This document shows positions 1 through 64,000 of a stretch of DNA of 64,000 bases, one piece after another (position 1 is the first letter of the stretch; the number at the start of each line of letters is the position of its first letter). The position numbers and the translations under genes are program-made. Source of the stretch: Escherichia coli (GTDB lineage Bacteria; Pseudomonadota; Gammaproteobacteria; Enterobacterales; Enterobacteriaceae); NCBI RefSeq assembly GCF_048403405.1, contig NZ_CP183129.1. One strand, given 5' to 3'. The notes under the pieces are model-generated. The model was given only the letters and a program-made list of their open reading frames with translations, did not search any database and was not told the origin of the DNA.

Positions 1-1
1 C

Positions 2-214
2 GCGATTATTAAACGTTTACCGGGGGCAGCGGAAGCGACTTTGCCGTTGCAATCAAGTGGAGGGGCAGGTGAACGCTGGTGGTTTCTGAATGGCGAACCG
101 CTAACTGAACGCGGGCGCAACGTGACCCTGCATTTGACGGACAAAGGCGATTATCAATTGCTGGTGATGGATGAGGTGGGGCAAATAGCAGCAGTGAAAT
201 TTGTCATGCAATAG
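2..214 (+). CDS. pbpC: penicillin-binding protein 1C, 3' end (partial, continues upstream of window)
   Basis: Open frame from window edge ending at TAG 212-214 (...VGQIAAVKFVMQ*); position upstream of ndk matches E. coli gene order. Confidence 0.55.
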   Translation, partial: AIIKRLPGAAEATLPLQSSGGAGERWWFLNGEPLTERGRNVTLHLTDKGDYQLLVMDEVGQIAAVKFVMQ

Positions 215-362
215 TCTGTTTTGTCCCTGATTGTTGCTTAAACTAGGTTTATTTTAAAAAAATGTTACCTTCATCAATAGTCAACGGCCCTGTTGCTCAT
301 TATAATCCGCGCCATCTCGTACGCTGGTACAGACAACAACAGAACAATTTACAGAGGTAAAA

Positions 363-794
363 ATGGCTATTGAACGTACTTTTTCCATCATCAAACCGAA
401 CGCGGTAGCAAAAAACGTCATAGGTAATATCTTTGCGCGCTTTGAAGCTGCAGGGTTCAAAATTGTCGGCACCAAAATGCTGCACCTGACCGTTGAACAG
501 GCTCGTGGCTTTTATGCTGAACACGATGGAAAACCGTTCTTTGATGGTCTGGTTGAATTCATGACCTCTGGCCCGATCGTGGTTTCCGTGCTGGAGGGTG
601 AAAACGCCGTTCAGCGTCACCGCGATCTGCTGGGCGCGACCAATCCGGCAAACGCACTGGCCGGTACTCTGCGTGCTGATTACGCTGACAGCCTGACCGA
701 AAATGGTACCCACGGTTCTGATTCCGTCGAATCTGCCGCTCGCGAAATCGCTTATTTCTTCGGCGAAGGCGAAGTGTGCTCGCGCACCCGTTAA
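363..794 (+). CDS. ndk: nucleoside diphosphate kinase
   Basis: 143-aa [18 protein letters not shown]...; matches the E. coli Ndk sequence as I recall it. Confidence 0.95.
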
Positions 795-854
795 TAATTT
801 CGTAAATGCCGCGTGCAAACGTGGCATCCGTGCGCCAGAATTTGTACAATGCAG

Positions 855-897
855 CGCCCCCGGACGAGCAGCCGCTCACCGGGGCGTTTCTTTTTTC
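855..897 (+). terminator. putative rho-independent terminator downstream of ndk
   Basis: GC-rich inverted repeat cgcccccgg...ccggggcg followed by tttcttttttc. Confidence 0.5.
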
Positions 898-943
898 AAC
901 CCTCCAGGGGCCATAACGTGTAATAACGAGGCCGGAATAGCAT

Positions 944-2098
944 ATGTCTGAACAATTAGTCACACCTGAAAACGTCACCACGAAAGATGGAAAAATCAAC
1001 CTGCTGGATCTCAACCGTCAGCAGATGCGGGAGTTTTTTAAAGATTTAGGTGAAAAACCCTTCCGCGCCGATCAGGTGATGAAGTGGATGTATCACTATT
1101 GCTGCGACAACTTTGATGAGATGACCGACATCAACAAAGTGTTGCGCGGCAAACTGAAAGAGGTGGCGGAGATCCGCGCACCGGAAGTGGTTGAAGAACA
1201 GCGTTCATCTGACGGCACCATTAAATGGGCAATTGCCGTTGGCGATCAGCGCGTCGAAACGGTGTATATCCCGGAAGACGACCGTGCCACGCTCTGCGTC
1301 TCTTCGCAGGTGGGGTGTGCGCTGGAGTGTAAATTCTGTTCCACCGCCCAGCAGGGCTTTAACCGCAACCTGCGGGTATCGGAAATTATCGGCCAGGTGT
1401 GGCGTGCAGCGAAAATCGTCGGCGCAGCAAAAGTCACCGGTCAGCGTCCAATCACTAACGTAGTGATGATGGGCATGGGCGAGCCGCTGCTCAACCTGAA
1501 CAATGTCGTTCCGGCGATGGAAATCATGCTTGATGATTTCGGTTTTGGCCTGTCTAAACGTCGCGTGACGCTTTCCACTTCCGGTGTAGTTCCGGCGCTG
1601 GATAAACTGGGCGATATGATCGACGTTGCACTGGCAATTTCCCTGCACGCGCCGAACGACGAAATTCGTGACGAAATTGTGCCGATCAACAAAAAGTACA
1701 ATATCGAAACGTTCCTTGCTGCGGTACGCCGTTATCTGGAGAAATCCAACGCCAATCAGGGCCGAGTCACTATTGAATACGTGATGCTTGACCACGTTAA
1801 CGACGGCACTGAACACGCGCACCAACTGGCGGAGCTACTGAAAGATACGCCGTGTAAGATCAACCTGATCCCGTGGAACCCGTTCCCTGGCGCGCCGTAT
1901 GGACGCAGTTCGAACAGCCGTATCGACCGTTTCTCAAAAGTGCTGATGAGCTACGGTTTCACCACTATTGTGCGTAAAACTCGTGGTGATGATATCGATG
2001 CTGCCTGTGGTCAGTTGGCGGGCGATGTTATCGACCGTACGAAACGTACCCTGCGTAAACGGATGCAGGGTGAAGCCATCGATATTAAAGCGGTCTGA
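944..2098 (+). CDS. rlmN: 23S rRNA/tRNA adenine C2-methyltransferase RlmN (radical SAM)
   Basis: 384-aa ORF with radical-SAM Cys motif (CALECKFC); conserved position after ndk. Confidence 0.95.
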
Positions 2099-2103
2099 TA
2101 GCC

Positions 2104-2147
2104 ATTACGCCACGGTTACTTTATGTACCGTGGCGTAATCTTTTATG
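2104..2147 (+). terminator. rho-independent terminator after rlmN
   Basis: 13-bp perfect inverted repeat attacgccacggt/accgtggcgtaat followed by cttttatg. Confidence 0.6.
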
Positions 2148-2382
2148 AATGAAGTATTAAGTTGCAATTGTCTGGTCAATATTAACGGTGCGTTTTTGCT
2201 GACTTTAAGGCAGTATGTAACGATGCAACAGTAAGTTAGCCTTAGTGAATGTGGGCTTTGTCACGAGCACACAGACGGTCTTATACTGTATGATAACGGT
2301 TAACTTAACGGATGTTTCGCGGTGTGGGTGAGCATGATGGTTCACCGGCATCTCAATTCTCATTTAAACGTACCTGCAGCGA

Positions 2383-3396
2383 ATGAATACTGAAGCCACG
2401 CACGACCAAAATGAAGCACTTACTACCGGCGCTCGCCTGCGTAATGCTCGCGAACAACTAGGACTTAGTCAGCAGGCCGTTGCCGAGCGACTTTGCCTGA
2501 AGGTTTCCACGGTACGCGACATTGAAGAAGATAAGGCACCCGCCGATCTTGCTTCAACATTCCTGCGCGGATATATCCGCTCTTATGCGCGTCTGGTACA
2601 TATTCCAGAAGAAGAACTGCTGCCAGGGCTGGAAAAGCAGGCTCCACTTCGGGCTGCAAAAGTTGCGCCGATGCAGAGTTTTTCCCTCGGTAAACGCCGC
2701 AAAAAACGCGACGGCTGGCTGATGACCTTCACCTGGCTGGTGTTGTTTGTGGTTATCGGCCTGAGCGGTGCCTGGTGGTGGCAAGACCACAAAGCTCAGC
2801 AGGAAGAGATCACCACTATGGCCGATCAATCTTCGGCGGAATTGAGCAGTAATAGCGAGCAGGGGCAGAGTGTTCCGTTAAATACGTCGACAACTACAGA
2901 CCCGGCTACAACGTCCACGCCGCCAGCGTCTGTGGATACTACCGCAACCAACACGCAAACACCTGCCGTAACTGCGCCAGCACCAGCTGTTGATCCGCAA
3001 CAGAATGCGGTTGTTTCGCCTTCGCAGGCAAATGTTGATACCGCCGCGACCCCGGCACCAACGGCAACAACAACGCCAGATGGTGCTGCGCCGTTGCCAA
3101 CCGATCAGGCTGGCGTGACCACGCCGGCGGCTGATCCGAATGCGCTGGTGATGAACTTTACTGCCGATTGCTGGCTGGAGGTCACTGATGCTACCGGTAA
3201 AAAACTGTTTAGCGGGATGCAGCGTAAAGACGGTAATTTGAATTTAACCGGCCAGGCACCGTATAAACTGAAAATTGGTGCGCCAGCCGCAGTACAGATC
3301 CAGTATCAAGGGAAACCTGTCGATCTGAGTCGTTTTATCAGAACTAACCAGGTTGCGCGTCTGACCCTCAATGCCGAACAATCACCGGCGCAGTAA
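2383..3396 (+). CDS. rodZ: cytoskeleton protein RodZ
   Basis: 337-aa ORF; N-terminal HTH, TM segment, Pro/Thr-rich linker; matches E. coli RodZ N-terminus. Confidence 0.9.
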
Positions 3397-3422
3397 CAGA
3401 CGGGTAACGCGGGAGATTTTTC

Positions 3423-4541
3423 ATGCATAACCAGGCTCCAATTCAACGTAGAAAATCAACACGTATTTACGTTGGGAATGTGCCGATTGGCGATGGTGCT
3501 CCCATCGCCGTACAGTCCATGACCAATACGCGTACGACAGACGTCGAAGCAACGGTCAATCAAATCAAGGCGTTGGAACGTGTTGGCGCTGATATCGTCC
3601 GTGTCTCAGTACCGACGATGGACGCGGCAGAAGCGTTCAAACTCATCAAACAGCAGGTTAACGTGCCGCTGGTGGCTGACATCCACTTCGACTATCGCAT
3701 TGCGCTGAAAGTAGCGGAATACGGCGTCGATTGTCTGCGTATTAACCCTGGCAATATCGGTAATGAAGAGCGTATTCGCATGGTGGTTGACTGTGCGCGC
3801 GATAAAAACATTCCGATCCGTATTGGCGTTAACGCCGGATCGCTGGAAAAAGATCTGCAAGAAAAGTATGGCGAACCGACGCCGCAGGCGTTGCTGGAAT
3901 CCGCCATGCGTCATGTTGATCATCTCGATCGCTTGAACTTCGATCAGTTCAAAGTCAGCGTGAAAGCGTCAGACGTCTTCCTCGCTGTTGAGTCTTATCG
4001 TTTGCTGGCAAAACAGATCGATCAGCCGCTGCATCTGGGTATCACAGAAGCCGGTGGTGCGCGCAGCGGGGCGGTTAAATCCGCCATTGGTTTAGGTCTG
4101 CTGCTGTCTGAAGGCATTGGCGACACGCTGCGCGTATCGCTGGCGGCCGATCCGGTTGAAGAGATCAAAGTCGGTTTCGATATTTTGAAATCGCTACGTA
4201 TCCGTTCGCGCGGGATCAACTTCATTGCCTGCCCGACCTGTTCGCGTCAGGAGTTTGATGTTATCGGTACGGTTAACGCGTTGGAGCAACGCCTGGAAGA
4301 TATCATCACTCCAATGGACGTTTCGATTATCGGCTGCGTGGTGAATGGCCCAGGTGAGGCGCTGGTTTCTACACTCGGCGTCACCGGCGGTAACAAGAAA
4401 AGCGGCCTCTATGAAGATGGCGTGCGCAAAGACCGTCTGGACAACAACGATATGATCGACCAGTTGGAAGCACGCATTCGTGCGAAAGCCAGTCAGCTGG
4501 ACGAAGCGCGTCGAATTGACGTTCAGCAGGTTGAAAAATAA
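3423..4541 (+). CDS. ispG: 4-hydroxy-3-methylbut-2-en-1-yl diphosphate synthase (IspG/GcpE)
   Basis: 372-aa [26 protein letters not shown]...; C-terminal CPTCSR Fe-S motif. Confidence 0.95.
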
Positions 4542-4651
4542 TAACGTGATGGGAAGCGCCTCGCTTCCCGTGTATGATTGACCCCGCATGGCTCCCGAAA
4601 CATTGAGGGAAGCATTGAGGGTTCATTTTTATATTCAGAAAGAGAATAAAC

Positions 4652-5926
4652 GTGGCAAAAAACATTCAAGCCATTCGCGGCATGAACGATTACCTGCCTG
4701 GCGAAACGGCCATCTGGCAGCGCATTGAAGGCACACTGAAAAACGTGCTCGGCAGCTACGGTTACAGTGAAATCCGCTTGCCGATTGTAGAGCAGACCCC
4801 GCTATTCAAACGTGCGATTGGTGAAGTCACCGACGTGGTTGAAAAAGAGATGTACACCTTTGAGGATCGCAATGGCGACAGCCTGACTCTGCGCCCTGAA
4901 GGGACGGCGGGCTGTGTACGCGCCGGCATCGAGCATGGTCTTCTGTACAATCAGGAACAGCGTCTGTGGTATATCGGGCCGATGTTCCGTCACGAGCGTC
5001 CGCAGAAAGGGCGTTATCGTCAGTTCCATCAGTTGGGCTGCGAAGTTTTCGGTCTGCAAGGCCCGGATATCGACGCTGAACTGATTATGCTCACCGCCCG
5101 CTGGTGGCGCGCGCTGGGTATCTCCGAGCACGTAACTCTTGAGCTGAACTCTATCGGTTCGCTGGAAGCACGAGCCAATTACCGCGATGCGCTGGTGGCA
5201 TTCCTTGAGCAGCATAAAGAAAAGCTGGACGAAGACTGCAAACGCCGCATGTACACTAACCCGCTGCGCGTGCTGGATTCAAAAAATCCGGAAGTGCAGG
5301 CGCTTCTCAACGACGCTCCGGCATTAGGCGATTATCTGGACGAGGAATCTCGTGAGCATTTTGCCGGTCTGTGCAAACTGCTGGAGAGCGCGGGGATCGC
5401 TTACACCGTAAACCAGCGTCTGGTGCGTGGTCTGGATTACTATAACCGTACCGTTTTCGAGTGGGTGACTAACAGTCTCGGCTCCCAGGGCACCGTGTGT
5501 GCAGGCGGTCGTTATGACGGTCTGGTGGAACAACTGGGCGGTCGTGCAACACCGGCTGTCGGTTTTGCGATGGGCCTCGAACGTCTTGTATTGTTAGTAC
5601 AGGCCGTTAATCCGGAATTTAAGGCCGATCCTGTTGTCGATATATACCTGGTGGCTTCAGGTGCTGATACACAATCTGCGGCTATGGCATTAGCTGAGCG
5701 TCTGCGTGATGAATTACCGGGCGTGAAATTGATGACCAACCACGGCGGCGGCAACTTTAAGAAACAGTTTGCCCGTGCTGATAAATGGGGGGCCCGCGTT
5801 GCTGTGGTGCTGGGTGAGTCTGAAGTGGCTAACGGCACAGCAGTAGTGAAGGATTTGCGCTCTGGTGAGCAAACGGCAGTTGCGCAGGATAGCGTAGCCG
5901 CGCATTTGCGCACGTTACTGGGTTAA
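4652..5926 (+). CDS. hisS: histidine--tRNA ligase
   Basis: 424-aa ORF, GTG start, [18 protein letters not shown]...; class II aaRS motifs. Confidence 0.95.
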
Positions 5927-5943
5927 GGAAGGAGAAGGACAGC

Positions 5944-6564
5944 GTGGAAATTTACGAGAACGAAAACGACCAGGTTGAAGCGGTTAAACGCTTTTTTGCT
6001 GAAAATGGCAAAGCCTTGGCTGTTGGGGTGATTTTGGGCGTTGGTGCACTGATTGGCTGGCGCTACTGGAACAGCCATCAGGTTGATTCTGCACGCTCCG
6101 CTTCTCTTGCCTATCAAAATGCGGTTACCGCAGTGAGCGAAGGCAAACCGGATAGCATTCCGGCGGCGGAAAAATTTGCTGCTGAAAATAAAAATACTTA
6201 TGGTGCGCTGGCTTCTTTGGAACTTGCGCAGCAATTTGTTGACAAAAATGAACTAGAGAAAGCTGCCGCCCAGTTACAACAGGGGCTGGCAGACACGAGC
6301 GATGAAAATCTCAAAGCCGTGATAAATCTGCGTCTTGCTCGCGTTCAGGTACAGCTCAAGCAGGCTGATGCCGCGCTGAAAACCCTTGATACCATCAAAG
6401 GTGAAGGGTGGGCTGCCATTGTTGCCGACCTGCGTGGTGAAGCATTGCTGAGCAAAGGTGATAAGCAAGGTGCGCGTAGTGCATGGGAAGCAGGCGTGAA
6501 AAGCGATGTTACTCCGGCACTGAGCGAAATGATGCAGATGAAAATTAATAATTTGTCCATCTGA
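5944..6564 (+). CDS. yfgM: ancillary SecYEG translocon subunit YfgM
   Basis: 206-aa ORF, GTG start, N-terminal TM helix; conserved position between hisS and bamB. Confidence 0.85.
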   Translation: MEIYENENDQVEAVKRFFAENGKALAVGVILGVGALIGWRYWNSHQVDSARSASLAYQNAVTAVSEGKPDSIPAAEKFAAENKNTYGALASLELAQQFVDKNELEKAAAQLQQGLADTSDENLKAVINLRLARVQVQLKQADAALKTLDTIKGEGWAAIVADLRGEALLSKGDKQGARSAWEAGVKSDVTPALSEMMQMKINNLSI

Positions 6565-6574
6565 GAGGGACCCG

Positions 6575-7753
6575 ATGCAATTGCGTAAATTACTGCTGCC
6601 AGGACTGCTTTCCGTTACCCTTTTAAGCGGCTGTTCGCTGTTTAACAGCGAAGAAGATGTGGTAAAGATGTCCCCATTGCCAACCGTTGAAAACCAGTTT
6701 ACGCCGACCACGGCGTGGAGCACTTCCGTTGGTAGCGGCATTGGCAACTTCTATTCCAATCTTCATCCGGCACTGGCGGACAACGTTGTCTATGCAGCGG
6801 ACCGCGCTGGTTTAGTAAAAGCGCTGAATGCGGATGATGGCAAAGAAATCTGGTCTGTCAGCCTGGCCGAGAAAGATGGCTGGTTCTCTAAAGAGCCTGC
6901 ATTACTTTCTGGCGGTGTGACCGTGTCTGGTGGGCATGTCTACATTGGCAGCGAAAAGGCGCAGGTTTACGCGCTGAATACCAGCGATGGTACTGTGGCA
7001 TGGCAAACTAAAGTCGCGGGTGAAGCACTTTCGCGTCCGGTGGTCAGCGACGGTCTGGTGTTAATCCACACCAGTAACGGTCAGTTACAAGCGCTGAACG
7101 AAGCTGACGGCGCTGTCAAATGGACAGTTAACCTCGATATGCCTTCGCTCTCTTTGCGTGGCGAGTCTGCGCCGGCAACGGCTTTTGGTGCGGCCGTCGT
7201 GGGTGGCGATAATGGTCGCGTCAGCGCAGTGCTGATGGAACAGGGCCAGATGATTTGGCAGCAGCGTATTTCCCAGGCGACCGGTTCAACCGAAATTGAC
7301 CGTCTGAGCGATGTTGACACGACTCCCGTCGTTGTTAACGGCGTTGTTTTCGCGCTGGCCTATAATGGTAACCTGACGGCGCTTGATCTGCGCAGCGGTC
7401 AGATTATGTGGAAACGCGAACTGGGTTCGGTGAATGATTTCATCGTCGACGGCAACCGCATCTATCTGGTCGATCAAAATGACCGGGTGATGGCGTTGAC
7501 CATTGATGGCGGCGTTACGCTGTGGACACAAAGCGATCTGCTGCATCGCCTGCTGACTTCTCCGGTGCTGTATAATGGCAACCTGGTGGTAGGTGACAGC
7601 GAAGGTTATCTGCACTGGATTAACGTCGAAGATGGTCGTTTCGTTGCCCAGCAAAAAGTTGATAGTTCCGGTTTCCAGACTGAACCGGTTGCCGCTGACG
7701 GCAAACTGCTGATCCAGGCAAAAGACGGAACTGTGTACTCTATTACACGTTAA
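6575..7753 (+). CDS. bamB: outer membrane protein assembly factor BamB (lipoprotein)
   Basis: 392-aa ORF with lipoprotein signal (LLSGCSLF) and repeated beta-propeller-like segments. Confidence 0.9.
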   Translation: MQLRKLLLPGLLSVTLLSGCSLFNSEEDVVKMSPLPTVENQFTPTTAWSTSVGSGIGNFYSNLHPALADNVVYAADRAGLVKALNADDGKEIWSVSLAEKDGWFSKEPALLSGGVTVSGGHVYIGSEKAQVYALNTSDGTVAWQTKVAGEALSRPVVSDGLVLIHTSNGQLQALNEADGAVKWTVNLDMPSLSLRGESAPATAFGAAVVGGDNGRVSAVLMEQGQMIWQQRISQATGSTEIDRLSDVDTTPVVVNGVVFALAYNGNLTALDLRSGQIMWKRELGSVNDFIVDGNRIYLVDQNDRVMALTIDGGVTLWTQSDLLHRLLTSPVLYNGNLVVGDSEGYLHWINVEDGRFVAQQKVDSSGFQTEPVAADGKLLIQAKDGTVYSITR

Positions 7754-7775
7754 TCGTCTCTGTCGTTCACTTTGA

Positions 7776-7811
7776 AAACGGCTCCTGGACAGGGGCCGTT
7801 TTCCTGTTTTT
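7776..7811 (+). terminator. rho-independent terminator after bamB
   Basis: Near-perfect 12-bp stem aaacggctcctg/caggggccgttt followed by tcctgttttt. Confidence 0.6.
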
Positions 7812-7870
7812 AACAACGACACGAATATAGCGTGCGTTGTCTGATGATTTATAAAAATGAGGCTTTAAAC

Positions 7871-9343
7871 ATGGTACCTGTGGTCGCGCTTGTCGGGCGC
7901 CCTAACGTAGGAAAATCCACGTTATTTAACCGTCTAACTCGCACCCGAGATGCGCTGGTTGCGGATTTCCCGGGTCTGACTCGTGACCGTAAGTACGGTC
8001 GTGCAGAAATTGAAGGCCGTGAGTTTATCTGCATTGATACCGGCGGGATTGATGGCACAGAAGACGGTGTAGAAACTCGCATGGCGGAACAGTCGCTGCT
8101 GGCGATTGAAGAAGCGGACGTCGTACTGTTTATGGTGGATGCGCGCGCGGGCCTGATGCCGGCGGATGAAGCGATTGCTAAACATCTGCGCTCCCGTGAA
8201 AAACCGACCTTCCTGGTGGCAAACAAAACTGACGGTCTGGATCCCGATCAGGCAGTGGTTGATTTCTACTCGCTTGGTTTAGGGGAAATCTACCCGATCG
8301 CCGCGTCTCACGGTCGTGGCGTATTAAGTCTGCTGGAGCACGTGCTGCTGCCGTGGATGGAAGATCTCGCACCGCAAGAAGAAGTCGACGAAGACGCCGA
8401 ATACTGGGCGCAATTTGAAGCAGAAGAAAACGGCGAAGAAGAAGAGGAAGATGACTTCGACCCGCAAAGTCTGCCAATCAAACTGGCGATTGTGGGGCGT
8501 CCGAACGTAGGTAAGTCTACACTCACTAACCGTATTCTTGGTGAAGAGCGCGTTGTTGTTTACGACATGCCTGGCACGACGCGTGACAGCATCTACATTC
8601 CAATGGAGCGCGATGGACGTGAGTATGTACTCATTGACACCGCTGGCGTACGTAAACGCGGCAAAATCACCGATGCTGTAGAGAAATTCTCGGTAATCAA
8701 AACGTTGCAGGCCATTGAAGATGCCAACGTGGTGATGTTGGTGATTGACGCCCGCGAAGGTATTTCCGATCAGGATCTCTCGCTGCTGGGCTTTATTCTC
8801 AATAGTGGGCGCTCACTTGTCATTGTGGTGAATAAGTGGGATGGCCTGAGCCAGGATGTGAAAGAGCAGGTGAAAGAAACGCTGGACTTCCGTCTGGGCT
8901 TTATCGATTTTGCTCGTGTGCACTTTATCTCTGCCTTGCACGGCAGTGGTGTTGGTAACTTGTTTGAATCAGTGCGTGAAGCGTATGACAGCTCCACCCG
9001 TCGTGTGGGGACCTCTATGCTGACGCGCATCATGACGATGGCTGTTGAAGATCACCAACCGCCGCTGGTACGCGGTCGTCGTGTGAAGCTGAAATATGCC
9101 CACGCCGGTGGTTATAACCCGCCGATTGTGGTGATTCATGGTAACCAGGTGAAAGACCTGCCTGATTCCTACAAGCGTTACCTGATGAACTACTTCCGCA
9201 AATCGCTGGACGTAATGGGATCGCCGATTCGTATTCAGTTCAAAGAAGGGGAAAACCCGTATGCGAACAAGCGTAATACCCTGACGCCAACCCAGATGCG
9301 CAAGCGTAAGCGCCTGATGAAGCATATCAAGAAAAGTAAGTAA
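7871..9343 (+). CDS. der: ribosome-associated GTPase Der (EngA)
   Basis: Two tandem GTPase domains (GRPNVGKST twice); start chosen at ATG 7871 ([16 protein letters not shown]), the six-frame ORF extends to 7832. Confidence 0.9.
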
Positions 9344-9405
9344 TCACTTATCTGGTTTCCCTTTCCACACGGAGAGGGAAACCGAATAACACGCGAGGAG
9401 TATTT

Positions 9406-9621
9406 ATGGCACTCAACTGTCCAACCTGCAAAACCCCTCTCGAACGCAATGGCGAGACTGCCCACTGTGCAACTTGCGACAAAGACTTTACCGTCCAGGC
9501 ACTTTGCCCTGAGTGTCATCAGCCGTTACAAGTGTTAAAAGCTTGTGGTGCTGTGGACTATTTTTGCCAACATGGGCACGGTTTAATATCTAAAAAACGC
9601 GTTGAATTTGTTATTGCTTAA
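9406..9621 (+). CDS. yfgJ: zinc-ribbon protein YfgJ
   Basis: 71-aa ORF with two CxxC pairs (CPTCK...CATCDK, CPECHQ); conserved position after der. Confidence 0.8.
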   Translation: MALNCPTCKTPLERNGETAHCATCDKDFTVQALCPECHQPLQVLKACGAVDYFCQHGHGLISKKRVEFVIA

Positions 9622-9830
9622 TATCATGTGAATATATTGTTTTATCATTTATATTTAATATGTGAATGGTAAAACAATCTGTTATTAGTGGAATAACTAA
9701 TGTAATTGAGTGAAATCACTAATTTAAATAATTAAGAATATATTTATTCTTTATGACATGCCTTTCTGAATAATCAGGGATACAATATTAAAGCTTATTT
9801 TTGACTGTATCATTGTCACAGGGAAAGTGC
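9622..9830 (+). promoter_or_regulatory. strongly AT-rich intergenic/promoter region upstream of sinH-like gene
   Basis: About 200 bp of roughly 75-80% A+T immediately after core gene yfgJ; typical of horizontally acquired, H-NS-type silenced promoters. Confidence 0.4.
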
Positions 9831-12008
9831 ATGCTGCGATGGAAACGCTGTATTATTCTAACATTTATCTCTGGTGCTGCTTTCGCGGCACCAGAGATAA
9901 ATGTTAAGCAAAACGAATCGTTACCTGATTTAGGTAGCCAGGCAGCACAGCAGGATGAACAAACCAACAAGGGTAAATCGCTGAAAGAGCGCGGAGCCGA
10001 TTACGTCATCAACTCCGCCACGCAAGGGTTTGAAAACTTGACCCCTGAGGCGCTGGAATCTCAGGCCAGAAGCTATCTGCAAAGTCAAATCACCTCAACC
10101 GCACAATCTTATATTGAAGACACACTCTCTCCCTACGGTAAGGTCCGTTCGAACCTCTCCATTGGCCAGGGCGGCGATCTGGATGGCAGTTCCATCGATT
10201 ATTTTGTTCCCTGGTACGATAATCAAACCACTGTTTATTTCAGTCAATTTTCTGCGCAGCGAAAAGAAGATCGTACAATCGGGAATATTGGTCTTGGGGT
10301 AAGACATAATTTTAATGAATGGTTATTGGGTGGAAATATATTTTATGATTATGATTTTACCCGAGGACATCGCCGTTTAGGTTTAGGCGGCGAAGCGTGG
10401 ACTGATTATTTAAAATTCTCTGGCAACTATTATCATCCGCTTTCTGACTGGAAAGACTCTGAAGATTTCGACTTTTATGAAGAACGCCCTGCGCGCGGCT
10501 GGGATATTCGTGCCGAAGCCTGGTTACCTTCTTATCCGCAACTGGGAGGCAAAGTTGTCTTCGAGCAATATTACGGCGATGAAGTCGCCCTTTTTGGTAC
10601 GGATAATTTGGAGAAAGATCCCTACGCGGTAACACTTGGACTGAATTATCAACCGGTGCCATTACTAACCGTTGGGGCGGACTATAAAGCGGGGACCGGA
10701 GATAACAGCGATGTCAGCATTAATGCCACTCTTAATTATCAGTTCGGCGTTCCGCTAAAAGATCAATTGGATAGCGATAAAGTGAAAGCGGCTCACTCGT
10801 TGATGGGCAGTCGTCATGATTTTGTTGAGCGTAATAACTTTATTGTTCTGGAATACAAAGAAAAAGATCCGCTTGATGTCACCCTGTGGTTAAAAGCGGA
10901 TGCCACCAACGAGCACCCTGAGTGCGTCATTAAGGACACTCCCGAAGCGGCCGTCGGGCTGGAAAAATGTAAATGGACCATTAACGCGCTTATCAACCAC
11001 CACTACAAAATTGTCGCTGCGTCATGGCAGGCGAAAAACAATGCTGCCCGCACGCTGGTTATGCCGGTTATCAAAGAGAATACCCTGACAGAGGGTAACA
11101 ATAACCACTGGAACCTGGTGCTGCCCGCCTGGCAGTACAGCTCTGACAAAGCCGAACAAGAAAAACTCAATACCTGGCGAGTACGTCTGGCACTGGAAGA
11201 TGAAAAGGGTAACCGACAGAACTCTGGCGTGGTGGAAATCACCGTTCAGCAGGACCGTAAAATAGAGTTGATTGTTAATAACATCGCGAACGTGCCGGAA
11301 GAGAACAACCACAGCCACGAAGCCAGCGCTCAGGCAGATGGCGTTGATGGTGTGGTGATGGATCTCGATGTAACCGACAGCTTTGGCGATAACACCGACC
11401 GCAATGGCGATGCGCTGCCGGAAGATAACCTCACGCCGCAGCTTTACGACGCGCAGGACAAACGAGTGACGTTAACCAACAAGCCTTGCTCGACCGACAA
11501 CCCCTGCGTTTTTATCGCTAAACAAGATAAAGAAAAGGGCACTGTCACCCTCTCCAGTACCTTACCCGGCACCTATCGCTGGAAAGCAAAAGCTGCGCCC
11601 TACGACGACAGTAACTATGTGGATGTCACTTTCCTCGGGGCAGAAATTGGTGGGCTAAATGCATTTATCTATCGTGTGGGGGCAGCTAAACCCAGCAACC
11701 TGATAGGTAAAGATAAAGAACCGCTGCCGCTCAACAACACTTATCGATTTGTTTTGTGGCGTGACAGCAATAAAGACGGTGTCTTCCAGCAGGTCGAAAA
11801 ACTGACTGACGAAGAGATGGCGCAGTACGACTACAAGTGGGAATTTACCGGCAAGAGCATCAATGGTGAAGTGGGTGCACAGGCGAACACTTCCAATGAG
11901 GACATTGTGATTCCGGCCACTAACCGCGAAGCAGCGCAAACCTATGGCGCACAAGCGGGAGATGGCTTGCAGGGATACGGTTTACGCGTGCTGTATACCA
12001 AAAAATAA
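9831..12008 (+). CDS. sinH: intimin/invasin-like inverse autotransporter adhesin (SinH-like)
   Basis: Signal peptide, N-terminal beta-barrel-like region rich in aromatic/Gly beta-strands, C-terminal passenger; start at ATG 9831 (track ORF starts at TTG 9801). Confidence 0.75.
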   Translation: MLRWKRCIILTFISGAAFAAPEINVKQNESLPDLGSQAAQQDEQTNKGKSLKERGADYVINSATQGFENLTPEALESQARSYLQSQITSTAQSYIEDTLSPYGKVRSNLSIGQGGDLDGSSIDYFVPWYDNQTTVYFSQFSAQRKEDRTIGNIGLGVRHNFNEWLLGGNIFYDYDFTRGHRRLGLGGEAWTDYLKFSGNYYHPLSDWKDSEDFDFYEERPARGWDIRAEAWLPSYPQLGGKVVFEQYYGDEVALFGTDNLEKDPYAVTLGLNYQPVPLLTVGADYKAGTGDNSDVSINATLNYQFGVPLKDQLDSDKVKAAHSLMGSRHDFVERNNFIVLEYKEKDPLDVTLWLKADATNEHPECVIKDTPEAAVGLEKCKWTINALINHHYKIVAASWQAKNNAARTLVMPVIKENTLTEGNNNHWNLVLPAWQYSSDKAEQEKLNTWRVRLALEDEKGNRQNSGVVEITVQQDRKIELIVNNIANVPEENNHSHEASAQADGVDGVVMDLDVTDSFGDNTDRNGDALPEDNLTPQLYDAQDKRVTLTNKPCSTDNPCVFIAKQDKEKGTVTLSSTLPGTYRWKAKAAPYDDSNYVDVTFLGAEIGGLNAFIYRVGAAKPSNLIGKDKEPLPLNNTYRFVLWRDSNKDGVFQQVEKLTDEEMAQYDYKWEFTGKSINGEVGAQANTSNEDIVIPATNREAAQTYGAQAGDGLQGYGLRVLYTKK

Positions 12009-12062
12009 GATTGGCGTAAGGCCAGTCGGCCAGTCGCTGAAGGTTCATTAAGGAGAGCATCA

Positions 12063-13040
12063 ATGAAGCAGGATAAAAGACGCGGTCTGACCCGGATCGC
12101 ATTGGCGCTGGCACTGGCAGGTTATTGTGTGGCACCTGTGGCGCTGGCGGAAGAAAGCGCCTGGGTCGACAGCGGCGAAACCAATATTTTCCAGGGAACC
12201 ATTCCGTGGCTCTATTCGGAAGGGGGAAGCGCTACGACAGATGCCGACCATGTAACGTTGACTTCAGATCTAAAAGGCGCTCGCCCGACAGGTAGTGAAA
12301 CGGACAAGCGTCTTTACTCGGGTGATAAATTAACCGTAAGTTGGGAAATTGGTGATACCGAAGGCGACGTGGATCTTGGGGGATTGGGCGATAACGCAAA
12401 GACTATCGATACTATCCGCTGGATGAGCTACAAGGACGCTCAGGGTAACGATCCAAAAGAGCTGGTAACGAAGGTGACCAGTTACACCCTTACCGATGCC
12501 GACCGTGGTCGTTATATCGGTATTGAAATTACGCCAACCACGCAGACCGGTACGCCAAACGTCGGGAATGCGCTGCATCTTTATGACATTTCCACTGCCA
12601 GCGGCGGCGGAAGCGACAGCGACAACGTTGCGCCAGGGCCGGTGGTTAACCAGAACCTGAAAGTCGCCATCTTTGTTGATGGTACCAGTATCAACCTTAT
12701 CAACGGCAGCACGCCAATCGAACTTGGCAAAACCTACGTGGCCAAACTGTACTCGGATGAGAACAAAAACGGCAAGTTTGATGCGGGTACCGATGCTGAC
12801 GTTACCGCCAATTATGACTTCCGTTGGGTACTTTCTGGCAGCAGCCAGCAGCTCGGCACCTCGGGTGGTATCGTTAACTCAAGCTTCGATAATAACAATC
12901 TGGTCATCCCTGCGACCAACGAAGACGCCAGAACCAACCTTAACGGCCCTGCGCGCGATGGTAAAGAAGCTCTTACCATCCCGACCAACGGCGACGGGGT
13001 ACAGGGGTACAAACTTCACATTATTTACAAACACAAATAA
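12063..13040 (+). CDS. sinI: SinI-like secreted protein
   Basis: 325-aa ORF with signal peptide and strong RBS aaggagag; N-terminus resembles RatA N-terminus, C-terminal ~100 aa resemble SinH C-terminus (VIPATN...DG.QGY motif). Confidence 0.7.
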   Translation: MKQDKRRGLTRIALALALAGYCVAPVALAEESAWVDSGETNIFQGTIPWLYSEGGSATTDADHVTLTSDLKGARPTGSETDKRLYSGDKLTVSWEIGDTEGDVDLGGLGDNAKTIDTIRWMSYKDAQGNDPKELVTKVTSYTLTDADRGRYIGIEITPTTQTGTPNVGNALHLYDISTASGGGSDSDNVAPGPVVNQNLKVAIFVDGTSINLINGSTPIELGKTYVAKLYSDENKNGKFDAGTDADVTANYDFRWVLSGSSQQLGTSGGIVNSSFDNNNLVIPATNEDARTNLNGPARDGKEALTIPTNGDGVQGYKLHIIYKHK

Positions 13041-13051
13041 CGCGTACTCAG

Positions 13052-13116
13052 CAGCATTCCCGCAAGGGAATGCTGTTTCCGCATATTTTGCTTAATCCCG
13101 GATTAAGCAAAATATG
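13052..13116 (+). promoter_or_regulatory. hairpin plus 35-bp perfect palindrome between sinI and ratA
   Basis: cagcattccc-gcaa-gggaatgctg hairpin, then catattttgcttaatc-ccg-gattaagcaaaatatg perfect inverted repeat. Confidence 0.4.
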
Positions 13117-13160
13117 TTGATGCGACAAGCGTCCGTTTAACAACCGGTGGAGTTTCTGTC

Positions 13161-16100
13161 ATGTCCCTGACCCTGAATAAAATCCTTGTGTTATGCGCAT
13201 TGCTGATAAGCGCAATGCTGCCTGGGTGGTCATGGGCAGAATCTGCATGGCAAGACTCTTCAGATACGGTCGGCGAATTTAACGGTACCGTGCCCACCGC
13301 CGACAGTGCCAGCATACCCGTCTACCAGGGCAGTGTCTTTCTGGATCCTGCAAAGACGCATGAGGTAGCGTTTACCGCTAAACCGAGTGAATTCAGCGCG
13401 GATATTAGCGTCTCTAAATTGCTCGTCACCAATCCGCAAGACAGAGAAGGCGATATCATTTCCACCCCACGTTGGGAAAACCAAACGCCACCGACAGTAT
13501 CTTTAGTTTGGGCGGATGCCGCGACGCCGGACACCTTACTGGACCCACAGCCAGTCGCAGATCGCTCGTTTTGCGCTCAGGGACTTGCCGGGCGTTCGCT
13601 GGTCGCCTGGGCGCAGCCTGATCCCCAACAGACCATGCCGCTGTTATATTTACTCACCTCGACGGGCTATCCCTATGAAAGTGTTCTGACGCTCGCCGAT
13701 CAGAAAGTGACGCTGAAGATTGCGCCCGCGCAGGGTGACCTTATTTCCGTCAGCGCCGCGGGCTATGACGAATCCTCCGGTGCGGCGAAAACGACGGTTG
13801 GCGGCAGTATCACGTTAACGGTCACCACCAAAGATTGCGTCGGTAATGTTGTGGGGAATATTCCTTTTGTTATCAAACGCAAAGATGCTGAAAACCGCCA
13901 GGGTGTGGTGAACAATACTGCGCCGGTAAAACTGGGCACGACCGAATTAACCACCACCGCGACGGAATATCGTGGTACTACCGATGCGAATGGTGTTGCC
14001 ACGGTTACGGTCACCCAGGCCAACGGCCCTGGTGTAAAAACGCCGTTGGTCGCGAGCCTTGCGGGTATTGCTCAGGCCAGTGAAACGGCAGTGATCTTTA
14101 CCGTCCTCACCAGCCCGGATGTCCCGCAGGCTACAATGTGGGGTCATATGCCCGATACGCTGAAGGCCCGTGATTACACTTTTAGTCGACCAAAACTGGC
14201 GGCGGAAGTCGATAATGAAGACGGTACGGTTAACGATCACAATGAAACCTGGTCCACCTTTACCTGGAGCGGCGCGGATAAACATTGCGACATTTTGCCC
14301 GGAATGCGTCAGTTCGGTGCGCTGGCGACGGTGGTGCCAACGTCAGTGCAGGATGTGGCTGGTTGGCCGATGCAGGGTAATTTCTACTGGTCATCACTGG
14401 CGGGGATGAGTGGCCAGCACCATGCGGCGGATGTTTCGAACCGCAGCGAAGCGCAAAAACCGGACGATACGACGTTTATTGTGAGCTGTGTCGATAAAGA
14501 AGCGCCCGATGTTGAACCGAAGCTGGTACTGACGCCGGGCAGTTATGATTCGACGATAAAAGCGATGAAAGTAAAGGTGGGGGAAGAGGCTTCTTTACGC
14601 CTGACGATTACCGATAGCAAGAACAACGATCAGCCGCTGGCGTACTACTACTTTTCGCTGCATCTGGATGACGGCGTTAACCGTAAGAATCAAACTGACA
14701 CCGCGTGGCAGGCGAATCCGGTACAAATAGCGGGCGGCAGTAATGTCCATCAGGTTGACGCGCATACCTATGAAGGGATCACTGATGCTAACGGAGAGGC
14801 CTCTCTGACGCTGACCCAGCCAGGCGGTGTGGGGGTGAAAACTCACATCACCGCGAGAATGCGCAGCGATTTTACCGCCTCGGATGAGAAAGACGTTATT
14901 TTTACGGTGATCACCAGCCCTGATTCCGACAAAGCGCGGATGTGGGGACATATGTTGGGCATTATTGAAGCGAATAATATCTTTAAACGCCCACGGCTGG
15001 CGGATGAAACCGACAACGAACTGGGAGCAGTGCGGGAAAATAACGAAGACTGGGCGCTGTTTGATCAGAATAGCAGTATGCAGGCTGAGTGTGGTTTAGG
15101 TCATATTCCGAGCCAAAGCTCATTGCACAGTTTGTTTGCCGCACATCCAGCCAATGTCATCGGCACCGAATATGGCTGGCCAACGTTGCAAAAAGCGTAT
15201 CTTAGTGCGGTGGAAGAGACGTCGCACGCGTCGGTGAACCTGGCCACGGGCAACATCGACACCTATTCCGGCTTTAAGCAAAACTACCTTTCTTGTTCGG
15301 GCAATGAGATGGTCGCCCAGATTGCTGCGACCACCGATCATGATGTTTCCACAAGCAGCAGAGCGCAGGCTAAAGTGGGTGAAACGATTACCATGACGGT
15401 ACGCACCTTTAATGCCTTGAATAATGCGCCCGTGCCGTATACCGCGTTCACCATCACTAAAGATATGGGGAAAAATCGTCAGGGGCAGAGCACGGGTTTC
15501 GATGATCCAACCCGCGGCGCAATCGAGATGAATGGCACGCTCTACGGAACATCGCAACCGTCTTTAGTCTATGCAGGTACTACGGATGCGCAGGGTTTTG
15601 CTACTGTGGAAATTAAGCAACCGCAAGGTGTGGGCTTAGCGACGCCGCTGAATATTGCGCCTGTAAACTCCTATATTCCCAATACTGTTAATTACAATGT
15701 GATTTTCACTACGCTCACCAGTCCGGATGCGGTTGGCGCGCAGATGTGGGGGCATATGGATGAGACGATTACCGTCGATGCATTAACCTTTGCCCGACCC
15801 CGGCTGGCTGCGGAAGTGTCCAGCCCGGACGGCACATTAACGGAAAATAACGAAGTGTGGTCGCGCGTTAGCCAGGCCAACACTTCCAGCACCAGTAAAG
15901 GTGGCTGTGGTGCCAATATGCTCCCACGCCGTTCCCAGCTTAACGCGCTCTATGATGCTAACAGCGGTAACGCCGTTCAAACGGTACACGGTTGGCCAAC
16001 GCAGCGTCAGCCCTACTGGAGCAGTTCGCCCGCGGATCAGGTGCCGCATTACTACACCATAGCCCTCAACGATGGCGCGCGGACCGTTGGCGGTAGCACG

Positions 16101-19100
16101 GCGGTTTATGTCAGTTGCCTGACGACGGCTAACAATCCTGCCAGCAGCATTACGCTGGAAGTGGTGGACCCGGCGCAGTGGAACGCGGCAGCAAATGCGG
16201 CGAAGCTGAAAAAAGGCGAAACGCTACAGGTGAAGGTGACGGTAAAAGATGCTCAGGGCAATCCATTGGGTGATATGCCTTTTACGCTGAAGCGTGGCGA
16301 TGGTTATACCCGATCAAACGAAAAACACATTGCCGGTAGCGGTGATGCGCTGGTTGCGCCGGTTGTGATCAATAGTGGCCTGGCGGATGAAACTTCGCTC
16401 AATGATACCGCCGCAGCATACAGCGCGATGACCGGTAGCGATGGCACTAAAATTCTCACTATTACCCGCCCGGATACCCATGGCACAAAAACGTCGCTGA
16501 CCGCCGCGCTCTATTCAGACACAACGAAAAAAGCGACCCTCGATACCATTTTTACCGTTGTCACCAGCCCAGACAGCAATAAAGCGAAAATGTGGGGGCA
16601 TATGCCGGAAACGGTGACGGCTGCGGATGGAACGGTCTTTAAACGCCCATTATTGTTGAAAGAGTTATCCAGTACGTCGGGTCGAACAGCGATTGCAGAA
16701 GATAATGAGGACTGGGCGCAATTTACCCAAACTCAGGCGACAAGCACATCCTCTAATGGTTGTGGTAGTGAATATGTTCCCTCTCAGGCCGGGCTGGAGT
16801 CATTGTATGAAGCCAACCGCGGCAATGCGATGAAAACGGTTCAGGGCTGGCCCGTCGCCTCAAGTTACCTTACCAGCACGACAGGCAGCAGTAGTCTGGA
16901 ACAGCGTGACTTAAAGGCCGTCAATCTCAGTTCAGGCACCAGTTCGATAATTCCATCGGCCACAAAAGAACTGCTTACCTGCCAGACGACGCCGATCGTC
17001 AAGGCTAGCCAAATCGTTCTTGAGGCTGCGGACCCCACAAAATTTGACAGTACGAATAATGTTGTCAAAGCGAAAAAAGGGGAAGAAGTCGTGGTTCGCG
17101 TGACCACTAAAGATTCGCAGGGTAACCCGGTGGGAAATACCGCGTTTACGCTTAAACGTAACCTTAGCGTCAATCGGGCAAATGCGTCTACAACGGTGAC
17201 AGCAGGCGCGCTCATCGTGACGGATGCCTGGGGTAACACGCAGAGTAATTTTTCCTCAACAACAGCACTGATTTATGGCGTTACCGGCGCAGATGGTACG
17301 ACAACACTTGCACTGAAACAGGACAATACCACGGGTTTAAAAACCGAACTGACCGCCATGCTGGATACAGATAATAACGTAAAATCAATGCTTCCGGTGG
17401 TCTTTACGGTGATAACCAGCCCCGATACCCCTAAAGCAAAATTCTGGGGGCATATGGCCGAAACGATGACCGGTGCTGGCGGGCTTATTTATAAAAGACC
17501 GTTATTGCAAGATGAGCTTTCCGTTACAACCAGTCGAAGCTCTTTTCAGGAAGATGGAGAGAGCTGGTCACTGTTCTCGCCGGACCAGTCGAACAACACA
17601 TCTGTAAATGGTTGCGGTGCAGGATATGTCCCGGTTGAAAGTGAGCTGGAGTCACTGTATGCCGATGAAGGTTACGTGCCAATACATGACGTTACGGGAT
17701 GGCCTGTATCACGCGCCTATATCTCCAGTACGGTTGTTGCCTATTACACTCAAACATTTAATTTTAAAGCGGTTTCGTTAAAAACGGGTGATGGAACGGA
17801 GGTCATGTCAAGCAGTATAGGACTGCTAAGTTGTCGGGCTACCCCAGTGGCGGTGACCAGCCACATTATTGTTGAAGCGAACGATGCGACACAATTTGTC
17901 AAAGTTGACGAAACCCTCAGCGCACTAAAACGGAAAAAAGGTGACGACGCGGTGATTCGCGTGGTGACAAAAGATGCGCAGGGAAATGTCGTACCAAATG
18001 TTCCGTTTATTCTCAAACGTGAAGGATCGACAAATCGCCAGAATGTACAGTTGTCGAACAGAACTATCACTGTAATCAACGCTGCGGGAACGTCGGCAAG
18101 AGTGGATACTCCATCAATCTCCCTTTATGCGGTGACAGGTGCAGACGGGACAGCCACGTTTACGGTAAAGCAGGATGATTCTATAGGCCTGGTAACCAAT
18201 GTGTACGCTCAGGCCTATCAGTCGAGCCTGGAATCCAACAAATTACCCGTGATGTTTACCGTGATAACCAGCCCGGATACCCCCCTGGCAAGTTACTGGG
18301 GGCATATGGCGGAAACGTTCACTACGCGTTCTGGTACTGCCTTCAAACGCCCCTTACTCTCTGCTGAAAGATCGTCGGGCCAGTCGTTTATAGAAGACAA
18401 TGAAGAGTGGGCCGTGTTGAGATCGGCAACAAAGGGGGATATCGATAAAAGCGGGTGCGATGTACATTATCAACCACTGTTAAGCGAACTACAGGCATTG
18501 TACGACGAACACCCAAGTCGTGCGATAAAGACCGATCTGGGTATTCCGGTAAATAGCTACTGGTGGGCTTACGACATGGTGGCATATGCGGGTAACTGGT
18601 ACGATCAATATATTTATCTGTTAAATGGATCAAGTGGAAGAGCGTCTTCAACCACCTCGGCATTAATGCTGTGCCTGGTAAACCCTCATCCAGAGGCGGC
18701 TTCTATTGAAATGACCTCAACGGCGGAGGATGCAACGAAAACGGCCAGCAATGATGGCAGGCCCAGCGCAACAGCGAAGAAGGGAGAGGTTATCCCGATG
18801 ACTGTTACGGTGCGAGATAGCGCAGGCAATCCACTGCCAGGTGCCAGCTTTAACCTTAAACGAGGAACTGCGCTGAACCGCGCTAAAGCTGCGTACGATG
18901 CCTCTGCAGATGATCTTACCATCATACCTGTGGAACCTACTGGGGTAACGTCAATCTTGTATGGGGATGGGACGCAGGCTCTTCTGAAGACAGGGAGCGA
19001 TGGTAAAGCTACGTTTGAGGTCAGCCAGAATAGCAGTTATGGGCTGTCAACGCCGCTCAGCGCAGAACTCATGCGCGATACCTCGAAAAGCGTCACGCTG

Positions 19101-21203
19101 GATGTCATTTTCACGGTGATAACCAGCCCGGATTCGCCAAAAGCGAAATACTGGGGCCATATGCCGGAAACGTTTACCAGTTCGGCAGGCGTGACCTTCA
19201 AGCGCCCATTACTGGCAGCGGAAGCGACTACGGGGAGCTCGGTAAACGGTAATAATGAGACATGGTCATATATATATAGTACTCAAAAAGCGACGGCAGA
19301 TTGTTCGCTGGAATATCAACCGCGCCTCAGCGAATTGCAGGGGTTATATGACGATCACCCAAACGGGGCGTTAACGAAAGATCTGGGGTTGCCGATAGCG
19401 TCAGGAAACTGGTGGATTTATGAATTGCTTAACTCCAATGGTAGCTCCTGGTATTACCAGGTCTTTAACCTAAGTACGGGACGAGCATCATCCGCACTCT
19501 CTCCGGTTGCTCTAATGCTCTGCCTGGCACAGCCTCACTCTAAGCCGTCAAGCGTTACCCTGACTTCAATAGCATTTGATGAGACGAGAACCGCAAGTAA
19601 CGGCGGTACACCTTCGGCATCGGCGAAAAAGGGCGAGACAATCCCGTTAGTCGTGACAGTAAAAGACCAAAATGGCAACCTGCTGAGTGGCGAGAGCGTG
19701 ACGCTTCAGCGGGCACAGGCGAAAAGTCGTTCAGGAATTAGGCCCTCATCGTCGGCAGATGATCTTATTGTAGATGTCATCACACCGACAGCGGTCAGCA
19801 TTCCCTTTACTCAGGATACGGCAAAATGGCTTGGCTTTACCGGCAGTGATGGCACAGTGACGTTCAATGTTACGCAAAACGCCACCACCGGCCTGGCAAC
19901 GCCGTTTACGGTCTCGCTTGCACAAGATCCGCAGATCACGTCAAACCTGGACCTGATATTTACCGTGGTCACCAGCCCTGACTCCCTGGATGCCAACTAC
20001 TGGGGCCATATGCCAGAAACGGTGACAGCGGCAAATGGAACCGTCTTTGAACGACCGAAATTGTGGAAGGAACTGCCATCGACCTCCGGGGTAAATAAAA
20101 CCAATAACAATAATGAGGACTGGCCCTATTTTTCGTCAACCACTAAAGCAAATTCCAGCCTCAGCCCTTGTGAGGAAGCCCGGCAACCGTTGCTCAGCGA
20201 TATGAAGTCACTGTATCAACGTTATCCCAATAACACCCTTACGACGGAAACTGGCTGGTCAGTTTATTATTACTGGTGGGCGCAGGATAAGACTACAGAT
20301 GGTAAAAATCAGTCGCTCAATATGAAAGATGGCACAACGACATTGAATGGTAATGCCGCTTATCAGGCGTGTCTGGTGTCTGCGCGCGCGACGGTTTCCA
20401 GCGTCACACTGACCTCAACAGCGTTTGATGCTGACAGCCAGGCGGCGAAAGTGAAAAAAGGCGAAGCCATGCCCGTTACCGTGACGGTGAAAGACAGCGC
20501 CGGGAATACGGTACCGAATGTGGAATTTACTTTGAAACGTGGCGATGCATCGCCGCGTAACGCTGGGGCGACGTTGTATGGTGATGTGGTGGCGATGGAC
20601 GATCTCATCGTTCAGCCGTTATCTGGTTCGGCTGTTACGCTGAGTGAAAGCGGTAATACCATTAGTGGCATGACAGGCGCGGATGGGACGGCAAGTTTTA
20701 CGCTCCGCCAGGATAATACCCCTGGTTATAAAACGCCACTGACGGTTACTCTGGCTAATTACGCTTCCGCGACAGACACGCTGGACGCTATTTTTACGGT
20801 ACCAACCAGCCCGAATGTTTCCTCGGCGCACTTTTGGGGACATATGGCAGACACTGTAGTGGTGAATGGTAAATCGCTACATCGACCGTTGTTAACGACA
20901 GAATTGCCGTCCGGGGCTAATCCCGTATCCTCACCGATTATTAACTACGAAAACTGGGCTTCTGCACATATCATTGATGCCAGTAAATGGGATATTGCAA
21001 GGCAGTGTGGCAGCATAGAAAATGCACCGACATACAATGAATTAGAGTTGTTGCACACTGTTTTTAATTCACTGGGATGGCCGTCTTCACCAAGTTTTCC
21101 TTATTTGTCCTCTCAACAGTGTGGGATGGACGAAGGCACTGGAGCACAGGATTGTAGTATCACGCTAATGAATAAACCGGGTCTGGTGACCTGCTTCCAG
21201 TAA
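13161..21203 (+). CDS. ratA: giant repeat-containing surface protein (RatA-like)
   Basis: 2680-aa uninterrupted ORF with signal peptide and about 9 tandem ~283-aa repeats each carrying FTV(I/V)TSPD...WGHM. Confidence 0.8.
14050..20900 (+). repeat. tandem ~850-bp coding repeats inside ratA-like gene
   Basis: TSPD...WGHM motif recurs at approx. 14.10, 14.91, 15.72, 16.56, 17.41, 18.26, 19.12, 19.97, 20.80 kb. Confidence 0.75.
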
Positions 21204-21235
21204 CCAGCATGGCGCATCTGGCGTGGCCTGGGAGC

Positions 21236-21262
21236 CAGTGCCGGATGCGATGCTGGCGCATC
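21236..21262. repeat. REP-like palindromic element between convergent ratA and xseA
   Basis: gccggatgcgatgctggcgcatcttatgg resembles the enterobacterial REP consensus (GCCGGATGCG...CTTATC). Confidence 0.3.
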
Positions 21263-22669
<1,407 letters not shown>

Positions 22670-22728
22670 TTATTCAGTCGATAGTAACCCGCCCTCCGGG
22701 GATAGCAAGCATTTTTTGCAAAAAGGGG

Positions 22729-22757
22729 TAGATGCAATCGGTTACGCTCTGTATAAT
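22729..22757 (+). promoter_or_regulatory. putative guaB promoter (-10 TATAAT at 22752-22757)
   Basis: Perfect TATAAT hexamer about 45 bp upstream of guaB ATG in the xseA-guaB divergent region. Confidence 0.4.
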
Positions 22758-22800
22758 GCCGCGGCAATATTTATTAACCACTCTGGTCGAGATATTGCCC

Positions 22801-24267
22801 ATGCTACGTATCGCTAAAGAAGCTCTGACGTTTGACGACGTTCTCCTCGTTCCTGCTCATTCTACCGTTCTGCCGAATACTGCTGACCTCAGCACCCAGC
22901 TGACGAAAACTATTCGTCTGAATATCCCTATGCTTTCCGCAGCAATGGATACCGTAACGGAAGCGCGCCTGGCTATTGCTCTGGCTCAGGAAGGCGGTAT
23001 CGGCTTTATCCACAAAAATATGTCCATTGAACGCCAGGCGGAAGAAGTTCGCCGTGTGAAAAAACACGAATCTGGCGTGGTGACTGACCCGCAGACTGTT
23101 CTGCCAACCACGACGCTGCGCGAAGTGAAAGAACTGACCGAGCGTAACGGCTTTGCGGGCTACCCGGTCGTTACCGAAGAAAACGAACTGGTGGGTATTA
23201 TCACCGGTCGTGACGTACGTTTTGTTACCGACCTGAGCCAGCCGGTTAGCGTTTACATGACGCCGAAAGAACGTCTGGTCACCGTGCGTGAAGGTGAAGC
23301 CCGTGAAGTTGTGCTGGCAAAAATGCACGAAAAACGCGTTGAAAAAGCGCTGGTGGTTGATGACGAATTCCACCTGATCGGCATGATCACCGTGAAAGAT
23401 TTCCAGAAAGCAGAACGTAAACCGAACGCCTGTAAAGACGAGCAAGGCCGTCTGCGTGTTGGTGCAGCGGTTGGCGCGGGTGCGGGTAACGAAGAGCGTG
23501 TTGACGCGCTGGTTGCCGCAGGCGTTGACGTTCTGCTGATCGACTCCTCTCACGGTCACTCTGAAGGCGTTCTGCAGCGTATCCGTGAAACTCGTGCTAA
23601 ATATCCGGATCTGCAAATCATCGGCGGCAACGTGGCAACAGCTGCGGGGGCACGCGCTCTGGCAGAAGCTGGTTGCAGCGCGGTTAAAGTCGGCATTGGC
23701 CCTGGCTCTATCTGTACGACTCGTATCGTGACTGGCGTAGGTGTTCCGCAGATCACCGCCGTTGCTGACGCCGTAGAAGCCCTGGAAGGCACCGGTATTC
23801 CGGTTATCGCTGACGGTGGTATCCGTTTCTCAGGCGATATCGCCAAAGCTATCGCCGCAGGTGCAAGCGCGGTAATGGTGGGTTCCATGCTGGCGGGTAC
23901 TGAAGAATCTCCGGGTGAAATCGAACTCTACCAGGGCCGTTCTTACAAATCTTACCGTGGGATGGGCTCTCTGGGTGCGATGTCCAAAGGTTCTTCTGAC
24001 CGTTACTTCCAGAGCGACAACGCTGCCGACAAACTGGTGCCGGAAGGTATCGAAGGTCGCGTGGCCTATAAAGGTCGCCTGAAAGAGATCATTCACCAGC
24101 AGATGGGCGGCCTGCGCTCCTGTATGGGCCTGACCGGCTGTGGTACTATCGACGAACTGCGTACTAAAGCGGAGTTTGTACGTATCAGCGGTGCGGGCAT
24201 TCAGGAAAGCCACGTTCACGACGTGACCATTACTAAAGAGTCCCCGAACTACCGTCTGGGCTCCTGA
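22801..24267 (+). CDS. guaB: IMP dehydrogenase
   Basis: 488 aa from ATG 22801 ([21 protein letters not shown]...); CBS pair and catalytic Cys loop ([11 protein letters not shown]); track ORF extends upstream to 22732. Confidence 0.95.
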
Positions 24268-24335
24268 TTCTCTTCGCCCGACTTCATGTCGGGCGATTTA
24301 TATTATCTGTTTCACTTGCCTCGGAATAAGCGTCA

Positions 24336-25913
24336 ATGACGGAAAACATTCATAAGCATCGCATCCTCATTCTGGACTTCGGTTCTCAGTACACTCAACT
24401 GGTTGCGCGCCGCGTGCGTGAACTGGGTGTTTACTGCGTACTGTGGGCGTGGGATGTGACAGAAGCACAAATTCGTGACTTCAACCCAAGCGGCATTATT
24501 CTTTCCGGCGGCCCGGAAAGCACCACCGAAGAAAACAGCCCGCGTGCGCCGCAGTATGTCTTTGAAGCAGGCGTACCGGTATTCGGCGTTTGCTATGGCA
24601 TGCAGACCATGGCAATGCAGTTGGGCGGTCACGTTGAAGCCTCTAACGAACGTGAATTTGGCTACGCGCAGGTTGAAGTCGTAAACGACAGCGCACTGGT
24701 TCGCGGTATCGAAGATGCGCTGACTGCAGACGGTAAACCGCTGCTCGATGTCTGGATGAGCCACGGCGATAAAGTTACCGCTATCCCGTCCGACTTCGTC
24801 ACCGTAGCCAGCACCGAAAGCTGCCCGTTTGCCATTATGGCCAACGAAGAAAAACGCTTCTACGGCGTACAGTTCCACCCGGAAGTGACTCACACCCGCC
24901 AGGGTATGCGCATGCTGGAGCGCTTTGTGCGTGATATCTGCCAGTGTGAAGCCCTGTGGACGCCGGCGAAAATTATCGACGACGCTGTAGCTCGCATCCG
25001 CGAGCAGGTGGGCGACGATAAAGTCATCCTCGGCCTTTCTGGTGGCGTGGATTCCTCCGTAACCGCAATGCTGCTGCACCGCGCTATCGGTAAAAACCTG
25101 ACTTGCGTATTCGTCGACAACGGCCTGCTGCGTCTCAACGAAGCAGAGCAGGTTCTGGATATGTTTGGCGATCACTTTGGTCTCAATATTGTTCACGTTC
25201 CGGCAGAAGATCGCTTCCTGTCAGCGCTGGCTGGCGAAAACGATCCGGAAGCAAAACGTAAAATCATCGGGCGCGTTTTCGTTGAAGTATTCGATGAAGA
25301 AGCGCTGAAACTGGAAGACGTGAAGTGGCTGGCGCAGGGTACTATCTACCCTGACGTTATCGAATCTGCGGCGTCTGCAACCGGTAAAGCACACGTCATC
25401 AAATCTCACCACAACGTGGGCGGCCTGCCGAAAGAGATGAAGATGGGCCTGGTTGAACCGCTGAAAGAGCTGTTCAAAGACGAAGTGCGTAAGATTGGTC
25501 TGGAGCTGGGCCTGCCGTACGACATGCTGTACCGTCATCCGTTCCCGGGACCAGGCCTTGGCGTTCGTGTTCTGGGTGAAGTGAAGAAAGAGTACTGTGA
25601 CCTGCTGCGCCGCGCTGACGCCATCTTCATTGAAGAACTGCGTAAAGCGGGCCTGTACGACAAAGTCAGCCAGGCGTTCACCGTCTTCCTGCCAGTACGT
25701 TCCGTTGGCGTAATGGGCGATGGTCGTAAGTATGACTGGGTTGTCTCTCTGCGTGCTGTCGAAACCATCGACTTTATGACCGCACACTGGGCGCATCTGC
25801 CGTACGATTTCCTCGGTCGCGTTTCCAACCGCATTATCAATGAAGTGAACGGTATTTCCCGCGTGGTGTATGACATCAGCGGCAAGCCGCCAGCTACCAT
25901 TGAGTGGGAATGA
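24336..25913 (+). CDS. guaA: GMP synthase (glutamine-hydrolysing)
   Basis: 525-aa ORF; N-terminal glutamine amidotransferase (GVCYGMQ), ATP-PPase SGGVDSSV motif. Confidence 0.95.
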
Positions 25914-25960
25914 TTAACAGCTAACTCATAGCAAATCATTCCTATTCAGATGCCAACTCA

Positions 25961-25992
25961 ACCCTCTGTTTTTGCAGAGGGTTTTTGTTTTT
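25961..25992 (+). terminator. rho-independent terminator of guaBA
   Basis: ccctctg-loop-cagaggg hairpin followed by tttttgttttt. Confidence 0.8.
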
Positions 25993-26105
25993 ATGTATTC
26001 ATTTCTATTCACTCTACACCATATTTTTCGGCGGTACAGGTGACGGTATTACCTTAAAGGTATACTCTCATACCGTCATGAAAATGGTTTCTATACGGGT
26101 GAATT

Positions 26106-27356
26106 GTGCTTACCGATACAAAATTAAAAAACCTCAAGCCGCAGGACAAACTGTACAAGGTCTCCGATCGTGACGGGCTGTATGTAGCTGTGCTTACGTC
26201 AGGCACGGTCTCGTTTCGCTATGACTACCGTATCAACGGTCGCCGCGAAACACTGGTAATCGGGCAGTATGGGCGTGACGGTATCAGCCTGGCAGAAGCG
26301 CGAGAAGAACTGATTGCTGCAAAGAAGCTGCTTAAAGCAGGCCAGTCACCGGCTGCGGCTAAACGTGACGGTATCAAAAAGATTCGTGGTGCCGAGACGT
26401 TTGCGGTACATACCGACAGTTATATGAAACATGTCATCCTGGCTGACAGTACCCGCGCAATGAAGCAGGCGGTGATCGACCGTGACATACTTCCGGTTCT
26501 TGGCAACAAAATGATGACTGAAATTACCACATCGATGGTTCGTGATTTGTGTGACCGGATTGTCGAACGCGGTGGTCGGGCAACAGCAGTGCAGGCCAGG
26601 GAGATCATCAGCAGCGTATACCGTCACGCCAATGACCGTGGTCATGGTTTGTTTAATCCTGCGGCTGACATTAAACCTTCGTCTATCGCCATATTTAAAC
26701 CACGAGAGCGAACACTGACGCCAGAAGAAATTGGCCTGTTCTTCCGCACGCTGGATGCCATTGGTGCTATGGGCACTATGAAAATGGCTTTAAAGCTGGT
26801 GCTTATCACTATGGTTCGTAAAGGCGAATTCACCAATGCAACGTGGGACGAAATAGATTTTAAAAAATGGACATGGACAATTCCTTCAGACCGCATGAAG
26901 GGAAGCCGGGCGCATGTTATTTACCTGCCTAAACAGGCACAGGATATATTGGTCGGGTTGCAGATGTGCGCTGGTGGAAGTGAATATCTGGTTCCTGGTC
27001 GTTACAACTTCCGGAAGCCATTATCTAATGCCGCGCTGAACTCTCTGATCGACAGAACGGTGAAAATAATAAATGAAGATGGTGAGCATATTCAGGACTT
27101 CACCGTACATGATATGCGCCGTACAGCCAGTACGTTGTTGCATGAGGCTGGTTATCCTTCAGACTGGATTGAAAAGGCTCTGGCACATGAGCAGAAAGGT
27201 GTGCGCGCCGTATATAACAAAGCGGAATACGCCAGACAGCGCGCCTACATGTTGCAGCAGTGGGCCGATATGATTGATTCCTGGATTGACGGGGAGCATA
27301 CGGATCTGATTCCGTTCTCCCCGTCGAAGTTTGAGAAGTGGATGGCGGGAGAATAA
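26106..27356 (+). CDS. int: tyrosine integrase (P4-like family), prophage left end
   Basis: 416-aa ORF, GTG start; N-terminus MLTDTKLKNLKPQDKLYKVSDRDGLY typical of P4-type integrases; C-terminal catalytic region (HDMRRTASTLL...Y). Confidence 0.9.
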   Translation: MLTDTKLKNLKPQDKLYKVSDRDGLYVAVLTSGTVSFRYDYRINGRRETLVIGQYGRDGISLAEAREELIAAKKLLKAGQSPAAAKRDGIKKIRGAETFAVHTDSYMKHVILADSTRAMKQAVIDRDILPVLGNKMMTEITTSMVRDLCDRIVERGGRATAVQAREIISSVYRHANDRGHGLFNPAADIKPSSIAIFKPRERTLTPEEIGLFFRTLDAIGAMGTMKMALKLVLITMVRKGEFTNATWDEIDFKKWTWTIPSDRMKGSRAHVIYLPKQAQDILVGLQMCAGGSEYLVPGRYNFRKPLSNAALNSLIDRTVKIINEDGEHIQDFTVHDMRRTASTLLHEAGYPSDWIEKALAHEQKGVRAVYNKAEYARQRAYMLQQWADMIDSWIDGEHTDLIPFSPSKFEKWMAGE

Positions 27357-27359
27357 CGT

Positions 27360-27554
27360 TTAATAGTTCTGCTGATTTTCTTCCATCTCGGCTTCTGCTG
27401 CCAGTGATTCAATTTTGTCTGCGAATATTGCTGACAGCGTTGCAAATTCAGCATCAGTGACAGCGGGAATTGGAACAAACCTGATCCCGCTGTGTGCAAG
27501 CATGTTTGCAGTTTCAAGGCATTTCCTTAAATCTGCTGGTGATGCCCTGTTCAT
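27360..27554 (-). CDS. small hypothetical protein, translationally coupled to methyltransferase
   Basis: 64-aa ORF (MNRASPADLRK...) whose ATG overlaps the methyltransferase TGA (ATGA overlap). Confidence 0.4.
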   Translation of the reverse strand: MNRASPADLRKCLETANMLAHSGIRFVPIPAVTDAEFATLSAIFADKIESLAAEAEMEENQQNY

Positions 27555-28201
27555 GCTGCACGCTCCCGCCCCTGGTTGTCTGTTGGTGACAGCGGAGCAT
27601 TGCTGAATGCATTTGTTAATTCGGCAATATCCAACGCGTATCCAGGGTGTAGTTGCACTGCCGGGTCTTCGCACTGATTACCCCAAACATCGAAGCCATG
27701 AGACGTCTGGCGGGCGAACAGTTCAATGCGAGAAACATCGCCTAACAATTGCACAAGTTTTTCACGAACAATATCTGGTTTTCTTGAATGCTCAAGCCGC
27801 GGTGCGGTAAATGACTGAACGATCCCTGCATTAATGCGCGTAGGTAGTTTTCCCTTTACTGCAAACAGGCAATCTTCACTATTGGCGCGAGTCATGTGTC
27901 CCATACCCATAACCAGTTTATCTGGTTGTCGACTACCACATTTTATCCACGTGAAGCCCTTCATGGTCATCAGACGGAATCCCCAGACTTCAACAACTTT
28001 TAGTGCTTCGAGTGGTTGTGTTGGCACCCACCACATGGCCAACAGACAGTTTTCATCGGCCAAATCCCACACAGGAAGGCGGCAGATATCCAGCACACTC
28101 ATAACCGGGTATTTAAAACCGGCACCGCGATTACCATCTGCGGCTTTGTCCCGGTATACCCAGGGTGGATCTGCATAGATTAGTGTGTATTTCTTAGTCA
28201 T
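27551..28201 (-). CDS. DNA N6-adenine methyltransferase, MT-A70-like (orphan, no restriction partner seen)
   Basis: MTKKYTLIYADPPWVY... DPPW catalytic motif near N-terminus, ~215 aa; start at ATG 28201. Confidence 0.7.
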   Translation of the reverse strand: MTKKYTLIYADPPWVYRDKAADGNRGAGFKYPVMSVLDICRLPVWDLADENCLLAMWWVPTQPLEALKVVEVWGFRLMTMKGFTWIKCGSRQPDKLVMGMGHMTRANSEDCLFAVKGKLPTRINAGIVQSFTAPRLEHSRKPDIVREKLVQLLGDVSRIELFARQTSHGFDVWGNQCEDPAVQLHPGYALDIAELTNAFSNAPLSPTDNQGRERAA

Positions 28202-28493
28202 AAACCACCCCACAACATCCTATGCCGCTATAGTCGCCACGGCGAAGGCCGTTACCTTTTGTGATACATTGGTCCCTGCGAACCGCGATCCTTGCACGCT
28301 CAACATCACCAGAAGCAACATCCATACACTGAAGCCAAAGGTGGGCGGCAATGCGGAACTGCCCTTTTTTCTCTCTTTCAATCGCGCGTTTTTCGATCTC
28401 TATCGCCGCAGGAGTAACGGCAACAACCTTTGAAGGGCTGCGCATTGAAACCTTGTTCATGTGATATTTTTCAAGTCGGCTTAACTTTCTCAC
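28194..28493 (-). CDS. hypothetical small protein (possible regulator)
   Basis: 99-aa ORF; no confident family assignment; true start may be internal. Confidence 0.35.
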   Translation of the reverse strand: MRKLSRLEKYHMNKVSMRSPSKVVAVTPAAIEIEKRAIEREKKGQFRIAAHLWLQCMDVASGDVERARIAVRRDQCITKGNGLRRGDYSGIGCCGVVYD

Positions 28494-28602
28494 TTAATCC
28501 AACCCTCTCTGAAAATTAATGCCAGCAGATAAAGCCATGCTGAAACAGAGGCCAGGAATAAGTACCATCCTGACCATTTGCTCCAGTGCCTTAGCAGCAC
28601 AC

Positions 28603-28851
28603 TCATTCCGCGTTGCTCACGGGACGATATACACGTTGCTGAACAGGAGGTTTTTTACCCTGGAACTCTGCCGGGCTTGCTGCATGACGTTCATCAAGCC
28701 AACGCTCAACTTCATCACGGTTCCATGCGCAGCGTTTATCGGTGATATACCAGCGTTTAGGAAATTCCCCTGCGCGCTCCATACGGTCGATAGTGCTCCA
28801 TGACAGTGGAACCACCGCCAGGAGTTCCTTCTTACCTAATGCACCTTTCAT
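28603..28851 (-). CDS. AlpA-family phage transcriptional regulator / excisionase-like HTH protein
   Basis: 82-aa ORF with LSWSTIDRMERAGEFPKRW motif typical of AlpA/Xis-type HTH proteins. Confidence 0.65.
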   Translation of the reverse strand: MKGALGKKELLAVVPLSWSTIDRMERAGEFPKRWYITDKRCAWNRDEVERWLDERHAASPAEFQGKKPPVQQRVYRPVSNAE

Positions 28852-28900
28852 AAATACCTCTCTTGGTTGCAGTGCGGCGCGCGTGGCGCCGCGGTGGTGG

Positions 28901-29782
28901 TTACATAGATGTTTCGTTTAATTCTTCCCGACGAACGCTGTAAACGTCGGTGGCTTTTGCCAGCAGTTCGTCATCATCTGAAAGTTTTTGTGCAATGTAT
29001 TTGTAAGCCTTATCCAGTTCGGAGACAGTGCTGTAATTCATCGCTGCGCTGGTAAAGGCCATCAGCATTTCTTCTGGATCACGGCTATCCGCTTTACGCG
29101 TTTGCTCATCAGGCTTTTTCACTGGTTTAGCGTTGATCAGACTGTTCATTCCCGCAGCAGTAGTTGTTTGCGGAGTAATGTCTCGCTCAACGCGCGGTGC
29201 CGTTTCCTGTAATTCGTCAGGGGTGTAAACACCGAGAAGTACATCAGGAGCGTGCAGGCGAGCCCATCGTTTCGTGCAAAGATAGGCAAGTTGCTGGCGC
29301 GGATCCTGTTCCCACAATGGAGAGTTACGCACTCCGGCTTGCGCCATACTGATGGTAAGCTCACGGGGTTCTGCTTCTCCTTTAAGAACTGCTGACACAG
29401 TTACCGTCAGATTCGGTGATTTATCTGTTTTGCCGTTAACATTCGACCAGTCACCGCTCCAGCGATAATTCAGGCGTGTCGCTAGCAGGCTGGAAGAGGA
29501 TACGACCGCGTTTACCAACTGTGCTTCGTAGCCTAACGTTCCGTTTACCACATGCGTTTTCTGCGCCACGGCGAAAGGGTTCATTCCCCACTGTGCCGCC
29601 TGCATGGTCACCGCCAGGCAATCGGCAGGTTTGCCTTCAAGATGTTTCGGCACAGTCGCTTTGCTTTGTGACATCAACTCCGCGAAACGCACCAGTTGAT
29701 TCATGCCCTCGGGGCTGAAGATTGCCGCAGCAGTGCCTACAGTTGCGCCTGGTTGTGATGTGATTGCGATATCATTGCTCAT
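28901..29782 (-). CDS. RecT/Redbeta-type single-strand annealing protein (probable)
   Basis: 293-aa ORF directly downstream of and 4-bp overlapping an exonuclease gene; composition and size of RecT-like SSAPs. Confidence 0.6.
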   Translation of the reverse strand: MSNDIAITSQPGATVGTAAAIFSPEGMNQLVRFAELMSQSKATVPKHLEGKPADCLAVTMQAAQWGMNPFAVAQKTHVVNGTLGYEAQLVNAVVSSSSLLATRLNYRWSGDWSNVNGKTDKSPNLTVTVSAVLKGEAEPRELTISMAQAGVRNSPLWEQDPRQQLAYLCTKRWARLHAPDVLLGVYTPDELQETAPRVERDITPQTTTAAGMNSLINAKPVKKPDEQTRKADSRDPEEMLMAFTSAAMNYSTVSELDKAYKYIAQKLSDDDELLAKATDVYSVRREELNETSM

Positions 29783-30600
29783 ACGTACATATCCTGTTTA
29801 CGTGCCCAGTCAGGGCGTTTAATAATTTCCACTCCGCCCCATTCATCGTTGATGCGGCATTCGTGATAGGTATTCAGATCCCGGCGGAACAGAGCGTGCC
29901 CGGCATCGACATCTGGCGCATCCAGCTCGAACACGCGTACCGGATACCGACCACAATCAATGCTTTCGCTCACGGCAAGAAAGAAAAAACCATGCGGCTG
30001 ACCAGTAACCCTCATTGCGCCTTCGCGGTACATTGCGTCCTGCACGTGGTAGCGGAATTCCTCGATGTGGCGTGCAAAACGGTCCATATCTGCAACCTTT
30101 TTCACGTCGACGATCACGTTGTGCTCGTTCAGCCATTTGTCTGGACGAATTCGGCACAACTCACCCGTCTCTTCATCATTCCAGTACATTGATGCTTCGC
30201 AGTAACCAGGTGCTTCCAGCATCCAGCGTGCCGCCGGGTGAGCCATTGCGCTATCACGCATCAGCTCCAGTTTCCGCCACTGCTCGGCATCAAGTACCGT
30301 AATCCCCATATCCGCCACATCACGAAGAAATGCCTCTTCGTCAGCTTTACCTTGTTTCGTCCGACGATCGAATTTCGGTGAAACAATGAAGCGTTTGTCG
30401 AACTCTCCAGGCTCCAGAAGCAGACAGTGCAATGCGGTTCCCATATCCAGTGCAGACTTTTTCTCTTCGTCTTCTGGTGCTGCCTGAACCCATTTAAGAA
30501 GCGCCGGATTCTTGGCAACCATGTCTAGTTGCGACTTACTCACTCCGTCACCGGCGTGGTAGTCTTCGTTGCTGATGTCGAAATAAATTCCCGGTTTCAT
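29779..30600 (-). CDS. PD-(D/E)XK exonuclease (YqaJ/RecE-like)
   Basis: 273-aa ORF with D...E.K-type nuclease core (VIVDVKK); paired with the SSAP gene. Confidence 0.65.
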   Translation of the reverse strand: MKPGIYFDISNEDYHAGDGVSKSQLDMVAKNPALLKWVQAAPEDEEKKSALDMGTALHCLLLEPGEFDKRFIVSPKFDRRTKQGKADEEAFLRDVADMGITVLDAEQWRKLELMRDSAMAHPAARWMLEAPGYCEASMYWNDEETGELCRIRPDKWLNEHNVIVDVKKVADMDRFARHIEEFRYHVQDAMYREGAMRVTGQPHGFFFLAVSESIDCGRYPVRVFELDAPDVDAGHALFRRDLNTYHECRINDEWGGVEIIKRPDWARKQDMYV

Positions 30601-30896
30601 GCCGCGTCCCTCTGTCCATCAAGCTGATCCGCCAGATCCCAGCGGGCGATAATTGCCATTGCCTCTCGCCGGTAGGCATCCATCAGTTCTTCGAACTCAG
30701 GGCTGTCTTTAGCAGCCTCCAGTACTTCCTGACGAACGCCTTTGCCTGTTACAACGTCGAAAGTTGAGGACAGTTGATGAAGTCGGATGCTCTCAATCAG
30801 TTCAACTTGTCGGTCATATAGCTGTTCTGACAGGCGGTAGTCCTTGTCGAATGCCAGCATGATTTTTTGAAGATTTTTCTGCTGATTAACGTTCAT
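30597..30896 (-). CDS. hypothetical early-left protein
   Basis: ORF overlapping the exonuclease start; start likely ATG 30896 (MNVNQQ...). Confidence 0.45.
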   Translation of the reverse strand: MNVNQQKNLQKIMLAFDKDYRLSEQLYDRQVELIESIRLHQLSSTFDVVTGKGVRQEVLEAAKDSPEFEELMDAYRREAMAIIARWDLADQLDGQRDAA

Positions 30897-31070
30897 TATC
30901 AGCCCTCCCATATCTCGTTATCGTTGGCCACATCGCGAGCTTCTTTGCTGACGAAAGCCCACTTAATGCCTTCCTGTAAGGTGCGGAACTTCCAGCTCAT
31001 GAATCCGCATGCAGTAACGCAGTACCAACCGTTGATGATTTTCCACTGCATAACTTGTTACCTCGGTCTG

Positions 31071-31147
31071 TTACCGTTGAGGTAATGATTATGCGTATCT
31101 GGTTTGATGTCAATAGATATGAGTTAAAAAAATTACCCAACAGGTAA
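31071..31147. promoter_or_regulatory. OL-like operator pair: two perfect TTACC-N5-GGTAA palindromes
   Basis: TTACCGTTGAGGTAA at 31071-31085 and TTACCCAACAGGTAA at 31133-31147, between the repressor terminator and the leftward early genes. Confidence 0.55.
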
Positions 31148-31155
31148 TCTAACAG

Positions 31156-31184
31156 GCAATAAAAAAGCCGCCATGAGGCGGCTT
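31156..31184 (-). terminator. rho-independent terminator downstream of repressor gene
   Basis: aagccgcc-atga-ggcggctt hairpin with a run of A on + strand (U-tract on - strand). Confidence 0.65.
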
Positions 31185-31204
31185 ACTTGCTGAAAACTAT
31201 AGTT

Positions 31205-31789
31205 TTATTGTTTGTTTTTTTCGTTCTGGTTGATGACAAATTCAATGTAACTTTCGATCTTTGCTTTCTCGGTTTCGGGTAACAATGCGTAGCGCGAGCG
31301 GTCATAGTTGATAGTCGCAGGGTCGTGCGGGTGAATCAGTAATTCATAGCCATGACGCCCGAATGCGGATGCAACATTCTCCAGGGTGGAAATGGAAACG
31401 CTGACCTCATTGTTTAACAGGCGGCTGATTGTCACCTGGGCGACGCCGGATGCGCGGTGTAGTTTTCCCTGCGTTGAAAGGTCGCGGCTTTCGCTCATCC
31501 AGCGTTCCAGGTTGTGAGCAGCCAGCTGACCTATATCACTCGGGCCGACAGGCTGAAAACCTTCCTGAGAAAGCGAGCGATCGATATCAAGCCAGTTACG
31601 GGGTTTATTGGCGGCAGCTTCAATTTTTCGCGCAACCTGGTCGCCGATAACCTTCTTGCCAAGAGCCCAGCGGTTTACCAGATTTGCCTGAGTTCCAAGT
31701 TTTTCTGCCATCCGCGTCTGAACACCATTGAATTCACGGTCGATCAAGTCGTTGAGATTTTGCCTGCGGACGTCCTGGATACTTTTCAT
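31205..31789 (-). CDS. prophage repressor candidate, tandem HTH (XRE-type), no LexA-like peptidase domain
   Basis: 194-aa ORF divergent from cro-like gene; two HTH-like segments (TRMAEKLGTQANLVNRWALGKK and ASGVAQVTISRLLNNE); no Ser-Lys autocleavage domain recognisable. Confidence 0.65.
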   Translation of the reverse strand: MKSIQDVRRQNLNDLIDREFNGVQTRMAEKLGTQANLVNRWALGKKVIGDQVARKIEAAANKPRNWLDIDRSLSQEGFQPVGPSDIGQLAAHNLERWMSESRDLSTQGKLHRASGVAQVTISRLLNNEVSVSISTLENVASAFGRHGYELLIHPHDPATINYDRSRYALLPETEKAKIESYIEFVINQNEKNKQ

Positions 31790-31844
31790 TTTCTGGAAAA
31801 TCGCCTCATATATGAATCAGTAGATGATTCAATTTAAAGCAATA

Positions 31845-31908
31845 TTACCCAACAGGTAAATGCACCTCATAGGTAACTATCCTTGATTTTTGTTACCTTA
31901 TGGGTGAA
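31845..31908. promoter_or_regulatory. OR-like operator cluster: one perfect and two imperfect TTACC-N5-GGTAA sites
   Basis: TTACCCAACAGGTAA 31845-31859 (identical 15-mer to OL site), gCACCTCATAGGTAA 31862-31876, TTACCTTATGGGTgA 31894-31908, between repressor and cro-like starts. Confidence 0.55.
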
Positions 31909-31943
31909 TATTTATTATCTGAAATAAATATCAGGCAATAGCT

Positions 31944-32174
31944 ATGAGCGATAACGGACATTTCGATTTCAAAAAGCACTGGCTTGCACTTACTCCGGAC
32001 GAGCGTGAAGCCTTCGCACAGGAAGCCGGAACGACGAGTCACTATATCCAGACTCACTTAACAGGTAAGCGCAAAATGCCAGGTAAGGTATTGATGGATG
32101 GGCTTTTTAAAGCCTGTAAAACAAGACAATGGCTGCGCTCAAAAGCAGAACTGGCATACTTCTTCTACTCATGA
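31944..32174 (+). CDS. Cro-like DNA-binding protein
   Basis: 76-aa ORF divergent from repressor across the operator cluster. Confidence 0.6.
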   Translation: MSDNGHFDFKKHWLALTPDEREAFAQEAGTTSHYIQTHLTGKRKMPGKVLMDGLFKACKTRQWLRSKAELAYFFYS

Positions 32175-32196
32175 TATCCAGCTACAACCCTCTGTA

Positions 32197-32220
32197 GACC
32201 GCCACCCGGCGGTCTTTTCA
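32197..32220 (+). terminator. rho-independent terminator after cro-like gene (tR1-like position)
   Basis: gaccgcc-accc-ggcggtc followed by ttttca; imperfect operator gTACCTCAAAGGTAA follows at 32230-32244. Confidence 0.6.
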
Positions 32221-32340
32221 TATCTATTCGTACCTCAAAGGTAATAAAAAACCAAATCTGGTTGATCAAATTTTCCAATTGTGCAAAAATAGCCAATATC
32301 AATAACAAAAAGGTGCGGAAAAATTGAAGATAGTAACCAG

Positions 32341-32536
32341 AATGGAGGCCGCAAAAGCCGGGTTAAATCGCTATTTCACAGGAAAGCGGTGCCGTCACGG
32401 CCATCTCTCTGAAAGGTATGTTCTGAACGGAACATGTGTTGAATGTGCAATGAATAGCGCCAACCGCCATCGTAATGAATTTGCTTGTGCACTAAAGAGT
32501 GCAAGAGGGGAAACCTATGGCAAGCAGCTGGATTAA
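32341..32536 (+). CDS. small zinc-binding protein in cII-like position
   Basis: About 65 aa from ATG 32341 with CRHGH...CVEC cysteines; between cro-like and O-like genes. Confidence 0.4.
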
Positions 32537-33347
32537 GGTTGAAGTTATCACTCCTGATAAACCTGAAATTTTTCAGATAGCAGAAATTCTGGGTATTGAT
32601 CCAGATGCTGTTCTTGGAAAGCTGGTTCGTATATGGGCATGGGCTGACCAGCAAACAATAGACGGTAACGCTGGCAGCGTTACAAAAGGAGTACTTGATA
32701 GACTCGCTTTTATTACAGGATTTGCTGACGCCCTCATTAGCGTCGGATGGCTTGCTTATCATGACGGCAAACTAATTCTTCCAAACTTTGAGCGACACAA
32801 TGGAGAATCATCGAAAAAACGTGCACTTACGAATAGAAGAGTGGCAGAGCATCGAAAACGAGTAACGCAAAAAGTAACGCCAACAGCGTTACAAAAGGAG
32901 TTACCAGAGGAAGAGGAAGAGGAAGATATATATAAAACCCCACACATAGCGCACGTGCGCGAGAGTGCTCCGACCAGTGAGTCGAGTGGTACGCCGTTGC
33001 AGGCAGCAGAACCTGCATCCCTGGATGGCCTGAGTGAACCCATCGGGAAATTTCCGATGACCGATGGCTGGCATCCGTCGCCGGATTTTCGACGGCGTGC
33101 TGCGCTGTGGGGAACGGCCCTGCCGGAACCGGAATTTACACCTGCTGAACTTGCTGCATTCCGGGATTACTGGATGGCTGAGGGCAAAGTGTTCACGCAG
33201 GTTCAGTGGGAACAAAAATTCGCCAGGCACGTAAATCATATCAGGGGAAAATCAAAAAACGCCGGGAAAAGCGATGAGCTTGACTGGAATAACACTGACT
33301 GGATAGAAGGGGTGTGGGATGAAATCAACTCCAGAACTTCTCAATGA
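32517..33347 (+). CDS. replication initiation protein (lambda O-like position)
   Basis: 276 aa from ATG 32517; acidic linker EEEEEEDIY; immediately upstream of and overlapping a clear lambda P homolog. Confidence 0.55.
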
Positions 33348-34095
33348 GTACGATCGCTTACGTGAGCATGGTGTTGCTGTGCATGAAGAGCGGCGTGACA
33401 GCAATGGCAAAAAGGAGCAGGTCGCTAGAATTTTCAATGAACTATTTGTCCAGTTACAGGCTGCATTTCCCGCAAGCGTTTCGACCATAAGGGAGCAGAA
33501 CAAACTTAATGAATTCCGTAAGCAATGGATGCTTGCGTTTCTGGAGAATGGGATCACAACAATGGAACAGGTTAACGCTGGTATGCGCCACGCCCGCGCC
33601 AGTGAGTCTCCGTTCTGGCCGTCGCCAGGGCAATTTATCAAGTGGTGTAAAGACAGCAAGATGGTTCTTGGCGTCACCATTGACGATGTGATGGCGGAGT
33701 TTCACCGGTACAGCAAGGAAAAAAGTTTATATCCTGGTGGTCCCGAAAGATTCCCGTGGCGGCATCCGGTTATGTACTGGGTCGTATGTGATACCCGCCG
33801 TGCAATGTATCAGCGCCAGCTTAGCGAGATTGAAGTTGAGAAACACGCGCGCAGGCTGCTCGATGATTGGGCGAAAAAGGTGGCTTCCGGGCAGCAGATA
33901 CCCGATCCGGTGATCAGCATACAGGCAAAGCCAGAACCCATGAGTACGCCTCCGGACACAGGGAGAGACGTTTACCACCCGCCAGGGCGAAGTTTCGGGT
34001 GCATGCCTAACGCCGCCACCCTTGGGGGAATAACACCGGCTCAGTGGCTGATGGAGGAATACAGGCGGGGAAAGGCGGCAGGATTTATCAAGTAA
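33319..34095 (+). CDS. replication protein P-like helicase loader
   Basis: Long collinear similarity to lambda P as recalled ([14 protein letters not shown]...[37 protein letters not shown]). Confidence 0.85.
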
Positions 34096-34132
34096 TACCA
34101 GCGCGATAGCGCATTTTTTTACGCCTTGATAA

Positions 34133-34209
34133 TTACCTGCAGGGTAACAAAATATTCTAAACTCTATTGATTTCGTGTCTTATGTGGTTTTTAATTACCT
34201 CAGAGGTAA
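34133..34209. promoter_or_regulatory. two perfect TTACC-N5-GGTAA palindromes upstream of the 34213 gene
   Basis: TTACCTGCAGGGTAA 34133-34147 and TTACCTCAGAGGTAA 34195-34209; the second overlaps the RBS; ATGTGGTT motif at 34181-34188. Confidence 0.5.
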
Positions 34210-34212
34210 ATC

Positions 34213-34557
34213 ATGAGAAAACAGATACAGGCTCTTGGTCGACTCAAAACAGGCCAGATGAACAAAACAGAATCTGCGTATTGCCAGCACCTTGAGCTGC
34301 GTAAACGTGCAGGGGAAATCGCCTGGTATCGATTCGAGGGTATCAAGCTGCGGTTAGCTGACAACACGTTCTATACGCCCGATTTTGCTGTGATGCTCGC
34401 CACCGGCGAGATGGAACTGCACGAAGTGAAAGGTTTCTGGACCGACGACGCTAGGGTGAAAACCAAAGTCGCCGCAGATCAGTATCCGTTCCGAATCATC
34501 GGGGTAACGGTTAAACCAAAGAAAGCAGGTGGTGGCTGGAACATCGAAGAGTTCTGA
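34213..34557 (+). CDS. hypothetical phage protein (DUF1064-like, possible small nuclease)
   Basis: 114-aa ORF; resemblance to a conserved lambdoid small-protein family recalled from memory, unverified. Confidence 0.5.
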   Translation: MRKQIQALGRLKTGQMNKTESAYCQHLELRKRAGEIAWYRFEGIKLRLADNTFYTPDFAVMLATGEMELHEVKGFWTDDARVKTKVAADQYPFRIIGVTVKPKKAGGGWNIEEF

Positions 34558-34609
34558 ATCGACGATCTTTTTAGTTATCAATGTAATCAATAAGTTATGT
34601 GGATAAGCG

Positions 34610-35239
34610 ATGGTAAAGATGGAAAGTAATATCAAAGGGTTAGTTGCCGCCGGGCATGAGATGGCTTCGGAACTGAAAGCTGAATGTGGTGCCGTTGATA
34701 TGCGTAGTGTGGCAAAGCTGCTCAGCGATTTGGCAACGCAACTGGAAGTGCAACTGGTGCGTGCTAATGCGCTGGCCGAAGACCAACAGAGAGCGATTGA
34801 GTCAATTAAGCAGGCTGATTCGGCTGTTAAGTTGGCACACAAGAAGTTTTCGGAGCTGGCAGCGGAGAATGCGGCACTGAAGGCTGCGCACCCTCAACCA
34901 TTCGGACCTGAGATGATGAAGGCTCTTGATGCGTATGAGAAGTATCAGGATGAAGTGCCGGAGACTGGGATGCTCAATGCATTTTTCATCTTGCGCGACA
35001 GTATCCGTGTTGACACCCCAGCCACCGATGCTTTCCTGGCTGAAGTGCGGGCGCAGGGCGTGGATGCTGCTATAGAAGCTGCAAAAAATCTGGTGGCCCA
35101 AGAATATGAGTATAAGGATTTCAAAGCGGCGCAGAGTGATTGCTGTATGCACCCTGGTTCAGATCTGGTAGGGAAGGTTGAAATGACTGAGTGGTTAGTT
35201 GACTTTGCTGCCCAGCTTCGCAAAGGAGGCAACCAGTGA
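34610..35239 (+). CDS. hypothetical phage protein
   Basis: 209-aa ORF, coiled-coil-like Ala/Glu-rich N-terminus. Confidence 0.5.
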   Translation: MVKMESNIKGLVAAGHEMASELKAECGAVDMRSVAKLLSDLATQLEVQLVRANALAEDQQRAIESIKQADSAVKLAHKKFSELAAENAALKAAHPQPFGPEMMKALDAYEKYQDEVPETGMLNAFFILRDSIRVDTPATDAFLAEVRAQGVDAAIEAAKNLVAQEYEYKDFKAAQSDCCMHPGSDLVGKVEMTEWLVDFAAQLRKGGNQ

Positions 35240-35763
35240 GCAAGATTGACTATCAGGCACTGCGTGAAAAGGCAGAGAAAGCAACGTGTGGTGTGTGGTC
35301 GCTCGAATATGGAGAGGGACGATTTGATGGTGATGATGCGCTAATTCATCGTGAAGTTGCTGGATATATTCCCATTTGCAGAATTGAAGGAGCGCATCCT
35401 GAAAGCGGTTTCGATGAAGATTTCCAAACTGAACAGCAGGCCAATGCTGAATTCATCGCCGCAGCCAATCCGGCTACTGTGCTGGCGCTTCTGGATGAAC
35501 GGGAAAGAAACCAGCAATACATCAAACGCCGCGACCAGGAGAACGAGGATATTGCGCTAACGGTAGGGAAGCTGCGCGTTGAGCTGGAAGCCGCAGAGAA
35601 GCGCATAGCAGAACTGGAAGCGCGGGAAATACTGCTCCCTGAACGTAGCAGCATGCTTCATCGAACAGATTTTCACGATGATTACCAAACGGTAATGGCA
35701 TACAAAGTTTCTGAAGTCATCGATGCAATCCGCGCTACTGGCATTCGCATCAAAGGAGAGTGA
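35236..35763 (+). CDS. Ea22-like family protein
   Basis: 175-aa ORF beginning MSKIDYQALREKAEKATCG, as in Ea22-like proteins of E. coli prophages (memory-based). Confidence 0.55.
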   Translation: MSKIDYQALREKAEKATCGVWSLEYGEGRFDGDDALIHREVAGYIPICRIEGAHPESGFDEDFQTEQQANAEFIAAANPATVLALLDERERNQQYIKRRDQENEDIALTVGKLRVELEAAEKRIAELEAREILLPERSSMLHRTDFHDDYQTVMAYKVSEVIDAIRATGIRIKGE

Positions 35764-35765
35764 CG

Positions 35766-36121
35766 TGGAAATAAATCCAGAAGATGAGTTAAGCAATATC
35801 GTTTTATTTCCGGTAAAAGAGGATGACCCACGTAATCAGGTTAATTTTCTTTATGAGCCATCGGAAAGACCATACTGCCATCACGCTTCTGTCCGGGTTG
35901 ACGAAAAAGAGCGTCAGGTCCGCTGTAAAATCTGCGGTGCAGTTGTGGAGCCGTTTGACTGGATGCTCTCTGTGGCGAAAAGAGAAACCAGACTGGCAGA
36001 TGATGTAAGGCTATTGCGCCAGGAGGAACAGGAAAGGCGGAAAAATATAGAAAAGTTAATTCAGATTGAGCGTAACGCGAAAGCGCGGATACGCAGGGCG
36101 ACAAAATCCAGAACTGAATAA
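35766..36121 (+). CDS. hypothetical zinc-ribbon protein
   Basis: ORF with CHH...CKICG motif; GTG start assumed. Confidence 0.4.
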
Positions 36122-36216
36122 TTAAATTTAGCACTGTTAAAAATTTTATCCTTAACCGGAGGGATTTCTGCACCCTCAGAACATCAGGAGGCCGCCCGAA
36201 AGGGCGGTAATGAAAA

Positions 36217-36981
36217 ATGACTGAATTAACAAAAGAGCAATTAATCGAAGAAGCCAAATTAAAAATAGCGATTGCGAAATGCCACACGAATTCAGGGATG
36301 GCACGGGTAGAGGGTGAGTTATTCAAAATTGCACTGGCATCGCTGGAAGCAGATCCAGTTGCTTATATTTTCAAACATCCGGCCGGGAAATTATTCTGGG
36401 CTTTGACGGATGAAAGCAATAAAGAGCAATCGGACGTTATTCCTGTTTATGCCGCCCCTCCAGTGCCAGTAGTACCTGAAGAAAAACCAATGCCTAACCC
36501 TCTTAAAATGTACGCGGTCGATGCTGTTGCCGCTATTGCAGAGGTGAGAGGCTGGAACGCCTGCCGCGCCGCCATGCTTCAGGCCGAACCTGTAAGTAAT
36601 AGTGATGAGTTACCGCTGGACTATCTGCAAGGACACAAAGACGGCCTGGAGTGGGCTGCACAATTGGCAGAAGCCAATCATCCGCAAACAGGTGACTGGT
36701 TGTACGACGACCCAATCGATCTTGCCAGGGCGATTCGCAAAGGTCCTGATATGCCTACTGTTCAGGCTGGCAACTATCCGGTAACTCCGGATGGTTGGAT
36801 AAGCTGTAGTGAGCGAATGCCCGCTCAAGATGATTGGATTTTAATTTATTCAAAGCACGGCGAGTATATGGCAGGACAGGTACAAGGGGAATACGTGGAG
36901 TTGAGCGACGGCACTTTATCGTGGTTAGGGAACGCCTTGTACTGGATGCCTCTACCGGAACCGCCGCAGGAGGTTAATTGA
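36217..36981 (+). CDS. hypothetical phage protein with DUF551-like C-terminus
   Basis: 254-aa ORF; C-terminal W...LYWMPLPEPP signature seen in DUF551 prophage proteins (memory-based). Confidence 0.55.
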   Translation: MTELTKEQLIEEAKLKIAIAKCHTNSGMARVEGELFKIALASLEADPVAYIFKHPAGKLFWALTDESNKEQSDVIPVYAAPPVPVVPEEKPMPNPLKMYAVDAVAAIAEVRGWNACRAAMLQAEPVSNSDELPLDYLQGHKDGLEWAAQLAEANHPQTGDWLYDDPIDLARAIRKGPDMPTVQAGNYPVTPDGWISCSERMPAQDDWILIYSKHGEYMAGQVQGEYVELSDGTLSWLGNALYWMPLPEPPQEVN

Positions 36982-37265
36982 TGGTCTCCTTCGCGAAATA
37001 TACGATTATTGACTGGATAGCATTCATTCAGGTTTTGCTCATCTGGTTTTATATGGCTTACAGGAGTGGACAGTGGATTGTCAGTGTAGCCTGTAGCAAT
37101 GGATGGCGTTGGTGGAACCGAAAGAATAAAAAAGCGCTGGCCTTGGCTTCGTTTTACGAAGCATTCAATCTTAACAGTCTTCAGCCTGGTTCTGTCGTTG
37201 TAGTCACCACTCAAAGCGGCATGACGATACAAATTCACAAGCCAAAGGAGGAAGGTCGTGGCTAA
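36981..37265 (+). CDS. small membrane protein
   Basis: Hydrophobic segment IIDWIAFIQVLLIWFYMAY; about 94 aa. Confidence 0.4.
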   Translation: MVSFAKYTIIDWIAFIQVLLIWFYMAYRSGQWIVSVACSNGWRWWNRKNKKALALASFYEAFNLNSLQPGSVVVVTTQSGMTIQIHKPKEEGRG

Positions 37266-37539
37266 CCTGCAACTTGCCGTTAAAGGTGAATACTTCGATG
37301 CCATGATTCGCGGGGAGAAAACGGAAGAGTATCGCCTGTGTAATGACTACTGGAATAAGCGAATTATGTTCCGCGAGTATGACCGCCTGATTATCACAAA
37401 GGGATATCAGAAGCGCGACGATTCCAGCCGCAGAATTGACGTCCCGTATGACGGATATGAAATCAAGACAATCACACATCCGCACTTCGGCGATAAACCG
37501 GTAAAGGTGTTCGCTATAAAGGTGAATATTGATGGCTAA
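37258..37539 (+). CDS. ASCH-domain-like protein
   Basis: 93-aa ORF MANLQLAVKGEYFDAMIRGEKTEEYR typical ASCH N-terminus (memory-based). Confidence 0.55.
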   Translation: MANLQLAVKGEYFDAMIRGEKTEEYRLCNDYWNKRIMFREYDRLIITKGYQKRDDSSRRIDVPYDGYEIKTITHPHFGDKPVKVFAIKVNIDG

Positions 37540-37870
37540 ATCAGCAGCAGAGCGCAAAGCCGCGCAGCGCGCTCGGCAGTCCGCCGCCGGTGAGCGCAAA
37601 ATTGAACTGGTGCTGGATAAGCAGGAGCAGGAAATGCTGGCGCGGAACTGCGCCGCCCGGCGCCCTGGTCACGATCCCTATGAAATGGCCGAGTACATCG
37701 CGCTGCTGATCCGCCAGGATGATGCACGTGTGCGCGGGCGTATAAAATCGATCAGTAGAAAACGTTGCGGTAAGTGCGGCGAGAGAGTTCCAGTTAATTC
37801 ATGTCCGTGTAATGGTGACTCGCAATGCTGGGTGACTAAAGGCTGGCATGAAACGAAATTAATAGTGTGA
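37529..37870 (+). CDS. hypothetical protein with C-terminal Cys cluster
   Basis: 113-aa ORF; CGKCGERVPVNSCPCNGDSQC; stop codon lies inside the TGTGACATGTCACG palindrome. Confidence 0.45.
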   Translation: MMAKSAAERKAAQRARQSAAGERKIELVLDKQEQEMLARNCAARRPGHDPYEMAEYIALLIRQDDARVRGRIKSISRKRCGKCGERVPVNSCPCNGDSQCWVTKGWHETKLIV

Positions 37871-37920
37871 CATGTCACGAGTAGATTATGCATGATGAAT
37901 TTGATGGGTTTTGAATACTG

Positions 37921-37946
37921 CCGCCAACTATGGCGGCTTTATTTTG
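37921..37946 (+). terminator. rho-independent terminator before terminase operon
   Basis: ccgcca-acta-tggcgg followed by ctttatttt. Confidence 0.6.
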
Positions 37947-37956
37947 CATGGTACTA

Positions 37957-37971
37957 TTACCACAACGGTAA
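37957..37971. promoter_or_regulatory. perfect TTACC-N5-GGTAA palindrome upstream of terS
   Basis: TTACCACAACGGTAA 18 bp upstream of the terS ATG. Confidence 0.5.
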
Positions 37972-37988
37972 CTATTACCACGGTGGTT

Positions 37989-38585
37989 ATGATGCCTGCT
38001 GAACCTAAAACCTATAAACGCAAATCAACGCAATTTAAGCCGCTCACAGCAATGCAGGAGGCTTATTGCCAGTCATACATCAAAACGCCTGAAAACCAGA
38101 CTCAGGCAGCGATTAACGCAGGATTCTCCCCAAATACAGCGGCAGTTAAAGCCAGTGTCATGATGCGCGATGAACGCATTCAAAAACGGATTGCCGAGTT
38201 GATGGAGGAGCGCAACAAACGAATGCGCGTCAGTGCTGATTACGTTCTCATGCGCCTGGTGGAGATCGACCAGATGGACGTGATCGATATCCTCAACGAC
38301 GATGGGAGCCTTAAACCAATCCGCGAGTGGCCGAAAATCTGGCGCACTACGCTTAGTGGCTTTGATCTGTCATCGACCATCATGAACATGAACGAGGATT
38401 CGATAGAGACAATCCTCAAAAAAATTAAATGGCCTGACAAGGTGAAGAACCTCGAACTGATTGGTAAGCACGTCGACGTCAACGCATTCAAAGAACGCCT
38501 GGATGTTAATGTGAATGTGACAATTGCTGATCGCATAGCGGCAGCCAGGAAGCGACTCAAAGAACGTCAGGATGGTAATCAGTGA
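37989..38585 (+). CDS. terminase small subunit
   Basis: About 198 aa immediately upstream of and overlapping terminase large subunit; basic N-terminus, HTH-like segment. Confidence 0.7.
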   Translation: MMPAEPKTYKRKSTQFKPLTAMQEAYCQSYIKTPENQTQAAINAGFSPNTAAVKASVMMRDERIQKRIAELMEERNKRMRVSADYVLMRLVEIDQMDVIDILNDDGSLKPIREWPKIWRTTLSGFDLSSTIMNMNEDSIETILKKIKWPDKVKNLELIGKHVDVNAFKERLDVNVNVTIADRIAAARKRLKERQDGNQ

Positions 38586-40057
38586 CAGATACAGCGTTAT
38601 CTCCTGAAGAGCAGTTGATCGAGGATATTGCAGGGTTTACTCACGATCCGCTTGGTTATGCCCTCTATGCGTTCCCGTGGGGGGAAGAGGGTACTGAACT
38701 GGCACATGCTACCGGCCCACGTCAGTGGCAGGCTGATGCGTTCCGAGAGATACGTGATCACCTGCAGAATCCAGAGACGCGCTATCAGCCGCTTATGCTG
38801 GCACGCGCTTCTGGTCACGGTATTGGTAAATCCGCATTCATCTCAATGCTGATCAACTGGGGCATGTCCACTTGCGAGGATTGTAAGGTCGTGGTGACCG
38901 CCAACACCGACAACCAGCTACGAACGAAGACCTGGCCGGAAATTATCAAGTGGTCAAACCTTGCTATCACGAAAGACTGGTTTACCTGTACCGCTACCGC
39001 GATGTACAGCAATGACCCTGGGCACGACAAGCGGTGGCGCGCTGACGCAATCCCCTGGTCTGAGCACAACACTGAGGCGTTCGCGGGACTACACAACGAG
39101 CGCAAACGCATCATCGTGGTGTTTGATGAAGCGTCGAACATTGCGGATCTGGTGTGGGAAGTTGCCGAGGGTGCGCTTACGGACGAAGACACCGAAATCA
39201 TCTGGGTGGCGTTCGGGAACCCGACGCGTAACACCGGGCGTTTCCGTGAGTGTTTCCGCAAGTACAAACACCGCTGGAAGTGTGCGCAGATTGACAGCCG
39301 GACGGTGGAAGGCACCAACAAACAGCAGTTGCAGAAATGGGTTGATGACTACGGGGAAGACAGCGACTTCGTTAAAATCCGTGTGCGCGGCATATTCCCT
39401 GATGCATCTGAATTGCAGTTTATTCCTACCGGTCTTACTGACGAGGCAATGAAACGGGTGGTAACTGCTGCGCAGGTGGCACATGCTCCGGTGATAATCG
39501 GCGTTGACCCTGCATACTCCGGTGTTGATGACGCGGTGATATACCTGCGGCAGGGGCTGCACAGTAAGGTGCTGTGGACCGGCAACAAGACCATTGACGA
39601 TCTGATTATGGCAAAGCGTATCGCTGACTTTGAAGACCAGTATCAGGCTGACGCGGTGTTCATCGACTTCGGTTACGGAACCGGTTTGAAGTCAATCGGT
39701 GACGGCTGGGGTCGTACATGGCAACTTGTTCCGTTCGGCGGTGCGTCCACTGACCCGCAGATGCTTAACAAGCGTGGGGAGATGTTCAACTCATGTAAGA
39801 CATGGCTGAGGCTGGGCGGCATGCTGGATGACCAGGAAACAGCAGACGACCTGTCGGCGGCAGAGTACAAAGTTCGTGTGGACGGTAAAATCGTTATCGA
39901 ACCGAAGGAAGATATCAAAGAGCGTCTTGGGCGTTCGCCGGGTAAAGGCGATGCGCTACTGCTGACGTTTGCTTTCCCTGTGTCGAAGCGTCTGCGAATT
40001 CCTGGGCAGCAGAACCAGCAAGGCAAGGCCATCACAGATTATGACCCGTATGCTTAA
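38582..40057 (+). CDS. terminase large subunit
   Basis: 491-aa ORF with Walker A-like GHGIGKS and ATPase/nuclease two-domain size. Confidence 0.85.
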   Translation: MTDTALSPEEQLIEDIAGFTHDPLGYALYAFPWGEEGTELAHATGPRQWQADAFREIRDHLQNPETRYQPLMLARASGHGIGKSAFISMLINWGMSTCEDCKVVVTANTDNQLRTKTWPEIIKWSNLAITKDWFTCTATAMYSNDPGHDKRWRADAIPWSEHNTEAFAGLHNERKRIIVVFDEASNIADLVWEVAEGALTDEDTEIIWVAFGNPTRNTGRFRECFRKYKHRWKCAQIDSRTVEGTNKQQLQKWVDDYGEDSDFVKIRVRGIFPDASELQFIPTGLTDEAMKRVVTAAQVAHAPVIIGVDPAYSGVDDAVIYLRQGLHSKVLWTGNKTIDDLIMAKRIADFEDQYQADAVFIDFGYGTGLKSIGDGWGRTWQLVPFGGASTDPQMLNKRGEMFNSCKTWLRLGGMLDDQETADDLSAAEYKVRVDGKIVIEPKEDIKERLGRSPGKGDALLLTFAFPVSKRLRIPGQQNQQGKAITDYDPYA

Positions 40058-40108
40058 TCCGCTGGTGGGGATAATGTCGTTGATATCCTCTGATGAGGAT
40101 AAAACAAA

Positions 40109-40133
40109 GCCAGCTCATCGGCTGGCTGTTTGT
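40109..40133. terminator. bidirectional terminator between terL (+) and gp49-like gene (-)
   Basis: agccagc-tcatc-ggctggct hairpin with T-rich flanks on both strands. Confidence 0.5.
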
Positions 40134-40147
40134 GACATGTCACGGTG

Positions 40148-40504
40148 TTATTGCTCGCTTAGCTTCTGCTTCAGCAAGTAACCTTCGAGCATCCAGATTT
40201 TGTTTACAGCATTCTGCCGGGCAATCTTCCGACCAATTTCTGCATCAAAGTTTTCCGGGCTTGCACAGGCGCTCTCTCCGGTGACGGTGAAGCCATTCTT
40301 CAGCACCAGTACGCAGAAAGTAAGGAGGTCTGTAGATTTATGCGCTGTCCACGCATCGCCAATGCCCATATTGGCGGCACGAATACCGTCATAAGCAGTA
40401 AAGAAATGCTCTTCAAGAATGATGCTTTCGATATATTGGGGCGTAACTCGCGGTGCCGTTTTGCCTTTCTCAACGATTTCTTTTTCGATTTGCTGGTCGT
40501 TCAT
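40148..40504 (-). CDS. Gp49-like phage protein
   Basis: 118-aa ORF; resembles the N15 gp49-like family as recalled. Confidence 0.5.
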   Translation of the reverse strand: MNDQQIEKEIVEKGKTAPRVTPQYIESIILEEHFFTAYDGIRAANMGIGDAWTAHKSTDLLTFCVLVLKNGFTVTGESACASPENFDAEIGRKIARQNAVNKIWMLEGYLLKQKLSEQ

Positions 40505-40702
40505 AATCTCACCTTAAAAAAATGCCCGGCGAACCGGGAGAACTGGAAGCAATGAGTTATGCCTTCCGTGGCTGTACGGGTTTACAGCATGAAGTCATCG
40601 CAATGGCGTCCTGCTGTAAAAAGGGCGGTGATAGTCCTTCAAGGGAAACCATCACCGCCAAGCCCCTGGAACTTCTGGCATCACGGTCCTTAGGCGTGAT
40701 TC

Positions 40703-40779
40703 TGGCGTGGCATGCAGGATTCGAACCTGCGACCAACCGCTTAGAAGGCGGTTGCTCTGTCCAACTGAGCTAATGCCAC
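40703..40779 (-). tRNA. tRNA-Arg (anticodon UCU), phage-encoded, CCA end encoded
   Basis: Reverse complement GTGGCATTAGCTCAGTTGGACAGAGCAACCGCCTTCTAAGCGGTTGGTCGCAGGTTCGAATCCTGCATGCCACGCCA folds as cloverleaf; anticodon loop CTTCTAA; T-arm GGTTCGAATCC; close to E. coli argU. Confidence 0.85.
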
Positions 40780-41101
40780 AACGCTGAGAGCACTTAGCCT
40801 GTTAAGGCGCCACACTTTGTCGCGGCTCCATAAATGCTCTCATCGTTGCACCCTCGTCTCTTCCGAGGCGTCACACCGAATCGCCGGGATGGTGAATCCC
40901 CGTGCGCGGAATAAAACCGCTCGACTTGCACATTCCGGCTACCTGGTTCGTTTGCCCGAGCAAGTGAGGGTGCCCCTTAAACGTATCCAGACCGCTATCG
41001 ACGCATGTGCCATACACCGTACTGCTCAAAATAAAAGCTCACCCCACCTGTTCAATTTAACGACAAGCCAGTCAGGTTAATAACCGGAATGAACTCTTTA
41101 C

Positions 41102-41116
41102 TTACCTGAAGGGTAA
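41102..41116. promoter_or_regulatory. perfect TTACC-N5-GGTAA palindrome upstream of head gene cluster
   Basis: TTACCTGAAGGGTAA; ATGTGGTT motif at 41160-41167. Confidence 0.5.
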
Positions 41117-41205
41117 TAATTGTGCGTTAAATGTCAACCACCTACGATAAATAAATCATATGTGGTTAAATTGGTAATAATTTAATTGCGTACGGAGTCA
41201 TTGAT

Positions 41206-41412
41206 ATGTGCATGGGTAGCTCACCATCAGTGCCTGCAACACCAGAAGTTCAGGCAGCACCACAGGAGCAGGATGCCGCCGTTGTTGATGCCCGCGACGA
41301 AGAAACACGTCGCCGTCGCGCTGCTGCTGGTCGTAGTTCTACGCTGCTTACCGGTTCTCAGGGCGACACATCAACCGCTAATACCAGCGGTAAAACGCTG
41401 CTTGGTCAGTAA
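41206..41412 (+). CDS. small virion-associated protein candidate (T7 gp6.7-like size and composition)
   Basis: 68-aa ORF beginning MC, Ala/Thr/Ser-rich, directly upstream of portal; analogy only. Confidence 0.35.
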   Translation: MCMGSSPSVPATPEVQAAPQEQDAAVVDARDEETRRRRAAAGRSSTLLTGSQGDTSTANTSGKTLLGQ

Positions 41413-41426
41413 CCGGAGTCATTGAA

Positions 41427-43106
41427 ATGGCGGAAACAACTAAAGAGCGATTGAACAAACAGTTCGCACAACTTGAAAGCGAGCGTCAGTCGTTCGAGCC
41501 GCACTGGCGCGAGTTGAGTGATTACATCAACCCGCGTGGTTCCCGCTTTCTGACTTCTGAGGTCAACCGTAACGATCGACGCAATACACGCATTATTGAT
41601 TCGACCGGGACTATGGCGGCGCGCACTCTCGCCAGCGGCATGATGTCAGGCATCACAAGCCCCGCGCGTCCGTGGTTTCGCCTGGCTACGCCTGATCCTG
41701 AAATGATGGATTATGGCCCTGTTAAGTTGTGGCTTGAGGCGGTGCAGAACCGCATGAACGATATGTTCAATAAGTCGAATCTCTATCAGTCGCTGCCGCA
41801 GTTATACGGAAGCCTCGGCACATACAGCACTGGTGCAATGGCAGTGCTGGAGGATGACGAGGACATTATTCGCACAATGCCATTCCCGATAGGCAGTTAC
41901 TACCTAGCTAACTCACCTCGTGGCAGTGTGGACACCTGTTTTCGCAAGTTCTCTATGACTGTTCGTCAGCTTGTTCAGGAGTTCGGGCTAAATAACGTCA
42001 GCGAATCCGTAAAAAGCATGTGGGAAAGCGGAACCTACGAGAAGTGGATTGAAGTGATGCATTCGGTTTACCCGAACATTGACCGCGATACATCGAAGCT
42101 GGATAGCAAGAACAAGCCATTCAAATCGGTTTATTACGAGGTTGGTGGCGATAACGACAAGTTGTTGCGTGAGTCCGGATTCGATGAGTTTCCAATTATG
42201 GCTCCGCGCTGGGAAGTTAACGGCGAAGATGTTTATGGATCATCATGCCCGGGTATGCTGGCGCTTGGACCTGTTAAGGCATTGCAGCTTCTCCAGAAGC
42301 GCAAGTCGCAGATCATCGACAAAGTGACAAACCCTCCGATGGTTGCCCCTACCACTCTCAGAACACAGAGTGTTTCGTTACTTCCTGGTGGCGTCACATA
42401 CGTAGATCAACTGACTGGACAGGAAGGATTAAGGCCTGTTTATCAGGTTAACCCTAACACTGCGGATTTAATCAGCGACATCCAAGATACGCGGCAGACC
42501 ATCAACAGCGCCTACTTTGTCGATCTGTTCATGATGTTGCAGAACATCAATACCCGCTCGATGCCTGTTGAAGCGGTGATCGAAATGAAAGAAGAAAAAC
42601 TTCTGATGTTGGGGCCGGTTCTGGAGCGTCTGAACGACGAATGTCTTAATCCTCTCATTGACCGCGCTTTCTCGATGATGGTGCGTAAAAACATGCTGCC
42701 GCCACCGCCTGACGCGATGGAAGGCATGCCCCTGAAGGTCGAATACATTTCCGTCATGGCTCAGGCGCAGAAGTCTATCGGCCTGTCCAGTCTGGCGTCC
42801 ACGGTTAACTTCATTGGTCAACTTGCGCAAGCGAAACCAGAAGCTCTCGACAAACTCAATGTTGATCAGGCGATCGATGCATTCGCTGATATGTCCGGAG
42901 TGTCTCCAACCGTCATTGTTCCGCAGGAACAGGTTGAGCAGGCTCGCCAGCAACGGGCACAGCAGCAACAGCAGCAACAAATGATGGCGATGGGAATGGA
43001 GGCGGCACAGGGCGCCAAGACGCTAAGCGAAGCTAAAACTTCGGATCCGAGTGTTTTGTCAGCTATGGCGAATGCAGTTAGTGGTCAGGGTGGGCAATCA
43101 CAATGA
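41427..43106 (+). CDS. portal (head-to-tail connector) protein, podovirus type
   Basis: 559-aa ORF; Gln-rich C-terminal tail (QQRAQQQQQQQMMAMGMEAAQG) as in T7-type portal proteins; position after terminase. Confidence 0.8.
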   Translation: MAETTKERLNKQFAQLESERQSFEPHWRELSDYINPRGSRFLTSEVNRNDRRNTRIIDSTGTMAARTLASGMMSGITSPARPWFRLATPDPEMMDYGPVKLWLEAVQNRMNDMFNKSNLYQSLPQLYGSLGTYSTGAMAVLEDDEDIIRTMPFPIGSYYLANSPRGSVDTCFRKFSMTVRQLVQEFGLNNVSESVKSMWESGTYEKWIEVMHSVYPNIDRDTSKLDSKNKPFKSVYYEVGGDNDKLLRESGFDEFPIMAPRWEVNGEDVYGSSCPGMLALGPVKALQLLQKRKSQIIDKVTNPPMVAPTTLRTQSVSLLPGGVTYVDQLTGQEGLRPVYQVNPNTADLISDIQDTRQTINSAYFVDLFMMLQNINTRSMPVEAVIEMKEEKLLMLGPVLERLNDECLNPLIDRAFSMMVRKNMLPPPPDAMEGMPLKVEYISVMAQAQKSIGLSSLASTVNFIGQLAQAKPEALDKLNVDQAIDAFADMSGVSPTVIVPQEQVEQARQQRAQQQQQQQMMAMGMEAAQGAKTLSEAKTSDPSVLSAMANAVSGQGGQSQ

Positions 43107-43399
43107 CAGATTACGAAGATGATCAACTGAAAGAAGAAAACGCCCGTAAGCAACGTGACATGGCACAGCGTGAAATTGATGACATTCGCTTTGTCATGAG
43201 CAGTGAACAGGGGCGTCGCGTTGTCTGGTCGGTGCTGGAGAAAGGCCGTGTGTTTTCCGCTATCTCACCGATGGACGCTATGGCAATGGCATTTAATGAG
43301 GGGCAACGCAATCTGGCGCTGGAACTGTTTCAGCGCGTTATGGCGCATTGCCCTGAACAGTATTTGAAGATGGCCAAAGAGGCCAGTGAACAGGAGTGA
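43103..43399 (+). CDS. hypothetical head-module protein
   Basis: 98-aa ORF, ATGA overlap with portal stop. Confidence 0.45.
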   Translation: MTDYEDDQLKEENARKQRDMAQREIDDIRFVMSSEQGRRVVWSVLEKGRVFSAISPMDAMAMAFNEGQRNLALELFQRVMAHCPEQYLKMAKEASEQE

Positions 43400-43401
43400 T
43401 C

Positions 43402-44097
43402 ATGAATTTATTTGAGCGTTTGCTGTATCGCCGTCTTTGCAATGAGCAACCAGTCGATGGTGGAGCAGCTCCGGCTGCGTCAGAACCGTCAGCGCCTGCA
43501 GGTGATAACCCTGCTCCAGTTGGTGATCCATCACAACCGGAAGGTGATAAGCCACAACCTGTTGCTGATGGCGATAAACCTGCTGATGACAAAAAGCCTG
43601 AAAACGATAAGCAGGATGAAAAAAAGGACGGCGATAAACCAGAGGGTGCGCCTGAGAAGTACGAGTTTCAGGCTGCCGAAGGCGTAGAGCTGGATACAGA
43701 AGCGTTGAAGGAATTCGAGCCGGTGGCGCGAGAACTAAACCTGACCAACGAGCAAGCGCAAAAGCTGGTTGATGCTTATCCGAAGATTCTGGCAGGTGTT
43801 CAGCAGCGCCAGGCAGAAGCCTGGCAGAAAACAACCGAGCAGTGGGCTGCGGATGTAAAAGCTGACAAAGAAATCGGTGGCGACAAGTTGATTTCTAACC
43901 TTAGCGCCGCACAGCGTGCGCTTGACCAGTTCGGGACACCTGAACTCAAAGAATATCTGAACACCACCGGGCTGGGTAATCACCCTGATCTGGTCAAAAC
44001 GTTCGTGAAAATCGGAAAGGCGATGTCTGAAGATGGCATGGTCACCGGTGGTAATGAAGGCCAGCGTAGTGCGGCCGAAGTGCTCTATGGCAAATAA
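43402..44097 (+). CDS. scaffolding protein candidate
   Basis: Acidic, Pro/Asp/Lys-rich low-complexity N-terminal half, helical C-terminal half; between portal and capsid genes. Confidence 0.55.
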   Translation: MNLFERLLYRRLCNEQPVDGGAAPAASEPSAPAGDNPAPVGDPSQPEGDKPQPVADGDKPADDKKPENDKQDEKKDGDKPEGAPEKYEFQAAEGVELDTEALKEFEPVARELNLTNEQAQKLVDAYPKILAGVQQRQAEAWQKTTEQWAADVKADKEIGGDKLISNLSAAQRALDQFGTPELKEYLNTTGLGNHPDLVKTFVKIGKAMSEDGMVTGGNEGQRSAAEVLYGK

Positions 44098-44105
44098 GAG
44101 AGGAA

Positions 44106-45098
44106 ATGACAATGGCTGTTAAAGGCTTAACTGCGCTAACGCTGGCTGACTGGGGTAAGCGCGTCGATCCAAACGGGAAAGTCGATAAGATTATCGAGCT
44201 TCTCGGTCAAACTAACCCGATCCTTCAGGATATGCCTTTTGTCGAAGGGAACCTTCCTACCGGACACCGAACCACCATTCGTTCTGGTTTACCTTCAGCT
44301 ACCTGGCGTTTGCTGAACTATGGTGTACAGCCAAGCAAATCAACCACAGTGCAGGTCACCGATTCCGTTGGCATGCTGGAAACCTATGCTGAAGTCGATA
44401 AGTCACTGGCTGATCTGAACGGTAATACCGCCGAATTCCGCCTGTCTGAAGACCGCGCATTTATTGAAGCGATGAATCAGCAGATGGCGCAGACACTGTT
44501 TTATGGTGATTCCAGCGTTAACCCTCAGCAGTTTATGGGACTGTCCTCCCGCTATTCCAGCCTGTCTGCGGGTAATGCTCAGAACATCATTGATGCTGGT
44601 GGCACGGGTACAGATAACACCTCAATCTGGTTAGTGGTGTGGGGCGAAAACACCGTGCATGGCATCTTCCCGAAAGGGCAGAAGGCTGGCATCCAGATGG
44701 AAGATAAAGGCCAGGTGACACTGGAAGATGCGAATGGCGGCAAGTACGAAGGCTACCGTACCCATTACAAATGGGACAACGGACTTGCTCTGCGTGACTG
44801 GCGTTATGTTGTTCGCATTGCAAACATCTATGTCAGCAATCTTTCAGAACCTTCCTCTGCCGCAAATATTGCGAAGTTGATGGTTAAAGCACTGCATCGC
44901 ATTCCAAATCGTGGCATGGGTCGCCCGGTGTTCTACATGAACCGCACTGTAGGCCAGGCTCTTGATCTGCAATCTCTGGAGAAAACATCTCTGGCGATCA
45001 GCGTAAAAGAGACAGAAGGCGAGTGGTGGACTTCATTCCGTGGTGTACCAATCCGTGAAACTGATGCGCTTCTGGAAACAGAAGCCCGCGTGGTGTAA
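44106..45098 (+). CDS. major capsid protein
   Basis: 330-aa ORF in canonical position after scaffold; size as in podovirus MCPs; followed by strong terminator. Confidence 0.75.
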   Translation: MTMAVKGLTALTLADWGKRVDPNGKVDKIIELLGQTNPILQDMPFVEGNLPTGHRTTIRSGLPSATWRLLNYGVQPSKSTTVQVTDSVGMLETYAEVDKSLADLNGNTAEFRLSEDRAFIEAMNQQMAQTLFYGDSSVNPQQFMGLSSRYSSLSAGNAQNIIDAGGTGTDNTSIWLVVWGENTVHGIFPKGQKAGIQMEDKGQVTLEDANGGKYEGYRTHYKWDNGLALRDWRYVVRIANIYVSNLSEPSSAANIAKLMVKALHRIPNRGMGRPVFYMNRTVGQALDLQSLEKTSLAISVKETEGEWWTSFRGVPIRETDALLETEARVV

Positions 45099-45149
45099 CG
45101 CCTGTTATTAACCTGTGGGTCGTAACAGACCCACTAATGGAGAAAGAAG

Positions 45150-45587
45150 ATGATCACCGACAAACTGTTGATGTTCTCCGAAGCTCAGGCGGTTACGAAT
45201 ACCGCGGCTTCTACTGACGTAATCGATCTCGGTCCAATTGACGGAAAACGTCGTGATATCGGCGTGGGTTACTCGCTTGAGTTTTGGGCGCTGGTTAACA
45301 CAGCCGCCGCGGCAAGCGGTGATGCAACTGTAAACATCCAGTTGCAGACGAGTGAGAATAACAGCTCTTGGACCACTATTTATGATAGTGGTGCGTTGGC
45401 AAAGGCCACCCTGACAGCAGGTAAGCGAGTTGTTTCTGCAAAGGTGCCAGCCGGTGTTCTGCGATATCTGCGTGTTAACTACTCCGTCGCAACTGGCCCA
45501 CTAACGGCTGGCGAATTCACTGCGGGTATCAGTCTTGATGTTGATGCCAATACGCCGTATCCGATCCGCTCAAAAGTAACTGGTTAA
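45150..45587 (+). CDS. hypothetical capsid-associated protein (possible decoration protein)
   Basis: 145-aa ORF immediately after the capsid gene. Confidence 0.4.
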   Translation: MITDKLLMFSEAQAVTNTAASTDVIDLGPIDGKRRDIGVGYSLEFWALVNTAAAASGDATVNIQLQTSENNSSWTTIYDSGALAKATLTAGKRVVSAKVPAGVLRYLRVNYSVATGPLTAGEFTAGISLDVDANTPYPIRSKVTG

Positions 45588-45588
45588 G

Positions 45589-45933
45589 GTGATATCGATG
45601 TCAGGTGAGAAACCAAGATACCGCGTTCTGCGCCTCTCTCATATCCATAACACTCTGTGGCCTGAGGGGGCAGAAATCGAATACGAAGGTGAGCCTGGTA
45701 GCGCACTGGAACCTGTTAACGATGCAGCCAGACAGGCAAAAGCAAATGTAGCAGGAAAGGTGTCTATGGCAGCAACCAGCACCAAAATCATCAACGATGT
45801 GTCAGATGATGGTGAACTGGATAAGCTCCGTGAAGAGTACGAATTGCTCTTTAACGAGAAGCCACACCATAACGCTAAAGCCGAAACGCTCCGCGAGAAG
45901 ATCGCAGATAAGCGTAAAGAACTGGGCGTGTAA
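45589..45933 (+). CDS. hypothetical head-module protein
   Basis: 114-aa ORF. Confidence 0.4.
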   Translation: MISMSGEKPRYRVLRLSHIHNTLWPEGAEIEYEGEPGSALEPVNDAARQAKANVAGKVSMAATSTKIINDVSDDGELDKLREEYELLFNEKPHHNAKAETLREKIADKRKELGV

Positions 45934-45949
45934 GCCTCGCGAATCCGAC

Positions 45950-45972
45950 AAGGGGCTTCGGCCCCTTTATTG
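45950..45972 (+). terminator. rho-independent terminator after capsid genes
   Basis: aggggc-ttcg-gcccct followed by ttatt. Confidence 0.7.
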
Positions 45973-45977
45973 CAGGA

Positions 45978-46307
45978 GTGTATATGGAACTCGTAAACCT
46001 CAAAACCGGCACTGACAGCTACCAGGATGAGAGCGGAGAAGCCAGAACTCGTGATGAATACCCGTGGGGGCTGTGCATCACTCTTAATAACGACACATTG
46101 AATAAGCTGAAGGCGCAACCTCAGGGCGTCGGAACAGAAGTGATGATAACTGCAAAGGCTGTTATTCGAGGCCTGTCTGCCAGAGAAACTGACGATGGTG
46201 TTAATCGCAGCGCCGATCTGCAGATCACTGATATGGCGATCGCTCCTGTTTCCGGGGATGTAGAAAAATCAGCGGCTGAAACTCTGTACGGCAATGGGGG
46301 TGAGTAA
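45978..46307 (+). CDS. hypothetical virion protein
   Basis: 109-aa ORF preceding tail-tube genes. Confidence 0.4.
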   Translation: MYMELVNLKTGTDSYQDESGEARTRDEYPWGLCITLNNDTLNKLKAQPQGVGTEVMITAKAVIRGLSARETDDGVNRSADLQITDMAIAPVSGDVEKSAAETLYGNGGE

Positions 46308-46912
46308 TGGCCTCTGTAGTAGAGATCTGCAATCGTGCGCTGTCCAATATTGGCAATAGCCGCAGCATTAACAGCCTGACGGAAGCCAGCAAGGAAGCGG
46401 GGGAATGTTCGCTGCACTTTGAGGCCTGCCGTGATGCTGTGCTTTCTGATTTTGACTGGAACTTTGCTACCAAACGCGTGGCGCTTGCAGATACGAGCAA
46501 TCCACCGCCTGACTGGGAATATGCGTATCAGTACCCGTCCGATTGTCTGCGCATTACTGAAATTATGCTTCCTGGTGTACGCAATCCAACAGCAGCAATG
46601 CGTGTTCAGTACGAAGTTGGTGCAGACACCAACGGAACAGGAAAATTGATCTACACAGACCAGCCGCAGGCATGGCTCAAGTATGTCTCTCGCGTTACAG
46701 ATGTGAACATGTTTGATGCCATTTTTATGGAGGCGTTGGCTTGGCGTCTTGCGGCAGCTATTAACATGGCGCTGACTGGGAATGCAGACCTCGGTACGTT
46801 TGCCCTCAATATGTACAATCGCGTGATTCTTAGTGCTGGCTCGCATAGCCAGAATGAATCACAGGAACCACAGCCACCGGTTGACGAGTTTACCATTGCG
46901 AGGTTGTCCTGA
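46307..46912 (+). CDS. tail tubular protein A-like (gp11-like)
   Basis: 201-aa ORF, size and position as T7 gp11; overlapping start/stop with neighbours. Confidence 0.5.
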   Translation: MASVVEICNRALSNIGNSRSINSLTEASKEAGECSLHFEACRDAVLSDFDWNFATKRVALADTSNPPPDWEYAYQYPSDCLRITEIMLPGVRNPTAAMRVQYEVGADTNGTGKLIYTDQPQAWLKYVSRVTDVNMFDAIFMEALAWRLAAAINMALTGNADLGTFALNMYNRVILSAGSHSQNESQEPQPPVDEFTIARLS

Positions 46913-49383
46913 TGGCTATCAGTTGGATCCAGCCCAGCTTTGCCGGTGGTGAGATTGGACCGTCGTTGTACGGTCGTATCGACATGGCGAAGTACCAGGT
47001 GGCATTGCGCAAGTGCGATAACTTTATCGTGCGGCAGTATGGCGGCGTTGAGAATCGACCTGGTACGCGTTTTATCGGTGCCGCCAAATACCCAAATCGG
47101 AAATGCCGCCTGATCCCGTTCCAGTTCTCGACGGTTCAGACCTATGCTCTGGAGTTCGGGCACCAGTACATGCGCGTTATCAAAGATGGTGCGTTGGTGC
47201 TGAACAGCAGCAATGTTATTTATGAAATTGCCACGCCATATACTGAAGCCGATCTGTTCCGAATTAAATTCACGCAAAGCGCCGACGTGCTTACGCTGGT
47301 TCACCCGGCATACCCGCCGAAAGAGTTGCGCCGCTACGCGCATGACAACTGGCAACTGGTTGATGTGGTAACGAAGAACGGGCCATTTGAAGATATCAAT
47401 ATTGACGAGTCAGTGACGGTTTATGCCAGCGCCAGCACCGGGGCAATTACGTTAACGGCAAGCGCCTCTATTTTTGGCGCGGAGCAGGTAGGCAAATTGT
47501 TCTATCTGGAACAGCCTGCAGTGGATTCAGTGCCGGTATGGGAAACCAGTAAGAGTACGTCGATTGGCGATATTCGCCGTGCAGGCAGTAACTACTATCG
47601 CGCCGTTACAGCAGGCAAAACAGGCACTTTGCGCCCTTCGCATACAGAAGGCACATCATGGGATGGCTGGGGCGGATCCGGTGATGATGATACTGGCATT
47701 GAGTGGGAGTATCTGCACAGTGGGTTTGGCATTGCCCGTATCACTGCTGTAAACGGCACTACTGCAACTGCCGAGGTGATTTCCTATATCCCTTCGCAGG
47801 TCGTTGGCGAGGATAATGCCAGCTATAAATGGGCTAAATATGCCTGGAACAGTGTTAATGGTTATCCTGGCACTGTTGTTTATTATCAACAACGTCTTTA
47901 CTTCGCCGCATCGACTGCGTTCCCTCAGACTATCTGGACCAGCCGTACCGGGGATTATAAGGATTTTGGCAAAAGCAATCCTACGCAGGATAACGACAGA
48001 ATTATCTACACCTATGCCGGGCGTCAGGTTAATGAGATCCGCCACCTGATTGATGTTGGTTCGCTGGTGGCGCTGACTTCCGGAGGTGAGTACGTCATCA
48101 CCGGCGACCAGAACAAAGTGTTAACCCCATCATCATTTGCATTCAGCTCTCAGGGGTCAAATGGCTCAAGCAACGTCCCACCAATTGCTGTGGCGAATAT
48201 TGCTCTGTTCGTCCAGGAGAAAGGCAGTGTTGTCCGTGATCTGGCCTACTCATTCGATGTTGACGGCTATCAGGGGAACGACCTTACTATCCTTGCCAAT
48301 CATCTTTTTCAGAAGCACAGCATTGTTGACTGGTGCTTCTCGATTGTCCCTTACTCCAGCGCATTCTGCATTCGTGATGACGGTAAATTATTGGTAATGA
48401 CCTATCTGCGTGATCAGCAGGTTTTCGCATGGGCACCACAATCCAGTACCGGAAAATATGAAAGCACATGCAGTATCAGCGAAGGCAATGAAGATGCGGT
48501 GTATTTCGTCGTTAACCGAACCGTTAACGGGCAAACAGTGAGATACATCGAGAGACTGTCCAGCCGTTTATTTACCAGCGATGAAGATGCTTTCTTTGTT
48601 GATTCTGGCCTTAGCTATGATGGAAGAAATACGTCTGACAGAACGATGATCATCACTGGTGGTTCTGGCGAATGGGATTACCGCGCGGAATATACAATCA
48701 GTGTTTCTGGTGGTGCGTACTTCACCAGTAGTGATGTCGGCGCGCAACTACAGTTCCCTTATACCGGAACGGATCCTGATACTGGCGATGAAGTGTCAAA
48801 AGAATTACGTTGCGACATTATTTCTGTAACCAGCAATACCGCTGTAGTGGTTCGTCCTAACAGGAACGTCCCGCCATCCCTCAGGAATGTGGCCACCACG
48901 AACTGGCAGATGGCGCGCCGGGCATTTGGCGGCTTGTCTCATCTTGAAGGTCAGACCGTAAACATTCTCTCTGATGCGAACGTGGAACCACAGAAAGTGG
49001 TTTCCGGAGGTGCCGTCACGCTGGAATCTCCGGGGGCTGTAGTGCACATCGGCCTGCCAATAACTGCTGAATTCGAAACACTGGATATCAACATTAACGG
49101 ACAGGAAACGCTGCTGGACAAAAAACAGGTGATCCCCTCCGTTACTCTGGTTGTGAATGCCAGTCGCGGCATCTGGGCGACTACGCCCGGCGGTAAATGG
49201 TACGAATATCCACAGCGTGAATTCGAGTTCTACGATGATCCTGTTGATGATGCTACCGGAAAAGTAGAAGTGAAACTGGACAGTAACTGGGGCAAAAACG
49301 GACGTGTAAAAATCCGTCAGCTTGATCCGTTGCCGCTGTCTGTTCTTGCCGTTATTCCTCGCCTTACTGTTGGGGGATTCTGA
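46912..49383 (+). CDS. tail tubular protein B-like (gp12-like)
   Basis: 823-aa ORF following the gp11-like gene, size as T7 gp12. Confidence 0.55.
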   Translation: MAISWIQPSFAGGEIGPSLYGRIDMAKYQVALRKCDNFIVRQYGGVENRPGTRFIGAAKYPNRKCRLIPFQFSTVQTYALEFGHQYMRVIKDGALVLNSSNVIYEIATPYTEADLFRIKFTQSADVLTLVHPAYPPKELRRYAHDNWQLVDVVTKNGPFEDINIDESVTVYASASTGAITLTASASIFGAEQVGKLFYLEQPAVDSVPVWETSKSTSIGDIRRAGSNYYRAVTAGKTGTLRPSHTEGTSWDGWGGSGDDDTGIEWEYLHSGFGIARITAVNGTTATAEVISYIPSQVVGEDNASYKWAKYAWNSVNGYPGTVVYYQQRLYFAASTAFPQTIWTSRTGDYKDFGKSNPTQDNDRIIYTYAGRQVNEIRHLIDVGSLVALTSGGEYVITGDQNKVLTPSSFAFSSQGSNGSSNVPPIAVANIALFVQEKGSVVRDLAYSFDVDGYQGNDLTILANHLFQKHSIVDWCFSIVPYSSAFCIRDDGKLLVMTYLRDQQVFAWAPQSSTGKYESTCSISEGNEDAVYFVVNRTVNGQTVRYIERLSSRLFTSDEDAFFVDSGLSYDGRNTSDRTMIITGGSGEWDYRAEYTISVSGGAYFTSSDVGAQLQFPYTGTDPDTGDEVSKELRCDIISVTSNTAVVVRPNRNVPPSLRNVATTNWQMARRAFGGLSHLEGQTVNILSDANVEPQKVVSGGAVTLESPGAVVHIGLPITAEFETLDININGQETLLDKKQVIPSVTLVVNASRGIWATTPGGKWYEYPQREFEFYDDPVDDATGKVEVKLDSNWGKNGRVKIRQLDPLPLSVLAVIPRLTVGGF

Positions 49384-49847
49384 TGATCGACGTTCAAATT
49401 ATTCCCGCTACCGAAGAGCATCTTCAGATGATTTTGCCGGATGTTCGTCAGGCTGATATTGACGAACTGTATGCGGTATCGCTGATGACTACCGAAGATG
49501 CGCTGCGTGTTGGTCTGCGTACTGCGACTATGGCCTGGTCAGGATTTGCGAACGGAGAACTGGTAACCATGTTTGGCGTATCTCCGGCGTCAATGATCGG
49601 TGGCAATGGTACGCCCTGGCTGGTAGGAACCAGCCGTATTGAAAAATATCAGAAGACATTTCTTCGCCACTGCCGCCCTGTATTGCAGCAGATGCTGGCA
49701 GTTTATCCGCGCCTGGAAAACTACGTCGACGAGCGAAACCATGTTGCCAAAGCATGGCTGCACTGGCTTGGATTCAGGCTTGAAGAAGCCGCGCCTTATG
49801 GTGCTCTTGGTCTTAATTTCCACAGATTTCACATGGAGAGAAAATAA
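49383..49847 (+). CDS. hypothetical virion protein (gp13-like position)
   Basis: 154-aa ORF. Confidence 0.4.
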   Translation: MIDVQIIPATEEHLQMILPDVRQADIDELYAVSLMTTEDALRVGLRTATMAWSGFANGELVTMFGVSPASMIGGNGTPWLVGTSRIEKYQKTFLRHCRPVLQQMLAVYPRLENYVDERNHVAKAWLHWLGFRLEEAAPYGALGLNFHRFHMERK

Positions 49848-50422
49848 TGTGCGATCCGGTTATTGCTGGTGGCGCAATGCTCGCCATGAGTGGCATTCAG
49901 GCATACACCCAGTACCAACAGGGAAAGTATGCCTCGAAGGTTGCAGAAGCGAACGCAGATATAGCCACAGCTCAGGCAAATGATGCAATAAACAGAGGTA
50001 ACGCTGAAGCTGAGCAACGACGCAGAGAGACCCGACAGCGGCTTGGTACACAGGCGGCGACAATGGGGGCTACCGGCGCTGATTTATCTACAGGTAACGC
50101 GCTGGATATATTTGGCGACACTGCCCAGTTTGGCGCTCTTGATTCGCTGACGACGGTGAATAACGCGCAACGCGAGGCTTACGGTTATCAGGTTCAGGCT
50201 GCCAACTATAAAGCAGAAGCCAGTTCAGCCCGTAAACAGGGGAATGTAGGAGCAGCAACAACATTGCTCACTGCGCCTCTGAAGGCATACGGTGCGTACC
50301 AGATGTTTGGTGGGACGTGGAGTCCGTTCTCTAAAGGAAGTACATCTAGTGGTGGGACGCCAATGTTATCTAACTCAGGTTTTATGAATTCTGACTCCCG
50401 ATTCAAAATAGGAGGTTACTGA
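49847..50422 (+). CDS. internal virion protein (gp14-like)
   Basis: 191-aa ORF starting MC, Ala/Gln-rich, size and composition like T7 gp14. Confidence 0.5.
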   Translation: MCDPVIAGGAMLAMSGIQAYTQYQQGKYASKVAEANADIATAQANDAINRGNAEAEQRRRETRQRLGTQAATMGATGADLSTGNALDIFGDTAQFGALDSLTTVNNAQREAYGYQVQAANYKAEASSARKQGNVGAATTLLTAPLKAYGAYQMFGGTWSPFSKGSTSSGGTPMLSNSGFMNSDSRFKIGGY

Positions 50423-53169
50423 TGCCTGTTGTTCCTACTACATCCGGACGTCAGGTGCAAAGTCGTGGTGTGCAAACCGGTGGTTTTCAGATCTTCGATG
50501 TTCCTCAAGCAGATCAGGTGCTGGCGAATGTCGCAGATCAGTATGCGGTGGCATATGGTGAAGCCAGGCAGAAAGCGAATGTTGCTATGGCCCAGGAGGC
50601 GTTACTGCAATTTAACCAATTTGCAGATGACCAGATTAACAACCCTGAAAGTGGGCTGATTTCTAAACAGGGTAAAAACGCTCTTGGTCAGAGTGACGCT
50701 GTTATGAAAAATATGCAGGAAAGGGCTCAGGCATTATTAGGCTCAATTCCTGAAAGTGAGGAAAGGAATAAATTATCCTTTCAACTCCAGCAGTCTATGC
50801 AGTCTTATTACAATCAGGCACGTCGATATGAAGTTGGGCAGTTTCAGCAATTCCAAGATCAAACGTATTTGTCAGGAAATGCATTGGCTGTCACTCAGTC
50901 TGCGGGGCTATATAGCGATAACCAAGCATTTGTCGATTTAGCCAAGCAGCGATTTGAATCTATTGATCAATACGCTGATGCGCATGGGCTTCCTGATGAG
51001 TGGCGTGTTCAGCAGAAAACTCAGCTCAAGGAACAAATGGGGCAGCAAGCATGGATAGGAAATATCGCTCAAAAATACAACGAGTTTCTTCAGGTTAATG
51101 GAGAGCCAGGGGATCTTGATGGTGTGAGTCGTGCAATATCACATGGTAATTCATTGGATGCTCGTGGTTTACGTAATAATAACCCTGGTAATATTGAAGC
51201 GAGCAAATCTAACCCGTGGGAAGGTCAGATCGGTAGCGATGGACGTTTTGCAACGTTTGCTACCCCTGAGCATGGAATCCGCGCGTTGGGTAAAAATATG
51301 TTGTCTTACCAGCGTCAAGGCTATGACACCGTTAGCGAGATTGTTAATCGCTATGCTCCGGCTAGTGATGGTAATAATACTGATGCTTATATTAGGGCAT
51401 TGTGTGGTGAGCTTGGTGTTGGGGAGAATGATCAGCTTGATATCTCTAACCCAAAGACACTAGCTGCTTTATGTGCTGGGATTATTAAACACGAAAATGG
51501 CAGTATGCCTTATAGCACCGAACAGCTTGAAACTGGTATCTCGGCAGCCCTTGGTCTAACTAACCTTGATTCACCTAAGCGTTATACAGGCAATGCGGCA
51601 TTTGATGCTATGAGCCCTCAAATGCAAATACAGGCATTGAGGCAGGCTAATGAGCTGAGAAATCAGTACCGCCAGCAGTATGCGGACCAGCTTAGCACCG
51701 TAGTTAAAGATGCATATTCAGCCCTTGATGAAGGATTGAAACCTGAGAAGTTACCTTCTGAGGACGATTTTATCCGGGCCAATGGTCCGCGCATTGGCGC
51801 TATGAAGTGGAAGGATATGCAGGCGCAGATACAATATGGAGGTGTCATTGGTGCCGCTAAAGACCTCACTCCAGAAGGACGACAAGACATTCTTGAACGT
51901 TTACGTCCACAGGATCCAAACGCTCCTGGATTTGCAGCTAACCAGCAACGCTGGGAGAAAATGCAGGCCAAATTTAAAGAGATGGATAGGGAGTGGGAGA
52001 TTCAGCAGGGAAGAAACAGGTTCGTGTCTTCAATGCAAAATAACTTCCCGCTGGACCCGAACGACAAAAACAATCAGGCAGCGGTAGACCGTTATTTCGC
52101 GCAGGATATCGCGCCTTCGTTTTCCATATCTGATCCGCAGAGCATCAATACACTGGTCACCGTCACAACTAAAAGCGGCATGATACCAACTCAGGTTAAA
52201 ACAATGCTTAACAGTGGAGCAACATCAAGAGATCCTGCGCTGGTTGTCCCGATGGCAAAATTCTACGGTCAGTTATTCGATAATAATCCGGCGGCAGCGG
52301 CAACACTTGATAAAAGTACGATGGCATTTTACGGCAAGGTTTACGATTATTCCCGCGCTGGCGTGCCGGAGGATAAGGCTGTTGATATGGCTTACAGCCA
52401 GGTGTTCCAACAGGATGACCGAATGAAACAGATGCTTTCCACTGCCATGCGAGACAAAAAATATGTCGCGGCGAGGGCAACTGCTGCACAAAATAACGCC
52501 AGCAGTCTGACTTCCTTTGGTTCGTGGTCTCCGGATATTACCGATCCAGGAAAATCAAATGCGGCCTATCAGCGAGATTACCAGACAATTTACGATGCTA
52601 ACTTTGTACAGACAGGTGGCGATGCAGAACAGGCTGAGAAAATGACCAATGCCATGATCAGAACCACCTGGGGAGTTTCTACGGTTAATGGCAAAGCAGA
52701 GGTTATGAAGTATGCACCTGAGGCATTGTACGGAGTAAATAATGGTGCTGGTAACTGGATACAGGGGCAGTGGGAGCAGGAAAAACGCGAGCTTAAATCA
52801 AAATCCTTTGGCGGTCCTCGCAGTGATACGGACTTAATACTTGTTTCTGATGGCCTTACGGCAAGGGATAGGAGTTATGCTGTTATGGTTTTACAGCCTG
52901 ACGCAAACGGAGCGATAGAACCGAGAAATTATATTGGAGAAAATGGTCTCCCTGTTCGTTTCAAGCCGGATCAGCTGACATCTCCAATGTACAGGCAAAC
53001 CATTAAGTTCCAGCAACAGCGTGTTGATGAGGCTAGAGTGCGGAGAGAAGGCAATCCGCTGCCGCAGTTCAGCAATAAAGATGGATATACTCCTCCAGAT
53101 CTGACCAAACCATTCGGTTATGGTTCAGCCAATTACCTTCCGAGCAATATATACGCAGGGGGCAAATAA
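50422..53169 (+). CDS. internal virion/ejection protein (gp15-like)
   Basis: 915-aa ORF in the core-protein position; contains a conserved-looking segment GLRNNNPGNIEASKSNPWEGQ...GIRALGKNM. Confidence 0.5.
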   Translation: MPVVPTTSGRQVQSRGVQTGGFQIFDVPQADQVLANVADQYAVAYGEARQKANVAMAQEALLQFNQFADDQINNPESGLISKQGKNALGQSDAVMKNMQERAQALLGSIPESEERNKLSFQLQQSMQSYYNQARRYEVGQFQQFQDQTYLSGNALAVTQSAGLYSDNQAFVDLAKQRFESIDQYADAHGLPDEWRVQQKTQLKEQMGQQAWIGNIAQKYNEFLQVNGEPGDLDGVSRAISHGNSLDARGLRNNNPGNIEASKSNPWEGQIGSDGRFATFATPEHGIRALGKNMLSYQRQGYDTVSEIVNRYAPASDGNNTDAYIRALCGELGVGENDQLDISNPKTLAALCAGIIKHENGSMPYSTEQLETGISAALGLTNLDSPKRYTGNAAFDAMSPQMQIQALRQANELRNQYRQQYADQLSTVVKDAYSALDEGLKPEKLPSEDDFIRANGPRIGAMKWKDMQAQIQYGGVIGAAKDLTPEGRQDILERLRPQDPNAPGFAANQQRWEKMQAKFKEMDREWEIQQGRNRFVSSMQNNFPLDPNDKNNQAAVDRYFAQDIAPSFSISDPQSINTLVTVTTKSGMIPTQVKTMLNSGATSRDPALVVPMAKFYGQLFDNNPAAAATLDKSTMAFYGKVYDYSRAGVPEDKAVDMAYSQVFQQDDRMKQMLSTAMRDKKYVAARATAAQNNASSLTSFGSWSPDITDPGKSNAAYQRDYQTIYDANFVQTGGDAEQAEKMTNAMIRTTWGVSTVNGKAEVMKYAPEALYGVNNGAGNWIQGQWEQEKRELKSKSFGGPRSDTDLILVSDGLTARDRSYAVMVLQPDANGAIEPRNYIGENGLPVRFKPDQLTSPMYRQTIKFQQQRVDEARVRREGNPLPQFSNKDGYTPPDLTKPFGYGSANYLPSNIYAGGK

Positions 53170-56100
53170 TGCCGATATATGAACAGGATCCTAAAGAGTT
53201 GCTTGGCGAGGATATTCAGCAAATAGCAGCACCTGATGACAGTAATTTCTATATGGAAACACCTTCTTTGCTTTCTGCTGTGAACCCATTTACCAGTGAT
53301 CAACGCGTTCAAAGGTCTAGACAAGCAGCATTTCGTATAGATAACACGCTGGGTAGCTTTATTGCCAGTGCTCCTTTCAGTCAGTTTGACAGGGTTGAAG
53401 GATATAACCCATTTGATAACGATGCAGCAGATATTAAAGGCTATGAAGATTTTGCAGATTCGTTTATCAACTCCGGTTCGCATGAAGAAACAATGGCAAT
53501 TAAACATCGAATCGATCAGCAGAGAGCTGACATGGAATACAATTCAGGCTTGGGATTTGCTGGTACAGTCTCTTCTGTAGCAATGAGATTAGCAGATCCA
53601 TTCAATGCGATTTCTATGTTTATTCCGTTCGGCGCTGTCGTTCGTGGCGGTCGTATTGCAGAAACAGCCGGACGTTTTGCTTTAGCCAATGCTGCTGGCA
53701 GTGTTGCTTCAGAGGCCGCATTGCAGGCCACTCAGGAAGCTCGCTCACCGATGGAGAGCGTATCGAACGTTGTTGTTGATGCTCTCGTTGGTGGGATCCT
53801 TGGTGCTGGTGCACAGCTACTTGCTGGACCTAGCGCGCGCGAGGCAGTGGTTAACTCAGTAGGTAATCATTTGCGAGGTATGGATTCTCCTCAAAGCATT
53901 GGTGCAGCTCAGGTTTTCAATACCACACTCGATCAGGAACAGCTTGCTGGACTTGGACTTGCTAACAAAACGTTGAGTGTCACTCCTGCTGGCCGCTTGG
54001 CGCAATCACCATCTCTTGTTTCCCGTCAGATTAACCAGCAGCTTGCCGAAAATAACTATTTCTTCGCCAAAAATGATGAGGGGTTGGCTACGTTTACGGC
54101 AGTCGAGACTAAGATTAAGCAATACGACGCCATGCTTTATAAGCAGATGGAAGCTACTCGTGATGCTTACCAGCAGTACAGCAAATCTGTCAGCGCCCGC
54201 GGCGTGAAGAGGATGAACTTTATTGATTTCAATGAAGCTGTTGGCATGGCTATGCGCCGTGGTGATCAGAGTGATATTCCTGAGGTTTCACAAGCAGCCG
54301 CCAGAATCCGCCCCATTTTTGAGACCACAAAAGCCCGTATGCAGGAATTGGGGATCCTTCCTGAGGATATCGATGTCGTGACGACGAAGAGTTATCTTCC
54401 CCGCATTTATAAGTTCGATAAGATACTTTCCGACCGCACTGAATTCAGAGGGCGAATTGCCAACTGGATACAAGGGATTAGTGCCAAAGGTGCTGACAAA
54501 GCAGGTCAGCGAATTGAAAAGATAAATTCATTGCTAAAAACTGCAGAGGAATCAGCACCGCGCGCTGATGCTCTCGCTAGTGAAATCGCTGAAGCGGAGA
54601 AATGGTCTGGTAAAAAAATTCTACTCATGGAAGAACTGGATAAACGAAATAAGCTTATATCTCAGGAGACTGACACACAGGCGCGTCTTACAAGAATAGA
54701 AAAAGAGTTGGCCGAGACTTCATCAGAAAAACTTCAGGCAAGAATGATGAAAGAAAGCTCTGACCTTAAAACACGCCTTGATGATATAGCGCAGGCAAAG
54801 AGTGAGCTTCCTGTCTATCAGCGCCATATGGAGTTGCTGGATAATCCACGGAAATATCGTTCTGAGCTTCGCCGACTGCAAAAACGGGCAAATTCAACCA
54901 CAAGGCTGAATGCAAGCCGCGAGCGAGCACTGAAGCAGATGGAGCCTCTATCCCGAGAGGAAGCAGAGGACGCTGCTGACGAGATCGTGAATAAAATAAT
55001 AGGCGCACCTTCCGGGCTTGTACCAGCCGATATTATCCCAGAGAGACTCGTTGGTCGGGCTGGTTTCACTAAAAGCCGAACGCTGCTTATTCCTGATGAG
55101 CGTATAGAAGATTTTCTTGAATCAGATGTTAACTACATCATGGAAAGTTATCTCCGGCAGGTGGCACCAGAAATTGAGCTGACTGCGCAGTTTGGCCGTA
55201 AAGATATGGGGGAGCAAATCCGTCAGGTTAGTGAGGAATATACCCGGCTAATAAAAGAGGCTAAAACACCTAAACGACGTGCAGCTCTTGAGAAGCAACG
55301 GGAGGCTGATATTAGGGATATTACGGCTATGCGTGACCGACTGCTTGGTACTTACGGCGCACCTCAAGATCCACGCAGTTTCTTTGTTCGTGCCGGGCGA
55401 GTTGCTAGGAATATTAACTTCCTCCGTTTGCTTGGTGGAATGACCGTCTCCGCTGCAACTGATCTGATGCGACCGATGATGCAGCATGGCCTGAGAAAAT
55501 CTCTCGGACCAATGGTAAGCATGCTTAAAAATATGGACTCAGTGAAAATTGCAACCAGGGATTTGCGAGAAATGGCAGTTGGGCTTGATTATGTCCTGTC
55601 TACGCGCACAAAGGCTATAGCGGATCTTACTGACCCCTATAGCCGGAGAAGCGCCGCTGAGCGAGGTCTGAACTGGATGACGCAGAAATTCGGTAACTGG
55701 ACGCTGATGAATCAGTGGAACAGCGCACTTAAATCATGGTCTGGGATGATAGTGCAGTCGAGGATACTTGACGCGGCTCGCCAAGTTTCTGCTGGTGGCA
55801 CGCTCTCCAAAAGTGAAATGCGGAAGATGGCACAGGTCGGCATCAATGAAGATGTTCTGCGCCGAATCGGGGAGCAATTCGGGAAGCACGGAGAGGATAT
55901 GGACGGGCTGTTAACCGGGCATAGTCATCTGTGGGATGACCGTTTCGCTAGAGAGATTTTCCAGTCTGCAGTGCTGAAAGATGTAGACTCAGTGATTGTA
56001 ACGCCTGGCGTAGGTGATACACCGCTGTTTTTTAGTAAAGAAGGCTGGAAGATGATCACGCAGTTCAAAACGTTTATCTTCGCACAGCATAACAGGGTGC

Positions 56101-56558
56101 TAGTATCTGGTATCCAGCAGGGCGATGCTGCATTCTATCTTGGTGCGCTTGGCACGATTGCGCTTGGCTCAATGGTCTATATGATGAAACAGAAGTTAAG
56201 CGGTCGCGATATCGACTACAGCTGGAATAACCTTGTGAAAGAGGGGATCGACCGGGGCGGAATGCTTGGCTGGCTCTCTGAGCCGCTGAATACCGTTGAG
56301 AACATAAGCGGCGGTAGGTTTGGTCTTGGCGCGATGTTTGGTGCGCCTCCGGTATCAAGGTTTCAGAGTCGTAATGCTATTGGTGCTTTACTTGGTCCTA
56401 CCTTTGATCTTGGCGGTGATGCCGCGACGGTTGCAAATGGTGTACTTAACGGAGAATTTGACAGCCAGCAAACCCACGCTGTCCGTAAAATGCTACCTTT
56501 TCAGAATCTGTGGGCGATATCACCATTACTAAATAAAGTTGAAGAGCAGATGAAATAG
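53169..56558 (+). CDS. internal virion/ejection protein (gp16-like)
   Basis: 1129-aa ORF, largest core protein, precedes tailspike region. Confidence 0.5.
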   Translation: MPIYEQDPKELLGEDIQQIAAPDDSNFYMETPSLLSAVNPFTSDQRVQRSRQAAFRIDNTLGSFIASAPFSQFDRVEGYNPFDNDAADIKGYEDFADSFINSGSHEETMAIKHRIDQQRADMEYNSGLGFAGTVSSVAMRLADPFNAISMFIPFGAVVRGGRIAETAGRFALANAAGSVASEAALQATQEARSPMESVSNVVVDALVGGILGAGAQLLAGPSAREAVVNSVGNHLRGMDSPQSIGAAQVFNTTLDQEQLAGLGLANKTLSVTPAGRLAQSPSLVSRQINQQLAENNYFFAKNDEGLATFTAVETKIKQYDAMLYKQMEATRDAYQQYSKSVSARGVKRMNFIDFNEAVGMAMRRGDQSDIPEVSQAAARIRPIFETTKARMQELGILPEDIDVVTTKSYLPRIYKFDKILSDRTEFRGRIANWIQGISAKGADKAGQRIEKINSLLKTAEESAPRADALASEIAEAEKWSGKKILLMEELDKRNKLISQETDTQARLTRIEKELAETSSEKLQARMMKESSDLKTRLDDIAQAKSELPVYQRHMELLDNPRKYRSELRRLQKRANSTTRLNASRERALKQMEPLSREEAEDAADEIVNKIIGAPSGLVPADIIPERLVGRAGFTKSRTLLIPDERIEDFLESDVNYIMESYLRQVAPEIELTAQFGRKDMGEQIRQVSEEYTRLIKEAKTPKRRAALEKQREADIRDITAMRDRLLGTYGAPQDPRSFFVRAGRVARNINFLRLLGGMTVSAATDLMRPMMQHGLRKSLGPMVSMLKNMDSVKIATRDLREMAVGLDYVLSTRTKAIADLTDPYSRRSAAERGLNWMTQKFGNWTLMNQWNSALKSWSGMIVQSRILDAARQVSAGGTLSKSEMRKMAQVGINEDVLRRIGEQFGKHGEDMDGLLTGHSHLWDDRFAREIFQSAVLKDVDSVIVTPGVGDTPLFFSKEGWKMITQFKTFIFAQHNRVLVSGIQQGDAAFYLGALGTIALGSMVYMMKQKLSGRDIDYSWNNLVKEGIDRGGMLGWLSEPLNTVENISGGRFGLGAMFGAPPVSRFQSRNAIGALLGPTFDLGGDAATVANGVLNGEFDSQQTHAVRKMLPFQNLWAISPLLNKVEEQMK

Positions 56559-56559
56559 G

Positions 56560-57411
56560 ATGAAAAAAATAAATTTGTTTTTTGGCATAGTGCTTTCAAT
56601 AGTCTCTGTAAATCCTACAGCTGCCAGTTCATTGCAATGCAATAAGGATAACTTTGATGCATGCAAAACGTGCGAACAATTATCAAAGGCTATCGACTTA
56701 AAAGAACCTAATCGTGGCGATTACTATAGAGGGGCTTTATGGAATGGGCTTTACGCCTCTTATGTAATTAATTGCCCTGTGGTTGCAGAGAAGTTACTGA
56801 GCCATGGTGCTATACCATCATATGGCGGATATATGGGGTCTATGGGGGCGGTTCTGACAGGAAAATGGCCTCATAACAATGAATCAATAAATCTTTCATG
56901 GGCAGATTTGCTTATAAAACATGGATTTGATGTTAATAGGCATACGGGGAATTATAAATCAGCTACTGAAGTATGGGCTATAGATAAAAAACAGATTGAA
57001 TATAAGTCAGTTTTTGACAAGTTAATTCAATCCAGCGAAGTAAAACCACTCGATCCTTCAAGAAATTTAGAATGGTGTGCGTCTGAAGGGTATCGCTCAG
57101 TTGTCGTTTATTCCCTTAACTCATGTATAGAAAATGCTATAAAACGTTTGGATGACGGTGTTTCTTCAGCGTCTGATATTTCATCAGCAGCCGTAAATTC
57201 CTGTACTAGCGATGTAGAAAATTTCAATAAGCATTTGGCATGCAAAGCAGCTGTTAAAGAAAACTCTGATAAAGAGAGAAGCAACGTTTACCAGTTATTA
57301 ACCAGTGATAGTCAAATGAATAAAAATGTTATTGATATGCTGAAGGAAAGAAATATTGAAACGGTTCTTGAATTTAGAGCTGAAAATCGATCAGCGAAAA
57401 CTGCACAGTGA
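56560..57411 (+). CDS. secreted moron protein, low GC, possible ankyrin-like repeats
   Basis: 283-aa ORF with signal peptide MKKINLFFGIVLSIVSVNPTAAS; markedly AT-rich relative to flanking late genes; weak ankyrin-like segments (VAEKLLSHGA, ADLLIKHGFDVN). Confidence 0.55.
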   Translation: MKKINLFFGIVLSIVSVNPTAASSLQCNKDNFDACKTCEQLSKAIDLKEPNRGDYYRGALWNGLYASYVINCPVVAEKLLSHGAIPSYGGYMGSMGAVLTGKWPHNNESINLSWADLLIKHGFDVNRHTGNYKSATEVWAIDKKQIEYKSVFDKLIQSSEVKPLDPSRNLEWCASEGYRSVVVYSLNSCIENAIKRLDDGVSSASDISSAAVNSCTSDVENFNKHLACKAAVKENSDKERSNVYQLLTSDSQMNKNVIDMLKERNIETVLEFRAENRSAKTAQ

Positions 57412-57418
57412 TCAAACA

Positions 57419-57442
57419 GGCCGCTTTCGCGGCCTTGTTTTT
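57419..57442. terminator. terminator hairpin (ggccgctttcgcggcc + T-run), copy 1
   Basis: ggccgctttcgcggcc followed by ttgttttt; identical hairpin recurs at 60670. Confidence 0.7.
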
Positions 57443-57601
57443 AACGAATGCCACCGCCGCCAGGGCGGGAATCCGCAGAACGCCCACCGCAGCGGGAGCC
57501 GTCAGCGGCAGTATCGCTGTCGTGCTGACAACGACCGGCAAAGGCCTGAGTTGAAGCTACCAGAGACAACAAAACGAACAGTGCAGCAAATGCTTTTTTC
57601 A
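57441..57601 (-). CDS. small secreted peptide (hypothetical)
   Basis: 53-aa ORF MKKAFAALFVLLSLVASTQA... with signal peptide; short, weak RBS. Confidence 0.3.
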
Positions 57602-57673
57602 TTGTGAAATTTCCATCTATAAGCCACCTCAATGTGGCGTCAATGAGTGTAGCACTGACTTTTGTTTCGTCCA

Positions 57674-57697
57674 CAAAAAAGCCCGCAGCGCGGGCTT
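57674..57697 (-). terminator. rho-independent terminator after small membrane protein gene
   Basis: agcccgc-agc-gcgggct hairpin with A-run on + strand (U-tract on - strand). Confidence 0.6.
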
Positions 57698-57929
57698 ACT
57701 TTTCTTCAGGTTTGTTGTCTTCAGATTTCTTCTTGATGCTTGGTTTTTGTCTAAGACCGAAAATACCAGCCACTGCAACAACTGTACCGATCACTGTGCC
57801 AGCTAGAACTTCATGACCTGTTAAACCTAATAATGTTGCACAAGCTACTGTAAAAATAGTTGCACTCAGGCCAAACCACTGCCCACGTTTATCTCTATTA
57901 ATAGCCCCGTCAAGTGCCTTTTCCTCCAT
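57696..57929 (-). CDS. small two-TM membrane protein
   Basis: 77-aa ORF; hydrophobic segments WFGLSATIFTVACATLLGL and VIGTVVAVAGIFGL; Lys-rich C-terminus. Confidence 0.45.
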   Translation of the reverse strand: MEEKALDGAINRDKRGQWFGLSATIFTVACATLLGLTGHEVLAGTVIGTVVAVAGIFGLRQKPSIKKKSEDNKPEEK

Positions 57930-58169
57930 TTTCTGGCGGTGAGCAAACTCCTTCTCCGTCAGCTGGAAGATGCGTTCGGGGGCATCAGGTAAAATATCCT
58001 GATACCCGCGAAGCAGATAGGGGGAGGAAGCGGACCCTGAAACGCATGGTGAGCGACAACTATCTCCTGAATTTCAGGGCGATCAAGAACTCTTGTGAAG
58101 GCATCTGGGTGTTGAATGATCTCGTTACTTAGCCCTTCCTCAACTTCCTCGAACTCAGTTTCTTCGTTA

Positions 58170-58496
58170 TCACTTGGTTGCCCAATAGATTTTTGCATAT
58201 TTGTCGAAGGACATTCCTTTAGCTTCTGGTTTTCCTCTTGCATTTGAGTTTTTCCCTGTCACTATTGCCCATTTTCCGCCAGCAGGCGCTGCAATTTTTT
58301 TTCCGTTCTTTACTATATATTCAGCATAAACACGATTTTCTGACCGTCTGAGATCGTCTCCGACCATATTCATGTCTCTTGATATAACTTTGACGACAGA
58401 GTCTCGGTTTAAAGCCTTGGCATAGTTGGAGCCAGGAACGATACCCAAAGGGGTGCCAGACTCTATAGCCAGCTCCTTGACATATCTTCTGCTCAT
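58170..58496 (-). CDS. hypothetical protein (possible small DNA-binding protein)
   Basis: 108-aa ORF from ATG 58496 (MSRRYVKELAIESG...); a perfect TTACC-N5-GGTAA site lies 22 bp upstream. Confidence 0.4.
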   Translation of the reverse strand: MSRRYVKELAIESGTPLGIVPGSNYAKALNRDSVVKVISRDMNMVGDDLRRSENRVYAEYIVKNGKKIAAPAGGKWAIVTGKNSNARGKPEAKGMSFDKYAKIYWATK

Positions 58497-58517
58497 ATGA
58501 ACCTCAACCAATCGACT

Positions 58518-58532
58518 TTACCAATCGGGTAA
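58518..58532. promoter_or_regulatory. perfect TTACC-N5-GGTAA palindrome
   Basis: TTACCAATCGGGTAA upstream of the 58496 gene. Confidence 0.5.
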
Positions 58533-58617
58533 TTTTAAACATGAGTATAATGCTTTTAACTGCAACGAGTGTAAACAATTATTGATAATTGTAGGCACAT
58601 CCCTGTGCCGCCGCCCG

Positions 58618-59310
58618 TCAGAAGAACCCTGCTTTGTCGTTGATGTACTCCGCGTGCGTCTGGATATCACGCAGGCATTTGCTCACACCGACGATGTAGC
58701 AGAACATGGTGGTCAACTCCGCCGCCGCGCCCGATACGTCGTGCCCGTCTTCCTGTAACTGGTTTAGCAGATTCATCAGCAGTGAGTTCTCCGTCAGGCC
58801 GAGAACACCAGACGGCGAATGAATCAGGCTGCGGTAGCCGGGCTTCAGTGGGGCGCTGTAGGTTTTGTTCTCTACCTTCATTGCCTGCATCACTGCTGAT
58901 GCTGTGGCGTTGGCTACCTGGTCGGCAACCATCTTTATGCGTTCTTCCTGCGGGAGCGAGTTTTTAATGTAACTTCCGGTGCGGCGGATCTGAGGAAGAA
59001 CCTCACCTGTAACCCATTCAAGAAATCTGAATGCTCTCGTTCCCTCAGTCATTGCCTCTTTGCAACGCAGAATAAGGATGTAGAGACCTGATTCTGAAAC
59101 GATGGATAGTTCTTGTATTCCACCAGGGGTCTGTATTGAATACAGCCCCTTTTTGTTCCAGCCTTTTTTATCAAGTTTTCTCGCTTGTGTAACATCAATA
59201 TTCAAAGCATTGCACACATCTTTGGTGACAAACCAAGGTTCTCCGTCAATCATGAACATACGGATCTGGCAGGATGACTCAAAGGAAAAGATGGAAGGTT
59301 TGGTATTCAT
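58618..59310 (-). CDS. antirepressor, Bro-N domain plus C-terminal antirepressor domain
   Basis: N-terminus MNTKPSIFSFESSCQIRMFMIDGEPWFVTKDVCNALNI is a Bro-N/KilA-N-type signature; C-terminal domain has a paralog at 60693-60950. Confidence 0.7.
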   Translation of the reverse strand: MNTKPSIFSFESSCQIRMFMIDGEPWFVTKDVCNALNIDVTQARKLDKKGWNKKGLYSIQTPGGIQELSIVSESGLYILILRCKEAMTEGTRAFRFLEWVTGEVLPQIRRTGSYIKNSLPQEERIKMVADQVANATASAVMQAMKVENKTYSAPLKPGYRSLIHSPSGVLGLTENSLLMNLLNQLQEDGHDVSGAAAELTTMFCYIVGVSKCLRDIQTHAEYINDKAGFF

Positions 59311-59577
59311 AGCGATCACCTTTGTAGTTAGGTTAATCACCACCGCTGAGACCAATCAGATGGTGGTGAACTGTGCAGAGTTGGTCTTACCGGCTACAAA
59401 GGAACCCGGCGCACCTTTCGGTGCCCCCACACAGCCCACCATAGAATAGGTGCGCTTTACACATAAAAAAACCGCTTATGCGGCATATGTGCCTCTGTAG
59501 TAATCCGGGAGACCAATCCCGGCACTGGATTTTGCCAGTGCCCGATTACTATGGCACAAGAGGAGTGCAATGTAAAT

Positions 59578-59592
59578 TTACCGAAAAGGTAA
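59578..59592. promoter_or_regulatory. perfect TTACC-N5-GGTAA palindrome about 270 bp upstream of antirepressor
   Basis: TTACCGAAAAGGTAA. Confidence 0.5.
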
Positions 59593-59753
59593 TAATAAAT
59601 GCATAACTCACGTTATTTCAACCCTATATGGTTTGATTTATCCCATTTCAGAAAATACCTGCCTATTTTTTTGCCAGTATGCGTATACTTTCGATAGAAT
59701 GTTTACCCTAGAGGTAGTTGGGGGTGCCCGTGAACACGAAGAGAGCTACAGTA

Positions 59754-60173
59754 ATGCAGCATTTGAGGAAATCAGAAAAAAATAAAGACCATGAAATATT
59801 GAGTAAGGCCATTGTTCGGGCTTCCAATAATACTGTTATACCTCATGCTGAAGAGTCTGGACAGAAATTTCTTATTCGGTATTTCACTGAAAATAGTGCA
59901 GTTGAGGAGATTTTAAAACATCAGGGAGGGGAATTTAAATGTGGAAAACTGGCAGATTATGTTCGTCGTGAAACGTCTGAACAAGAAGTATATTATGCTG
60001 ATATTAATCATAAGTCAGGTGTGAAAATTGTAATAGGCTATTACACAACTCCCAAAAATGTTATGCATGAGGTCCCAAAGATGTCCGTCGAGAAATCTCA
60101 TGCAATCTCGCGCAGGATGTTTGCACGCACTGCCGAAGATATGGCTCAGGAGCTCTACGACGATGCTGAATAA
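59754..60173 (+). CDS. hypothetical protein, candidate partner of YafO-like toxin
   Basis: About 140 aa from ATG 59754; stop overlaps the start of the downstream gene (ATGCTGAATAA); low GC. Confidence 0.5.
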   Translation: MQHLRKSEKNKDHEILSKAIVRASNNTVIPHAEESGQKFLIRYFTENSAVEEILKHQGGEFKCGKLADYVRRETSEQEVYYADINHKSGVKIVIGYYTTPKNVMHEVPKMSVEKSHAISRRMFARTAEDMAQELYDDAE

Positions 60174-60668
60174 ATTCCAGGGGTTGGTTCACCCTGGAAT
60201 TTTTGGGAAGGACCCTGAGCTAATACCTATCAAAAACGCGTTCATAGATCACTGGCGCTACGGTCATCATAAGGATTTCGGAAAGGACACTCTGTTTCGG
60301 GATCCACCGAAAGAAATGCTGGAATATCACATACGCCACGTTCACGTAAACATCGGAAACTATACTGACAAGTTTGGTGAGAGCGGTACGGACAATGCTG
60401 GAAAAACTGGGCGTCTGGGAAGAAAGACAAGACCACTAACAAGCATAAAAAGATCCCAACCAGTGACGTGTATGTGATTTATCTGGTCACATCTGAACGC
60501 CATGCCTTCCTTCTGGATTATTGGGATGAACCAGCACATAAGACAGTAGAAATTGACGAGCAGAAGCAAAAATTAGTTGTCGAGTGTGACAGAATTTTGC
60601 GGCTGAAAAAGTTAGAATCCATGCCGCGCGATGCTAGTTTGTGGGACCCAGAATTTTACGACTGTTAA
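60163..60668 (+). pseudogene. YafO-like toxin gene interrupted by a frameshift (or sequencing error)
   Basis: N-terminal part in one frame (to 60477: ...FGKDTLFRDPPKEMLEYHIRHVHV) and C-terminal part in another (60381-60668: ...VYVIYLVTSERHAFLLDYWDEPAHK) both resemble E. coli YafO as I recall it; frames overlap 60381-60477. Confidence 0.45.
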
Positions 60669-60669
60669 T

Positions 60670-60694
60670 GGCCGCTTTCGCGGCCTTTAAATTT
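60670..60694. terminator. terminator hairpin (ggccgctttcgcggcc), copy 2
   Basis: Identical 16-bp hairpin to 57419-57434, followed by tttaaattt. Confidence 0.65.
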
Positions 60695-60950
60695 ACCGGG
60701 TTTGTTTTCGTAATTGTTCGGCACAATAGTCGAGATGTGTTTGCAGATCCCGCATAGACATCTGTGAGCTGGTGACGTAGTTAATCAGTGCAGTCAGTTC
60801 GGCAAGTGGGCCATCGACATTAAATCCATCCTTATCGAGATCCCGGAGTAATTTCATCAAGTGCGATCCCTCCACCAGTGACCTGACGCCTCCCGGCGTG
60901 TGAATCCTTTCGGTAAATCCGTCTTCCAGTGGATAGTGATACTGCTGCAT
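60693..60950 (-). CDS. free-standing antirepressor C-terminal-domain paralog
   Basis: About 85 aa from internal ATG (MQQYHYPLEDG...); shares L..LL..L..DG..V.G..AELT.....Y.......RD.QTH..Y pattern with the C-terminus of the 58618-59310 antirepressor. Confidence 0.5.
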   Translation of the reverse strand: MQQYHYPLEDGFTERIHTPGGVRSLVEGSHLMKLLRDLDKDGFNVDGPLAELTALINYVTSSQMSMRDLQTHLDYCAEQLRKQTR

Positions 60951-61026
60951 CTTATCTTCTCCATGCAATAACTGTATGTTTATACAGTAACAAATAATTT
61001 GTTTGCTATCCAGCACGTTTTGCAAA

Positions 61027-61041
61027 TTACCTGAAAGGTAA
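61027..61041. promoter_or_regulatory. perfect TTACC-N5-GGTAA palindrome between ant-C paralog and tailspike
   Basis: TTACCTGAAAGGTAA; ATGTGGTT motif at 61074-61081. Confidence 0.5.
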
Positions 61042-61145
61042 TATCTATTCGTATTTACAGCCTTTCTATCCATATGTGGTTTTTCAGGTAATAGAATAAC
61101 CAGATATGCGGCGCAACGGGTGCTGCGACTATCTGGAGATTTAAC

Positions 61146-63797
61146 ATGACGGTCTCAACCGAAGTTGACCACAACGAATACACTGGTAACGGAGCTACGA
61201 CATCATTTCCGTATACCTTCCGTATTTTCAAAAAATCCGACCTGGTTGTTCAGGTGTCTGACCTGAACGGGAACGTAACAGAATTGGTTCTGGATACTGA
61301 CTACACAGTAACCAATGCTGGAGGATATAATGGCGGTAATGTAATTCTGTCGAAGGCGTTGGCTAACGGTTATCATATTTCTATATCACGAGAGCTCCCG
61401 GTTACGCAGGATACTGATTTGCGTAATCAGGGTAAGTTCTTCGCTGAGGTACATGAAGACGCGTTCGATAAACTGACAATGCTTATTCAAAAGTGTTTTT
61501 CATGGATGAGGTTAGCACTTATAAAACCAAGCATTCTGGCTAACTATTATGATGCAAAAAATAATAAGATATCAAATCTAGCAAATGCCACTGACAGAAA
61601 CGATGCTGTCAATAAAGGTTATGTTGATGATCTTTTTACTGGAGGTGTAACGCCTACACCTAACAGCGTTAAAAACGATATTTTTACAAATCACCAAAGA
61701 AAGATTGTAGCTACGATGCCGCTTCTTTTTCCTGAATATGATGCGATTATGGCTGCTAACCCGTCAGCAACTTATATGTATCCTCAAGGATTCTGCGTTA
61801 GCGAAGATTTGATATACATCACTTATCCATTTGAGCCTAAACAGACGAATAATGTCGTCGCAGTATTTAACATATCTGGTATTTATCAAGGTTATTTCTA
61901 TGTTCAGGCTGGCGGCCCAGGCTTCGCTGCTGAAGGAATCGTGGTTACGTCAGACTATGGCCCCAAAAAAATGTTTGTTGGTCACACAAACGGAATACTG
62001 CGTGAATTTAATATGGAGGGGGCATTATACGGAAGCAATCTGCCTCTTGTACAAAACCATGATGTTGGATTATTCAACCAGTTCAGCTACAGAAGAGGTA
62101 TATGGCTCGTTGAGCAGAATGCGCCAGAAGTAGGACAGAAAATCACAAGAACTGTACTTGCAGTGTTCGACAGTGGTTTCAATCGCCTGTCAACTATAAC
62201 GCTGCCGTTACATGATGTTGGGTATGTAACTAAAAGCACCTCACCTTATGCGCCTTATTTCAACAAGCGTCAGGGTATTGCGGTAGGTGATAACTACTTT
62301 GTCTGCGGCTATGGCGGCTTCATAGCTGATGGGGCAGGAAGCGCAGGATATAACGAATATCAGGGCAGCAAAGTTTTTAACCCTGACGGTACAAAGCGAA
62401 CTGAATCAATGCTTCATCCTCAGGCCATGATGGATTTAATGAAAGCCGCAGGATTGAACGTCACTCGCATAGAAAATGAAGGCGTTTGTGTTTCTCAGGA
62501 TGGAAAATCCATTTATTCACTTTACATTCATCAGGAAAGAACTGGCTCTGAACCTTACAATTCAGGTTTGGTTATTTTCGAAGATTTCTCCACTGATAAA
62601 GATGCTATCGATTTTACACCTGCATCCAGGCTTTACCGCGGATTTGATATCGATCACGCGAGCATTGGGGTATATCCCCGTAGTGCGAAGGGGATTGTTA
62701 ACCCTGTAGATGGTACGTTGTTCACTAACATGACTGAAATTCTTCGCTATATGCAGGAGATGAGTCAGAAGGCATTTAATTTTTACACAGGGACTGTCAG
62801 CATTGCTGATATATCTGGCGTGGCAATCCCTTCCAGCACATATGTTGAAATACTGAATGCGAATAATCAGACTTTTATAGTCAACTATTATTCATCTGAT
62901 AGTGGTATTAGTTATTTGGTTGCAACTAATCCTTCTGGTGACTTTGTATTTGTGCGCCAGCGACCGGCACAGTGGGCATCTAACTTAACCATTCAGCAAA
63001 ACGCAGATCCTGATACAAACCAATTAAACCGCATCACTGCATCATCATATGCCGGTGCAACTACAAACTCTCAGAAAATATTGGTCCTTGACCAGCAGGC
63101 TACAGCTAGCGCAAATAGCTTGGTATTGGGCGGTAGTTCTTCTGTGTTTAGGTCTGCCACCACGGTGGATATTGCATGCAACAGCGACCCGACAGCATTG
63201 GGAGGAACCATACGCTGGCGGTTTTATGATACAGGTCTTCGCCCGTTTGCTGACAATACCTATAATTTTGGTCAGGCATCGTTTCGTATTAAAGACGCCT
63301 ACTTTGCAAATGCCCCAACCGTTTCATCAGATGCCACGCTGAAAACCAATCCCGAGGCAATATCAGATTTAAGTGAAATGCTTTCTTCTGATAGAGACAG
63401 CATTCTTGATGCCTGGGGCGATATTTCTGTTGTGGCGTATCGATGGCTCGACGCTATATCCATGAAGGGCGATGGTGCCAGATGGCATTTTGGCGTCATG
63501 GCTCAGCAGGTAAGGGATGTATTCTTGGCGCACGGAATTGATGGAACCAGATTTGGCCTTCTTTGCTATGACGAGTGGGATGATATTTTTGAGCCGGTAA
63601 TCGCGACTAAAGAGATTACCGATACGTCTGGTGAGTTGGTCACCGTCGAATATGACACCGGAGAACAGAGGCTGGTTAAAAAAGCGGGTAGTTCATGGGG
63701 TATACGGCCTGACCAGTGCGCTTGGCTTGAGGCTGCATATCAGCGCCGTCGATGCGATCGTATTGAAGAGCGACTCGAACTATTGGAATCAAAATAA
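61146..63797 (+). CDS. tailspike/tail fiber with N-terminal podovirus adaptor domain and C-terminal intramolecular chaperone (peptidase S74-like) domain
   Basis: 883-aa ORF; N-terminus resembles T7 gp17 N-terminal domain pattern; C-terminal ~130 aa resemble self-cleaving chaperone domains of endosialidase-type tailspikes. Confidence 0.8.
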   Translation: MTVSTEVDHNEYTGNGATTSFPYTFRIFKKSDLVVQVSDLNGNVTELVLDTDYTVTNAGGYNGGNVILSKALANGYHISISRELPVTQDTDLRNQGKFFAEVHEDAFDKLTMLIQKCFSWMRLALIKPSILANYYDAKNNKISNLANATDRNDAVNKGYVDDLFTGGVTPTPNSVKNDIFTNHQRKIVATMPLLFPEYDAIMAANPSATYMYPQGFCVSEDLIYITYPFEPKQTNNVVAVFNISGIYQGYFYVQAGGPGFAAEGIVVTSDYGPKKMFVGHTNGILREFNMEGALYGSNLPLVQNHDVGLFNQFSYRRGIWLVEQNAPEVGQKITRTVLAVFDSGFNRLSTITLPLHDVGYVTKSTSPYAPYFNKRQGIAVGDNYFVCGYGGFIADGAGSAGYNEYQGSKVFNPDGTKRTESMLHPQAMMDLMKAAGLNVTRIENEGVCVSQDGKSIYSLYIHQERTGSEPYNSGLVIFEDFSTDKDAIDFTPASRLYRGFDIDHASIGVYPRSAKGIVNPVDGTLFTNMTEILRYMQEMSQKAFNFYTGTVSIADISGVAIPSSTYVEILNANNQTFIVNYYSSDSGISYLVATNPSGDFVFVRQRPAQWASNLTIQQNADPDTNQLNRITASSYAGATTNSQKILVLDQQATASANSLVLGGSSSVFRSATTVDIACNSDPTALGGTIRWRFYDTGLRPFADNTYNFGQASFRIKDAYFANAPTVSSDATLKTNPEAISDLSEMLSSDRDSILDAWGDISVVAYRWLDAISMKGDGARWHFGVMAQQVRDVFLAHGIDGTRFGLLCYDEWDDIFEPVIATKEITDTSGELVTVEYDTGEQRLVKKAGSSWGIRPDQCAWLEAAYQRRRCDRIEERLELLESK

Positions 63798-63894
63798 GAC
63801 CAAATTTAGGTAATTATTATCCGTAAATGGTTTATTGTGTATGATGGACCTCATCTTCTAAGGGGGTTTTTATGCACAATAAACGGTGGTTACC

Positions 63895-64000
63895 ATGAAT
63901 GGCACGGTTACGGCGGATTCACTGAATCAAGGGTTAAGCTTGGGTGCGCTGGCCTCTGTCGTCTACGGCGTTCCGCCAGAGGTGGCTCTCGGTGCTCTGG
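63895..64000 (+). CDS. hypothetical protein, 5' end only (continues beyond window)
   Basis: ATG at 63895 opens a frame (MNGTVTADSLNQGLSLGALASVVYG...) running to the window edge. Confidence 0.3.
   Translation, partial: MNGTVTADSLNQGLSLGALASVVYGVPPEVALGAL

Follow-up and report, generated by a model that had tools for sequence, protein, structure and literature searches.

What does a 15-bp palindrome, TTACC-N5-GGTAA, do at the transcription-unit boundaries of a prophage, and which protein reads it? We addressed this in a 64,000-nt window (the whole stretch of DNA that was analysed). Sequence comparison indicates that the palindrome is almost certainly the operator of the prophage's main repressor, Rep, heading nearly every transcription unit, and we assign a probability of roughly 0.8 to the full reading, that Rep represses nearly all prophage units via these dispersed operators. 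Rep binding at each site, looping, and direct as opposed to indirect repression of the late operons are parts of this reading that we infer.

A scan of the window returned exactly the ten perfect copies listed by the initial annotation, all within the prophage (Table 1), and 100 dinucleotide-preserving shuffles gave a mean of 0.01 and a maximum of 1, in line with its estimate of a chance expectation well below 1. The same 15-mer, TTACCCAACAGGTAA, stands at the OL- and OR-like positions 31133 and 31845, as had been noted. Among the imperfect copies proposed earlier, those at 26049 and 32230 (1 mismatch each) and 31862 (2 mismatches) were recovered, the one given as 31894 begins at 31893 (1 mismatch), and two more with 1 mismatch, at 37975 and 59703, had been missed. 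With genes called by synteny, all ten perfect sites fall between genes, again as claimed, in a prophage whose non-coding share is 7.5%, so that the chance of this placement is ~6e-12; the annotated phage ZX5 likewise has 10 sites, all intergenic, with 8.6% non-coding DNA (chance ~2e-11). The call at 61027 depends on the start of ant, as the longest ORF (60693-61073) would overlap the site; it is intergenic because the homologous ant of ZX5 and SPC32H begins at the equivalent of 60950. The suggested comparison with host DNA gave 0 perfect sites in the 25.9 kb of host sequence in the window, with 6.8 expected at prophage density (Poisson P ~0.001, hand calculation). These sequence statistics support a genuine, strongly selected protein-binding site.

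Table 1. Operators, motif 2 copies and associated features of the prophage (window coordinates; strand "." where none applies).
Feature	Position	Strand	Remarks
Perfect palindromes (starts)	31071, 31133, 31845, 34133, 34195, 37957, 41102, 58518, 59578, 61027		window scan
attL core ATTGAGTGGGAATGATT	25899..25915	+	exact match; 3' end of guaA; prophage left end
Imperfect copy TTACCTTAAAGGTAT	26049..26063	.	upstream of int; 1 mismatch; conserved in 6/6 genomes
PL-proximal operator	31071..31085	.	covers -10 end and start site of leftward early promoter
Predicted early-left promoter (PL-like)	31085..31113	-	TTGACA-17-AATCAT, 10/12; -10 ends on terminal base of operator 31071..31085
PL-distal operator	31133..31147	.	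62 bp from proximal; between rep terminator and PL -35
Predicted rep terminator	31165-31184		
rep, 194-aa repressor	31205..31789	-	N-terminal HTH, second HTH domain, C-terminal Ant-binding/tetramerisation tail
OR site 1	31845..31859	.	perfect
OR site 2	31862..31876	.	GCACC..GGTAA; 2 mismatches; 17 bp from site 1
Predicted rightward early promoter	31890-31918	+	TTGTTA-17-TATTAT
OR site 3	31893..31907	.	TTACC..GGTGA; 1 mismatch; in -35/spacer of rightward early promoter
cro-like 76-aa gene	31944..32174	+	divergent from rep; phrog_35 'transcriptional repressor'
Degenerate operator	32230..32244	.	GTACC..GGTAA; cro terminator precedes; motif 2 and TTGATC -35 follow after 7 nt
Motif 2 copy CCAAATCTGGTT	32252..32263	+	
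Distal post-replication operator	34133..34147	.	perfect; ε15 equivalent 35906-35922 annotated repressor site
Motif 2 copy TCTTATGTGGTT	34178..34189	+	in spacer of post-replication promoter
Proximal post-replication operator	34195..34209	.	perfect; 62 bp from distal; fused to -10-like TTTAAT
terS-upstream operator	37957..37971	.	perfect; after terminator 37920-37937; ε15 equivalent 12-27 annotated repressor site
Second terS-upstream site	37975..37989	.	1 mismatch; 18 bp on; ends 2 nt before terS ATG
Operator upstream of gp3/portal (head operon)	41102..41116	.	perfect; ε15 equivalent 2931-2947 annotated repressor site
Motif 2 TCATATGTGGTT + 5 nt + half-site GGTAAT	41156..41178	+	gp3/portal upstream region
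Operator of leftward unit encoding 58170-58511 protein	58518..58532	.	perfect; unit start
Predicted promoter	58559..58532	-	TTAAAA-16-TAAAAT; -10 ends on operator's terminal base
Bro-N/Ant-like antirepressor gene	58618-59355		leftward unit
Operator of leftward antirepressor unit	59578..59592	.	perfect; unit start
Predicted promoter	59621..59592	-	TTGAAA-18-TATTAT, 10/12; -10 ends on operator's terminal base
Predicted cassette promoter	59671-59700	+	TTGCCA-18-TAGAAT, 10/12
Operator of inserted gene cassette	59703..59717	.	1 mismatch; just after predicted rightward promoter
ant, small antirepressor	60693..60950	-	87% identical to SPC32H Ant; inducer inactivating Rep
LexA box AACTGTATGTTTATACAGTA	60970..60989	.	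upstream of ant; 17/20 match to consensus
Operator in ant-tailspike intergenic region	61027..61041	.	perfect; ε15 equivalent 19895-19911 annotated repressor site
Motif 2 CCATATGTGGTT + 5 nt + GGTAAT half-site	61070..61097	+	overlaps conserved TAGAAT -10; tailspike side
Lysis-leader half-site GGTAAT + motif 2 CCGTAAATGGTT	63809..63832	+	

The prophage is a Uetakevirus of the ε15/phiV10/ZX5/SPC32H type integrated at guaA, that is, an ε15-like podovirus with an SPC32H-type Rep rather than the lambdoid phage in whose frame it had been described. Six members of the genus, from E. coli, Salmonella, Enterobacter and Klebsiella, carry 9-11 perfect copies each at syntenic positions, and the 10 perfect sites of SPC32H occupy the same places as those of the window prophage. 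Over 46 syntenic copies the half-sites are 100% identical (spacer 57%, flanks 61%), and the palindromes are kept even though the Reps of the six genomes are only 43-78% identical.

The motif, which the initial annotation did not recognise, was already on record: GenBank AY150271.2 (ε15) carries seven features of the type 'protein_bind, repressor, lysogeny' on ATTACC-N5-GGTAAT, including sites on the OL side, downstream of the replication genes and upstream of terS, gp3/portal and tailspike. The study behind this record is reportedly that of Kropinski et al. 2007, Virology 369:234, and the annotation may itself be a prediction. ε15 shares motif, genus, gene order and positions with the window prophage, but our scan found sites in it that its record leaves out, at OR, at lysis and a second one after the replication genes. 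Further antirepressor and cassette units, together with the sites they carry, set the window phage (phiV10/ZX5 type) apart from ε15. The phiV10 and ZX5 records annotate no operator. A genome-wide repressor network, as first proposed, is thus right in kind, but neither the motif nor the network is new.

Rep matches SPC32H Rep (PDB 5D50, E 4e-42) over residues 1-190 as a full-length homolog, and shares 100% identity with its phiV10 and ZX5 counterparts and 42% with ε15 Rep. Its recognition helix, NLVNRW, is invariant across the genus, which we match to the invariant half-site. The CI of PseuP_224, an unrelated Pseudomonas phage, has only the N-terminal HTH in common with Rep (39% identity), and in that phage ATTACC-N4-GGTAAT flanks the CI gene on both sides and occurs nowhere else in the 43 kb genome, a comparison which ties the Rep-type N-terminal HTH to the TTACC half-site. 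A secondary source (PMC9638917) describes SPC32H Rep as binding palindromic DNA as a tetramer, with DNA-binding pairs drawn from different dimers, and the tetramerisation domain is likened to a DNA-looping domain in PMC9986798.

The strongest competitor, which we nevertheless hold to be improbable, is that another conserved protein of the phage, such as the 76-aa Cro-like one, is the main binder of the dispersed sites and serves lytic-phase shutdown or timing of all units, with Rep acting only at rep/cro. The Cro-like protein is more conserved than Rep (58-83% identity across the genus) and matches a 'transcriptional repressor' PHROG (it has no Pfam match), and Cro proteins classically use the repressor's operators too. 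As motif and Rep are both invariant within the genus, they show no covariation there, and within-genus data therefore do not separate the two binders; PseuP_224, however, connects the TTACC half-site specifically with the N-terminal HTH of the Rep type, the helix of the Cro-like protein, TTSHYIQTHL, bears no relation to NLVNRW, and the ε15 curators gave the sites to the repressor. Sharing of sites by Rep and the Cro-like protein is possible. The other candidate put forward for footprinting, the 58170-58496 protein (58170-58511 here), has no detectable DNA-binding domain and no Pfam match, and falls in a PHROG family of unknown function.

Assignment of the sites to Rep agrees with their register relative to promoters, which were predicted as consensus matches only. 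In three of 24 tool-predicted promoters the -10 ends exactly on the terminal base of an operator (31085, 58532 and 59592; ~0.011 expected, P ~2e-7, hand calculation), a fourth (31890-31918) holds an operator in its spacer, and in two more, read by eye, the -10 hexamer ends on the operator's first base. The -35 TTGACA of the PL-like promoter is conserved in 6/6 genomes; the post-replication promoter, TTGATT-17-TTTAAT, was read from the alignment and lies below the criterion of the scan tool, and its proximal operator includes the Shine-Dalgarno GAGG of a DUF1064 gene (ATG 34213). OR site 2 has a perfect equivalent in ε15, SPC32H and BUCT711. Of the 12 PL and post-replication pairs across the six genomes, 11 are spaced by 62 bp, which is consistent with a tetramer bridging two operators. 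Where promoters are predictable, the sites would occlude the -10/start or the spacer, which indicates repression and not activation; of the repression-or-activation network first suggested, prophage-wide repression is the best reading.

The late units are arranged differently. The element ATGTGGTT, reported earlier to precede GGTAATA downstream of three sites, is part of a second conserved element, CCATATRTGGTT (motif 2), and was seen with GGTAATA after 34133, 41102 and 61027 (gaps of 34, 43 and 32 nt); after 34195 the next element is a full site, not GGTAATA. For the head and tailspike units, we see no convincing sigma70 promoter across the full operator; the likely -10 is found ~70-80 bp downstream of it, so that occlusion at these units needs a putative loop to the half-site. 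The gp3 half-site is placed as a second operator would be (62 bp in 5/6 genomes, 61 bp in the window), and its motif 2/half-site region is a 28-nt block identical in 6/6 genomes; the tailspike half-site is so placed 50 bp downstream in 6/6. A long RNA hairpin (-27.7 kcal/mol, z -3.7) in the lysis leader takes one of its arms from the 3' part of the half-site/motif 2 element, and the ε15 leader has a full operator at 24704 and an annotated RNase III site.

A positive or architectural role of the upstream full site at gp3/portal, tailspike and lysis, as a class-I-type activator at ~-70/-80 or as a bend anchor, is in our view very unlikely. The full sites at 41102 and 61027 do lie at this distance from conserved TAGAAT or AAT-rich -10 candidates that lack a good -35, IHF sites adjoin the gp3 and tailspike operators in the ε15 record, and the helical phasing (50 versus 61-62 bp) is compatible with face-of-helix dependence; the conserved GGTAAT half-site next to the -10, however, keeps the exact second-operator register and thereby imitates the repressive 62-bp arrangement of PL and post-replication, and a lysogen contains Rep and has to keep its late genes silent. 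Overexpression of the ZX5 repressor also lowered holin and endolysin transcripts by >99.9% (PMC9782041), a drop that could be indirect.

In the mechanism that we propose, Rep, with two HTH domains and a reported tetramer, would bind 15-17 bp, (A)TTACC-N5-GGTAA(T). One or two operators would head almost every unit, flanking the repressor/cro pair and reaching early, packaging, head, tailspike, antirepressor and moron units as first described: early-left, early-right, post-cro, post-replication, terminase, head/portal, two antirepressor/accessory units, the inserted cassette, tailspike and, in relatives, lysis. An operator that starts on the last -10 base (covering the start site) or sits in the spacer would let bound Rep occlude RNA polymerase, and with distal partners spaced rigidly by 62 bp, or half-sites spaced by 62 or 50 bp, one tetramer (two DNA-binding pairs) could clamp both promoter sides in a small loop. 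As operators stand at nearly all units, one protein would directly silence the whole lytic programme in a lysogen, and upon induction LexA-controlled Ant would dismantle the tetramer and release all units together. That the palindromes are instead structural or recombinational (hairpins, terminator parts or module-boundary exchange sequences) is scarcely credible: they do lie at module boundaries, frequently just past terminators, and bound one cassette missing from ZX5, but their hairpins, at -4 to -5.5 kcal/mol, are weak and have no U-tracts, sequence rather than pairing is conserved (0 compensatory changes in the 46 copies, loop free to vary), and the fixed -10 register and 62-bp phasing have no structural rationale.

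PseuP_224, a lambdoid CI system with OL/OR only, shares the homologous HTH, the TTACC/GGTAA half-site and sites on both sides of the repressor gene, but differs in its N4 spacer, S24/LexA-like C-terminal domain, restriction of sites to the immunity region and Q antiterminator for late genes; no Q is annotated in the Uetakevirus records examined, where the operator is dispersed instead. Stoperators, to which the sites had been likened, are asymmetric, number dozens, are oriented with transcription inside transcribed DNA and stop elongation. The analogy fails on these points, as the sites of the window prophage are symmetric, few (10-15), strictly intergenic and promoter-tied, although mycobacteriophages L5 and Bxb1 likewise have many repressor sites beyond the immunity region (multiple operators in mycobacteriophages are mentioned in PMC1934351). 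P1 C1, the Streptomyces φC31 c repressor (conserved inverted repeats) and IncP KorA/KorB likewise place operators of one repressor at many mobile-element promoters, with proteins and motifs unrelated to the Rep system. The φC31 and KorA sites are symmetric and the P1 site is asymmetric; we know of no counterpart in these systems to the rigid 62-bp promoter-bracketing module.

Also close is the structurally characterised SPC32H Rep-Ant switch (PDB 5D50/5D4Z), with the full-length Rep homology, an Ant of 87% identity and the same LexA box; the SPC32H studies (Kim & Ryu 2013; Kim et al. 2016) are said to concern the switch and the Ant mechanism, not genome-wide operators. At the left end of the prophage, the att core was taken from the ZX5 paper (PMC9782041). 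The copy at 26049 is embedded in a larger inverted repeat, GACGGTA..TACCGTC, and falls on the annotated integrase-binding site of ε15 (26873-26882); it is ambiguous and probably not a Rep operator. Equivalents of the LexA box upstream of ant lie at 19956 in SPC32H and 19839 in ε15, and both LexA box and Ant are conserved.

A pattern search of the window for TTACC-N5-GGTAA returned exactly the ten perfect sites that the initial annotation had listed, compared with a mean of 0.01 and a maximum of 1 when the window was shuffled 100 times with dinucleotide composition preserved. All ten lie in non-coding DNA, which makes up 7.5% of the prophage part (P ~6e-12), in agreement with the intergenic restriction proposed for them, and none falls in the 25.9 kb to the left of the attL core (25899, the host/prophage border in the window), where 6.8 would be predicted at prophage density. 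Allowing one mismatch added seven further sites, five in the prophage and two in host DNA; among the imperfect copies reported earlier, the one at 31862 is present with two mismatches, and the one placed at 31894 actually starts at 31893. The sites flank the gene of the proposed repressor Rep (31205-31789, minus strand), with 2-3 on the left (OL) side and three in the rep-cro gap (OR), and further copies occur at terS, gp3/portal, the tailspike gene and the post-replication position, the farthest lying up to 29 kb away from rep. The imperfect copy upstream of int (26049-26063) sits inside a larger inverted repeat, GACGGTA..TACCGTC, and corresponds to the integrase-binding site of the phage ε15 record, which makes a Rep operator improbable here.

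Coordinates of operator-related features in the window and in Pseudomonas phage PseuP_224
Feature	Position	Strand	Sequence or arrangement	Basis or remark
Perfect sites (starts)	31071, 31133, 31845, 34133, 34195, 37957, 41102, 58518, 59578, 61027		TTACC-N5-GGTAA	pattern search
1-mismatch sites, prophage	26049, 31893, 32230, 37975, 59703			pattern scan
1-mismatch sites, host DNA	15388, 20476			roughly chance level
PL-like promoter	31113..31085	-	TTGACA-17-AATCAT, then TACC	predicted
Promoter of Bro-N/Ant-like gene	59621..59592	-	TTGAAA-18-TATTAT, then TACC	predicted
Promoter at site 58518	58559..58532	-	TTAAAA-16-TAAAAT, then TACC	predicted
Post-replication promoter	site 34195		TTGATT-17-TTTAAT, then TACC	read from alignment; below tool criteria
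terS upstream -10	site 37957		TACTAT, then TACC	read from alignment; below tool criteria
Rightward early promoter	31890-31918		third OR site in spacer	predicted
Motif 2 copies	32252-32263, 34178-34189, 41156-41167, 59622-59633, 61070-61081, 63821-63832		CCATATRTGGTT	beside predicted Rep operators
Motif 2, weak copy	31094-31104
PseuP_224 cI region	10906-11821		ATTACC-N4-GGTAAT	two downstream and two upstream of cI

Conservation was assessed by scanning the whole genomes of phages ZX5, ε15, SPC32H, Enterobacter phage Tyrion and Klebsiella phage BUCT711, to which the window was added. Perfect copies number 9-11 in each of the six and are intergenic, in syntenic places; by alignment, the Reps of the five scanned phages are only 43-78% identical to that of the window. 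Across 46 syntenic copies identity is 100% at the ten positions of the half-sites, compared with 57% in the 5-bp spacer and 61% in the flanks, giving the consensus A-TTACC-(T/A)(T/A)W(A/T)(A/T)-GGTAA-T, a perfect hyphenated palindrome. As a pattern of sequence, invariant half-sites around a variable spacer are the signature of a dimeric helix-turn-helix (HTH) site without central base contacts.

Identity between the prophage region and the Uetakevirus phages vB_EcoP_ZX5, HEMP4, TL-2011b and phiV10 is 97-98%, and on this basis the element is classed as a podovirus prophage of the ε15 type, located in guaA, and not as a lambdoid one. The GenBank record of ε15 contains seven “protein_bind / repressor / lysogeny” features, 7/7 of which are ATTACC-N5-GGTAAT (that at 12-27 being annotated minus its leading A); one each precedes terS, gp3/portal and the tailspike gene, three are found downstream of the repressor gene and one follows the replication gene, dispersed positions that are shared with the window sites. 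Our scan of ε15 gave 11 perfect copies, the extra ones being two at OR, a second post-replication copy and one pre-lysis. The motif, which the initial annotation did not recognize, was therefore already marked as repressor-binding in a public record, and its observation of the sites is confirmed, while the dispersed network that it proposed is broadly right, with the ε15 annotation taking precedence as to novelty. Since public annotation already covers both motif and dispersal, the result is small as a discovery. Full-text searches of the accessible literature for the operator motif and for Uetakevirus operators returned only the ZX5 paper as relevant, and this contains no operator definition. 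A 2007 ε15 paper reportedly describes a 17-bp hyphenated inverted repeat.

Rep is a protein of 194 aa that matches the repressors of phiV10 and ZX5 with 100% identity, and its gene adjoins the densest operator cluster. It is a full-length homolog of SPC32H Rep (structure 5D50; E 4e-42, residues 1-190), with an N-terminal HTH, a second HTH domain and a C-terminal tetramerisation/Ant-binding tail, Ant being the small antirepressor. According to secondary sources, SPC32H Rep is a tetramer on palindromic DNA with DNA-binding pairs drawn from different dimers (PMC9638917), and its tetramerisation domain is likened to a DNA-looping domain (PMC9986798). Overexpression of the ZX5 repressor, which is identical to Rep, abolished free phage and lowered holin and endolysin mRNA by >99.9% (PMC9782041). 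Like the ε15/SPC32H-type Uetakevirus phages, the window has the Rep architecture, the rep-flanking sites, the dispersed sites and a LexA-box Ant gene by the tailspike gene; every feature testable in silico passed, and judged on these features the window system is an orthologue of the ε15/SPC32H Rep-operator system. For the protein at 58170-58496, which had been put forward as another possible binder, support for a DNA-binding domain was not found (58170-58511).

The Rep recognition helix, N36-L-V-N-R-W41, is invariant across the genus in our alignment and, because the motif is invariant as well, covariation between the two is unusable. In IMG/VR, Rep relatives occur on at least 324 contigs, and the best 80 of these matches all have a 100% identical Rep; a word-indexed protein search for distant Rep relatives gave fragments only. 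The sole match to Rep in the phage collection from outside Uetakevirus is CI of Pseudomonas phage PseuP_224, a lambdoid siphovirus with a Q antiterminator, whose CI has the N-terminal HTH only in common (39% identity) and an S24-type C-terminus. Four sites of the same half-site sequence flank its cI gene, and the rest of the genome (43 kb, searched with 3-6 bp spacers and ≤1 mismatch) holds only one N5 match, likely due to chance. On this comparison of sequences, the Rep-type HTH family goes with the TTACC half-site, and genome-wide operator spread is a Uetakevirus trait.

The window sites resemble to some extent the networks of dispersed operators known for P1 C1, φC31 c, IncP KorA/KorB and mycobacteriophage stoperators. 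Stoperators are asymmetric 13-bp sites, oriented relative to transcription, which occur by the dozen along operons, in DNA that is transcribed or in short intergenic stretches, and act on elongation; the window sites, in contrast, are symmetric, number 10-15, are never coding and stand at unit starts in the -10 register. Because they are symmetric, few and promoter-linked, membership of the stoperator class is ruled out. A classical lambdoid CI/Cro switch has operators only at OL and OR and uses Q antitermination for its late genes, whereas the window operators extend beyond these two positions and no Q antiterminator is annotated among the Uetakevirus records examined, unlike in PseuP_224; the window system differs from this pattern. 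Intrinsic terminators have a stable G+C-rich stem followed by a T-run, and structural repeats conserve pairing over sequence; a hairpin or terminator reading of the sites was discarded, with stems of -4 to -5.5 kcal/mol, T-runs absent and 0 compensatory changes.

A consensus promoter scan predicted 24 promoters in the 21 kb examined, and in 3/24 the -10 hexamer ends exactly at the terminal base of an operator, compared with ~0.011 such coincidences expected by chance (P ~2e-7, hand calculation). Spacing between sites is also constrained: start-to-start distances in the PL and post-replication pairs are 62 bp in 11/12 cases across the six genomes and 63 bp in the remaining one, while adjacent sites are 17 bp and 29-31 bp apart at OR and 18 bp apart at terS. 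At gp3/portal the full site has a GGTAAT half-site downstream of it, in the 62-bp operator register in 5/6 genomes (61 bp in the window), and at the tailspike gene the half-site register is 50 bp in 6/6 genomes, one helical turn shorter. We infer that this is the geometry needed by a tetramer whose two DNA-binding pairs would clamp both sides of a promoter. The tailspike -10 candidate lies between the arms of an inverted repeat of 11 bp, CATATGTGGTT / AACCAGATATG (61071-61108); the repeat is present in the window and ZX5 and absent from ε15, SPC32H, Tyrion and BUCT711. No terminator was found in the window after the tailspike stop.

A second conserved element (motif 2) lies beside the operators. 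The sequence noted initially, ATGTGGTT, is the 3' portion of a conserved 12-mer, CCATATRTGGTT, which is oriented and part-palindromic with the core ACC-N6-GGT; ideally it would read as the palindrome TAACC-ATATAT-GGTTA, which three of the Tyrion copies match perfectly. The ACC...GGT core is common to motif 2 and the operator, with a spacer of 6 bp in motif 2. Its GGTT begins exactly 9 nt ahead of the proximal half-site at gp3, tailspike and post-replication in 6/6 genomes, and its offset to the -35/-10 candidates differs among units. Enrichment at ≤2 mismatches is modest (17 found compared with 8.4 expected), and the 11-mer form showed none. A role as a promoter element was considered against -35, -10 and extended -10 sequences and set aside for want of a consistent fit and for its variable position; comparison by eye with the sigma32, sigma54, sigmaE, CRP, FNR, IHF and DnaA consensus sequences likewise gave no consistent fit.

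The ε15 record annotates neither the 62-bp module nor motif 2, and no description of either was found in the literature examined. A more far-reaching reading, tentative and with a probability of about 0.25, is that the Uetakevirus switch is a two-layer genome-wide clamp. One Rep tetramer would bracket each promoter via the rigid 62-bp (or 50-bp) operator/half-site module, in place of any late activator or antiterminator. A second DNA-binding module would recognise CCATATRTGGTT at its distance of exactly 9 nt from the proximal half-site, giving every unit a composite site. This reader could be either the Rep middle HTH, itself a paralog of the N-terminal HTH, or the highly conserved 76-aa Cro-like protein. 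An hhalign comparison places residues 1-72 and 85-150 of Rep in register (E 1.2e-4, probability 54%); their recognition helices are similar (NLVNRW and xT[IV][SN]R), and the middle domain may therefore read DNA as well.

One repressor at 10-15 dispersed putative operators would keep the whole lytic programme off with no lambda-style cascade, in a prophage type that is very common in E. coli. The sites are useful for annotating prophages of the phiV10/ZX5/TL-2011b type, whose records lack operators, and for engineering phiV10 reporter phages; the fixed 62-bp spacing provides a concrete geometry for two DNA-binding pairs and so helps interpretation of the SPC32H Rep tetramer structure. The 62-bp module and motif 2 retain modest interest, and so does the divergence of Rep outside its recognition helix, which is conserved together with the operator, Ant and the LexA box.

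A LexA box (60970-60989, 17/20 match) lies upstream of the small Ant gene (60693-60950, minus strand), which adjoins the tailspike gene, suggesting LexA control of Ant; by sequence, this induction arm is conserved. Ant as the carrier of immunity specificity is weakened, because Ant remains 87% identical to that of SPC32H although the two Reps are only 42% identical. A larger antirepressor (58618-59355, minus strand) combines a Bro-N domain with an Ant-like domain at the C-terminus, which has 40% identity to small Ant; its gene has its own predicted promoter fused to an operator. A cassette of ~1 kb (~59640-60690; ORFs 59718-60173 and 60058-60477) is missing from ZX5 and carries a good predicted promoter (59671-59700) followed directly by a 1-mismatch operator (59703-59717). 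The lysis-gene leader (63818-63900) is predicted to form a long RNA hairpin (-27.7 kcal/mol, z -3.7), called an RNase III site in the ε15 record, of which motif 2 is one arm; the operator in this leader is full in ε15 and is a GGTAAT half-site only in the window.

Follow-up and report, generated by a model that had tools for sequence, protein, structure and literature searches.

The closest described counterpart of the locus analysed here is the Rep-Ant lytic switch of phage SPC32H (Kim & Ryu 2013, J Virol 87:11775; Kim et al. 2016, PNAS 113:E2480; PDB 5D4Z, 5D50). As outlined in PMC7380047, which cites Kim & Ryu 2013 among others, in Salmonella prophages the self-cleavage of LexA leads to the production of the antirepressor, and the repressor is inhibited by protein-protein contact. 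According to the lines devoted to SPC32H in PMC9638917, Rep is a tetramer when bound to DNA, and Ant, itself a tetramer, binds two Rep dimers, breaking the Rep tetramer apart. A non-cleavable repressor combined with a LexA-controlled antirepressor gene located away from the immunity region is also the logic sketched in PMC7380047 for Tum of phage 186 and for GfoA/GfhA of the Gifsy prophages. In Gifsy-1, anrP is transcribed from the isrK promoter, on a long transcript that is translationally silent and that short IsrK activates (Hershko-Shalev et al. 2016, PMC4825925). The sole experimental paper on an E. coli member of the group, phage ZX5, tested a Bro-N protein and did not mention LexA (PMC9782041).

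We analysed a 64-kb stretch of E. coli DNA, hereafter the window. The segment 31071–32244 is the immunity (immC) region of a common E. coli prophage of the ε15/phiV10 type (Uetakevirus). We consider it very probable that the reading as a whole is right, with a Uetakevirus immC, a repressor (Rep) without autocleavage, and induction by the SOS response through a LexA-controlled antirepressor (Ant). The finding of an antirepressor switch is correct but ordinary, as the mechanism is already known from SPC32H and nothing new is added to it. The location of the features is given in Table 1.

Table 1. Genes, RNAs and candidate regulatory sites of the prophage, in window coordinates. Mismatches are relative to TTACC-N5-GGTAA.
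Feature	Position	Strand	Remarks
Palindrome	26049–26063		1 mismatch; between attL core and integrase gene; same sequence 5' of int in SPC32H and phiV10
OL-a, TTACCGTTGAGGTAA	31071–31085		Palindrome with perfect arms; abuts the -10 hexamer of a minus-strand promoter-like site
Putative PL, TTGACA-17-AATCAT	31085–31113	minus	10/12 consensus matches; faces the leftward recombination genes
OL-b, TTACCCAACAGGTAA	31133–31147		Perfect palindrome
Intrinsic terminator 3' of rep	31165–31184	minus	8-bp stem with 6 GC pairs, then a T run
Repressor Rep	31205–31789	minus	194 aa; two HTH-like segments, no S24 peptidase domain
OR-1, TTACCCAACAGGTAA	31845–31859		0 mismatches
OR-2, GCACCTCATAGGTAA	31862–31876		2 mismatches
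OR-3, TTACCTTATGGGTGA	31893–31907		1 mismatch; inside the spacer of a plus-strand promoter-like site, 31890–31918
cro-like gene	31944–32174	plus	76 aa; PHROG 35 "transcriptional repressor", E 5.6e-13
Intrinsic terminator 3' of cro-like gene	32196–32215	plus	
Palindrome, GTACCTCAAAGGTAA	32230–32244		1 mismatch; precedes replication genes; identical site in phiV10
Palindrome pair	34133–34147 and 34195–34209		62 bp apart, ahead of DUF1064 gene; equivalents in phiV10, SPC32H and ε15
Two adjoining palindromes	37957–37989		Directly 5' of the small-terminase start codon
Palindrome	41102–41116		Precedes the head-gene cluster; ε15 equivalent annotated as repressor-binding
Palindrome	58518–58532		Abuts a promoter-like site (minus strand) that precedes the PHROG 10654 gene
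Second antirepressor	58618–59310	minus	230 aa; N-terminal Bro-N and Ant-like C-terminal domain
C4 antisense RNA gene	59359–59446	minus	Rfam RF01695, 78.6 bits (gathering score 45)
isrK-type Hfq-binding RNA	59465–59541	minus	Rfam RF01394, 74.7 bits (gathering score 50); terminator 59471–59484
Palindrome	59578–59592		Abuts the -10 of promoter-like site 59621→59592 (TTGAAA-18-TATTAT), 5' of isrK
Palindrome	59703–59717		1 mismatch; just past plus-strand promoter-like site TTGCCA-18-TAGAAT, ahead of PHROG 9503 gene
Antirepressor Ant	60693–60950	minus	85 aa
Predicted LexA box	60970–60989		TACTGTATAAACATACAGTT as read along the ant strand; its end lies 19 nt 5' of the ant start codon
Rep-type palindrome	61027–61041		ant/tailspike intergenic segment; ε15 equivalent annotated "protein_bind: repressor"

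Prophage and immunity region

The prophage sits at the 3' end of guaA with the attL core at 25900–25916, and the attachment core attgagtgggaatgatt is present in the window. Integration at guaA with this same core was described for phage ZX5 (PMC9782041). The window is made of a 25.9-kb host part and a 38-kb prophage part, and its end falls inside the prophage. The immunity region was found in 560 of 5426 complete E. coli genomes (approximately 10%). In E. coli strain CM2, it was 99.9% identical, and the genes adjoining the integrase differed from those of the window. Many lysogens with this prophage came from avian-pathogenic and extraintestinal strains.

The DNA of the immunity region was 97–99% identical in the group formed by phiV10, ZX5, EC.W1-9 and TL-2011b. 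For phiV10, ZX5 and EC.W1-9, which are isolated, propagating phages, the identity over the region was 98–100%. This near-identity argues against the prophage being a decaying remnant whose switch no longer governs a viable phage, as do the full-length ORFs (Rep, the cro-like protein, Ant, integrase, terminase, portal, capsid and tailspike) and the intact regulatory sites. Two cargo genes, each broken into two ORFs (PHROG 3996 at 57696–58243 and PHROG 1651 at 60169–60668), and the extension of the prophage past the window end speak for such a decay, which we regard as unlikely. The sole match of the second split gene was PHROG 1651, of unknown function, and from its sequence this gene is suspected to be YafO-like. 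Neither the cargo proteins nor the two antirepressors had a match in NCBIfam.

The initial annotation had described a repressor with two HTH-like segments and without a LexA/CI-type peptidase, and both points were borne out by the HMM search. In Pfam, residues 106–147 matched HTH_3 (E 4.9e-5), residues 21–67 gave weaker HTH-type matches (YdaS_toxin, E 0.0047; HTH_3, E 0.14), and Peptidase_S24 was absent even at E ≤ 10. The C-terminal S24 domain, Ser-Lys dyad and cleavage site of LexA/lambda CI-type repressors were not found in Rep. Both halves of the protein were covered by PHROG repressor/regulator families. Rep aligned over its full length (residues 1–190) with the SPC32H Repressor (PDB 5D50_A, E 4e-42), and it also matched 5D4Z_A, corresponding to residues 92–198 of SPC32H Rep (E 4e-20). 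It was 100% identical to phiV10 gp40, whose record already carries the note "two helix-turn-helix motifs ... putative repressor", and 42% identical to SPC32H Rep, with the N-terminal domain, including the NLVNRW stretch, kept between the two. A RecA-dependent cleavage of Rep by some unrecognised mechanism is extremely improbable: no support for it was found in this analysis, Rep is without S24, and homology to the SPC32H Rep structure leaves none of its 194 residues unexplained. Kim & Ryu 2013 reportedly saw no cleavage of the SPC32H protein itself during the SOS response. In ZX5, overexpression of the repressor ORF21, which has the same sequence as phiV10 ORF40, brought the transcripts of endolysin and holin down by over 99.9% (PMC9782041).

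As initially annotated, rep is divergent from the cro-like gene over three palindromes (OR-1 to OR-3), and a second pair, OL-a and OL-b, both perfect, lies past the rep terminator and ahead of the leftward recombination genes. OL-a and OL-b are 62 bp apart with the putative PL between them. The three-site OR layout is common to SPC32H and ε15, with spacings of 17 and 30–31 bp. The phiV10 record shows terminators at places matching both terminators of the region. The cro-like protein had no Pfam, NCBIfam or PDB sequence match, and it is so called because of its position and of a single PHROG 35 profile match.

Distribution of the palindrome

The palindrome TTACC-N5-GGTAA is spread over the prophage. 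With at most one mismatch, 17 matches were counted in the 64-kb window, compared to 1.06 expected, and none of 100 shuffles reached 17. All ten perfect palindromes were located within the 38 kb of prophage, and the 25.9 kb of host DNA contained no perfect one. The counts were of the same order in SPC32H (18, with 0.52 expected), phiV10 (14, with 0.64 expected) and ε15 (15, with 0.61 expected). Approximately 15 intergenic sites are marked in this way, and the palindromes occupy matching intergenic positions in the window, SPC32H, phiV10 and ε15. In the ε15 record, those preceding terS, gp3, gp19/gp20 and the leftward genes, as well as those behind the replication genes, bear the label "protein_bind: repressor (lysogeny)".

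The palindromes might not be, or not only be, Rep operators, and might be bound by the Cro-like protein or a different phage regulator, or form RNA hairpins. Three of them directly adjoin a -10 hexamer on its downstream side and therefore would be transcribed, and Cro-type proteins generally use the same operators as their repressor. This explanation is very unlikely in view of the location of the densest clusters at the rep/cro and leftward promoters, where operators are expected, and of the 5-bp stem, which is too weak to matter as RNA structure. The annotators of the ε15 record ascribed the palindromes to the repressor, and the N-terminal domain of Rep is conserved between the window and SPC32H, which share the same half-sites. 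A covariation of palindrome and repressor was looked for in the relatives and none was observed, SPC32H and ε15 keeping the TTACC/GGTAA half-sites. No argument can be drawn from covariation because the half-sites are unchanged, although SPC32H Rep is only 42% identical. With Rep as the protein that reads the palindromes, the unchanged half-sites would fit its conserved N-terminal domain.

The two antirepressors

The initial annotation had proposed that induction is driven by antirepressors, each encoded behind the same palindrome. The two palindromes are present as described (Table 1), and the proposal stood as regards the proteins, Rep and Ant being homologous to the SPC32H complex 5D50. It contained no trigger, and the LexA box at 60970–60989 has been found since. 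That the antirepressor genes lie in the late region had been seen as unusual, which proved mistaken: this position is the norm in the family, ant being divergent from the tailspike gene here as in SPC32H, ε15 and phiV10. This placement also recalls P22 and P1 immI.

Ant is the protein initially described as a free-standing C-domain paralog. The start chosen by the ORF program gave 126 aa (60693–61073). We set the start at the ATG at 60950, giving 85 aa, because this codon has GGAG ahead of it and is conserved in eight aligned relatives. Ant matched PDB 5D50_E, "Anti-repressor protein", with an E value of 1.4e-46; it was 86.7% identical to SPC32H ant (tblastn) and belongs to PHROG 450. We assume that the Rep-Ant interface is retained, although Rep is only 42% identical to its SPC32H counterpart, against approximately 87% for Ant.

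The segment 60970–60989 is a predicted, near-consensus LexA-binding site at the ant promoter. It was the sole match in 64 kb to TACTGT-N8-ACAGTA at one mismatch or less. The box is kept in eight related phages of E. coli, Salmonella, Enterobacter and Klebsiella, in which the inner bases vary. No sigma-70 promoter was found for ant in a consensus scan, and a hand search for hexamers near the LexA box was unconvincing. The location of the box directly 5' of ant implies that induction would still be SOS-driven, through LexA and not through RecA-stimulated cleavage of the repressor. The combination of an SPC32H-type Ant and a recognised LexA box thus suggests that induction of the lysogen should depend on SOS and on LexA. 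This arrangement also predicts that the prophage could become constitutively lytic through the change of one base in the LexA box. Phage SPC32N is reportedly constitutively lytic through such a single-base change. Among the E. coli matches listed, the RefSeq label of ant was "hypothetical protein", and there is no NCBIfam model for Ant. The practical value of the present work is one of annotation, with an immunity region found in about one tenth of the complete E. coli genomes and an inducer gene labelled hypothetical.

The two antirepressors differ in kind. The small one belongs to the SPC32H Ant type, whereas the other is a Bro-N fusion placed behind isrK and C4 RNAs, in an operon without a LexA box at one mismatch or less in the 64-kb scan. 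Its Bro-N domain was recognised by Pfam (E 4e-13), and residues 149–222 were 43% identical to Ant over 74 residues (E 1e-16), the C-terminal domain retaining 16 positions invariant across Ant proteins. The fusion protein was 80% identical to the ZX5 anti-repressor ORF4, and 100% identical in EC.W1-9. The isrK and C4 RNAs were also above the Rfam gathering thresholds in phiV10, ZX5, Tyrion and a Klebsiella phage.

Two segments of C4, the loop CCUUUGUAG, whose counterpart sequence is CUACAAAGG, and AGACCAA, are complementary to the leader of the Bro-N gene, ribosome-binding site included. C4 CCTTTGTAG pairs with CTACAAAGG, overlapping the AAAGGTG ribosome-binding site of the Bro-N gene, and the leader sequence TTGGTCT is the partner of AGACCAA. 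Further upstream, isrK contains copies of both C4 targets, TTGGTCT and CTACAGAGG. As to a small coupling ORF of the icd/orf45 type between the RNA and the antirepressor gene, a candidate 28-codon ORF overlaps C4, and the ZX5 record shows an "ash family protein" over its C4; no clear coupling ORF emerged. Transcription of isrK, C4 and the Bro-N gene would start from the promoter-like site 59621→59592, and the isrK-C4 module probably blocks translation of the Bro-N protein in the lysogen. No experiment on the isrK/C4/Bro-N module in ε15-like phages was found in the literature.

The authors of the ZX5 study assumed that the Bro-N fusion is the main inducer, and small Ant would then be redundant or serve another purpose. 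In its favour, overexpression of ORF4 lowered the prophage titre from 10^9 to 10^6 (PMC9782041), and the C-terminal domain retains the Ant-invariant positions mentioned above. We find this alternative distinctly unlikely. The ZX5 experiments covered ORF4 and not the small gene, which is called "hypothetical protein" in the ZX5 record. The Bro-N operon has no LexA box, and the complementarity of the C4 loops to the Bro-N ribosome-binding site suggests that this gene is kept silent. In SPC32H and ε15, no Bro-N gene is found beside ant, and SPC32H is cited in PMC7380047 as antirepressor-induced. The SPC32H-type Ant remains our preferred inducer.

Proposed circuit and comparison with known systems

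We propose the following circuit. The N-terminal HTH domain of Rep would bind DNA, and the C-terminal HTH-like domain would serve oligomerisation and the binding of Ant. The TTACC-N5-GGTAA operators would be three at the divergent rep/cro promoters and a pair flanking the leftward promoter, with about ten further ones preceding int, the replication, packaging/head and cargo genes, and both antirepressor genes. In this model, DNA damage would activate RecA, LexA would cleave itself and vacate the box at 60970–60989, and the 85-aa Ant would be produced. Ant would bind Rep and remove it from the DNA, and the lytic promoters would fire. The ant promoter may then open further because a Rep operator is also located upstream of ant. 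The Bro-N antirepressor would carry the same Rep-binding domain as Ant, behind the isrK-C4 module. The model draws on the homology of Rep and Ant to a solved complex, on the missing S24 domain, on the conservation of the LexA box and the palindromes, on the RNA families and on the complementarity between C4 and the leader. From these we infer the actual binding, that Rep stays uncleaved, the sequence of the steps and the part played by the Bro-N copy.

It is possible, although we lean against it, that in the ε15-like phages of E. coli, Enterobacter and Klebsiella two signals reach one non-cleavable repressor through two antirepressors with a shared Rep-binding domain. Ant would report DNA damage through LexA, while superinfection, or some condition other than SOS, would be signalled by the Bro-N::Ant fusion by way of an isrK/C4 RNA switch. 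The presence of both antirepressor genes behind Rep operators would, on this reading, make the switch self-reinforcing. No description of this dual wiring was found in the literature, in which each module is known separately.

Among known systems, SPC32H shares with the window a full-length Rep homologue without S24, an Ant approximately 87% identical and a LexA box directly 5' of ant. In both, rep and a small cro-like gene form one divergent pair and ant and the tailspike gene another, and TTACC/GGTAA half-sites occupy matching positions. The LexA box of the window differs from that of SPC32H by an inversion of its inner bases, and Rep is only 42% identical; the Bro-N::Ant fusion, the isrK and C4 RNAs and the cargo genes are absent from SPC32H. 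The authors of the SPC32H work are said to regard its Ant as structurally distinct from the Tum and Gifsy antirepressors. The logic is the same as that of 186 Tum and of GfoA/GfhA of Gifsy-1/-3 (Lemire et al. 2011), a likeness that follows the description given in PMC7380047.

The genome plan is that of ε15 (Kropinski et al. 2007, Virology 369:234). The ε15 record notes the similarity of its repressor to 5D50_A; ε15 has no Bro-N/isrK/C4 module, and gp19, the Ant homologue, is still labelled hypothetical. The Bro-N operon resembles P1/P7 immI (c4, icd, ant) and Gifsy-1 isrK-orf45-anrP, in that isrK- and C4-family RNAs precede an antirepressor gene, RNA loops are complementary to the downstream ribosome-binding site, and an operator of the primary repressor lies at the operon promoter. 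It differs from them in its antirepressor, whose C-terminal domain belongs to the SPC32H Ant type. The genes ant, isrK, C4 and Bro-N follow one another in this order with nothing between in phiV10, ZX5 and Tyrion, whereas in the window approximately 1.1 kb of plus-strand cargo lies between ant and isrK.

The prophage and its repressor

The prophage started at the 3' end of guaA, where its attachment core attgagtgggaatgatt (25900-25916) was the one also reported for phiV10, ε15 and vB_EcoP_ZX5 (ZX5) (PMC9782041). The DNA at 30800-32600 showed 97-99% identity to Escherichia phages phiV10, ZX5, TL-2011b, HEMP4 and others, which are ε15-like podoviruses of the genus Uetakevirus, and this immunity region was found in 560 of 5426 complete E. 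coli genomes. The prophage also contained a tRNA-Arg gene (anticodon TCT; 40703-40779, minus strand), placed between terminase and portal; at this position phiV10 gives an Rfam tRNA match and SPC32H, the Salmonella phage whose Rep-Ant complex was crystallised (PDB 5D50), likewise has a tRNA-Arg gene. The host sRNA gene sroE (4541-4632, plus strand; RF00371, 108 bits), in the chromosomal part of the window, had no relation to the immunity switch.

The initial annotation had credited the repressor, Rep, with two HTH-like segments and no peptidase domain, and the HMM search that it proposed agreed with this: Pfam placed an HTH_3 domain at residues 106-147 (E 4.9e-5) and weaker HTH-type matches at residues 21-67 (YdaS_toxin, E 0.0047; HTH_3, E 0.14), and the S24 peptidase was not found in Rep by this search. 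Both halves of the protein were covered by PHROG repressor families. Rep aligned over its full length with the SPC32H repressor of PDB 5D50 (E 4e-42), to which it was 42% identical, and its C-terminal half aligned with PDB 5D4Z. The SPC32H repressor is reportedly not cleaved in the SOS response. Rep was 100% identical to phiV10 gp40 (ORF40), whose record already states two helix-turn-helix motifs and a resemblance to the ε15 repressor. According to the ZX5 paper, the repressor of that phage, ORF21, and phiV10 ORF40 do not differ in sequence, and with ORF21 overexpressed, transcripts of endolysin and holin fell by more than 99.9% (PMC9782041). As summarised in PMC9638917, SPC32H Rep binds DNA as a tetramer with pairs of DNA-binding domains drawn from different dimers, and one tetramer is enough for repression.

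Distribution of the putative operator palindromes

The palindrome TTACC-N5-GGTAA, allowing at most one mismatch, was present 17 times in the window for 1.06 expected, a number reached in none of 100 shuffles. The perfect copies were confined to the prophage part (10 of 10); the 25.9 kb of host DNA contained no such copy. SPC32H, phiV10 and ε15 possessed 18, 14 and 15 palindromes, respectively (0.52, 0.64 and 0.61 expected). The positions at int, at the leftward and rightward regions, after the replication genes, and at the terminase, the head cluster and ant were common to these relatives, and the two cargo palindromes were specific to the cargo of the window prophage. Three clustered palindromes between the repressor and the divergent cro-like gene, a second pair beyond the repressor terminator before the recombination genes, and one ahead of each antirepressor gene had been described from the sequence, and all were recovered (Table), as were the other features listed in the initial annotation. 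In the ε15 record such palindromes already bear the label "protein_bind: repressor (lysogeny)", and a similarity of the ε15 repressor to 5D50_A is noted there, so that the operator set is predicted in the public record too.

Genes, palindromes and RNA elements of the immunity system (window coordinates)
Feature	Position	Strand	Remark
Integrase gene	26106-27356		after attachment core
Repressor Rep	31205-31789	-	194 residues
Terminator downstream of rep	31165-31184	-	
Divergent 76-aa (cro-like) gene	31944-32174	+	
Bro-N protein	58618-59310	-	
C4 antisense RNA	59359-59446	-	RF01695, 78.6 bits (gathering score 45)
isrK-type RNA	59465-59541	-	RF01394, 74.7 bits (gathering score 50); terminator at end
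Antirepressor Ant	60693-60950	-	PDB 5D50_E match, E 1.4e-46
Palindrome ahead of int	26049		
Leftward palindrome pair	31071, 31133		both perfect, beyond rep terminator
Palindromes between rep and 76-aa gene	31845, 31862, 31893		perfect; two mismatches; one mismatch
Palindrome after cro terminator	32230		
Palindromes ahead of DUF1064 gene	34133, 34195		
Palindromes ahead of small terminase gene	37957, 37975		
Palindrome ahead of head cluster	41102		
Palindromes ahead of two cargo transcription units	58518, 59703		
Palindrome upstream of Bro-N gene	59578-59592		
Palindrome upstream of ant	61027		

The leftward pair flanked a promoter-like site (TTGACA-17-AATCAT) facing the recombination genes. 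Its spacing and that of the pair at the DUF1064 gene were exactly 62 bp, each pair bracketing a promoter-like sequence, and two 62-bp pairs were similarly present in phiV10 (31953/32015 and 35070/35132), SPC32H (33604/33666 and 35972/36034) and ε15 (32555/32617 and 35907/35969). This spacing could suit a single Rep tetramer on two operators.

The small antirepressor gene and its LexA box

Ant, first seen as a free-standing paralog of the antirepressor C-domain, corresponded to the antirepressor chain of 5D50, the crystal complex that also contains the Rep homologue. It was 86.7% identical to SPC32H ant and, across 74 residues, 43% identical to the Bro-N protein. The start codon was preceded by GGAG; the ORF tool gave a 126-aa ORF beginning upstream of this real ATG. 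No NCBIfam model matched Ant. The small gene is very probably the principal antirepressor; RefSeq entries for E. coli genomes and most phage records, those of ZX5 and ε15 included, still call it 'hypothetical protein'. The initial annotation was right to locate the antirepressors in the late region and mistaken in finding this unusual: SPC32H has the same gene order, in which rep and a small gene diverge from each other, as do ant and the tailspike gene at the distal end of the structural module, and the location is therefore the family norm. According to PMC9638917, the tetrameric SPC32H Ant binds two Rep dimers and the Rep tetramer is broken.

Over the whole 64 kb, a search for the LexA consensus had one hit, differing at one position, at 60970-60989, and no LexA-like box lay near rep or the Bro-N operon. 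On the ant strand this box reads TACTGTATAAACATACAGTT, with 19 nt between its end and the ant start codon. The ant-tailspike intergenic segments of eight phages of E. coli, Salmonella, Enterobacter and Klebsiella were aligned. The arms of the box (CTGTAT and ATACAG) were kept, as was the palindrome ATTACC-N5-GGTAA upstream of it, and the bases inside each element varied; the two Klebsiella phages showed ATGTAT instead of CTGTAT in one arm. Compared with the SPC32H box (19958-19977), that of the window had unchanged arms and its four inner bases inverted (AAAC versus GTTT on the ant strand). Such a pattern would be expected if a symmetric protein-binding site were under selection. SPC32N, the sister phage of SPC32H, is reported to be constitutively lytic through a single base change in its LexA box. 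The box would be the induction trigger that the initial annotation lacked.

The literature consulted is in accord with this reading. In several Salmonella prophages, as summarised in PMC7380047, where Kim & Ryu 2013 is cited for SPC32H, LexA self-cleavage leads to synthesis of an antirepressor which inhibits the repressor through protein-protein contact. In the window prophage, the homology of Rep and Ant, the presence of the palindromes and of the LexA box, and the conservation of these sites are established, and from them we infer binding and the order of events. DNA damage would cause LexA cleavage and, with it, Ant synthesis; Ant would then remove Rep from its operators and allow lytic transcription. 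The proposal of an antirepressor-driven induction is thus supported, Rep and Ant both being homologous to chains of the SPC32H complex in 5D50.

The Bro-N gene, its RNA module and known switches

The Rfam scan located the isrK-type and C4 RNAs directly upstream of the gene for the Bro-N protein (a Bro-N domain with an Ant-like C-terminal domain), on the same strand. A promoter-like site (TTGAAA-18-TATTAT, 59621 to 59592) abutted the palindrome at 59578-59592. Of two C4 segments, CCTTTGTAG was complementary to CTACAAAGG, a stretch overlapping the Bro-N ribosome-binding site, and AGACCAA to TTGGTCT of the leader; upstream copies of both targets lay in the isrK region. The isrK-C4-Bro-N order also existed in phiV10, ZX5, Enterobacter phage Tyrion and one Klebsiella phage and was absent from SPC32H and ε15. 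Neither RNA was annotated in the phage records examined. In the ZX5 record, an 'ash family protein' CDS (361-474) overlapped the C4 match (347-432), and in the window a 28-codon ORF overlapped C4 likewise; this may be either a real coupling ORF comparable to orf45 or icd, or an ORF-calling artefact over an RNA gene.

Two adjacent plus-strand ORFs in different frames (60169-60477 and 60468-60668) each matched one half of PHROG 1651 (unknown function), reflecting either a frameshift or a sequencing error. Together with a PHROG 9503 gene (59718-60173), they formed a ~1.1-kb insertion of cargo between ant and isrK, absent from phiV10, ZX5 and Tyrion. Another interrupted cargo gene was represented by the minus-strand ORFs 57696-57929 and 57959-58243, the first matching the C-terminal part and the second the N-terminal part of PHROG 3996 (a membrane protein of the moron category). 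The structural module ended with a 283-aa plus-strand ORF (56560-57411) whose N-terminus resembled a signal peptide; it matched PHROG 6118 (unknown function) over its full length (E 1e-200), and no gene of that size stands at this place in phiV10 or SPC32H.

We take the isrK-C4-Bro-N layout to be that of the P1/P7 immI operon and of the Gifsy-1 isrK-orf45-anrP locus. In Gifsy-1, the long transcript is translationally silent, and AnrP, which is antirepressor-like, is turned on by the short IsrK (PMC4825925). In their C-terminal domains, the Bro-N proteins had 16 invariant positions in common with the free-standing Ant proteins, and overexpression of the ZX5 homologue (80% identical to the window protein) lowered the prophage titre (PMC9782041). 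Because of the RNA module, the common positions and this drop in titre, it is plausible that Rep can also be inactivated by a second route, gated by RNA. No description of this route was found for these phages; some novelty lies in this part alone, which is outside the claim made initially. The LexA box, the small gene as principal antirepressor and the RNA module before the Bro-N gene are the corrections of use. The immunity system itself is a member of the SPC32H-type Rep/Ant switch, which is already known: the structure of the complex is solved, an identical repressor occurs in isolated and partly tested phages, and the ε15 operators are annotated.

Follow-up and report, generated by a model that had tools for sequence, protein, structure and literature searches.

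A conserved 12-bp palindrome flanking the terminase genes of an epsilon15-like Escherichia coli prophage is linked to a family of predicted ribbon-helix-helix proteins

In the repressor/operator pairs of the ribbon-helix-helix (RHH) type (P22 Arc, Mnt, CopG, the ParD/TacA antitoxins and AmrZ), the operator lies at the promoter of the regulator's own operon. Phage N15 carries dispersed SopB centromere palindromes, "boundary sequences" occur at the module junctions of lambdoid phages, and CRP sites follow the consensus TGTGA-N6-TCACA. [quoted passage not shown] The matS pattern is GTGAC-RNY-GTCAC, i.e. GTGAC[AG]N[TC]GTCAC, and prophages of E. coli and Salmonella have been reported to be devoid of true matS (PMC3603311). 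Related Uetakeviruses (ZX5) are reported to integrate at guaA (PMC9782041). The control of late genes in epsilon15-like prophages is poorly understood.

The DNA analysed in this study (hereafter the window) is a stretch of 64,000 nucleotides of the E. coli contig NZ_CP183129.1. The prophage that it contains is epsilon15/phiV10-like (Uetakevirus). The features relevant to this analysis are:

37529-37870, plus strand: gp55 homolog, corresponding to gp49 of epsilon15 (113 aa, phrog_536); candidate binder of the palindrome
37866-37879: palindrome copy 1 (site A), with its core GTGACATGTCAC at 37867-37878; contains the TGA stop codon of the gp55 homolog
37920-37945, plus strand: intrinsic terminator at the end of the early-right operon, stem GCCGCC...GGCGGC followed by a T run
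37953-37981: Rep-operator-like element before terS, ATTACC-ACAAC-GGTAAC (37956-37972) within direct repeats ACTATTACCAC
37989-38585, plus strand: terS (Terminase_2)
38582-40057, plus strand: terL, 94-99% identical to terL of epsilon15 and phiV10
40108-40127: bidirectional intrinsic terminator between terL and the reverse-strand cassette
40131-40144: palindrome copy 2 (site B), core at 40132-40143
40148-40504, minus strand: gene of the Gp49_66 family; replaceable reverse-strand cassette that adjoins copy 2 with its 3' end
43155-43166: putative one-mismatch copy, GTGACATGGCAC, inside the gene that follows the portal gene (43103-43399)
57418-57443, plus strand: terminator identical to that following the third site (site C) in phiV10

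A sequence-only reading of this DNA had described an identical 14-bp palindrome exactly bracketing the terminase genes. The sequence TGTGACATGTCACG is indeed present at both places; its inner 12 bp (GTGACATGTCAC) form a perfect palindrome, whereas the complete 14-mer, with its ends T...G, does not. The arrangement had been described accurately: (i) the last early gene ends in copy 1, with its TGA stop codon at 37868-37870, (ii) copy 2 starts 4 nt past the hairpin of the bidirectional terminator, and (iii) the interval between them holds only a terminator, the Rep-operator-like element (the homolog of "protein_bind repressor 12..27", a feature of epsilon15), terS, terL and a second terminator. 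The first of these terminators is placed 40 nt past copy 1, and site B is separated by 4 nt both from the terL terminator and from the stop codon of the reverse-strand Gp49_66 gene. The palindrome itself does not resemble an intrinsic terminator (a stem of at most 4-5 bp and no T run); the true terminators are its separate neighbours.

Recurrence of a 14-mer is not remarkable by itself, and 57 distinct 14-mers recur in the window. Among the 16 perfect 12-bp palindromes found there, only GTGACATGTCAC occurs more than once. Repetition of some 12-bp palindrome was seen in 13 of 300 Markov-1 simulations (P of approximately 0.04 within the window), so that, judged within the window alone, the repetition is only modestly unusual. 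The decisive evidence that the palindrome is more than a chance occurrence is its conservation in other phages.

The 12-mer is perfect at three homologous positions in epsilon15 and in Enterobacter phage Tyrion, namely (A) at the gp55 stop codon, (B) beside the terL terminator and (C) at the end of the structural operon; phiV10 has it at the same positions, perfect at two of them and with one mismatch at site A. The flanks diverge in these phages, and in epsilon15 and Tyrion the identity of the terminase-region DNA to the window falls to approximately 80%. The maintenance of an intact 12-mer while the surrounding DNA diverges suggests selection acting on the site. Epsilon15-like genomes contain two or three sites; in epsilon15, phiV10 and Tyrion the third, 19 kb away, is found where the structural operon ends. 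In the window, the corresponding terminator (57418-57443) is preceded by the end of a different gene (56560-57411) and the palindrome is missing. The GTGACATGGCAC copy at 43155-43166 is shared with phiV10 and is not found in epsilon15 or Tyrion.

Among 76 informative loci of close relatives, chosen by the gp55 protein alone, site A was found at the gp55 stop codon in approximately 75. It is kept whatever comes next, be it a terminator and terS, a LexA-box promoter with a umuD-like gene, or an abutting gene, and the base ahead of the core is nearly always T although the codon to which it belongs varies. Downstream of terL, a conserved block (terminator-NNTT-palindrome-GGYGTTA) was present in 41 of 64 distinct sequences. 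The sites other than A appear to be dispensable, because copy 2 is missing from about 20 of the 76 relatives (about a quarter) and site C is missing here. A strict terminator hairpin lies within 45 nt of the palindrome in 34 of 55 distinct site contexts, as compared with 9 of 400 random positions; outside the epsilon15-like phages, most sites have no adjoining terminator. A promoter-like sequence (GTGACA-18-CATGAT, 9 of 12 positions) was also noted at copy 1, 24 nt ahead of the terminator, with the counterpart GTGACA-17-TAAATT in epsilon15. Shuffled sequence yields equally many such matches, and no promoter-like context was found at sites B and C; a promoter is plausible at site A only.

The site also occurs in N15-like, P2-like and Vibrio phages with other terminases, where a gp55 gene is its common companion. 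In the resulting family core, GTGAC-N2-GTCAC, the half-sites are invariant and the centre is free (AT, CG, CT, GC or AC), which would fit base-specific reading of the half-sites by a symmetric dimer. An N15-like locus with a gp55 homolog of 52% identity (L206) contains three perfect copies within 20 kb, two of them within genes; the chance expectation for the exact 12-mer is approximately 0.001 per 20 kb. Further gp55 homologs have the site at or near their stop codons: (i) a copy 2 nt past the stop in L213 (55% identity), (ii) GTGACCGGTCAC at the stop in L205 (57%), (iii) GTGACCTGTCAC at the stop in L210 and Pantoea AH07, and (iv) TTGTGACGCGTCACAA at the stop in a Yersinia P2-like phage (44%). 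The P2-like locus L204 (38%) carries two sites 33 bp apart, the variant GTGACATGGCAC being paired with a perfect site. In the Vibrio locus K303 (34%) there are three GTGAC-N2-GTCAC sites against 0.035 expected, and two of them lie exactly 19 nt ahead of a start codon, one of which is that of terS.

The linkage has exceptions. The site is absent from the DNA available around three distant homologs (L201, L211 and L215); in L186 the stop of the gp55-family gene lacks a site and two palindrome copies bracket a single 190-aa gene; and in L025, which has site B, the 3.4 kb upstream of terS contain no gp55. Part of the linkage between gene and site could be simple co-inheritance of adjacent DNA. Scans with two of the distant homologs as single proteins returned one locus each. 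Other occurrences of the 14-mer in IMG/VR were judged to be unrelated; they fall inside Q-like genes (where they encode R-D-M-S-Q), within a large ORF, in a phage of high GC content or in an alpha-proteobacterial repeat region at a replication gene. A search of the accessible literature found no paper containing the 12-mer, and searches on SPC32H and on the regulation of epsilon15 revealed nothing about the element.

The gp55 protein is confidently predicted to be an RHH dimer with a C-terminal Cys cluster. Its AlphaFold model has a pLDDT of 93, and Foldseek matched this model to TTHA0139 with a probability of 0.92, the fold-search scores being modest. When two copies were modelled as a linked dimer (pTM 0.76), residues 23-30 of both turned into beta strands. 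The protein also has an N-terminal basic helix in which R9 and R14 are nearly invariant. Searches of Pfam, NCBIfam and PDB sequences placed it in no family, and no Pfam RHH model was significant. For the C-terminal half, a PDB profile search returned only TraR and YbiI, both weakly (E of approximately 0.05); the Cys spacing of gp55 is CxxC-x8-CxC-x5-C, as opposed to CxxC-x17-CxxC in the C4 zinc fingers of the DksA/TraR family. Homology of gp55 to MatP was tested and rejected. The gene preceding gp55 encodes an ASCH protein (putative RNA-binding).

The explanation that we favour, and to which we give about an even chance, is that the palindromes are operators of the adjacent gp55-family regulator, placed at operon junctions. 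The gp55 dimer would be made from the early-right operon after induction, and its RHH core and basic N-terminal helices would bind every palindrome in a symmetric fashion. The sites of epsilon15-like phages occupy short non-coding gaps, each with an adjoining intrinsic terminator, at the junctions between (i) the end of the early operon and terS, (ii) terS-terL and the convergent reverse-strand cassette, and (iii), in relatives, the structural operon and the convergent ant cassette. Bound gp55 would most likely control transcription across these junctions: it might reinforce termination, in the manner of a roadblock or an insulator, or it might gate the read-through into the unit that follows. 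We infer gp55 as the binder, DNA rather than RNA as its target, and the direction of the effect on transcription. The control of junctions is the weakest part of this explanation, because most sites outside the epsilon15-like phages are not beside terminators. The terminase genes would seem bracketed only because the small terS-terL operon lies between two such junctions, and the palindromes are most likely not a terminase-specific signal. The sequence-only reading had also offered paired binding sites for a regulator, and this became its best-supported suggestion; a pair dedicated to the terminase genes did not hold, since the sites are linked to gp55 across unrelated terminases. A bolder version, which we consider distinctly unlikely, makes gp55 a site-tethered modifier of RNA polymerase: an RHH dimer on GTGAC-N2-GTCAC beside a terminator would let its TraR/DksA-like zinc module contact the transcribing polymerase and toggle termination at operon junctions, as a DNA-encoded, factor-dependent checkpoint distinct from Q and N. 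In a related variant, the matS-like sites would interact with MatP-dependent chromosome organisation.

A different role, as a recombination or "linker" word promoting the exchange of cassettes at module borders, through homology-assisted recombination or an unknown site-specific enzyme and with protein binding secondary, is unlikely, although several observations speak for it. At least 10 loci of relatives lose homology to the window at 37878-37880, and 6 do so at 40150-40153. Small inserted genes and morons begin directly past copy 1, and reverse-strand genes of at least six unrelated kinds have their ends 4 nt away from copy 2. In many phages homology to phiV10 stops just past the terminator that follows site C, the window prophage has its junction to a different tail-end module exactly at the expected site C, and the two copies in L186 bracket a single 190-aa gene. 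Breakpoints of this kind are, however, expected of any conserved functional island between variable cassettes, and a stretch of 12-14 bp offers very little length for homologous exchange; the sites have no linked recombinase, and terS alleles recombine within the bracket, with terL staying 99% identical. Moreover, the site centre differs between phage groups with the half-sites fixed, which argues for recognition by a protein rather than DNA-DNA homology. Of the earlier suggestion of a module-exchange junction, the homology breaks and cassettes at the palindromes were borne out, whereas exchange of the whole terminase module at both sites was seen in none of the relatives. The same early suggestion list included a packaging-related site, and palindromes acting as packaging signals (pac or terminase-binding sites) would account for their position around terS-terL and for the K303 site ahead of terS. 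The GenBank record of phiV10, moreover, has its first base within copy 1, directly past the stop codon of gp55; this start is, however, simply the position following the stop codon of the last gene. A pac site should travel with the terminase type and lie in or next to terS, whereas these sites co-occur with lambda-type (Nu1/GpA) and P2-type (GpP/GpM) terminases and are also found far from any terminase gene. Site A remains with gp55 when inserts separate gp55 from terS, the third site is distant, and copy 2 is missing from about a quarter of close relatives. We consider the packaging function highly improbable, and the analysis gave no support to this part of the sequence-only reading.

It is also doubtful, to a marked degree, that the element acts in RNA, as a hairpin or protein-binding word in a 3' or 5' UTR that controls mRNA stability or translation. 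The setting would suit such a role: all three sites of the epsilon15-like phages examined are preceded by a stop codon and followed by a terminator on one strand, sites in other phages lie 9-25 nt ahead of a start codon (the 19-nt spacing occurring twice in K303), and the ASCH gene is upstream of gp55. The RNA stem, however, is limited to 4 bp with a 4-nt loop, its bases never co-vary (changes are confined to the centre), and predicted folds use the palindrome inconsistently. A search of Rfam gave no match, two of the L206 sites are intragenic, and the linked protein has a predicted DNA-binding fold. Slightly less probable again is that a host protein, e.g. MatP or another factor of Enterobacteriaceae and Vibrio, reads the sites and that gp55 is unrelated to them. 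The half-sites GTGAC/GTCAC are identical to those of matS, the core equals matS minus one central base, the hosts of the site-bearing phages are the MatP-bearing taxa listed above, and K303 has in addition one 13-mer of the true matS pattern. The spacer is nevertheless 2 bp and not 3 in every case, which alters spacing and phase, and the reported absence of true matS from prophages also speaks against a role of MatP. A host protein would leave unexplained why, among several unrelated types of phage, the stop codon of one particular phage gene carries the site.

The epsilon15-like region was matched in 1,676 of 5,426 complete E. coli genomes (about a third), and phrog_536 has members in Uetakevirus, N15-like, P2-like, lambdoid and Vibrio phages. 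The pairing described here joins an unannotated, strictly conserved DNA word to an uncharacterised family with no Pfam entry. Should this pairing be borne out, it would (i) provide a handle on how early, terminase and structural transcription units are kept separate, (ii) explain the build-up of cassettes and morons exactly at the palindromes, and (iii) constitute a compact orthogonal operator/regulator pair. The near-identity to matS, which prophages otherwise avoid, is curious.

Among the known systems, CRP can be set aside, as the palindrome reads TGTGA-N4-TCAC(G). The arrangement resembles the lambda Q/QBE-PR'-tR' region in its order of a last early regulator gene, a site on a weak promoter-like sequence, a terminator and late genes; it differs in that the putative start is only approximately 15 nt before the terminator and in that gp55 matches no Q antiterminator family and no Pfam model. 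In the N15-like relatives L201 and L206, a Phage_antiter_Q protein is encoded separately. Like the SopB sites of N15 and the lambdoid boundary sequences, the element is a short palindrome present in a few copies at gene borders and mosaic junctions, but no ParB/SopB-type partner is linked to it, the associated protein is predicted to be of the RHH type, and epsilon15-like phages integrate and are not plasmids. With MatP/matS it shares the half-sites and, by prediction, the RHH domain of the protein. The two differ in the spacer (3 bp in matS, 2 bp here) and in location, the Ter macrodomain as opposed to a prophage related to Uetakeviruses reported to integrate at guaA; a search of the window for the matS 13-mer found none, only the two 12-mers with the 2-bp spacer. 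Compared with the RHH repressor/operator pairs, gp55 has an additional conserved basic N-terminal helix and the Cys cluster, its predicted RHH fold escapes the Pfam models, and the palindrome is found at the stop codon of the regulator gene itself and at operon 3' ends by terminators rather than at the promoter of the regulator's operon. It shares with these pairs a small predicted RHH dimer and a short symmetric DNA site beside the regulator gene: the predicted fold dimerises through N-terminal strands, and the symmetric site is genetically linked to the gene.

The sequence TGTGACATGTCACG occurs exactly twice in the window, at 37866-37879 (site A) and 40131-40144 (site B), as the sequence-only reading had described, although only its inner 12 bp (GTGACATGTCAC) form a perfect palindrome. 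The TGA stop codon (37868-37870) of a 113-aa ORF (37529-37870, + strand) falls inside the first copy. The second copy begins 4 nt past a hairpin (40108-40127), itself located 3′ of terL, and ends 4 nt short of the stop codon of a reverse-strand gene. The earlier account of what lies between the copies was confirmed, and the features are as follows:

37920-37945, terminator, between the copies
ATTACC-N5-GGTAAC element, between the copies, homologous to an annotated epsilon15 repressor site
terS, terL and a second terminator (40108-40127), between the copies
40148-40504, reverse strand, gene of a Phage_gp49_66 family protein, after the second copy

A tiny ORF (ATG CAT GAT GAA TTT GAT GGG TTT TGA; 37889-37915, + strand), confined among the relatives to the E. 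coli group, is located between the first copy and the terminator. The prophage also carries a tRNA-Arg gene (anticodon UCU; 40703-40779, - strand) in the interval from the Gp49_66 cassette to the portal operon. The window also contains a one-mismatch copy of the 12-mer within a gene (43155-43166) and 57 different repeated 14-mers, and a repeated 12-bp perfect palindrome arose in 13 of 300 Markov-1 simulations of it; window statistics alone are weak evidence for an element.

Identity of the region is 94-96% with E. coli prophages and phiV10-type phages and approx. 80% with epsilon15 (from Salmonella) and Enterobacter phage Tyrion (genus Uetakevirus); among 5,426 complete genomes of E. coli, 1,676 match it. 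Perfect copies of the 12-mer are present in epsilon15 (i) at 39612, at the stop codon of gp49, (ii) at 2142, after the terL terminator, and (iii) at 19517, overlapping the gp18 stop codon, with a terminator directly after it (site C, the end of the structural operon). Tyrion carries three perfect copies at equivalent places, and phiV10 has the 12-mer at all three as well, with one mismatch at the first (the gp55 stop codon); the sequence flanking the 12-mer differs among the three phages. The start of the phiV10 record near the first copy was considered as a packaging hint and discarded, as the record merely begins after the last stop codon.

Site C is absent from the window, where the end of a different gene replaces it, and the 57418-57443 terminator matches exactly the one following site C of phiV10. 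The distal module joins this conserved terminator exactly at the position of the third palindrome of the relatives, which indicates that the prophage lost site C through module replacement. The distal end of the structural operon (53169-57411), with its two ORFs of 1129 and 283 aa, is unlike gp19-gp21 of phiV10. Directly past the terminator, a short ORF (57447-57605, - strand) was seen by eye to begin like a signal peptide (MKKAFAALFVLLSLV...) and to contain several Cys and Gly residues.

The gene ending in the first copy, a homolog of phiV10 gp55 and epsilon15 gp49 (hereafter gp55), is the last of the early-right operon. Using the gp55 protein alone, we retrieved 78 IMG/VR loci, 76 of them informative: site A was found at the stop codon in approx. 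75 of the 76 and site B in approx. 55, the latter being missing where another cassette follows terL. Judged by this distribution, the palindromes are a conserved element rather than a terminase-specific pair. Site A is unchanged whether it is followed by a terminator, Rep operator and terS, by a LexA-box promoter and umuD-like gene, by another terminator or by a gene that directly abuts it; in loci with a displaced stop codon, the palindrome lies 2-7 nt after that codon, so its conservation is not a coding constraint. Many relatives (L026, L066, L077, L090 and L120, immediately after site A; also L025) have an inserted LexA-box promoter (TTGACT-17-TATACTGT-N8-ACAG) 6 nt past the palindrome, which drives a umuD′-like gene (MGFPSPAADYVEQ...) between gp55 and terS.

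A search of a 1.8-billion-protein library identified distant gp55 homologs in other phage types:

Distant gp55 homologs (aa identity to gp55) and sites at their loci
N15-like element (TelK, Q, Nu1/GpA terminase); 52%; three perfect copies within 20 kb, one of them on the stop codon
Locus L213; 55%; copy 2 nt after the stop codon
Locus L205; 57%; GTGACCGGTCAC on the stop codon
Locus L210; 62%; GTGACCTGTCAC on the stop codon
Pantoea AH07; 58%; GTGACCTGTCAC on the stop codon
Yersinia P2-like phage; 44%; TTGTGACGCGTCACAA on the stop codon
P2-like prophage L204; 38%; two sites at a distance of 4 kb, separated by 33 bp
Vibrio phage K303; 34%; three GTGAC-N2-GTCAC sites (0.035 expected)

Two of the three K303 sites precede a start codon by exactly 19 nt, in one case that of terS. 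No site was found in the DNA available for three further homologs. These sites define the family consensus GTGAC-N2-GTCAC, whose invariant half-sites and free centre are the signature expected of a symmetric dimer reading two half-sites.

Further copies of the 12-mer were observed in other phages. In L186, a different podovirus-like phage with a gp55 homolog, two perfect copies (15504-15515 and 16118-16129) enclose just one 190-aa gene, whose neighbours are a protease-like gene and the major head gene; the TGA stop codon of the upstream gene is again provided by the first copy. Two copies 23 bp apart occupy an apparent intergenic region of the unrelated high-GC phage L045 (11858-11892). In the unrelated alpha-proteobacterial phage L089, two copies 278 bp apart (8584-8873) fall within a large ORF (8340-9380) that follows a probable replication gene, and one of them lies amid further GTCAC/GTGAC words.

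The gp55 protein is labeled a transcriptional regulator by family transfer (phrog_536) only, and sequence searches of Pfam, NCBIfam and the PDB gave no match for it. When 55 diverse members were aligned, three features emerged: a basic segment at the N terminus, with R9 and R14 almost invariant; a strand-helix-helix core; and a cluster of Cys residues in which C80 and C83 do not vary and C100 hardly does. The AlphaFold model has a pLDDT of 93, and in a linked-dimer model residues 23-30 become strands in both copies, as expected for a ribbon-helix-helix (RHH) dimer. For the C-terminal half, profile searches gave only marginal similarity to TraR and YbiI (E of approx. 0.05), which serves as a lead.

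The palindrome is a real, selected cis element. An action as RNA is unlikely, because the word gives a stem of at most 4 bp, predicted folds use it inconsistently, stem covariation was not seen and no Rfam family matched. A packaging-related site, as once proposed, is not supported, as the palindrome is present with unrelated terminases and far from them. The suggestion of a module-exchange junction fared better: homology to the window stops at 37878-37880 in at least 10 loci and at 40150-40153 in 6, small inserts in relatives begin right after the first copy, and at least 6 unrelated reverse cassettes end 4 nt from the second. These breakpoints lend the idea real support, but a conserved island between replaceable cassettes yields the same picture, and recombination also occurs inside the bracket: in L123-L200, terS alleles share 83-100% identity whereas the adjacent terL stays about 99% identical, implying that the terS/terL boundary recombines often. 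That the palindromes bracket the terminase genes is incidental. The palindrome is very probably a protein-binding site, and most likely the operator of gp55, representing an uncharacterised, predicted RHH-Zn regulator family.

In the epsilon15-like phages examined, all three site positions have a stop codon on one side and an intrinsic terminator on the other, read on one of the two strands, and coincide with the three junctions between transcription units; a strict terminator was present within 45 nt in 34 of 55 distinct site contexts, compared with 9 of 400 random positions. In epsilon15, each late unit begins with annotated repressor operators. A gp55 dimer is proposed to bind at the three junctions and to control transcription across them, either as a roadblock or insulator or by controlling read-through. 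In phages outside Uetakevirus, a position shortly before a ribosome-binding site is more common, as would suit a simple operator or roadblock.

In its arrangement of regulator gene, site, terminator and late genes, the locus resembles lambda Q/PR′/tR′. However, gp55 is not a Q protein, and N15-like relatives carry Q as well. The palindrome core equals the MatP binding site matS (GTGAC-RNY-GTCAC; PMC3603311) minus one central base; apart from the generic RHH fold, no homology of gp55 to MatP was detected, and true matS is reported to be absent from E. coli and Salmonella prophages (PMC3603311). In K303, a 13-mer (GTGACACCGTCAC, 19491-19503) overlapping the stop codon of a gene fits the matS pattern, besides the three 12-mer sites of this phage. 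The closest functional analogues of gp55 and its palindrome are RHH repressor/operator pairs such as Arc and Mnt of P22, from which they differ in that the palindrome is located at the 3′ ends of genes and operons and gp55 has extra domains.

Follow-up and report, generated by a model that had tools for sequence, protein, structure and literature searches.

Organization of the locus

The window, i.e. the whole 64,000-nucleotide stretch of Escherichia coli DNA analyzed here, comprises host chromosome up to guaA (24336-25913), followed by an integrated phiV10/epsilon15-like podovirus of the genus Uetakevirus, which extends to the window end. Between the large terminase gene and a gp3-like gene everything is organized on the minus strand, and this entire minus-strand unit is antisense to the structural operon (Table 1). 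Its elements are arranged in the order RNA core, long hairpin P6, tRNA-Arg gene, terminator-like hairpins T1 and T2, accessory gene and a final terminator. The first-pass annotation had placed the tRNA gene between the terminase and head modules and had described the adjoining DNA as a gap without a convincing ORF. Both descriptions hold, as the region 40780-41205 contains no credible gene, only ORFs of 45-87 aa with unusual start codons. This ORF-free gap is best explained as the 5' portion of a non-coding unit transcribed from the minus strand.

Table 1. Features of the minus-strand unit and of the neighboring prophage genes (window positions)
Feature	Position	Strand	Remarks
Integrase gene	26106-27356		
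Large terminase gene	38582-40057	+	
Terminator-like hairpin ending the minus-strand unit	40108-40127	-	Pattern scan
Accessory ("cargo") gene, 118 aa	40148-40504	-	N4 gp49 / Sf6 gp66 family; PF13876, PHROG 322
T2, strong terminator-like hairpin	40524-40539	-	Pattern scan; abuts the ribosome-binding site of the next gene
T1, terminator-like hairpin	40624-40659	-	Pattern scan; 44 nt after the tRNA
tRNA-Arg, anticodon UCU, 77 nt, CCA encoded	40703-40779	-	ARAGORN and Rfam RF00005
P6, long hairpin	40779-40848	-	Closing helix CAACGAUGAGAGC with GCUCUCAGCGUUG; tip hypervariable
Conserved RNA core, ~165 nt, four helices and one pseudoknot	40846-41021	-	Covariance model, covariation
Helix P5 hairpin	40868-40864 with 40856-40852	-	Loop GAAGAGA; absent or replaced in some lineages
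Pseudoknot, P4 loop CACC with GGUG	40894-40891 with 40877-40874	-	
Helix P4 hairpin	40900-40896 with 40890-40886	-	
P3 arm	After joiner GGUAGCCGGAAUGUGCAAG, before P4	-	Variable
Joiner GGUAGCCGGAAUGUGCAAG	40943-40925	-	Near-invariant
Helix P2	40991-40987 with 40946-40942	-	Encloses a variable arm
Helix P1 hairpin	41019-41012 with 41006-40999	-	Loop GGCAC
Candidate weak promoter, TTGAAC-16 nt-TATTTT	41028-41055	-	Start near 41021; tentative, read from sequence
gp3-like gene, 68 aa	41206-41412	+	Followed by the portal gene
Portal gene	41427-43106	+	

The tRNA-Arg(UCU) gene

ARAGORN identified tRNA-Arg(TCT), with the anticodon tct at position 35, as the sole tRNA in the window, and Rfam RF00005 called the same gene with 73.3 bits (gathering score 29; E = 1.2e-15). 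The 3' end of the minus-strand gene reads ...ATGCCACGCCA (also given as ...GCCACGCCA), i.e. the CCA is encoded. This confirmed the first-pass call of a minus-strand tRNA with anticodon UCU and an encoded CCA. The same gene is annotated as tRNA-Arg in KP869107, KP869108 and MN187550, and in the phiV10 and TL-2011b records a 252-bp "hypothetical protein" is placed across it on the opposite strand. The gene is a plain member of the already known phage tRNA-Arg(UCU) genes, which occur in Stx phages and O157 typing phages; while the tRNA itself is ordinary, its fixed fusion to P6 is new.

It had also been suggested that the tRNA compensates for rare codons in late genes. According to crude ORF calls, AGA accounts for 77 of the 614 arginine codons of the prophage (12.5%) and AGG for 56 (9.1%), compared to 20 AGA among 406 (4.9%) in the host flank, or 6 among 314 (1.9%) when two atypical ORFs are omitted. 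The AGA and AGG codons are concentrated in the large ORFs of 50422-56558 and in the tail-spike ORF 61146-63797; the portal and capsid genes have almost none. Codon supply by tRNA-Arg(UCU) is therefore plausible for particular genes, and "late genes" is too broad a description of the beneficiaries.

A conserved structured RNA in the gap

The gap had been proposed to hold either a degenerate second tRNA or a small RNA. Neither ARAGORN nor Rfam, RF00005 included, found a second tRNA or a tmRNA in the gap at E ≤ 10, while the small RNA is borne out by covariation. To assess covariation, 43 diverse homologues were aligned by MAFFT without the use of structural information. The helix labels P1-P6 and P7 were coined in this analysis, and five helices, the pseudoknot included, were named by eye. 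In the 43 homologues, 90.4% of the cells form a standard pair, compared to 31-51% when the 3' partners are slid by 1-3 columns. Changes on both sides were found at 15 of the 28 pairs (108 cells), and none of 500 shuffles reached the observed values. The pseudoknot itself covaries, CACC/GGUG being replaced by AACC/GGUU and GGUC/GACC. Based on these results, a structured RNA family is almost certainly real.

Two paired positions carry U-G in 41-43 of the 43 sequences. These invariant pairs would be A-C on the plus strand, and the fold therefore belongs to the minus-strand transcript. In a comparison with shuffled sequences, folding gave z = -4.1 for the minus strand and z = -2.5 for the plus strand. 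In the 43-copy alignment, almost no variation is seen in the joiners AGCGGUC, GGUAGCCGGAAUGUGCAAG and GGCGAU. In all, ~45 nucleotides, many of them in unpaired joiners, are invariant across Uetakevirus, lambdoid phages, phage P1 and Jedunavirus, which share little besides the RNA core. It is possible that the P1 loop GGCAC pairs with the joiner GUGC, although both sides are invariant and covariation is thus uninformative. A further helix, GUUGUA with UGCAAC, which would enclose the entire core, was dropped, since the cdtI type accommodates it whereas phage P1 and the window do not.

A covariance model, R1, was built from the 43-copy alignment. Its single match in the window is that listed for the core in Table 1 (143.3 bits, E = 4e-42). 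R1 found exactly one copy in each of 66 loci and matched neither HK022 nor the E. coli K-12 prophage CPS-53. No second copy of the putR kind was present in any of the 66 loci. Motifs on the opposite strand, considered as a possible second copy, were rejected, as they are the 5' strands of P6-type hairpins. One IMG/VR contig has two copies (L012 and L013), one of lambdoid type and one of Uetakevirus type, which do not constitute an L/R pair.

The core lengths range from 150 to 182 nt across homologues and fall in all three residues modulo 3, and no consistent three-base periodicity was detected among them; the core is therefore not protein-coding. Accordingly, the gap does not turn out to be part of a coding gene in related phages, which would have spoken against the first-pass description. 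The "hypothetical protein" annotations over the core lie on either strand and differ among records. A 52-aa minus-strand ORF (40871-41029), in which the stretch LGQTNQVAGMCKS recurs in cdtI, was examined as a candidate small protein. It was rejected because this stretch is the translation of the invariant RNA joiner and because the lengths are out of frame and without periodicity. PHROG searches of the small ORFs neighboring the core returned nothing.

Fusion of the RNA to the tRNA through P6

The RNA core is fused to tRNA-Arg through P6, the last G of which (40779) is position +1 of the tRNA. The closing helix of P6 (CAAC...GUUG) has a median length of 17 bp in 60 distinct sequences, among which compensatory changes preserve it, the variants including GAUGAGAGC/GCUCUCAGC, AGGUAAGAGC/GCUCUUUCC, AUGAAAGCGC/GCGCUUCCAG and GAUGAUGAC/GUCAUCAGC. 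Depending on the lineage, the tRNA-Arg gene lies 165, 170, 224, 312, 374 or 461 nt from the core, and the junction GUUG|UGGCAUUAGCUCAG is identical in the lineages compared at spacings of 165, 170, 224 and 374 nt.

Co-oriented tRNAs adjoin 33 of 133 distinct copies of the RNA, and all adjoining tRNAs are co-oriented. The tRNA downstream of the RNA is either Arg-UCU, at the six spacings, or Met/Ile(CAT), which follows P6 in a Jedunavirus-like contig. Phage P1 shows the reversed order: trnI, 14 nt, core, ban. Copies without a tRNA have in its place another domain, whose closing helix (GUUGUGGUGA with UCACCACAAC) resembles an acceptor stem. Strings reminiscent of a T-arm, e.g. GGTTCAATTCC, are present in the P6 tips of some relatives.

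A Nus-factor boxA site in P6 was also considered. The gamma-proteobacterial boxA consensus is GYTCTTTAANA (PMC5725501); the 3' strand of P6, which reads GCTCTTTCCGT or, in the window, GCTCTCAGCGT, agrees with it at 7 positions at most, out of 10 that are specified, and is itself engaged in base pairing. The candidate site was therefore rejected as failing the consensus.

Promoter, terminators and the accessory gene

A promoter pattern scan of 40000-41500 found none. The candidate promoter listed in Table 1 agrees with 8 of 12 consensus positions, which is under the scan threshold. Transcription may start further upstream, e.g. from the TTGACA at 41137-41132, since a degenerate P6-type module is located upstream, at about 41040-41095. 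In relatives, consensus promoters with palindromic operators are found a few to about 45 nt upstream of helix P1, for example TTGACACTCACGTCAA...TAATTA in phage IME346 and TTGACA-16-CATAAT in L012. A promoter before the RNA and a terminator behind it recur in relatives.

The first-pass annotation had noted hairpins flanking the tRNA. These are real, and the pattern scan classed them as terminator-like on the minus strand, rather than as accessory structures of the tRNA. T1 consists of 14 pairs followed by CTTTTTAC (hairpin GGCGGTGAT...ATCACCGCC, then CUUUUUAC) and is kept in phiV10-type relatives. T2, called by the scan at 40538-40525, consists of CCCGGTTCGCCGGG followed by CATTTTTTT, in RNA form GCCCGG-UUCG-CCGGGC, then AUUUUUUU; about 25 distinct contexts of the Uetakevirus type have it too, with small variations, at 400-750 nt downstream of the core. 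Judging by their match to the consensus, T1 and T2 are putative terminators of the minus-strand unit. The region 40000-41500 contains 5 terminator-like sites, compared to 1.4 expected from shuffles. The phiV10 record lists the site at 40108-40127 as a terminator too, but assigns it to the + strand.

The product of the accessory gene matches Pfam PF13876 with E = 1.7e-34, and the gene has no recognizable promoter of its own. The accessory slot is variable among relatives. In the close relative L092 it encodes a Tad2-like anti-Thoeris domain (PF11195, E = 3.2e-24).

Distribution of the RNA among phages and bacterial genomes

In BLAST searches, the region 40780-41205 was about 97% identical to phiV10-type phages. 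The segment 40780-41020 matched the lambdoid phages cdtI, mEp460 and 2H10 and Stx2c-converting phages (about 83% identity), and 40858-41020 matched P1, P7, D6, SJ46 and RCS47 (about 79%); weaker matches were obtained to Klebsiella and other phages. A query of another subtype added mEp390, the SPN1S group and about 15 Jedunavirus genomes. That the gap holds an RNA family common to phage P1, lambdoid phages and Jedunaviruses had been missed by the first-pass annotation.

The RNA is present in 1839 of 5426 complete E. coli genomes, i.e. about a third, at 2472 matching places, 554 of which are on plasmids. Among GTDB species representatives, an exact 19-mer was confined to Enterobacterales, barring two short MAG contigs, which are probably mis-binned. 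A pattern scan of IMG/VR yielded at least 115 distinct copies in at least 54 clusters at 93% identity. The K-12 prophage CPS-53, whose genes yfdP-yfdR are homologues of the genes downstream of the RNA in cdtI and mEp460, was considered as a source of data. It lacks the RNA, and K-12 data therefore cannot help.

In a scan with Rfam 15 (4227 models) at E ≤ 10 the gap remained unmatched, and only chance-level matches were obtained elsewhere in 39800-41700; the Rfam scan proposed in the first-pass annotation thus recovers the tRNA and assigns no family to the gap. The RNA of five relatives likewise matched no family at gathering thresholds. No RNA annotation of the element was present in any record inspected, and in 40 sampled E. 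coli records no feature of any kind was annotated under it. Searches of the open-access literature (put/HK639, P1 ban, phage structured RNAs, anti-sRNAs, ROOL/GOLLD) found no description of this RNA. With a very high degree of confidence that the structured family is real, we conclude that it is new to the databases and literature searched, and spread among phages of Enterobacterales.

Genomic contexts

In lambdoid phages, the RNA directly follows the gene of a cI-type repressor and an operator-bearing promoter, and heads the early-left operon. It is the first element after the repressor gene in cdtI, mEp460, mEp390 and Stx2c phages, and an operator-bearing pL-type promoter precedes it in L012, L010 and mEp390. 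L028 and L034 share the HK022 oL/pL sequence, then diverge into the RNA where HK022 has putL. No gene for an N-like (arginine-rich) protein was seen downstream of the RNA in lambdoid phages. Their leaders comprise 350-900 nt without ORFs, in which the P6-type module occurs up to three times, and those of the cdtI type have no terminator within 1 kb. The BUCT708 type shows a different layout: promoter, RNA, strong terminator, and 360 nt without a promoter before the early genes.

In P1-like phages, the RNA is located within the C1-controlled ban operon, between trnI and ban. Uetakeviruses carry, in this order, the RNA, a tRNA in some lineages, a conserved strong terminator, a variable accessory gene and a terminator, all of it antisense to the structural operon. 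The units of Jedunaviruses comprise their own consensus promoter, the RNA, a tRNA-Met or a non-tRNA domain, and a terminator. The RNA of Jedunavirus IME346 and of the related contig L026 is antisense to baseplate genes, and no co-oriented protein gene follows. Beyond the terminator of these units there is only a convergent gene, and their products are RNAs only. In Lastavirus SopranoGao a terminator, a promoter and the RNA occur in this order. Counted over all contexts, the downstream terminators number 62 in sense and 67 in antisense orientation.

Comparison with known structured RNAs

The locus is of a known kind, that of structured phage RNAs which are tRNA-linked or located in early leaders; the structured RNA beside the tRNA is new. 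ROOL and GOLLD are large RNAs of phages and prophages, often found near tRNA islands, and GOLLD sometimes contains tRNAs (bioRxiv 10.1101/2024.12.08.627333). Like them, the RNA described here is encoded by phages and prophages, has a covariation-supported, pseudoknotted fold and no known function, and has tRNA neighbors. However, its core is only ~165 nt and its whole units are about 400-570 nt long, its hosts are Enterobacterales, and it additionally serves as an early-operon leader. The Rfam models of ROOL and GOLLD did not match it.

The put RNA of HK022, about 70 nt in length, consists of two stem-loops and is present in two copies, L and R (PMC9378689). It suppresses termination in cis via the zinc-binding domain of the RNA polymerase beta-prime subunit. 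The two RNAs resemble each other in position, i.e. in the slot directly after pL behind HK022's operators, in being followed by terminators in several contexts and in having no N-like protein encoded nearby. In contrast to put, the RNA described here has four helices and a pseudoknot in a core of ~165 nt, is found in a single copy at each locus and also forms stand-alone units. A blastn-short comparison with putL and putR revealed no similarity beyond one 14-mer, ACGGTGTGACACCT, which lies inside the nun coding sequence. Homology based on this 14-mer was rejected and the match was treated as chance.

The EAR RNA of Irnov and Winkler (2010) is reportedly a structured, pseudoknot-containing antiterminator of the eps operon of Bacillales that can sit mid-operon. 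Such a placement resembles that of the RNA in the P1 ban operon, although EAR belongs to bacterial operons of another phylum and not to phages. The Rfam EAR model did not match the gap at E ≤ 10. AgvB and AsxR are Hfq-binding sRNAs of 51-60 nt, encoded at a moron site downstream of PR', and AgvB carries the motif CACAACA (PMC4104026). They too are prophage RNAs of pathogenic E. coli, and CACAACA is also present at the foot of some P6 hairpins. An identity with these anti-sRNAs was nevertheless rejected, as location, size and structure differ.

Possible functions of the RNA

We tentatively favor the view, drawn by analogy with ROOL and GOLLD, that the RNA is a self-contained, tRNA-linked product made early in infection or induction. 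RNase P would separate it from the tRNA where P6 ends, or the two would stay joined, and the RNA itself would be the active molecule, binding a conserved component of the host, as the conservation of the core suggests. Judging by the genomic neighbors, it may act on the host, its likeliest purpose being a tRNA- or translation-related takeover of the host or counter-defence. Early expression is consistent with the pL-type promoters of lambdoid phages and the C1-controlled operon of phage P1. A self-contained product would explain every context, including the Jedunavirus units of IME346 and L026, with their own promoter and terminator and RNA products only; the unit of SopranoGao points in the same direction. 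The invariant unpaired bases shared by otherwise dissimilar phage groups, the co-oriented tRNA linkage with an acceptor-like domain where the tRNA is missing, and a cargo slot whose accessory genes include a Tad2-like anti-defence domain in a close relative also argue for it, and a tRNA nearby or within the RNA is also known from the phage RNAs ROOL and GOLLD (bioRxiv 10.1101/2024.12.08.627333). However, the promoter of the window is weak or uncertain, the pairing of P6 right up to position -1 of the tRNA might impede RNase P rather than favor it, and the core is far smaller than ROOL or GOLLD. Moreover, the terminators that precede promoter-less genes in the window and in BUCT708 suit a cis-acting read-through element better, and phages with HK022 oL/pL operators carry the RNA in the exact slot of putL.

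The last observations would be accommodated by the main rival, a processive antiterminator leader acting in cis, like HK022 put or the Bacillus EAR RNA, which we regard as somewhat less likely. The nascent core would bind its own RNA polymerase, which would then resist terminators and Rho before the tRNA, the cargo gene or the early-left operon. The replacement of putL in L028 and L034 is consistent with such a role, as are the leading position of the RNA after the repressor gene in cdtI, mEp460, mEp390 and Stx2c phages, with no N-like gene, and its placement inside the long ban operon of P1, directly before ban. A recent survey reports that the related phage LLS lacks an N homologue and proposes antitermination by a put-like RNA for it (PMC12315714). 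The strong terminator of BUCT708, with 360 promoter-less nucleotides before the early genes, and T1 and T2 ahead of the promoter-less cargo gene of the window fit in as well. On the other hand, the RNA has no similarity to put in sequence or structure, R1 finds nothing in HK022, and the single copy per locus has no putR-like partner. In the Jedunavirus units the terminator is followed only by a convergent gene, which leaves nothing to antiterminate, and neither the cdtI-type leaders, with no terminator in 1 kb, nor the balance of sense and antisense terminators favors this role. It is improbable that the RNA is a ligand-sensing riboswitch leader or a self-cleaving or processing ribozyme, e.g. 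one separating tRNA, RNA and mRNA; in that case the pseudoknotted core, with its many invariant unpaired bases, would provide the binding pocket or the catalytic center. Invariant joiners, covarying stems and a pseudoknot are the typical pattern of such RNAs, and the position, a 5' leader or a tRNA-mRNA junction, would suit them; yet no known riboswitch or ribozyme model of Rfam matches, the stand-alone units have no gene to regulate, and no consistent expression platform follows the core, behind which lie variously the ban ribosome-binding site, P6, tRNAs, or terminators at 220-750 nt. An element acting at the DNA level (a single-strand initiation/primosome, recombination or operator site) is very unlikely: the location directly upstream of the helicase gene ban in P1 would fit, and folded single-stranded DNA signals likewise show compensatory changes, but the many invariant or frequent G-U pairs favor RNA and a single strand, and the promoter before, the terminator behind and the strict co-orientation of tRNAs fit a transcript. 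Finally, pseudo-tRNAs are frequent in phage tRNA clusters, and the T-arm-like strings in the P6 tips of some relatives might be taken as remnants of one. It is nonetheless hardly credible that only the tRNA matters and that the gap represents a spacer without function or the remains of a second tRNA: the searches with ARAGORN and RF00005 found nothing in it, the core has a different, covariation-supported fold, and it is kept in phages without an adjoining tRNA.

Whether the RNA is self-contained or acts in cis, there is a slightly better than even chance that it represents a new functional class, either a third, structurally unrelated RNA that makes polymerase ignore terminators, or a trans-acting RNA that captures a conserved host machine early. 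The former would close a gap noted for a long time in lambdoid phages with neither N nor put. For the latter, an RNA-processing, translation or immune component is a candidate host machine. There is a real chance that the mechanism is new.

Significance of the RNA family

The RNA is present in very well-studied phages, namely P1, P7, D6, lambdoid and Stx2c phages, phiV10 and the relatives of epsilon15. Its recognition corrects the annotation of "hypothetical proteins" over the RNA in several records, and over the tRNA in phiV10 and TL-2011b. Since E. coli phages carrying the RNA are easy to manipulate genetically, its function is directly testable. If it is an antiterminator, it may explain how the early-left operon runs in lambdoid phages without N or put. 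If it is a self-contained RNA, it may be the first tractable counterpart of ROOL and GOLLD in enteric bacteria. Should it indeed represent a new class, the carriers of a new and so far unnoticed RNA-based mechanism would include phage P1, Shiga-toxin phages and one in three complete E. coli genomes.

Hairpin modules flanking the RNA core

The P6 hairpin, which follows the conserved RNA core, belongs to a repeated unit with the pattern CAAC - RUGARAGCRC ... GYGCUCYY - GUUGUG. Up to three such modules are found in ORF-free pL leaders of ~850 nt, as in L028, a locus in which the core occupies the HK022 putL slot, and the module is also present in loci L020 and L079. In Uetakeviruses, a further copy lies directly upstream of the core (Tyrion, L002; epsilon15, L004); in the window, this upstream copy, at ~41040-41095, is degenerate. 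At the foot of the module, CACAAC pairs with GUUGUG, similar to the target and seed motifs of GcvB. The 3' strand starts with a boxA-like sequence (GCTCTTT), although it does not match the boxA consensus, and a boxA in the module was rejected.

Hairpins of the P5 type consist of a GC-rich stem with a GAAAGA or GAAGAG loop, as in GCCGG-GAAAGA-CCGGC of the BUCT708 early-left leader. They occur at least six times in this leader as the "GGAAAGACC" repeat, on both sides of the terminator, and look similar to lambda boxB hairpins. No N-like protein was found.

Epsilon15 itself lacks the tRNA and retains only about the first third of the core (L004 1933-2036; 43.7 bits). An "RNaseIII" site is annotated in its record next to this remnant (2033-2132, plus strand). 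An exact 14-mer of the RNA, ACGGTGTGACACCT, covering the 3' strand of the pseudoknot and the start of P5, is found within the nun coding sequence of HK022 (L159 3415-3428); this match was treated as a chance occurrence.

Features in and around the RNA loci
Feature	Location	Strand	Remark
P6-type module copies	L028 8006-8107, 8484-8552, 8638-8716		
P5-type hairpin repeats	L010 (BUCT708) 1560-1810 and 2170-2230	-	
Imperfect palindrome, 32 bp	window 41136-41167		AACCACATATGA ... TCGTAGGTGGTT
"Hypothetical protein", 83 aa	NC_007804 (phiV10) 2672-2923; NC_019445 (TL-2011b) 14239-14490	+	
Window counterpart of the 83-aa protein	window ORF 40522-40773	+	
Accessory gene	window 40148-40504		PF13876 (N4 gp49/Sf6 gp66)

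Annotations and host assignments

In the phiV10 and TL-2011b records the tRNA-Arg gene is unannotated, and the "hypothetical protein" placed antisense across it is very likely a mis-annotation. Annotated genes likewise lie over the RNA in mEp460 (gp37) and mEp390 (mEp390_036).

An enterobacterial-type RNA copy is carried by each of the "Stenotrophomonas" phages BUCT708 and BUCT709 (OM816834 and OM816835; 43,947 bp each), which are nearly equal in length to a Klebsiella prophage matched in the same search (ST101-KPC2phi6.3; 43,942 bp). Copies were also identified on two short "Bacillota/Lachnospiraceae" MAG contigs (L138 and L151), that of L151 being of the E. coli lambdoid type. These host or bin assignments look doubtful.

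Genes and sites adjoining the RNA unit

In the window, a 32-bp imperfect palindrome separates the RNA unit from the gp3-like/portal genes. It overlaps a TTGACA sequence (41137-41132) and may mark a divergent promoter region under repressor control. IHF and repressor sites are annotated in the corresponding gap of the epsilon15 record.

Directly downstream of the conserved terminator lies a gene slot that acts as an accessory-gene hot spot (window, L092, L035, L095, L003, L140 and L018). It encodes a Tad2-like anti-Thoeris domain in L092 and assorted unassigned proteins in other relatives; two of the latter appeared, by eye, SPFH-type-like and membrane-protein-like.

AGA/AGG codons are almost absent from the portal and capsid genes of the window, and are unusually frequent in the large ORFs of 50422-56558 and the tail-spike ORF at 61146-63797 (18, 22 and 14 codons).
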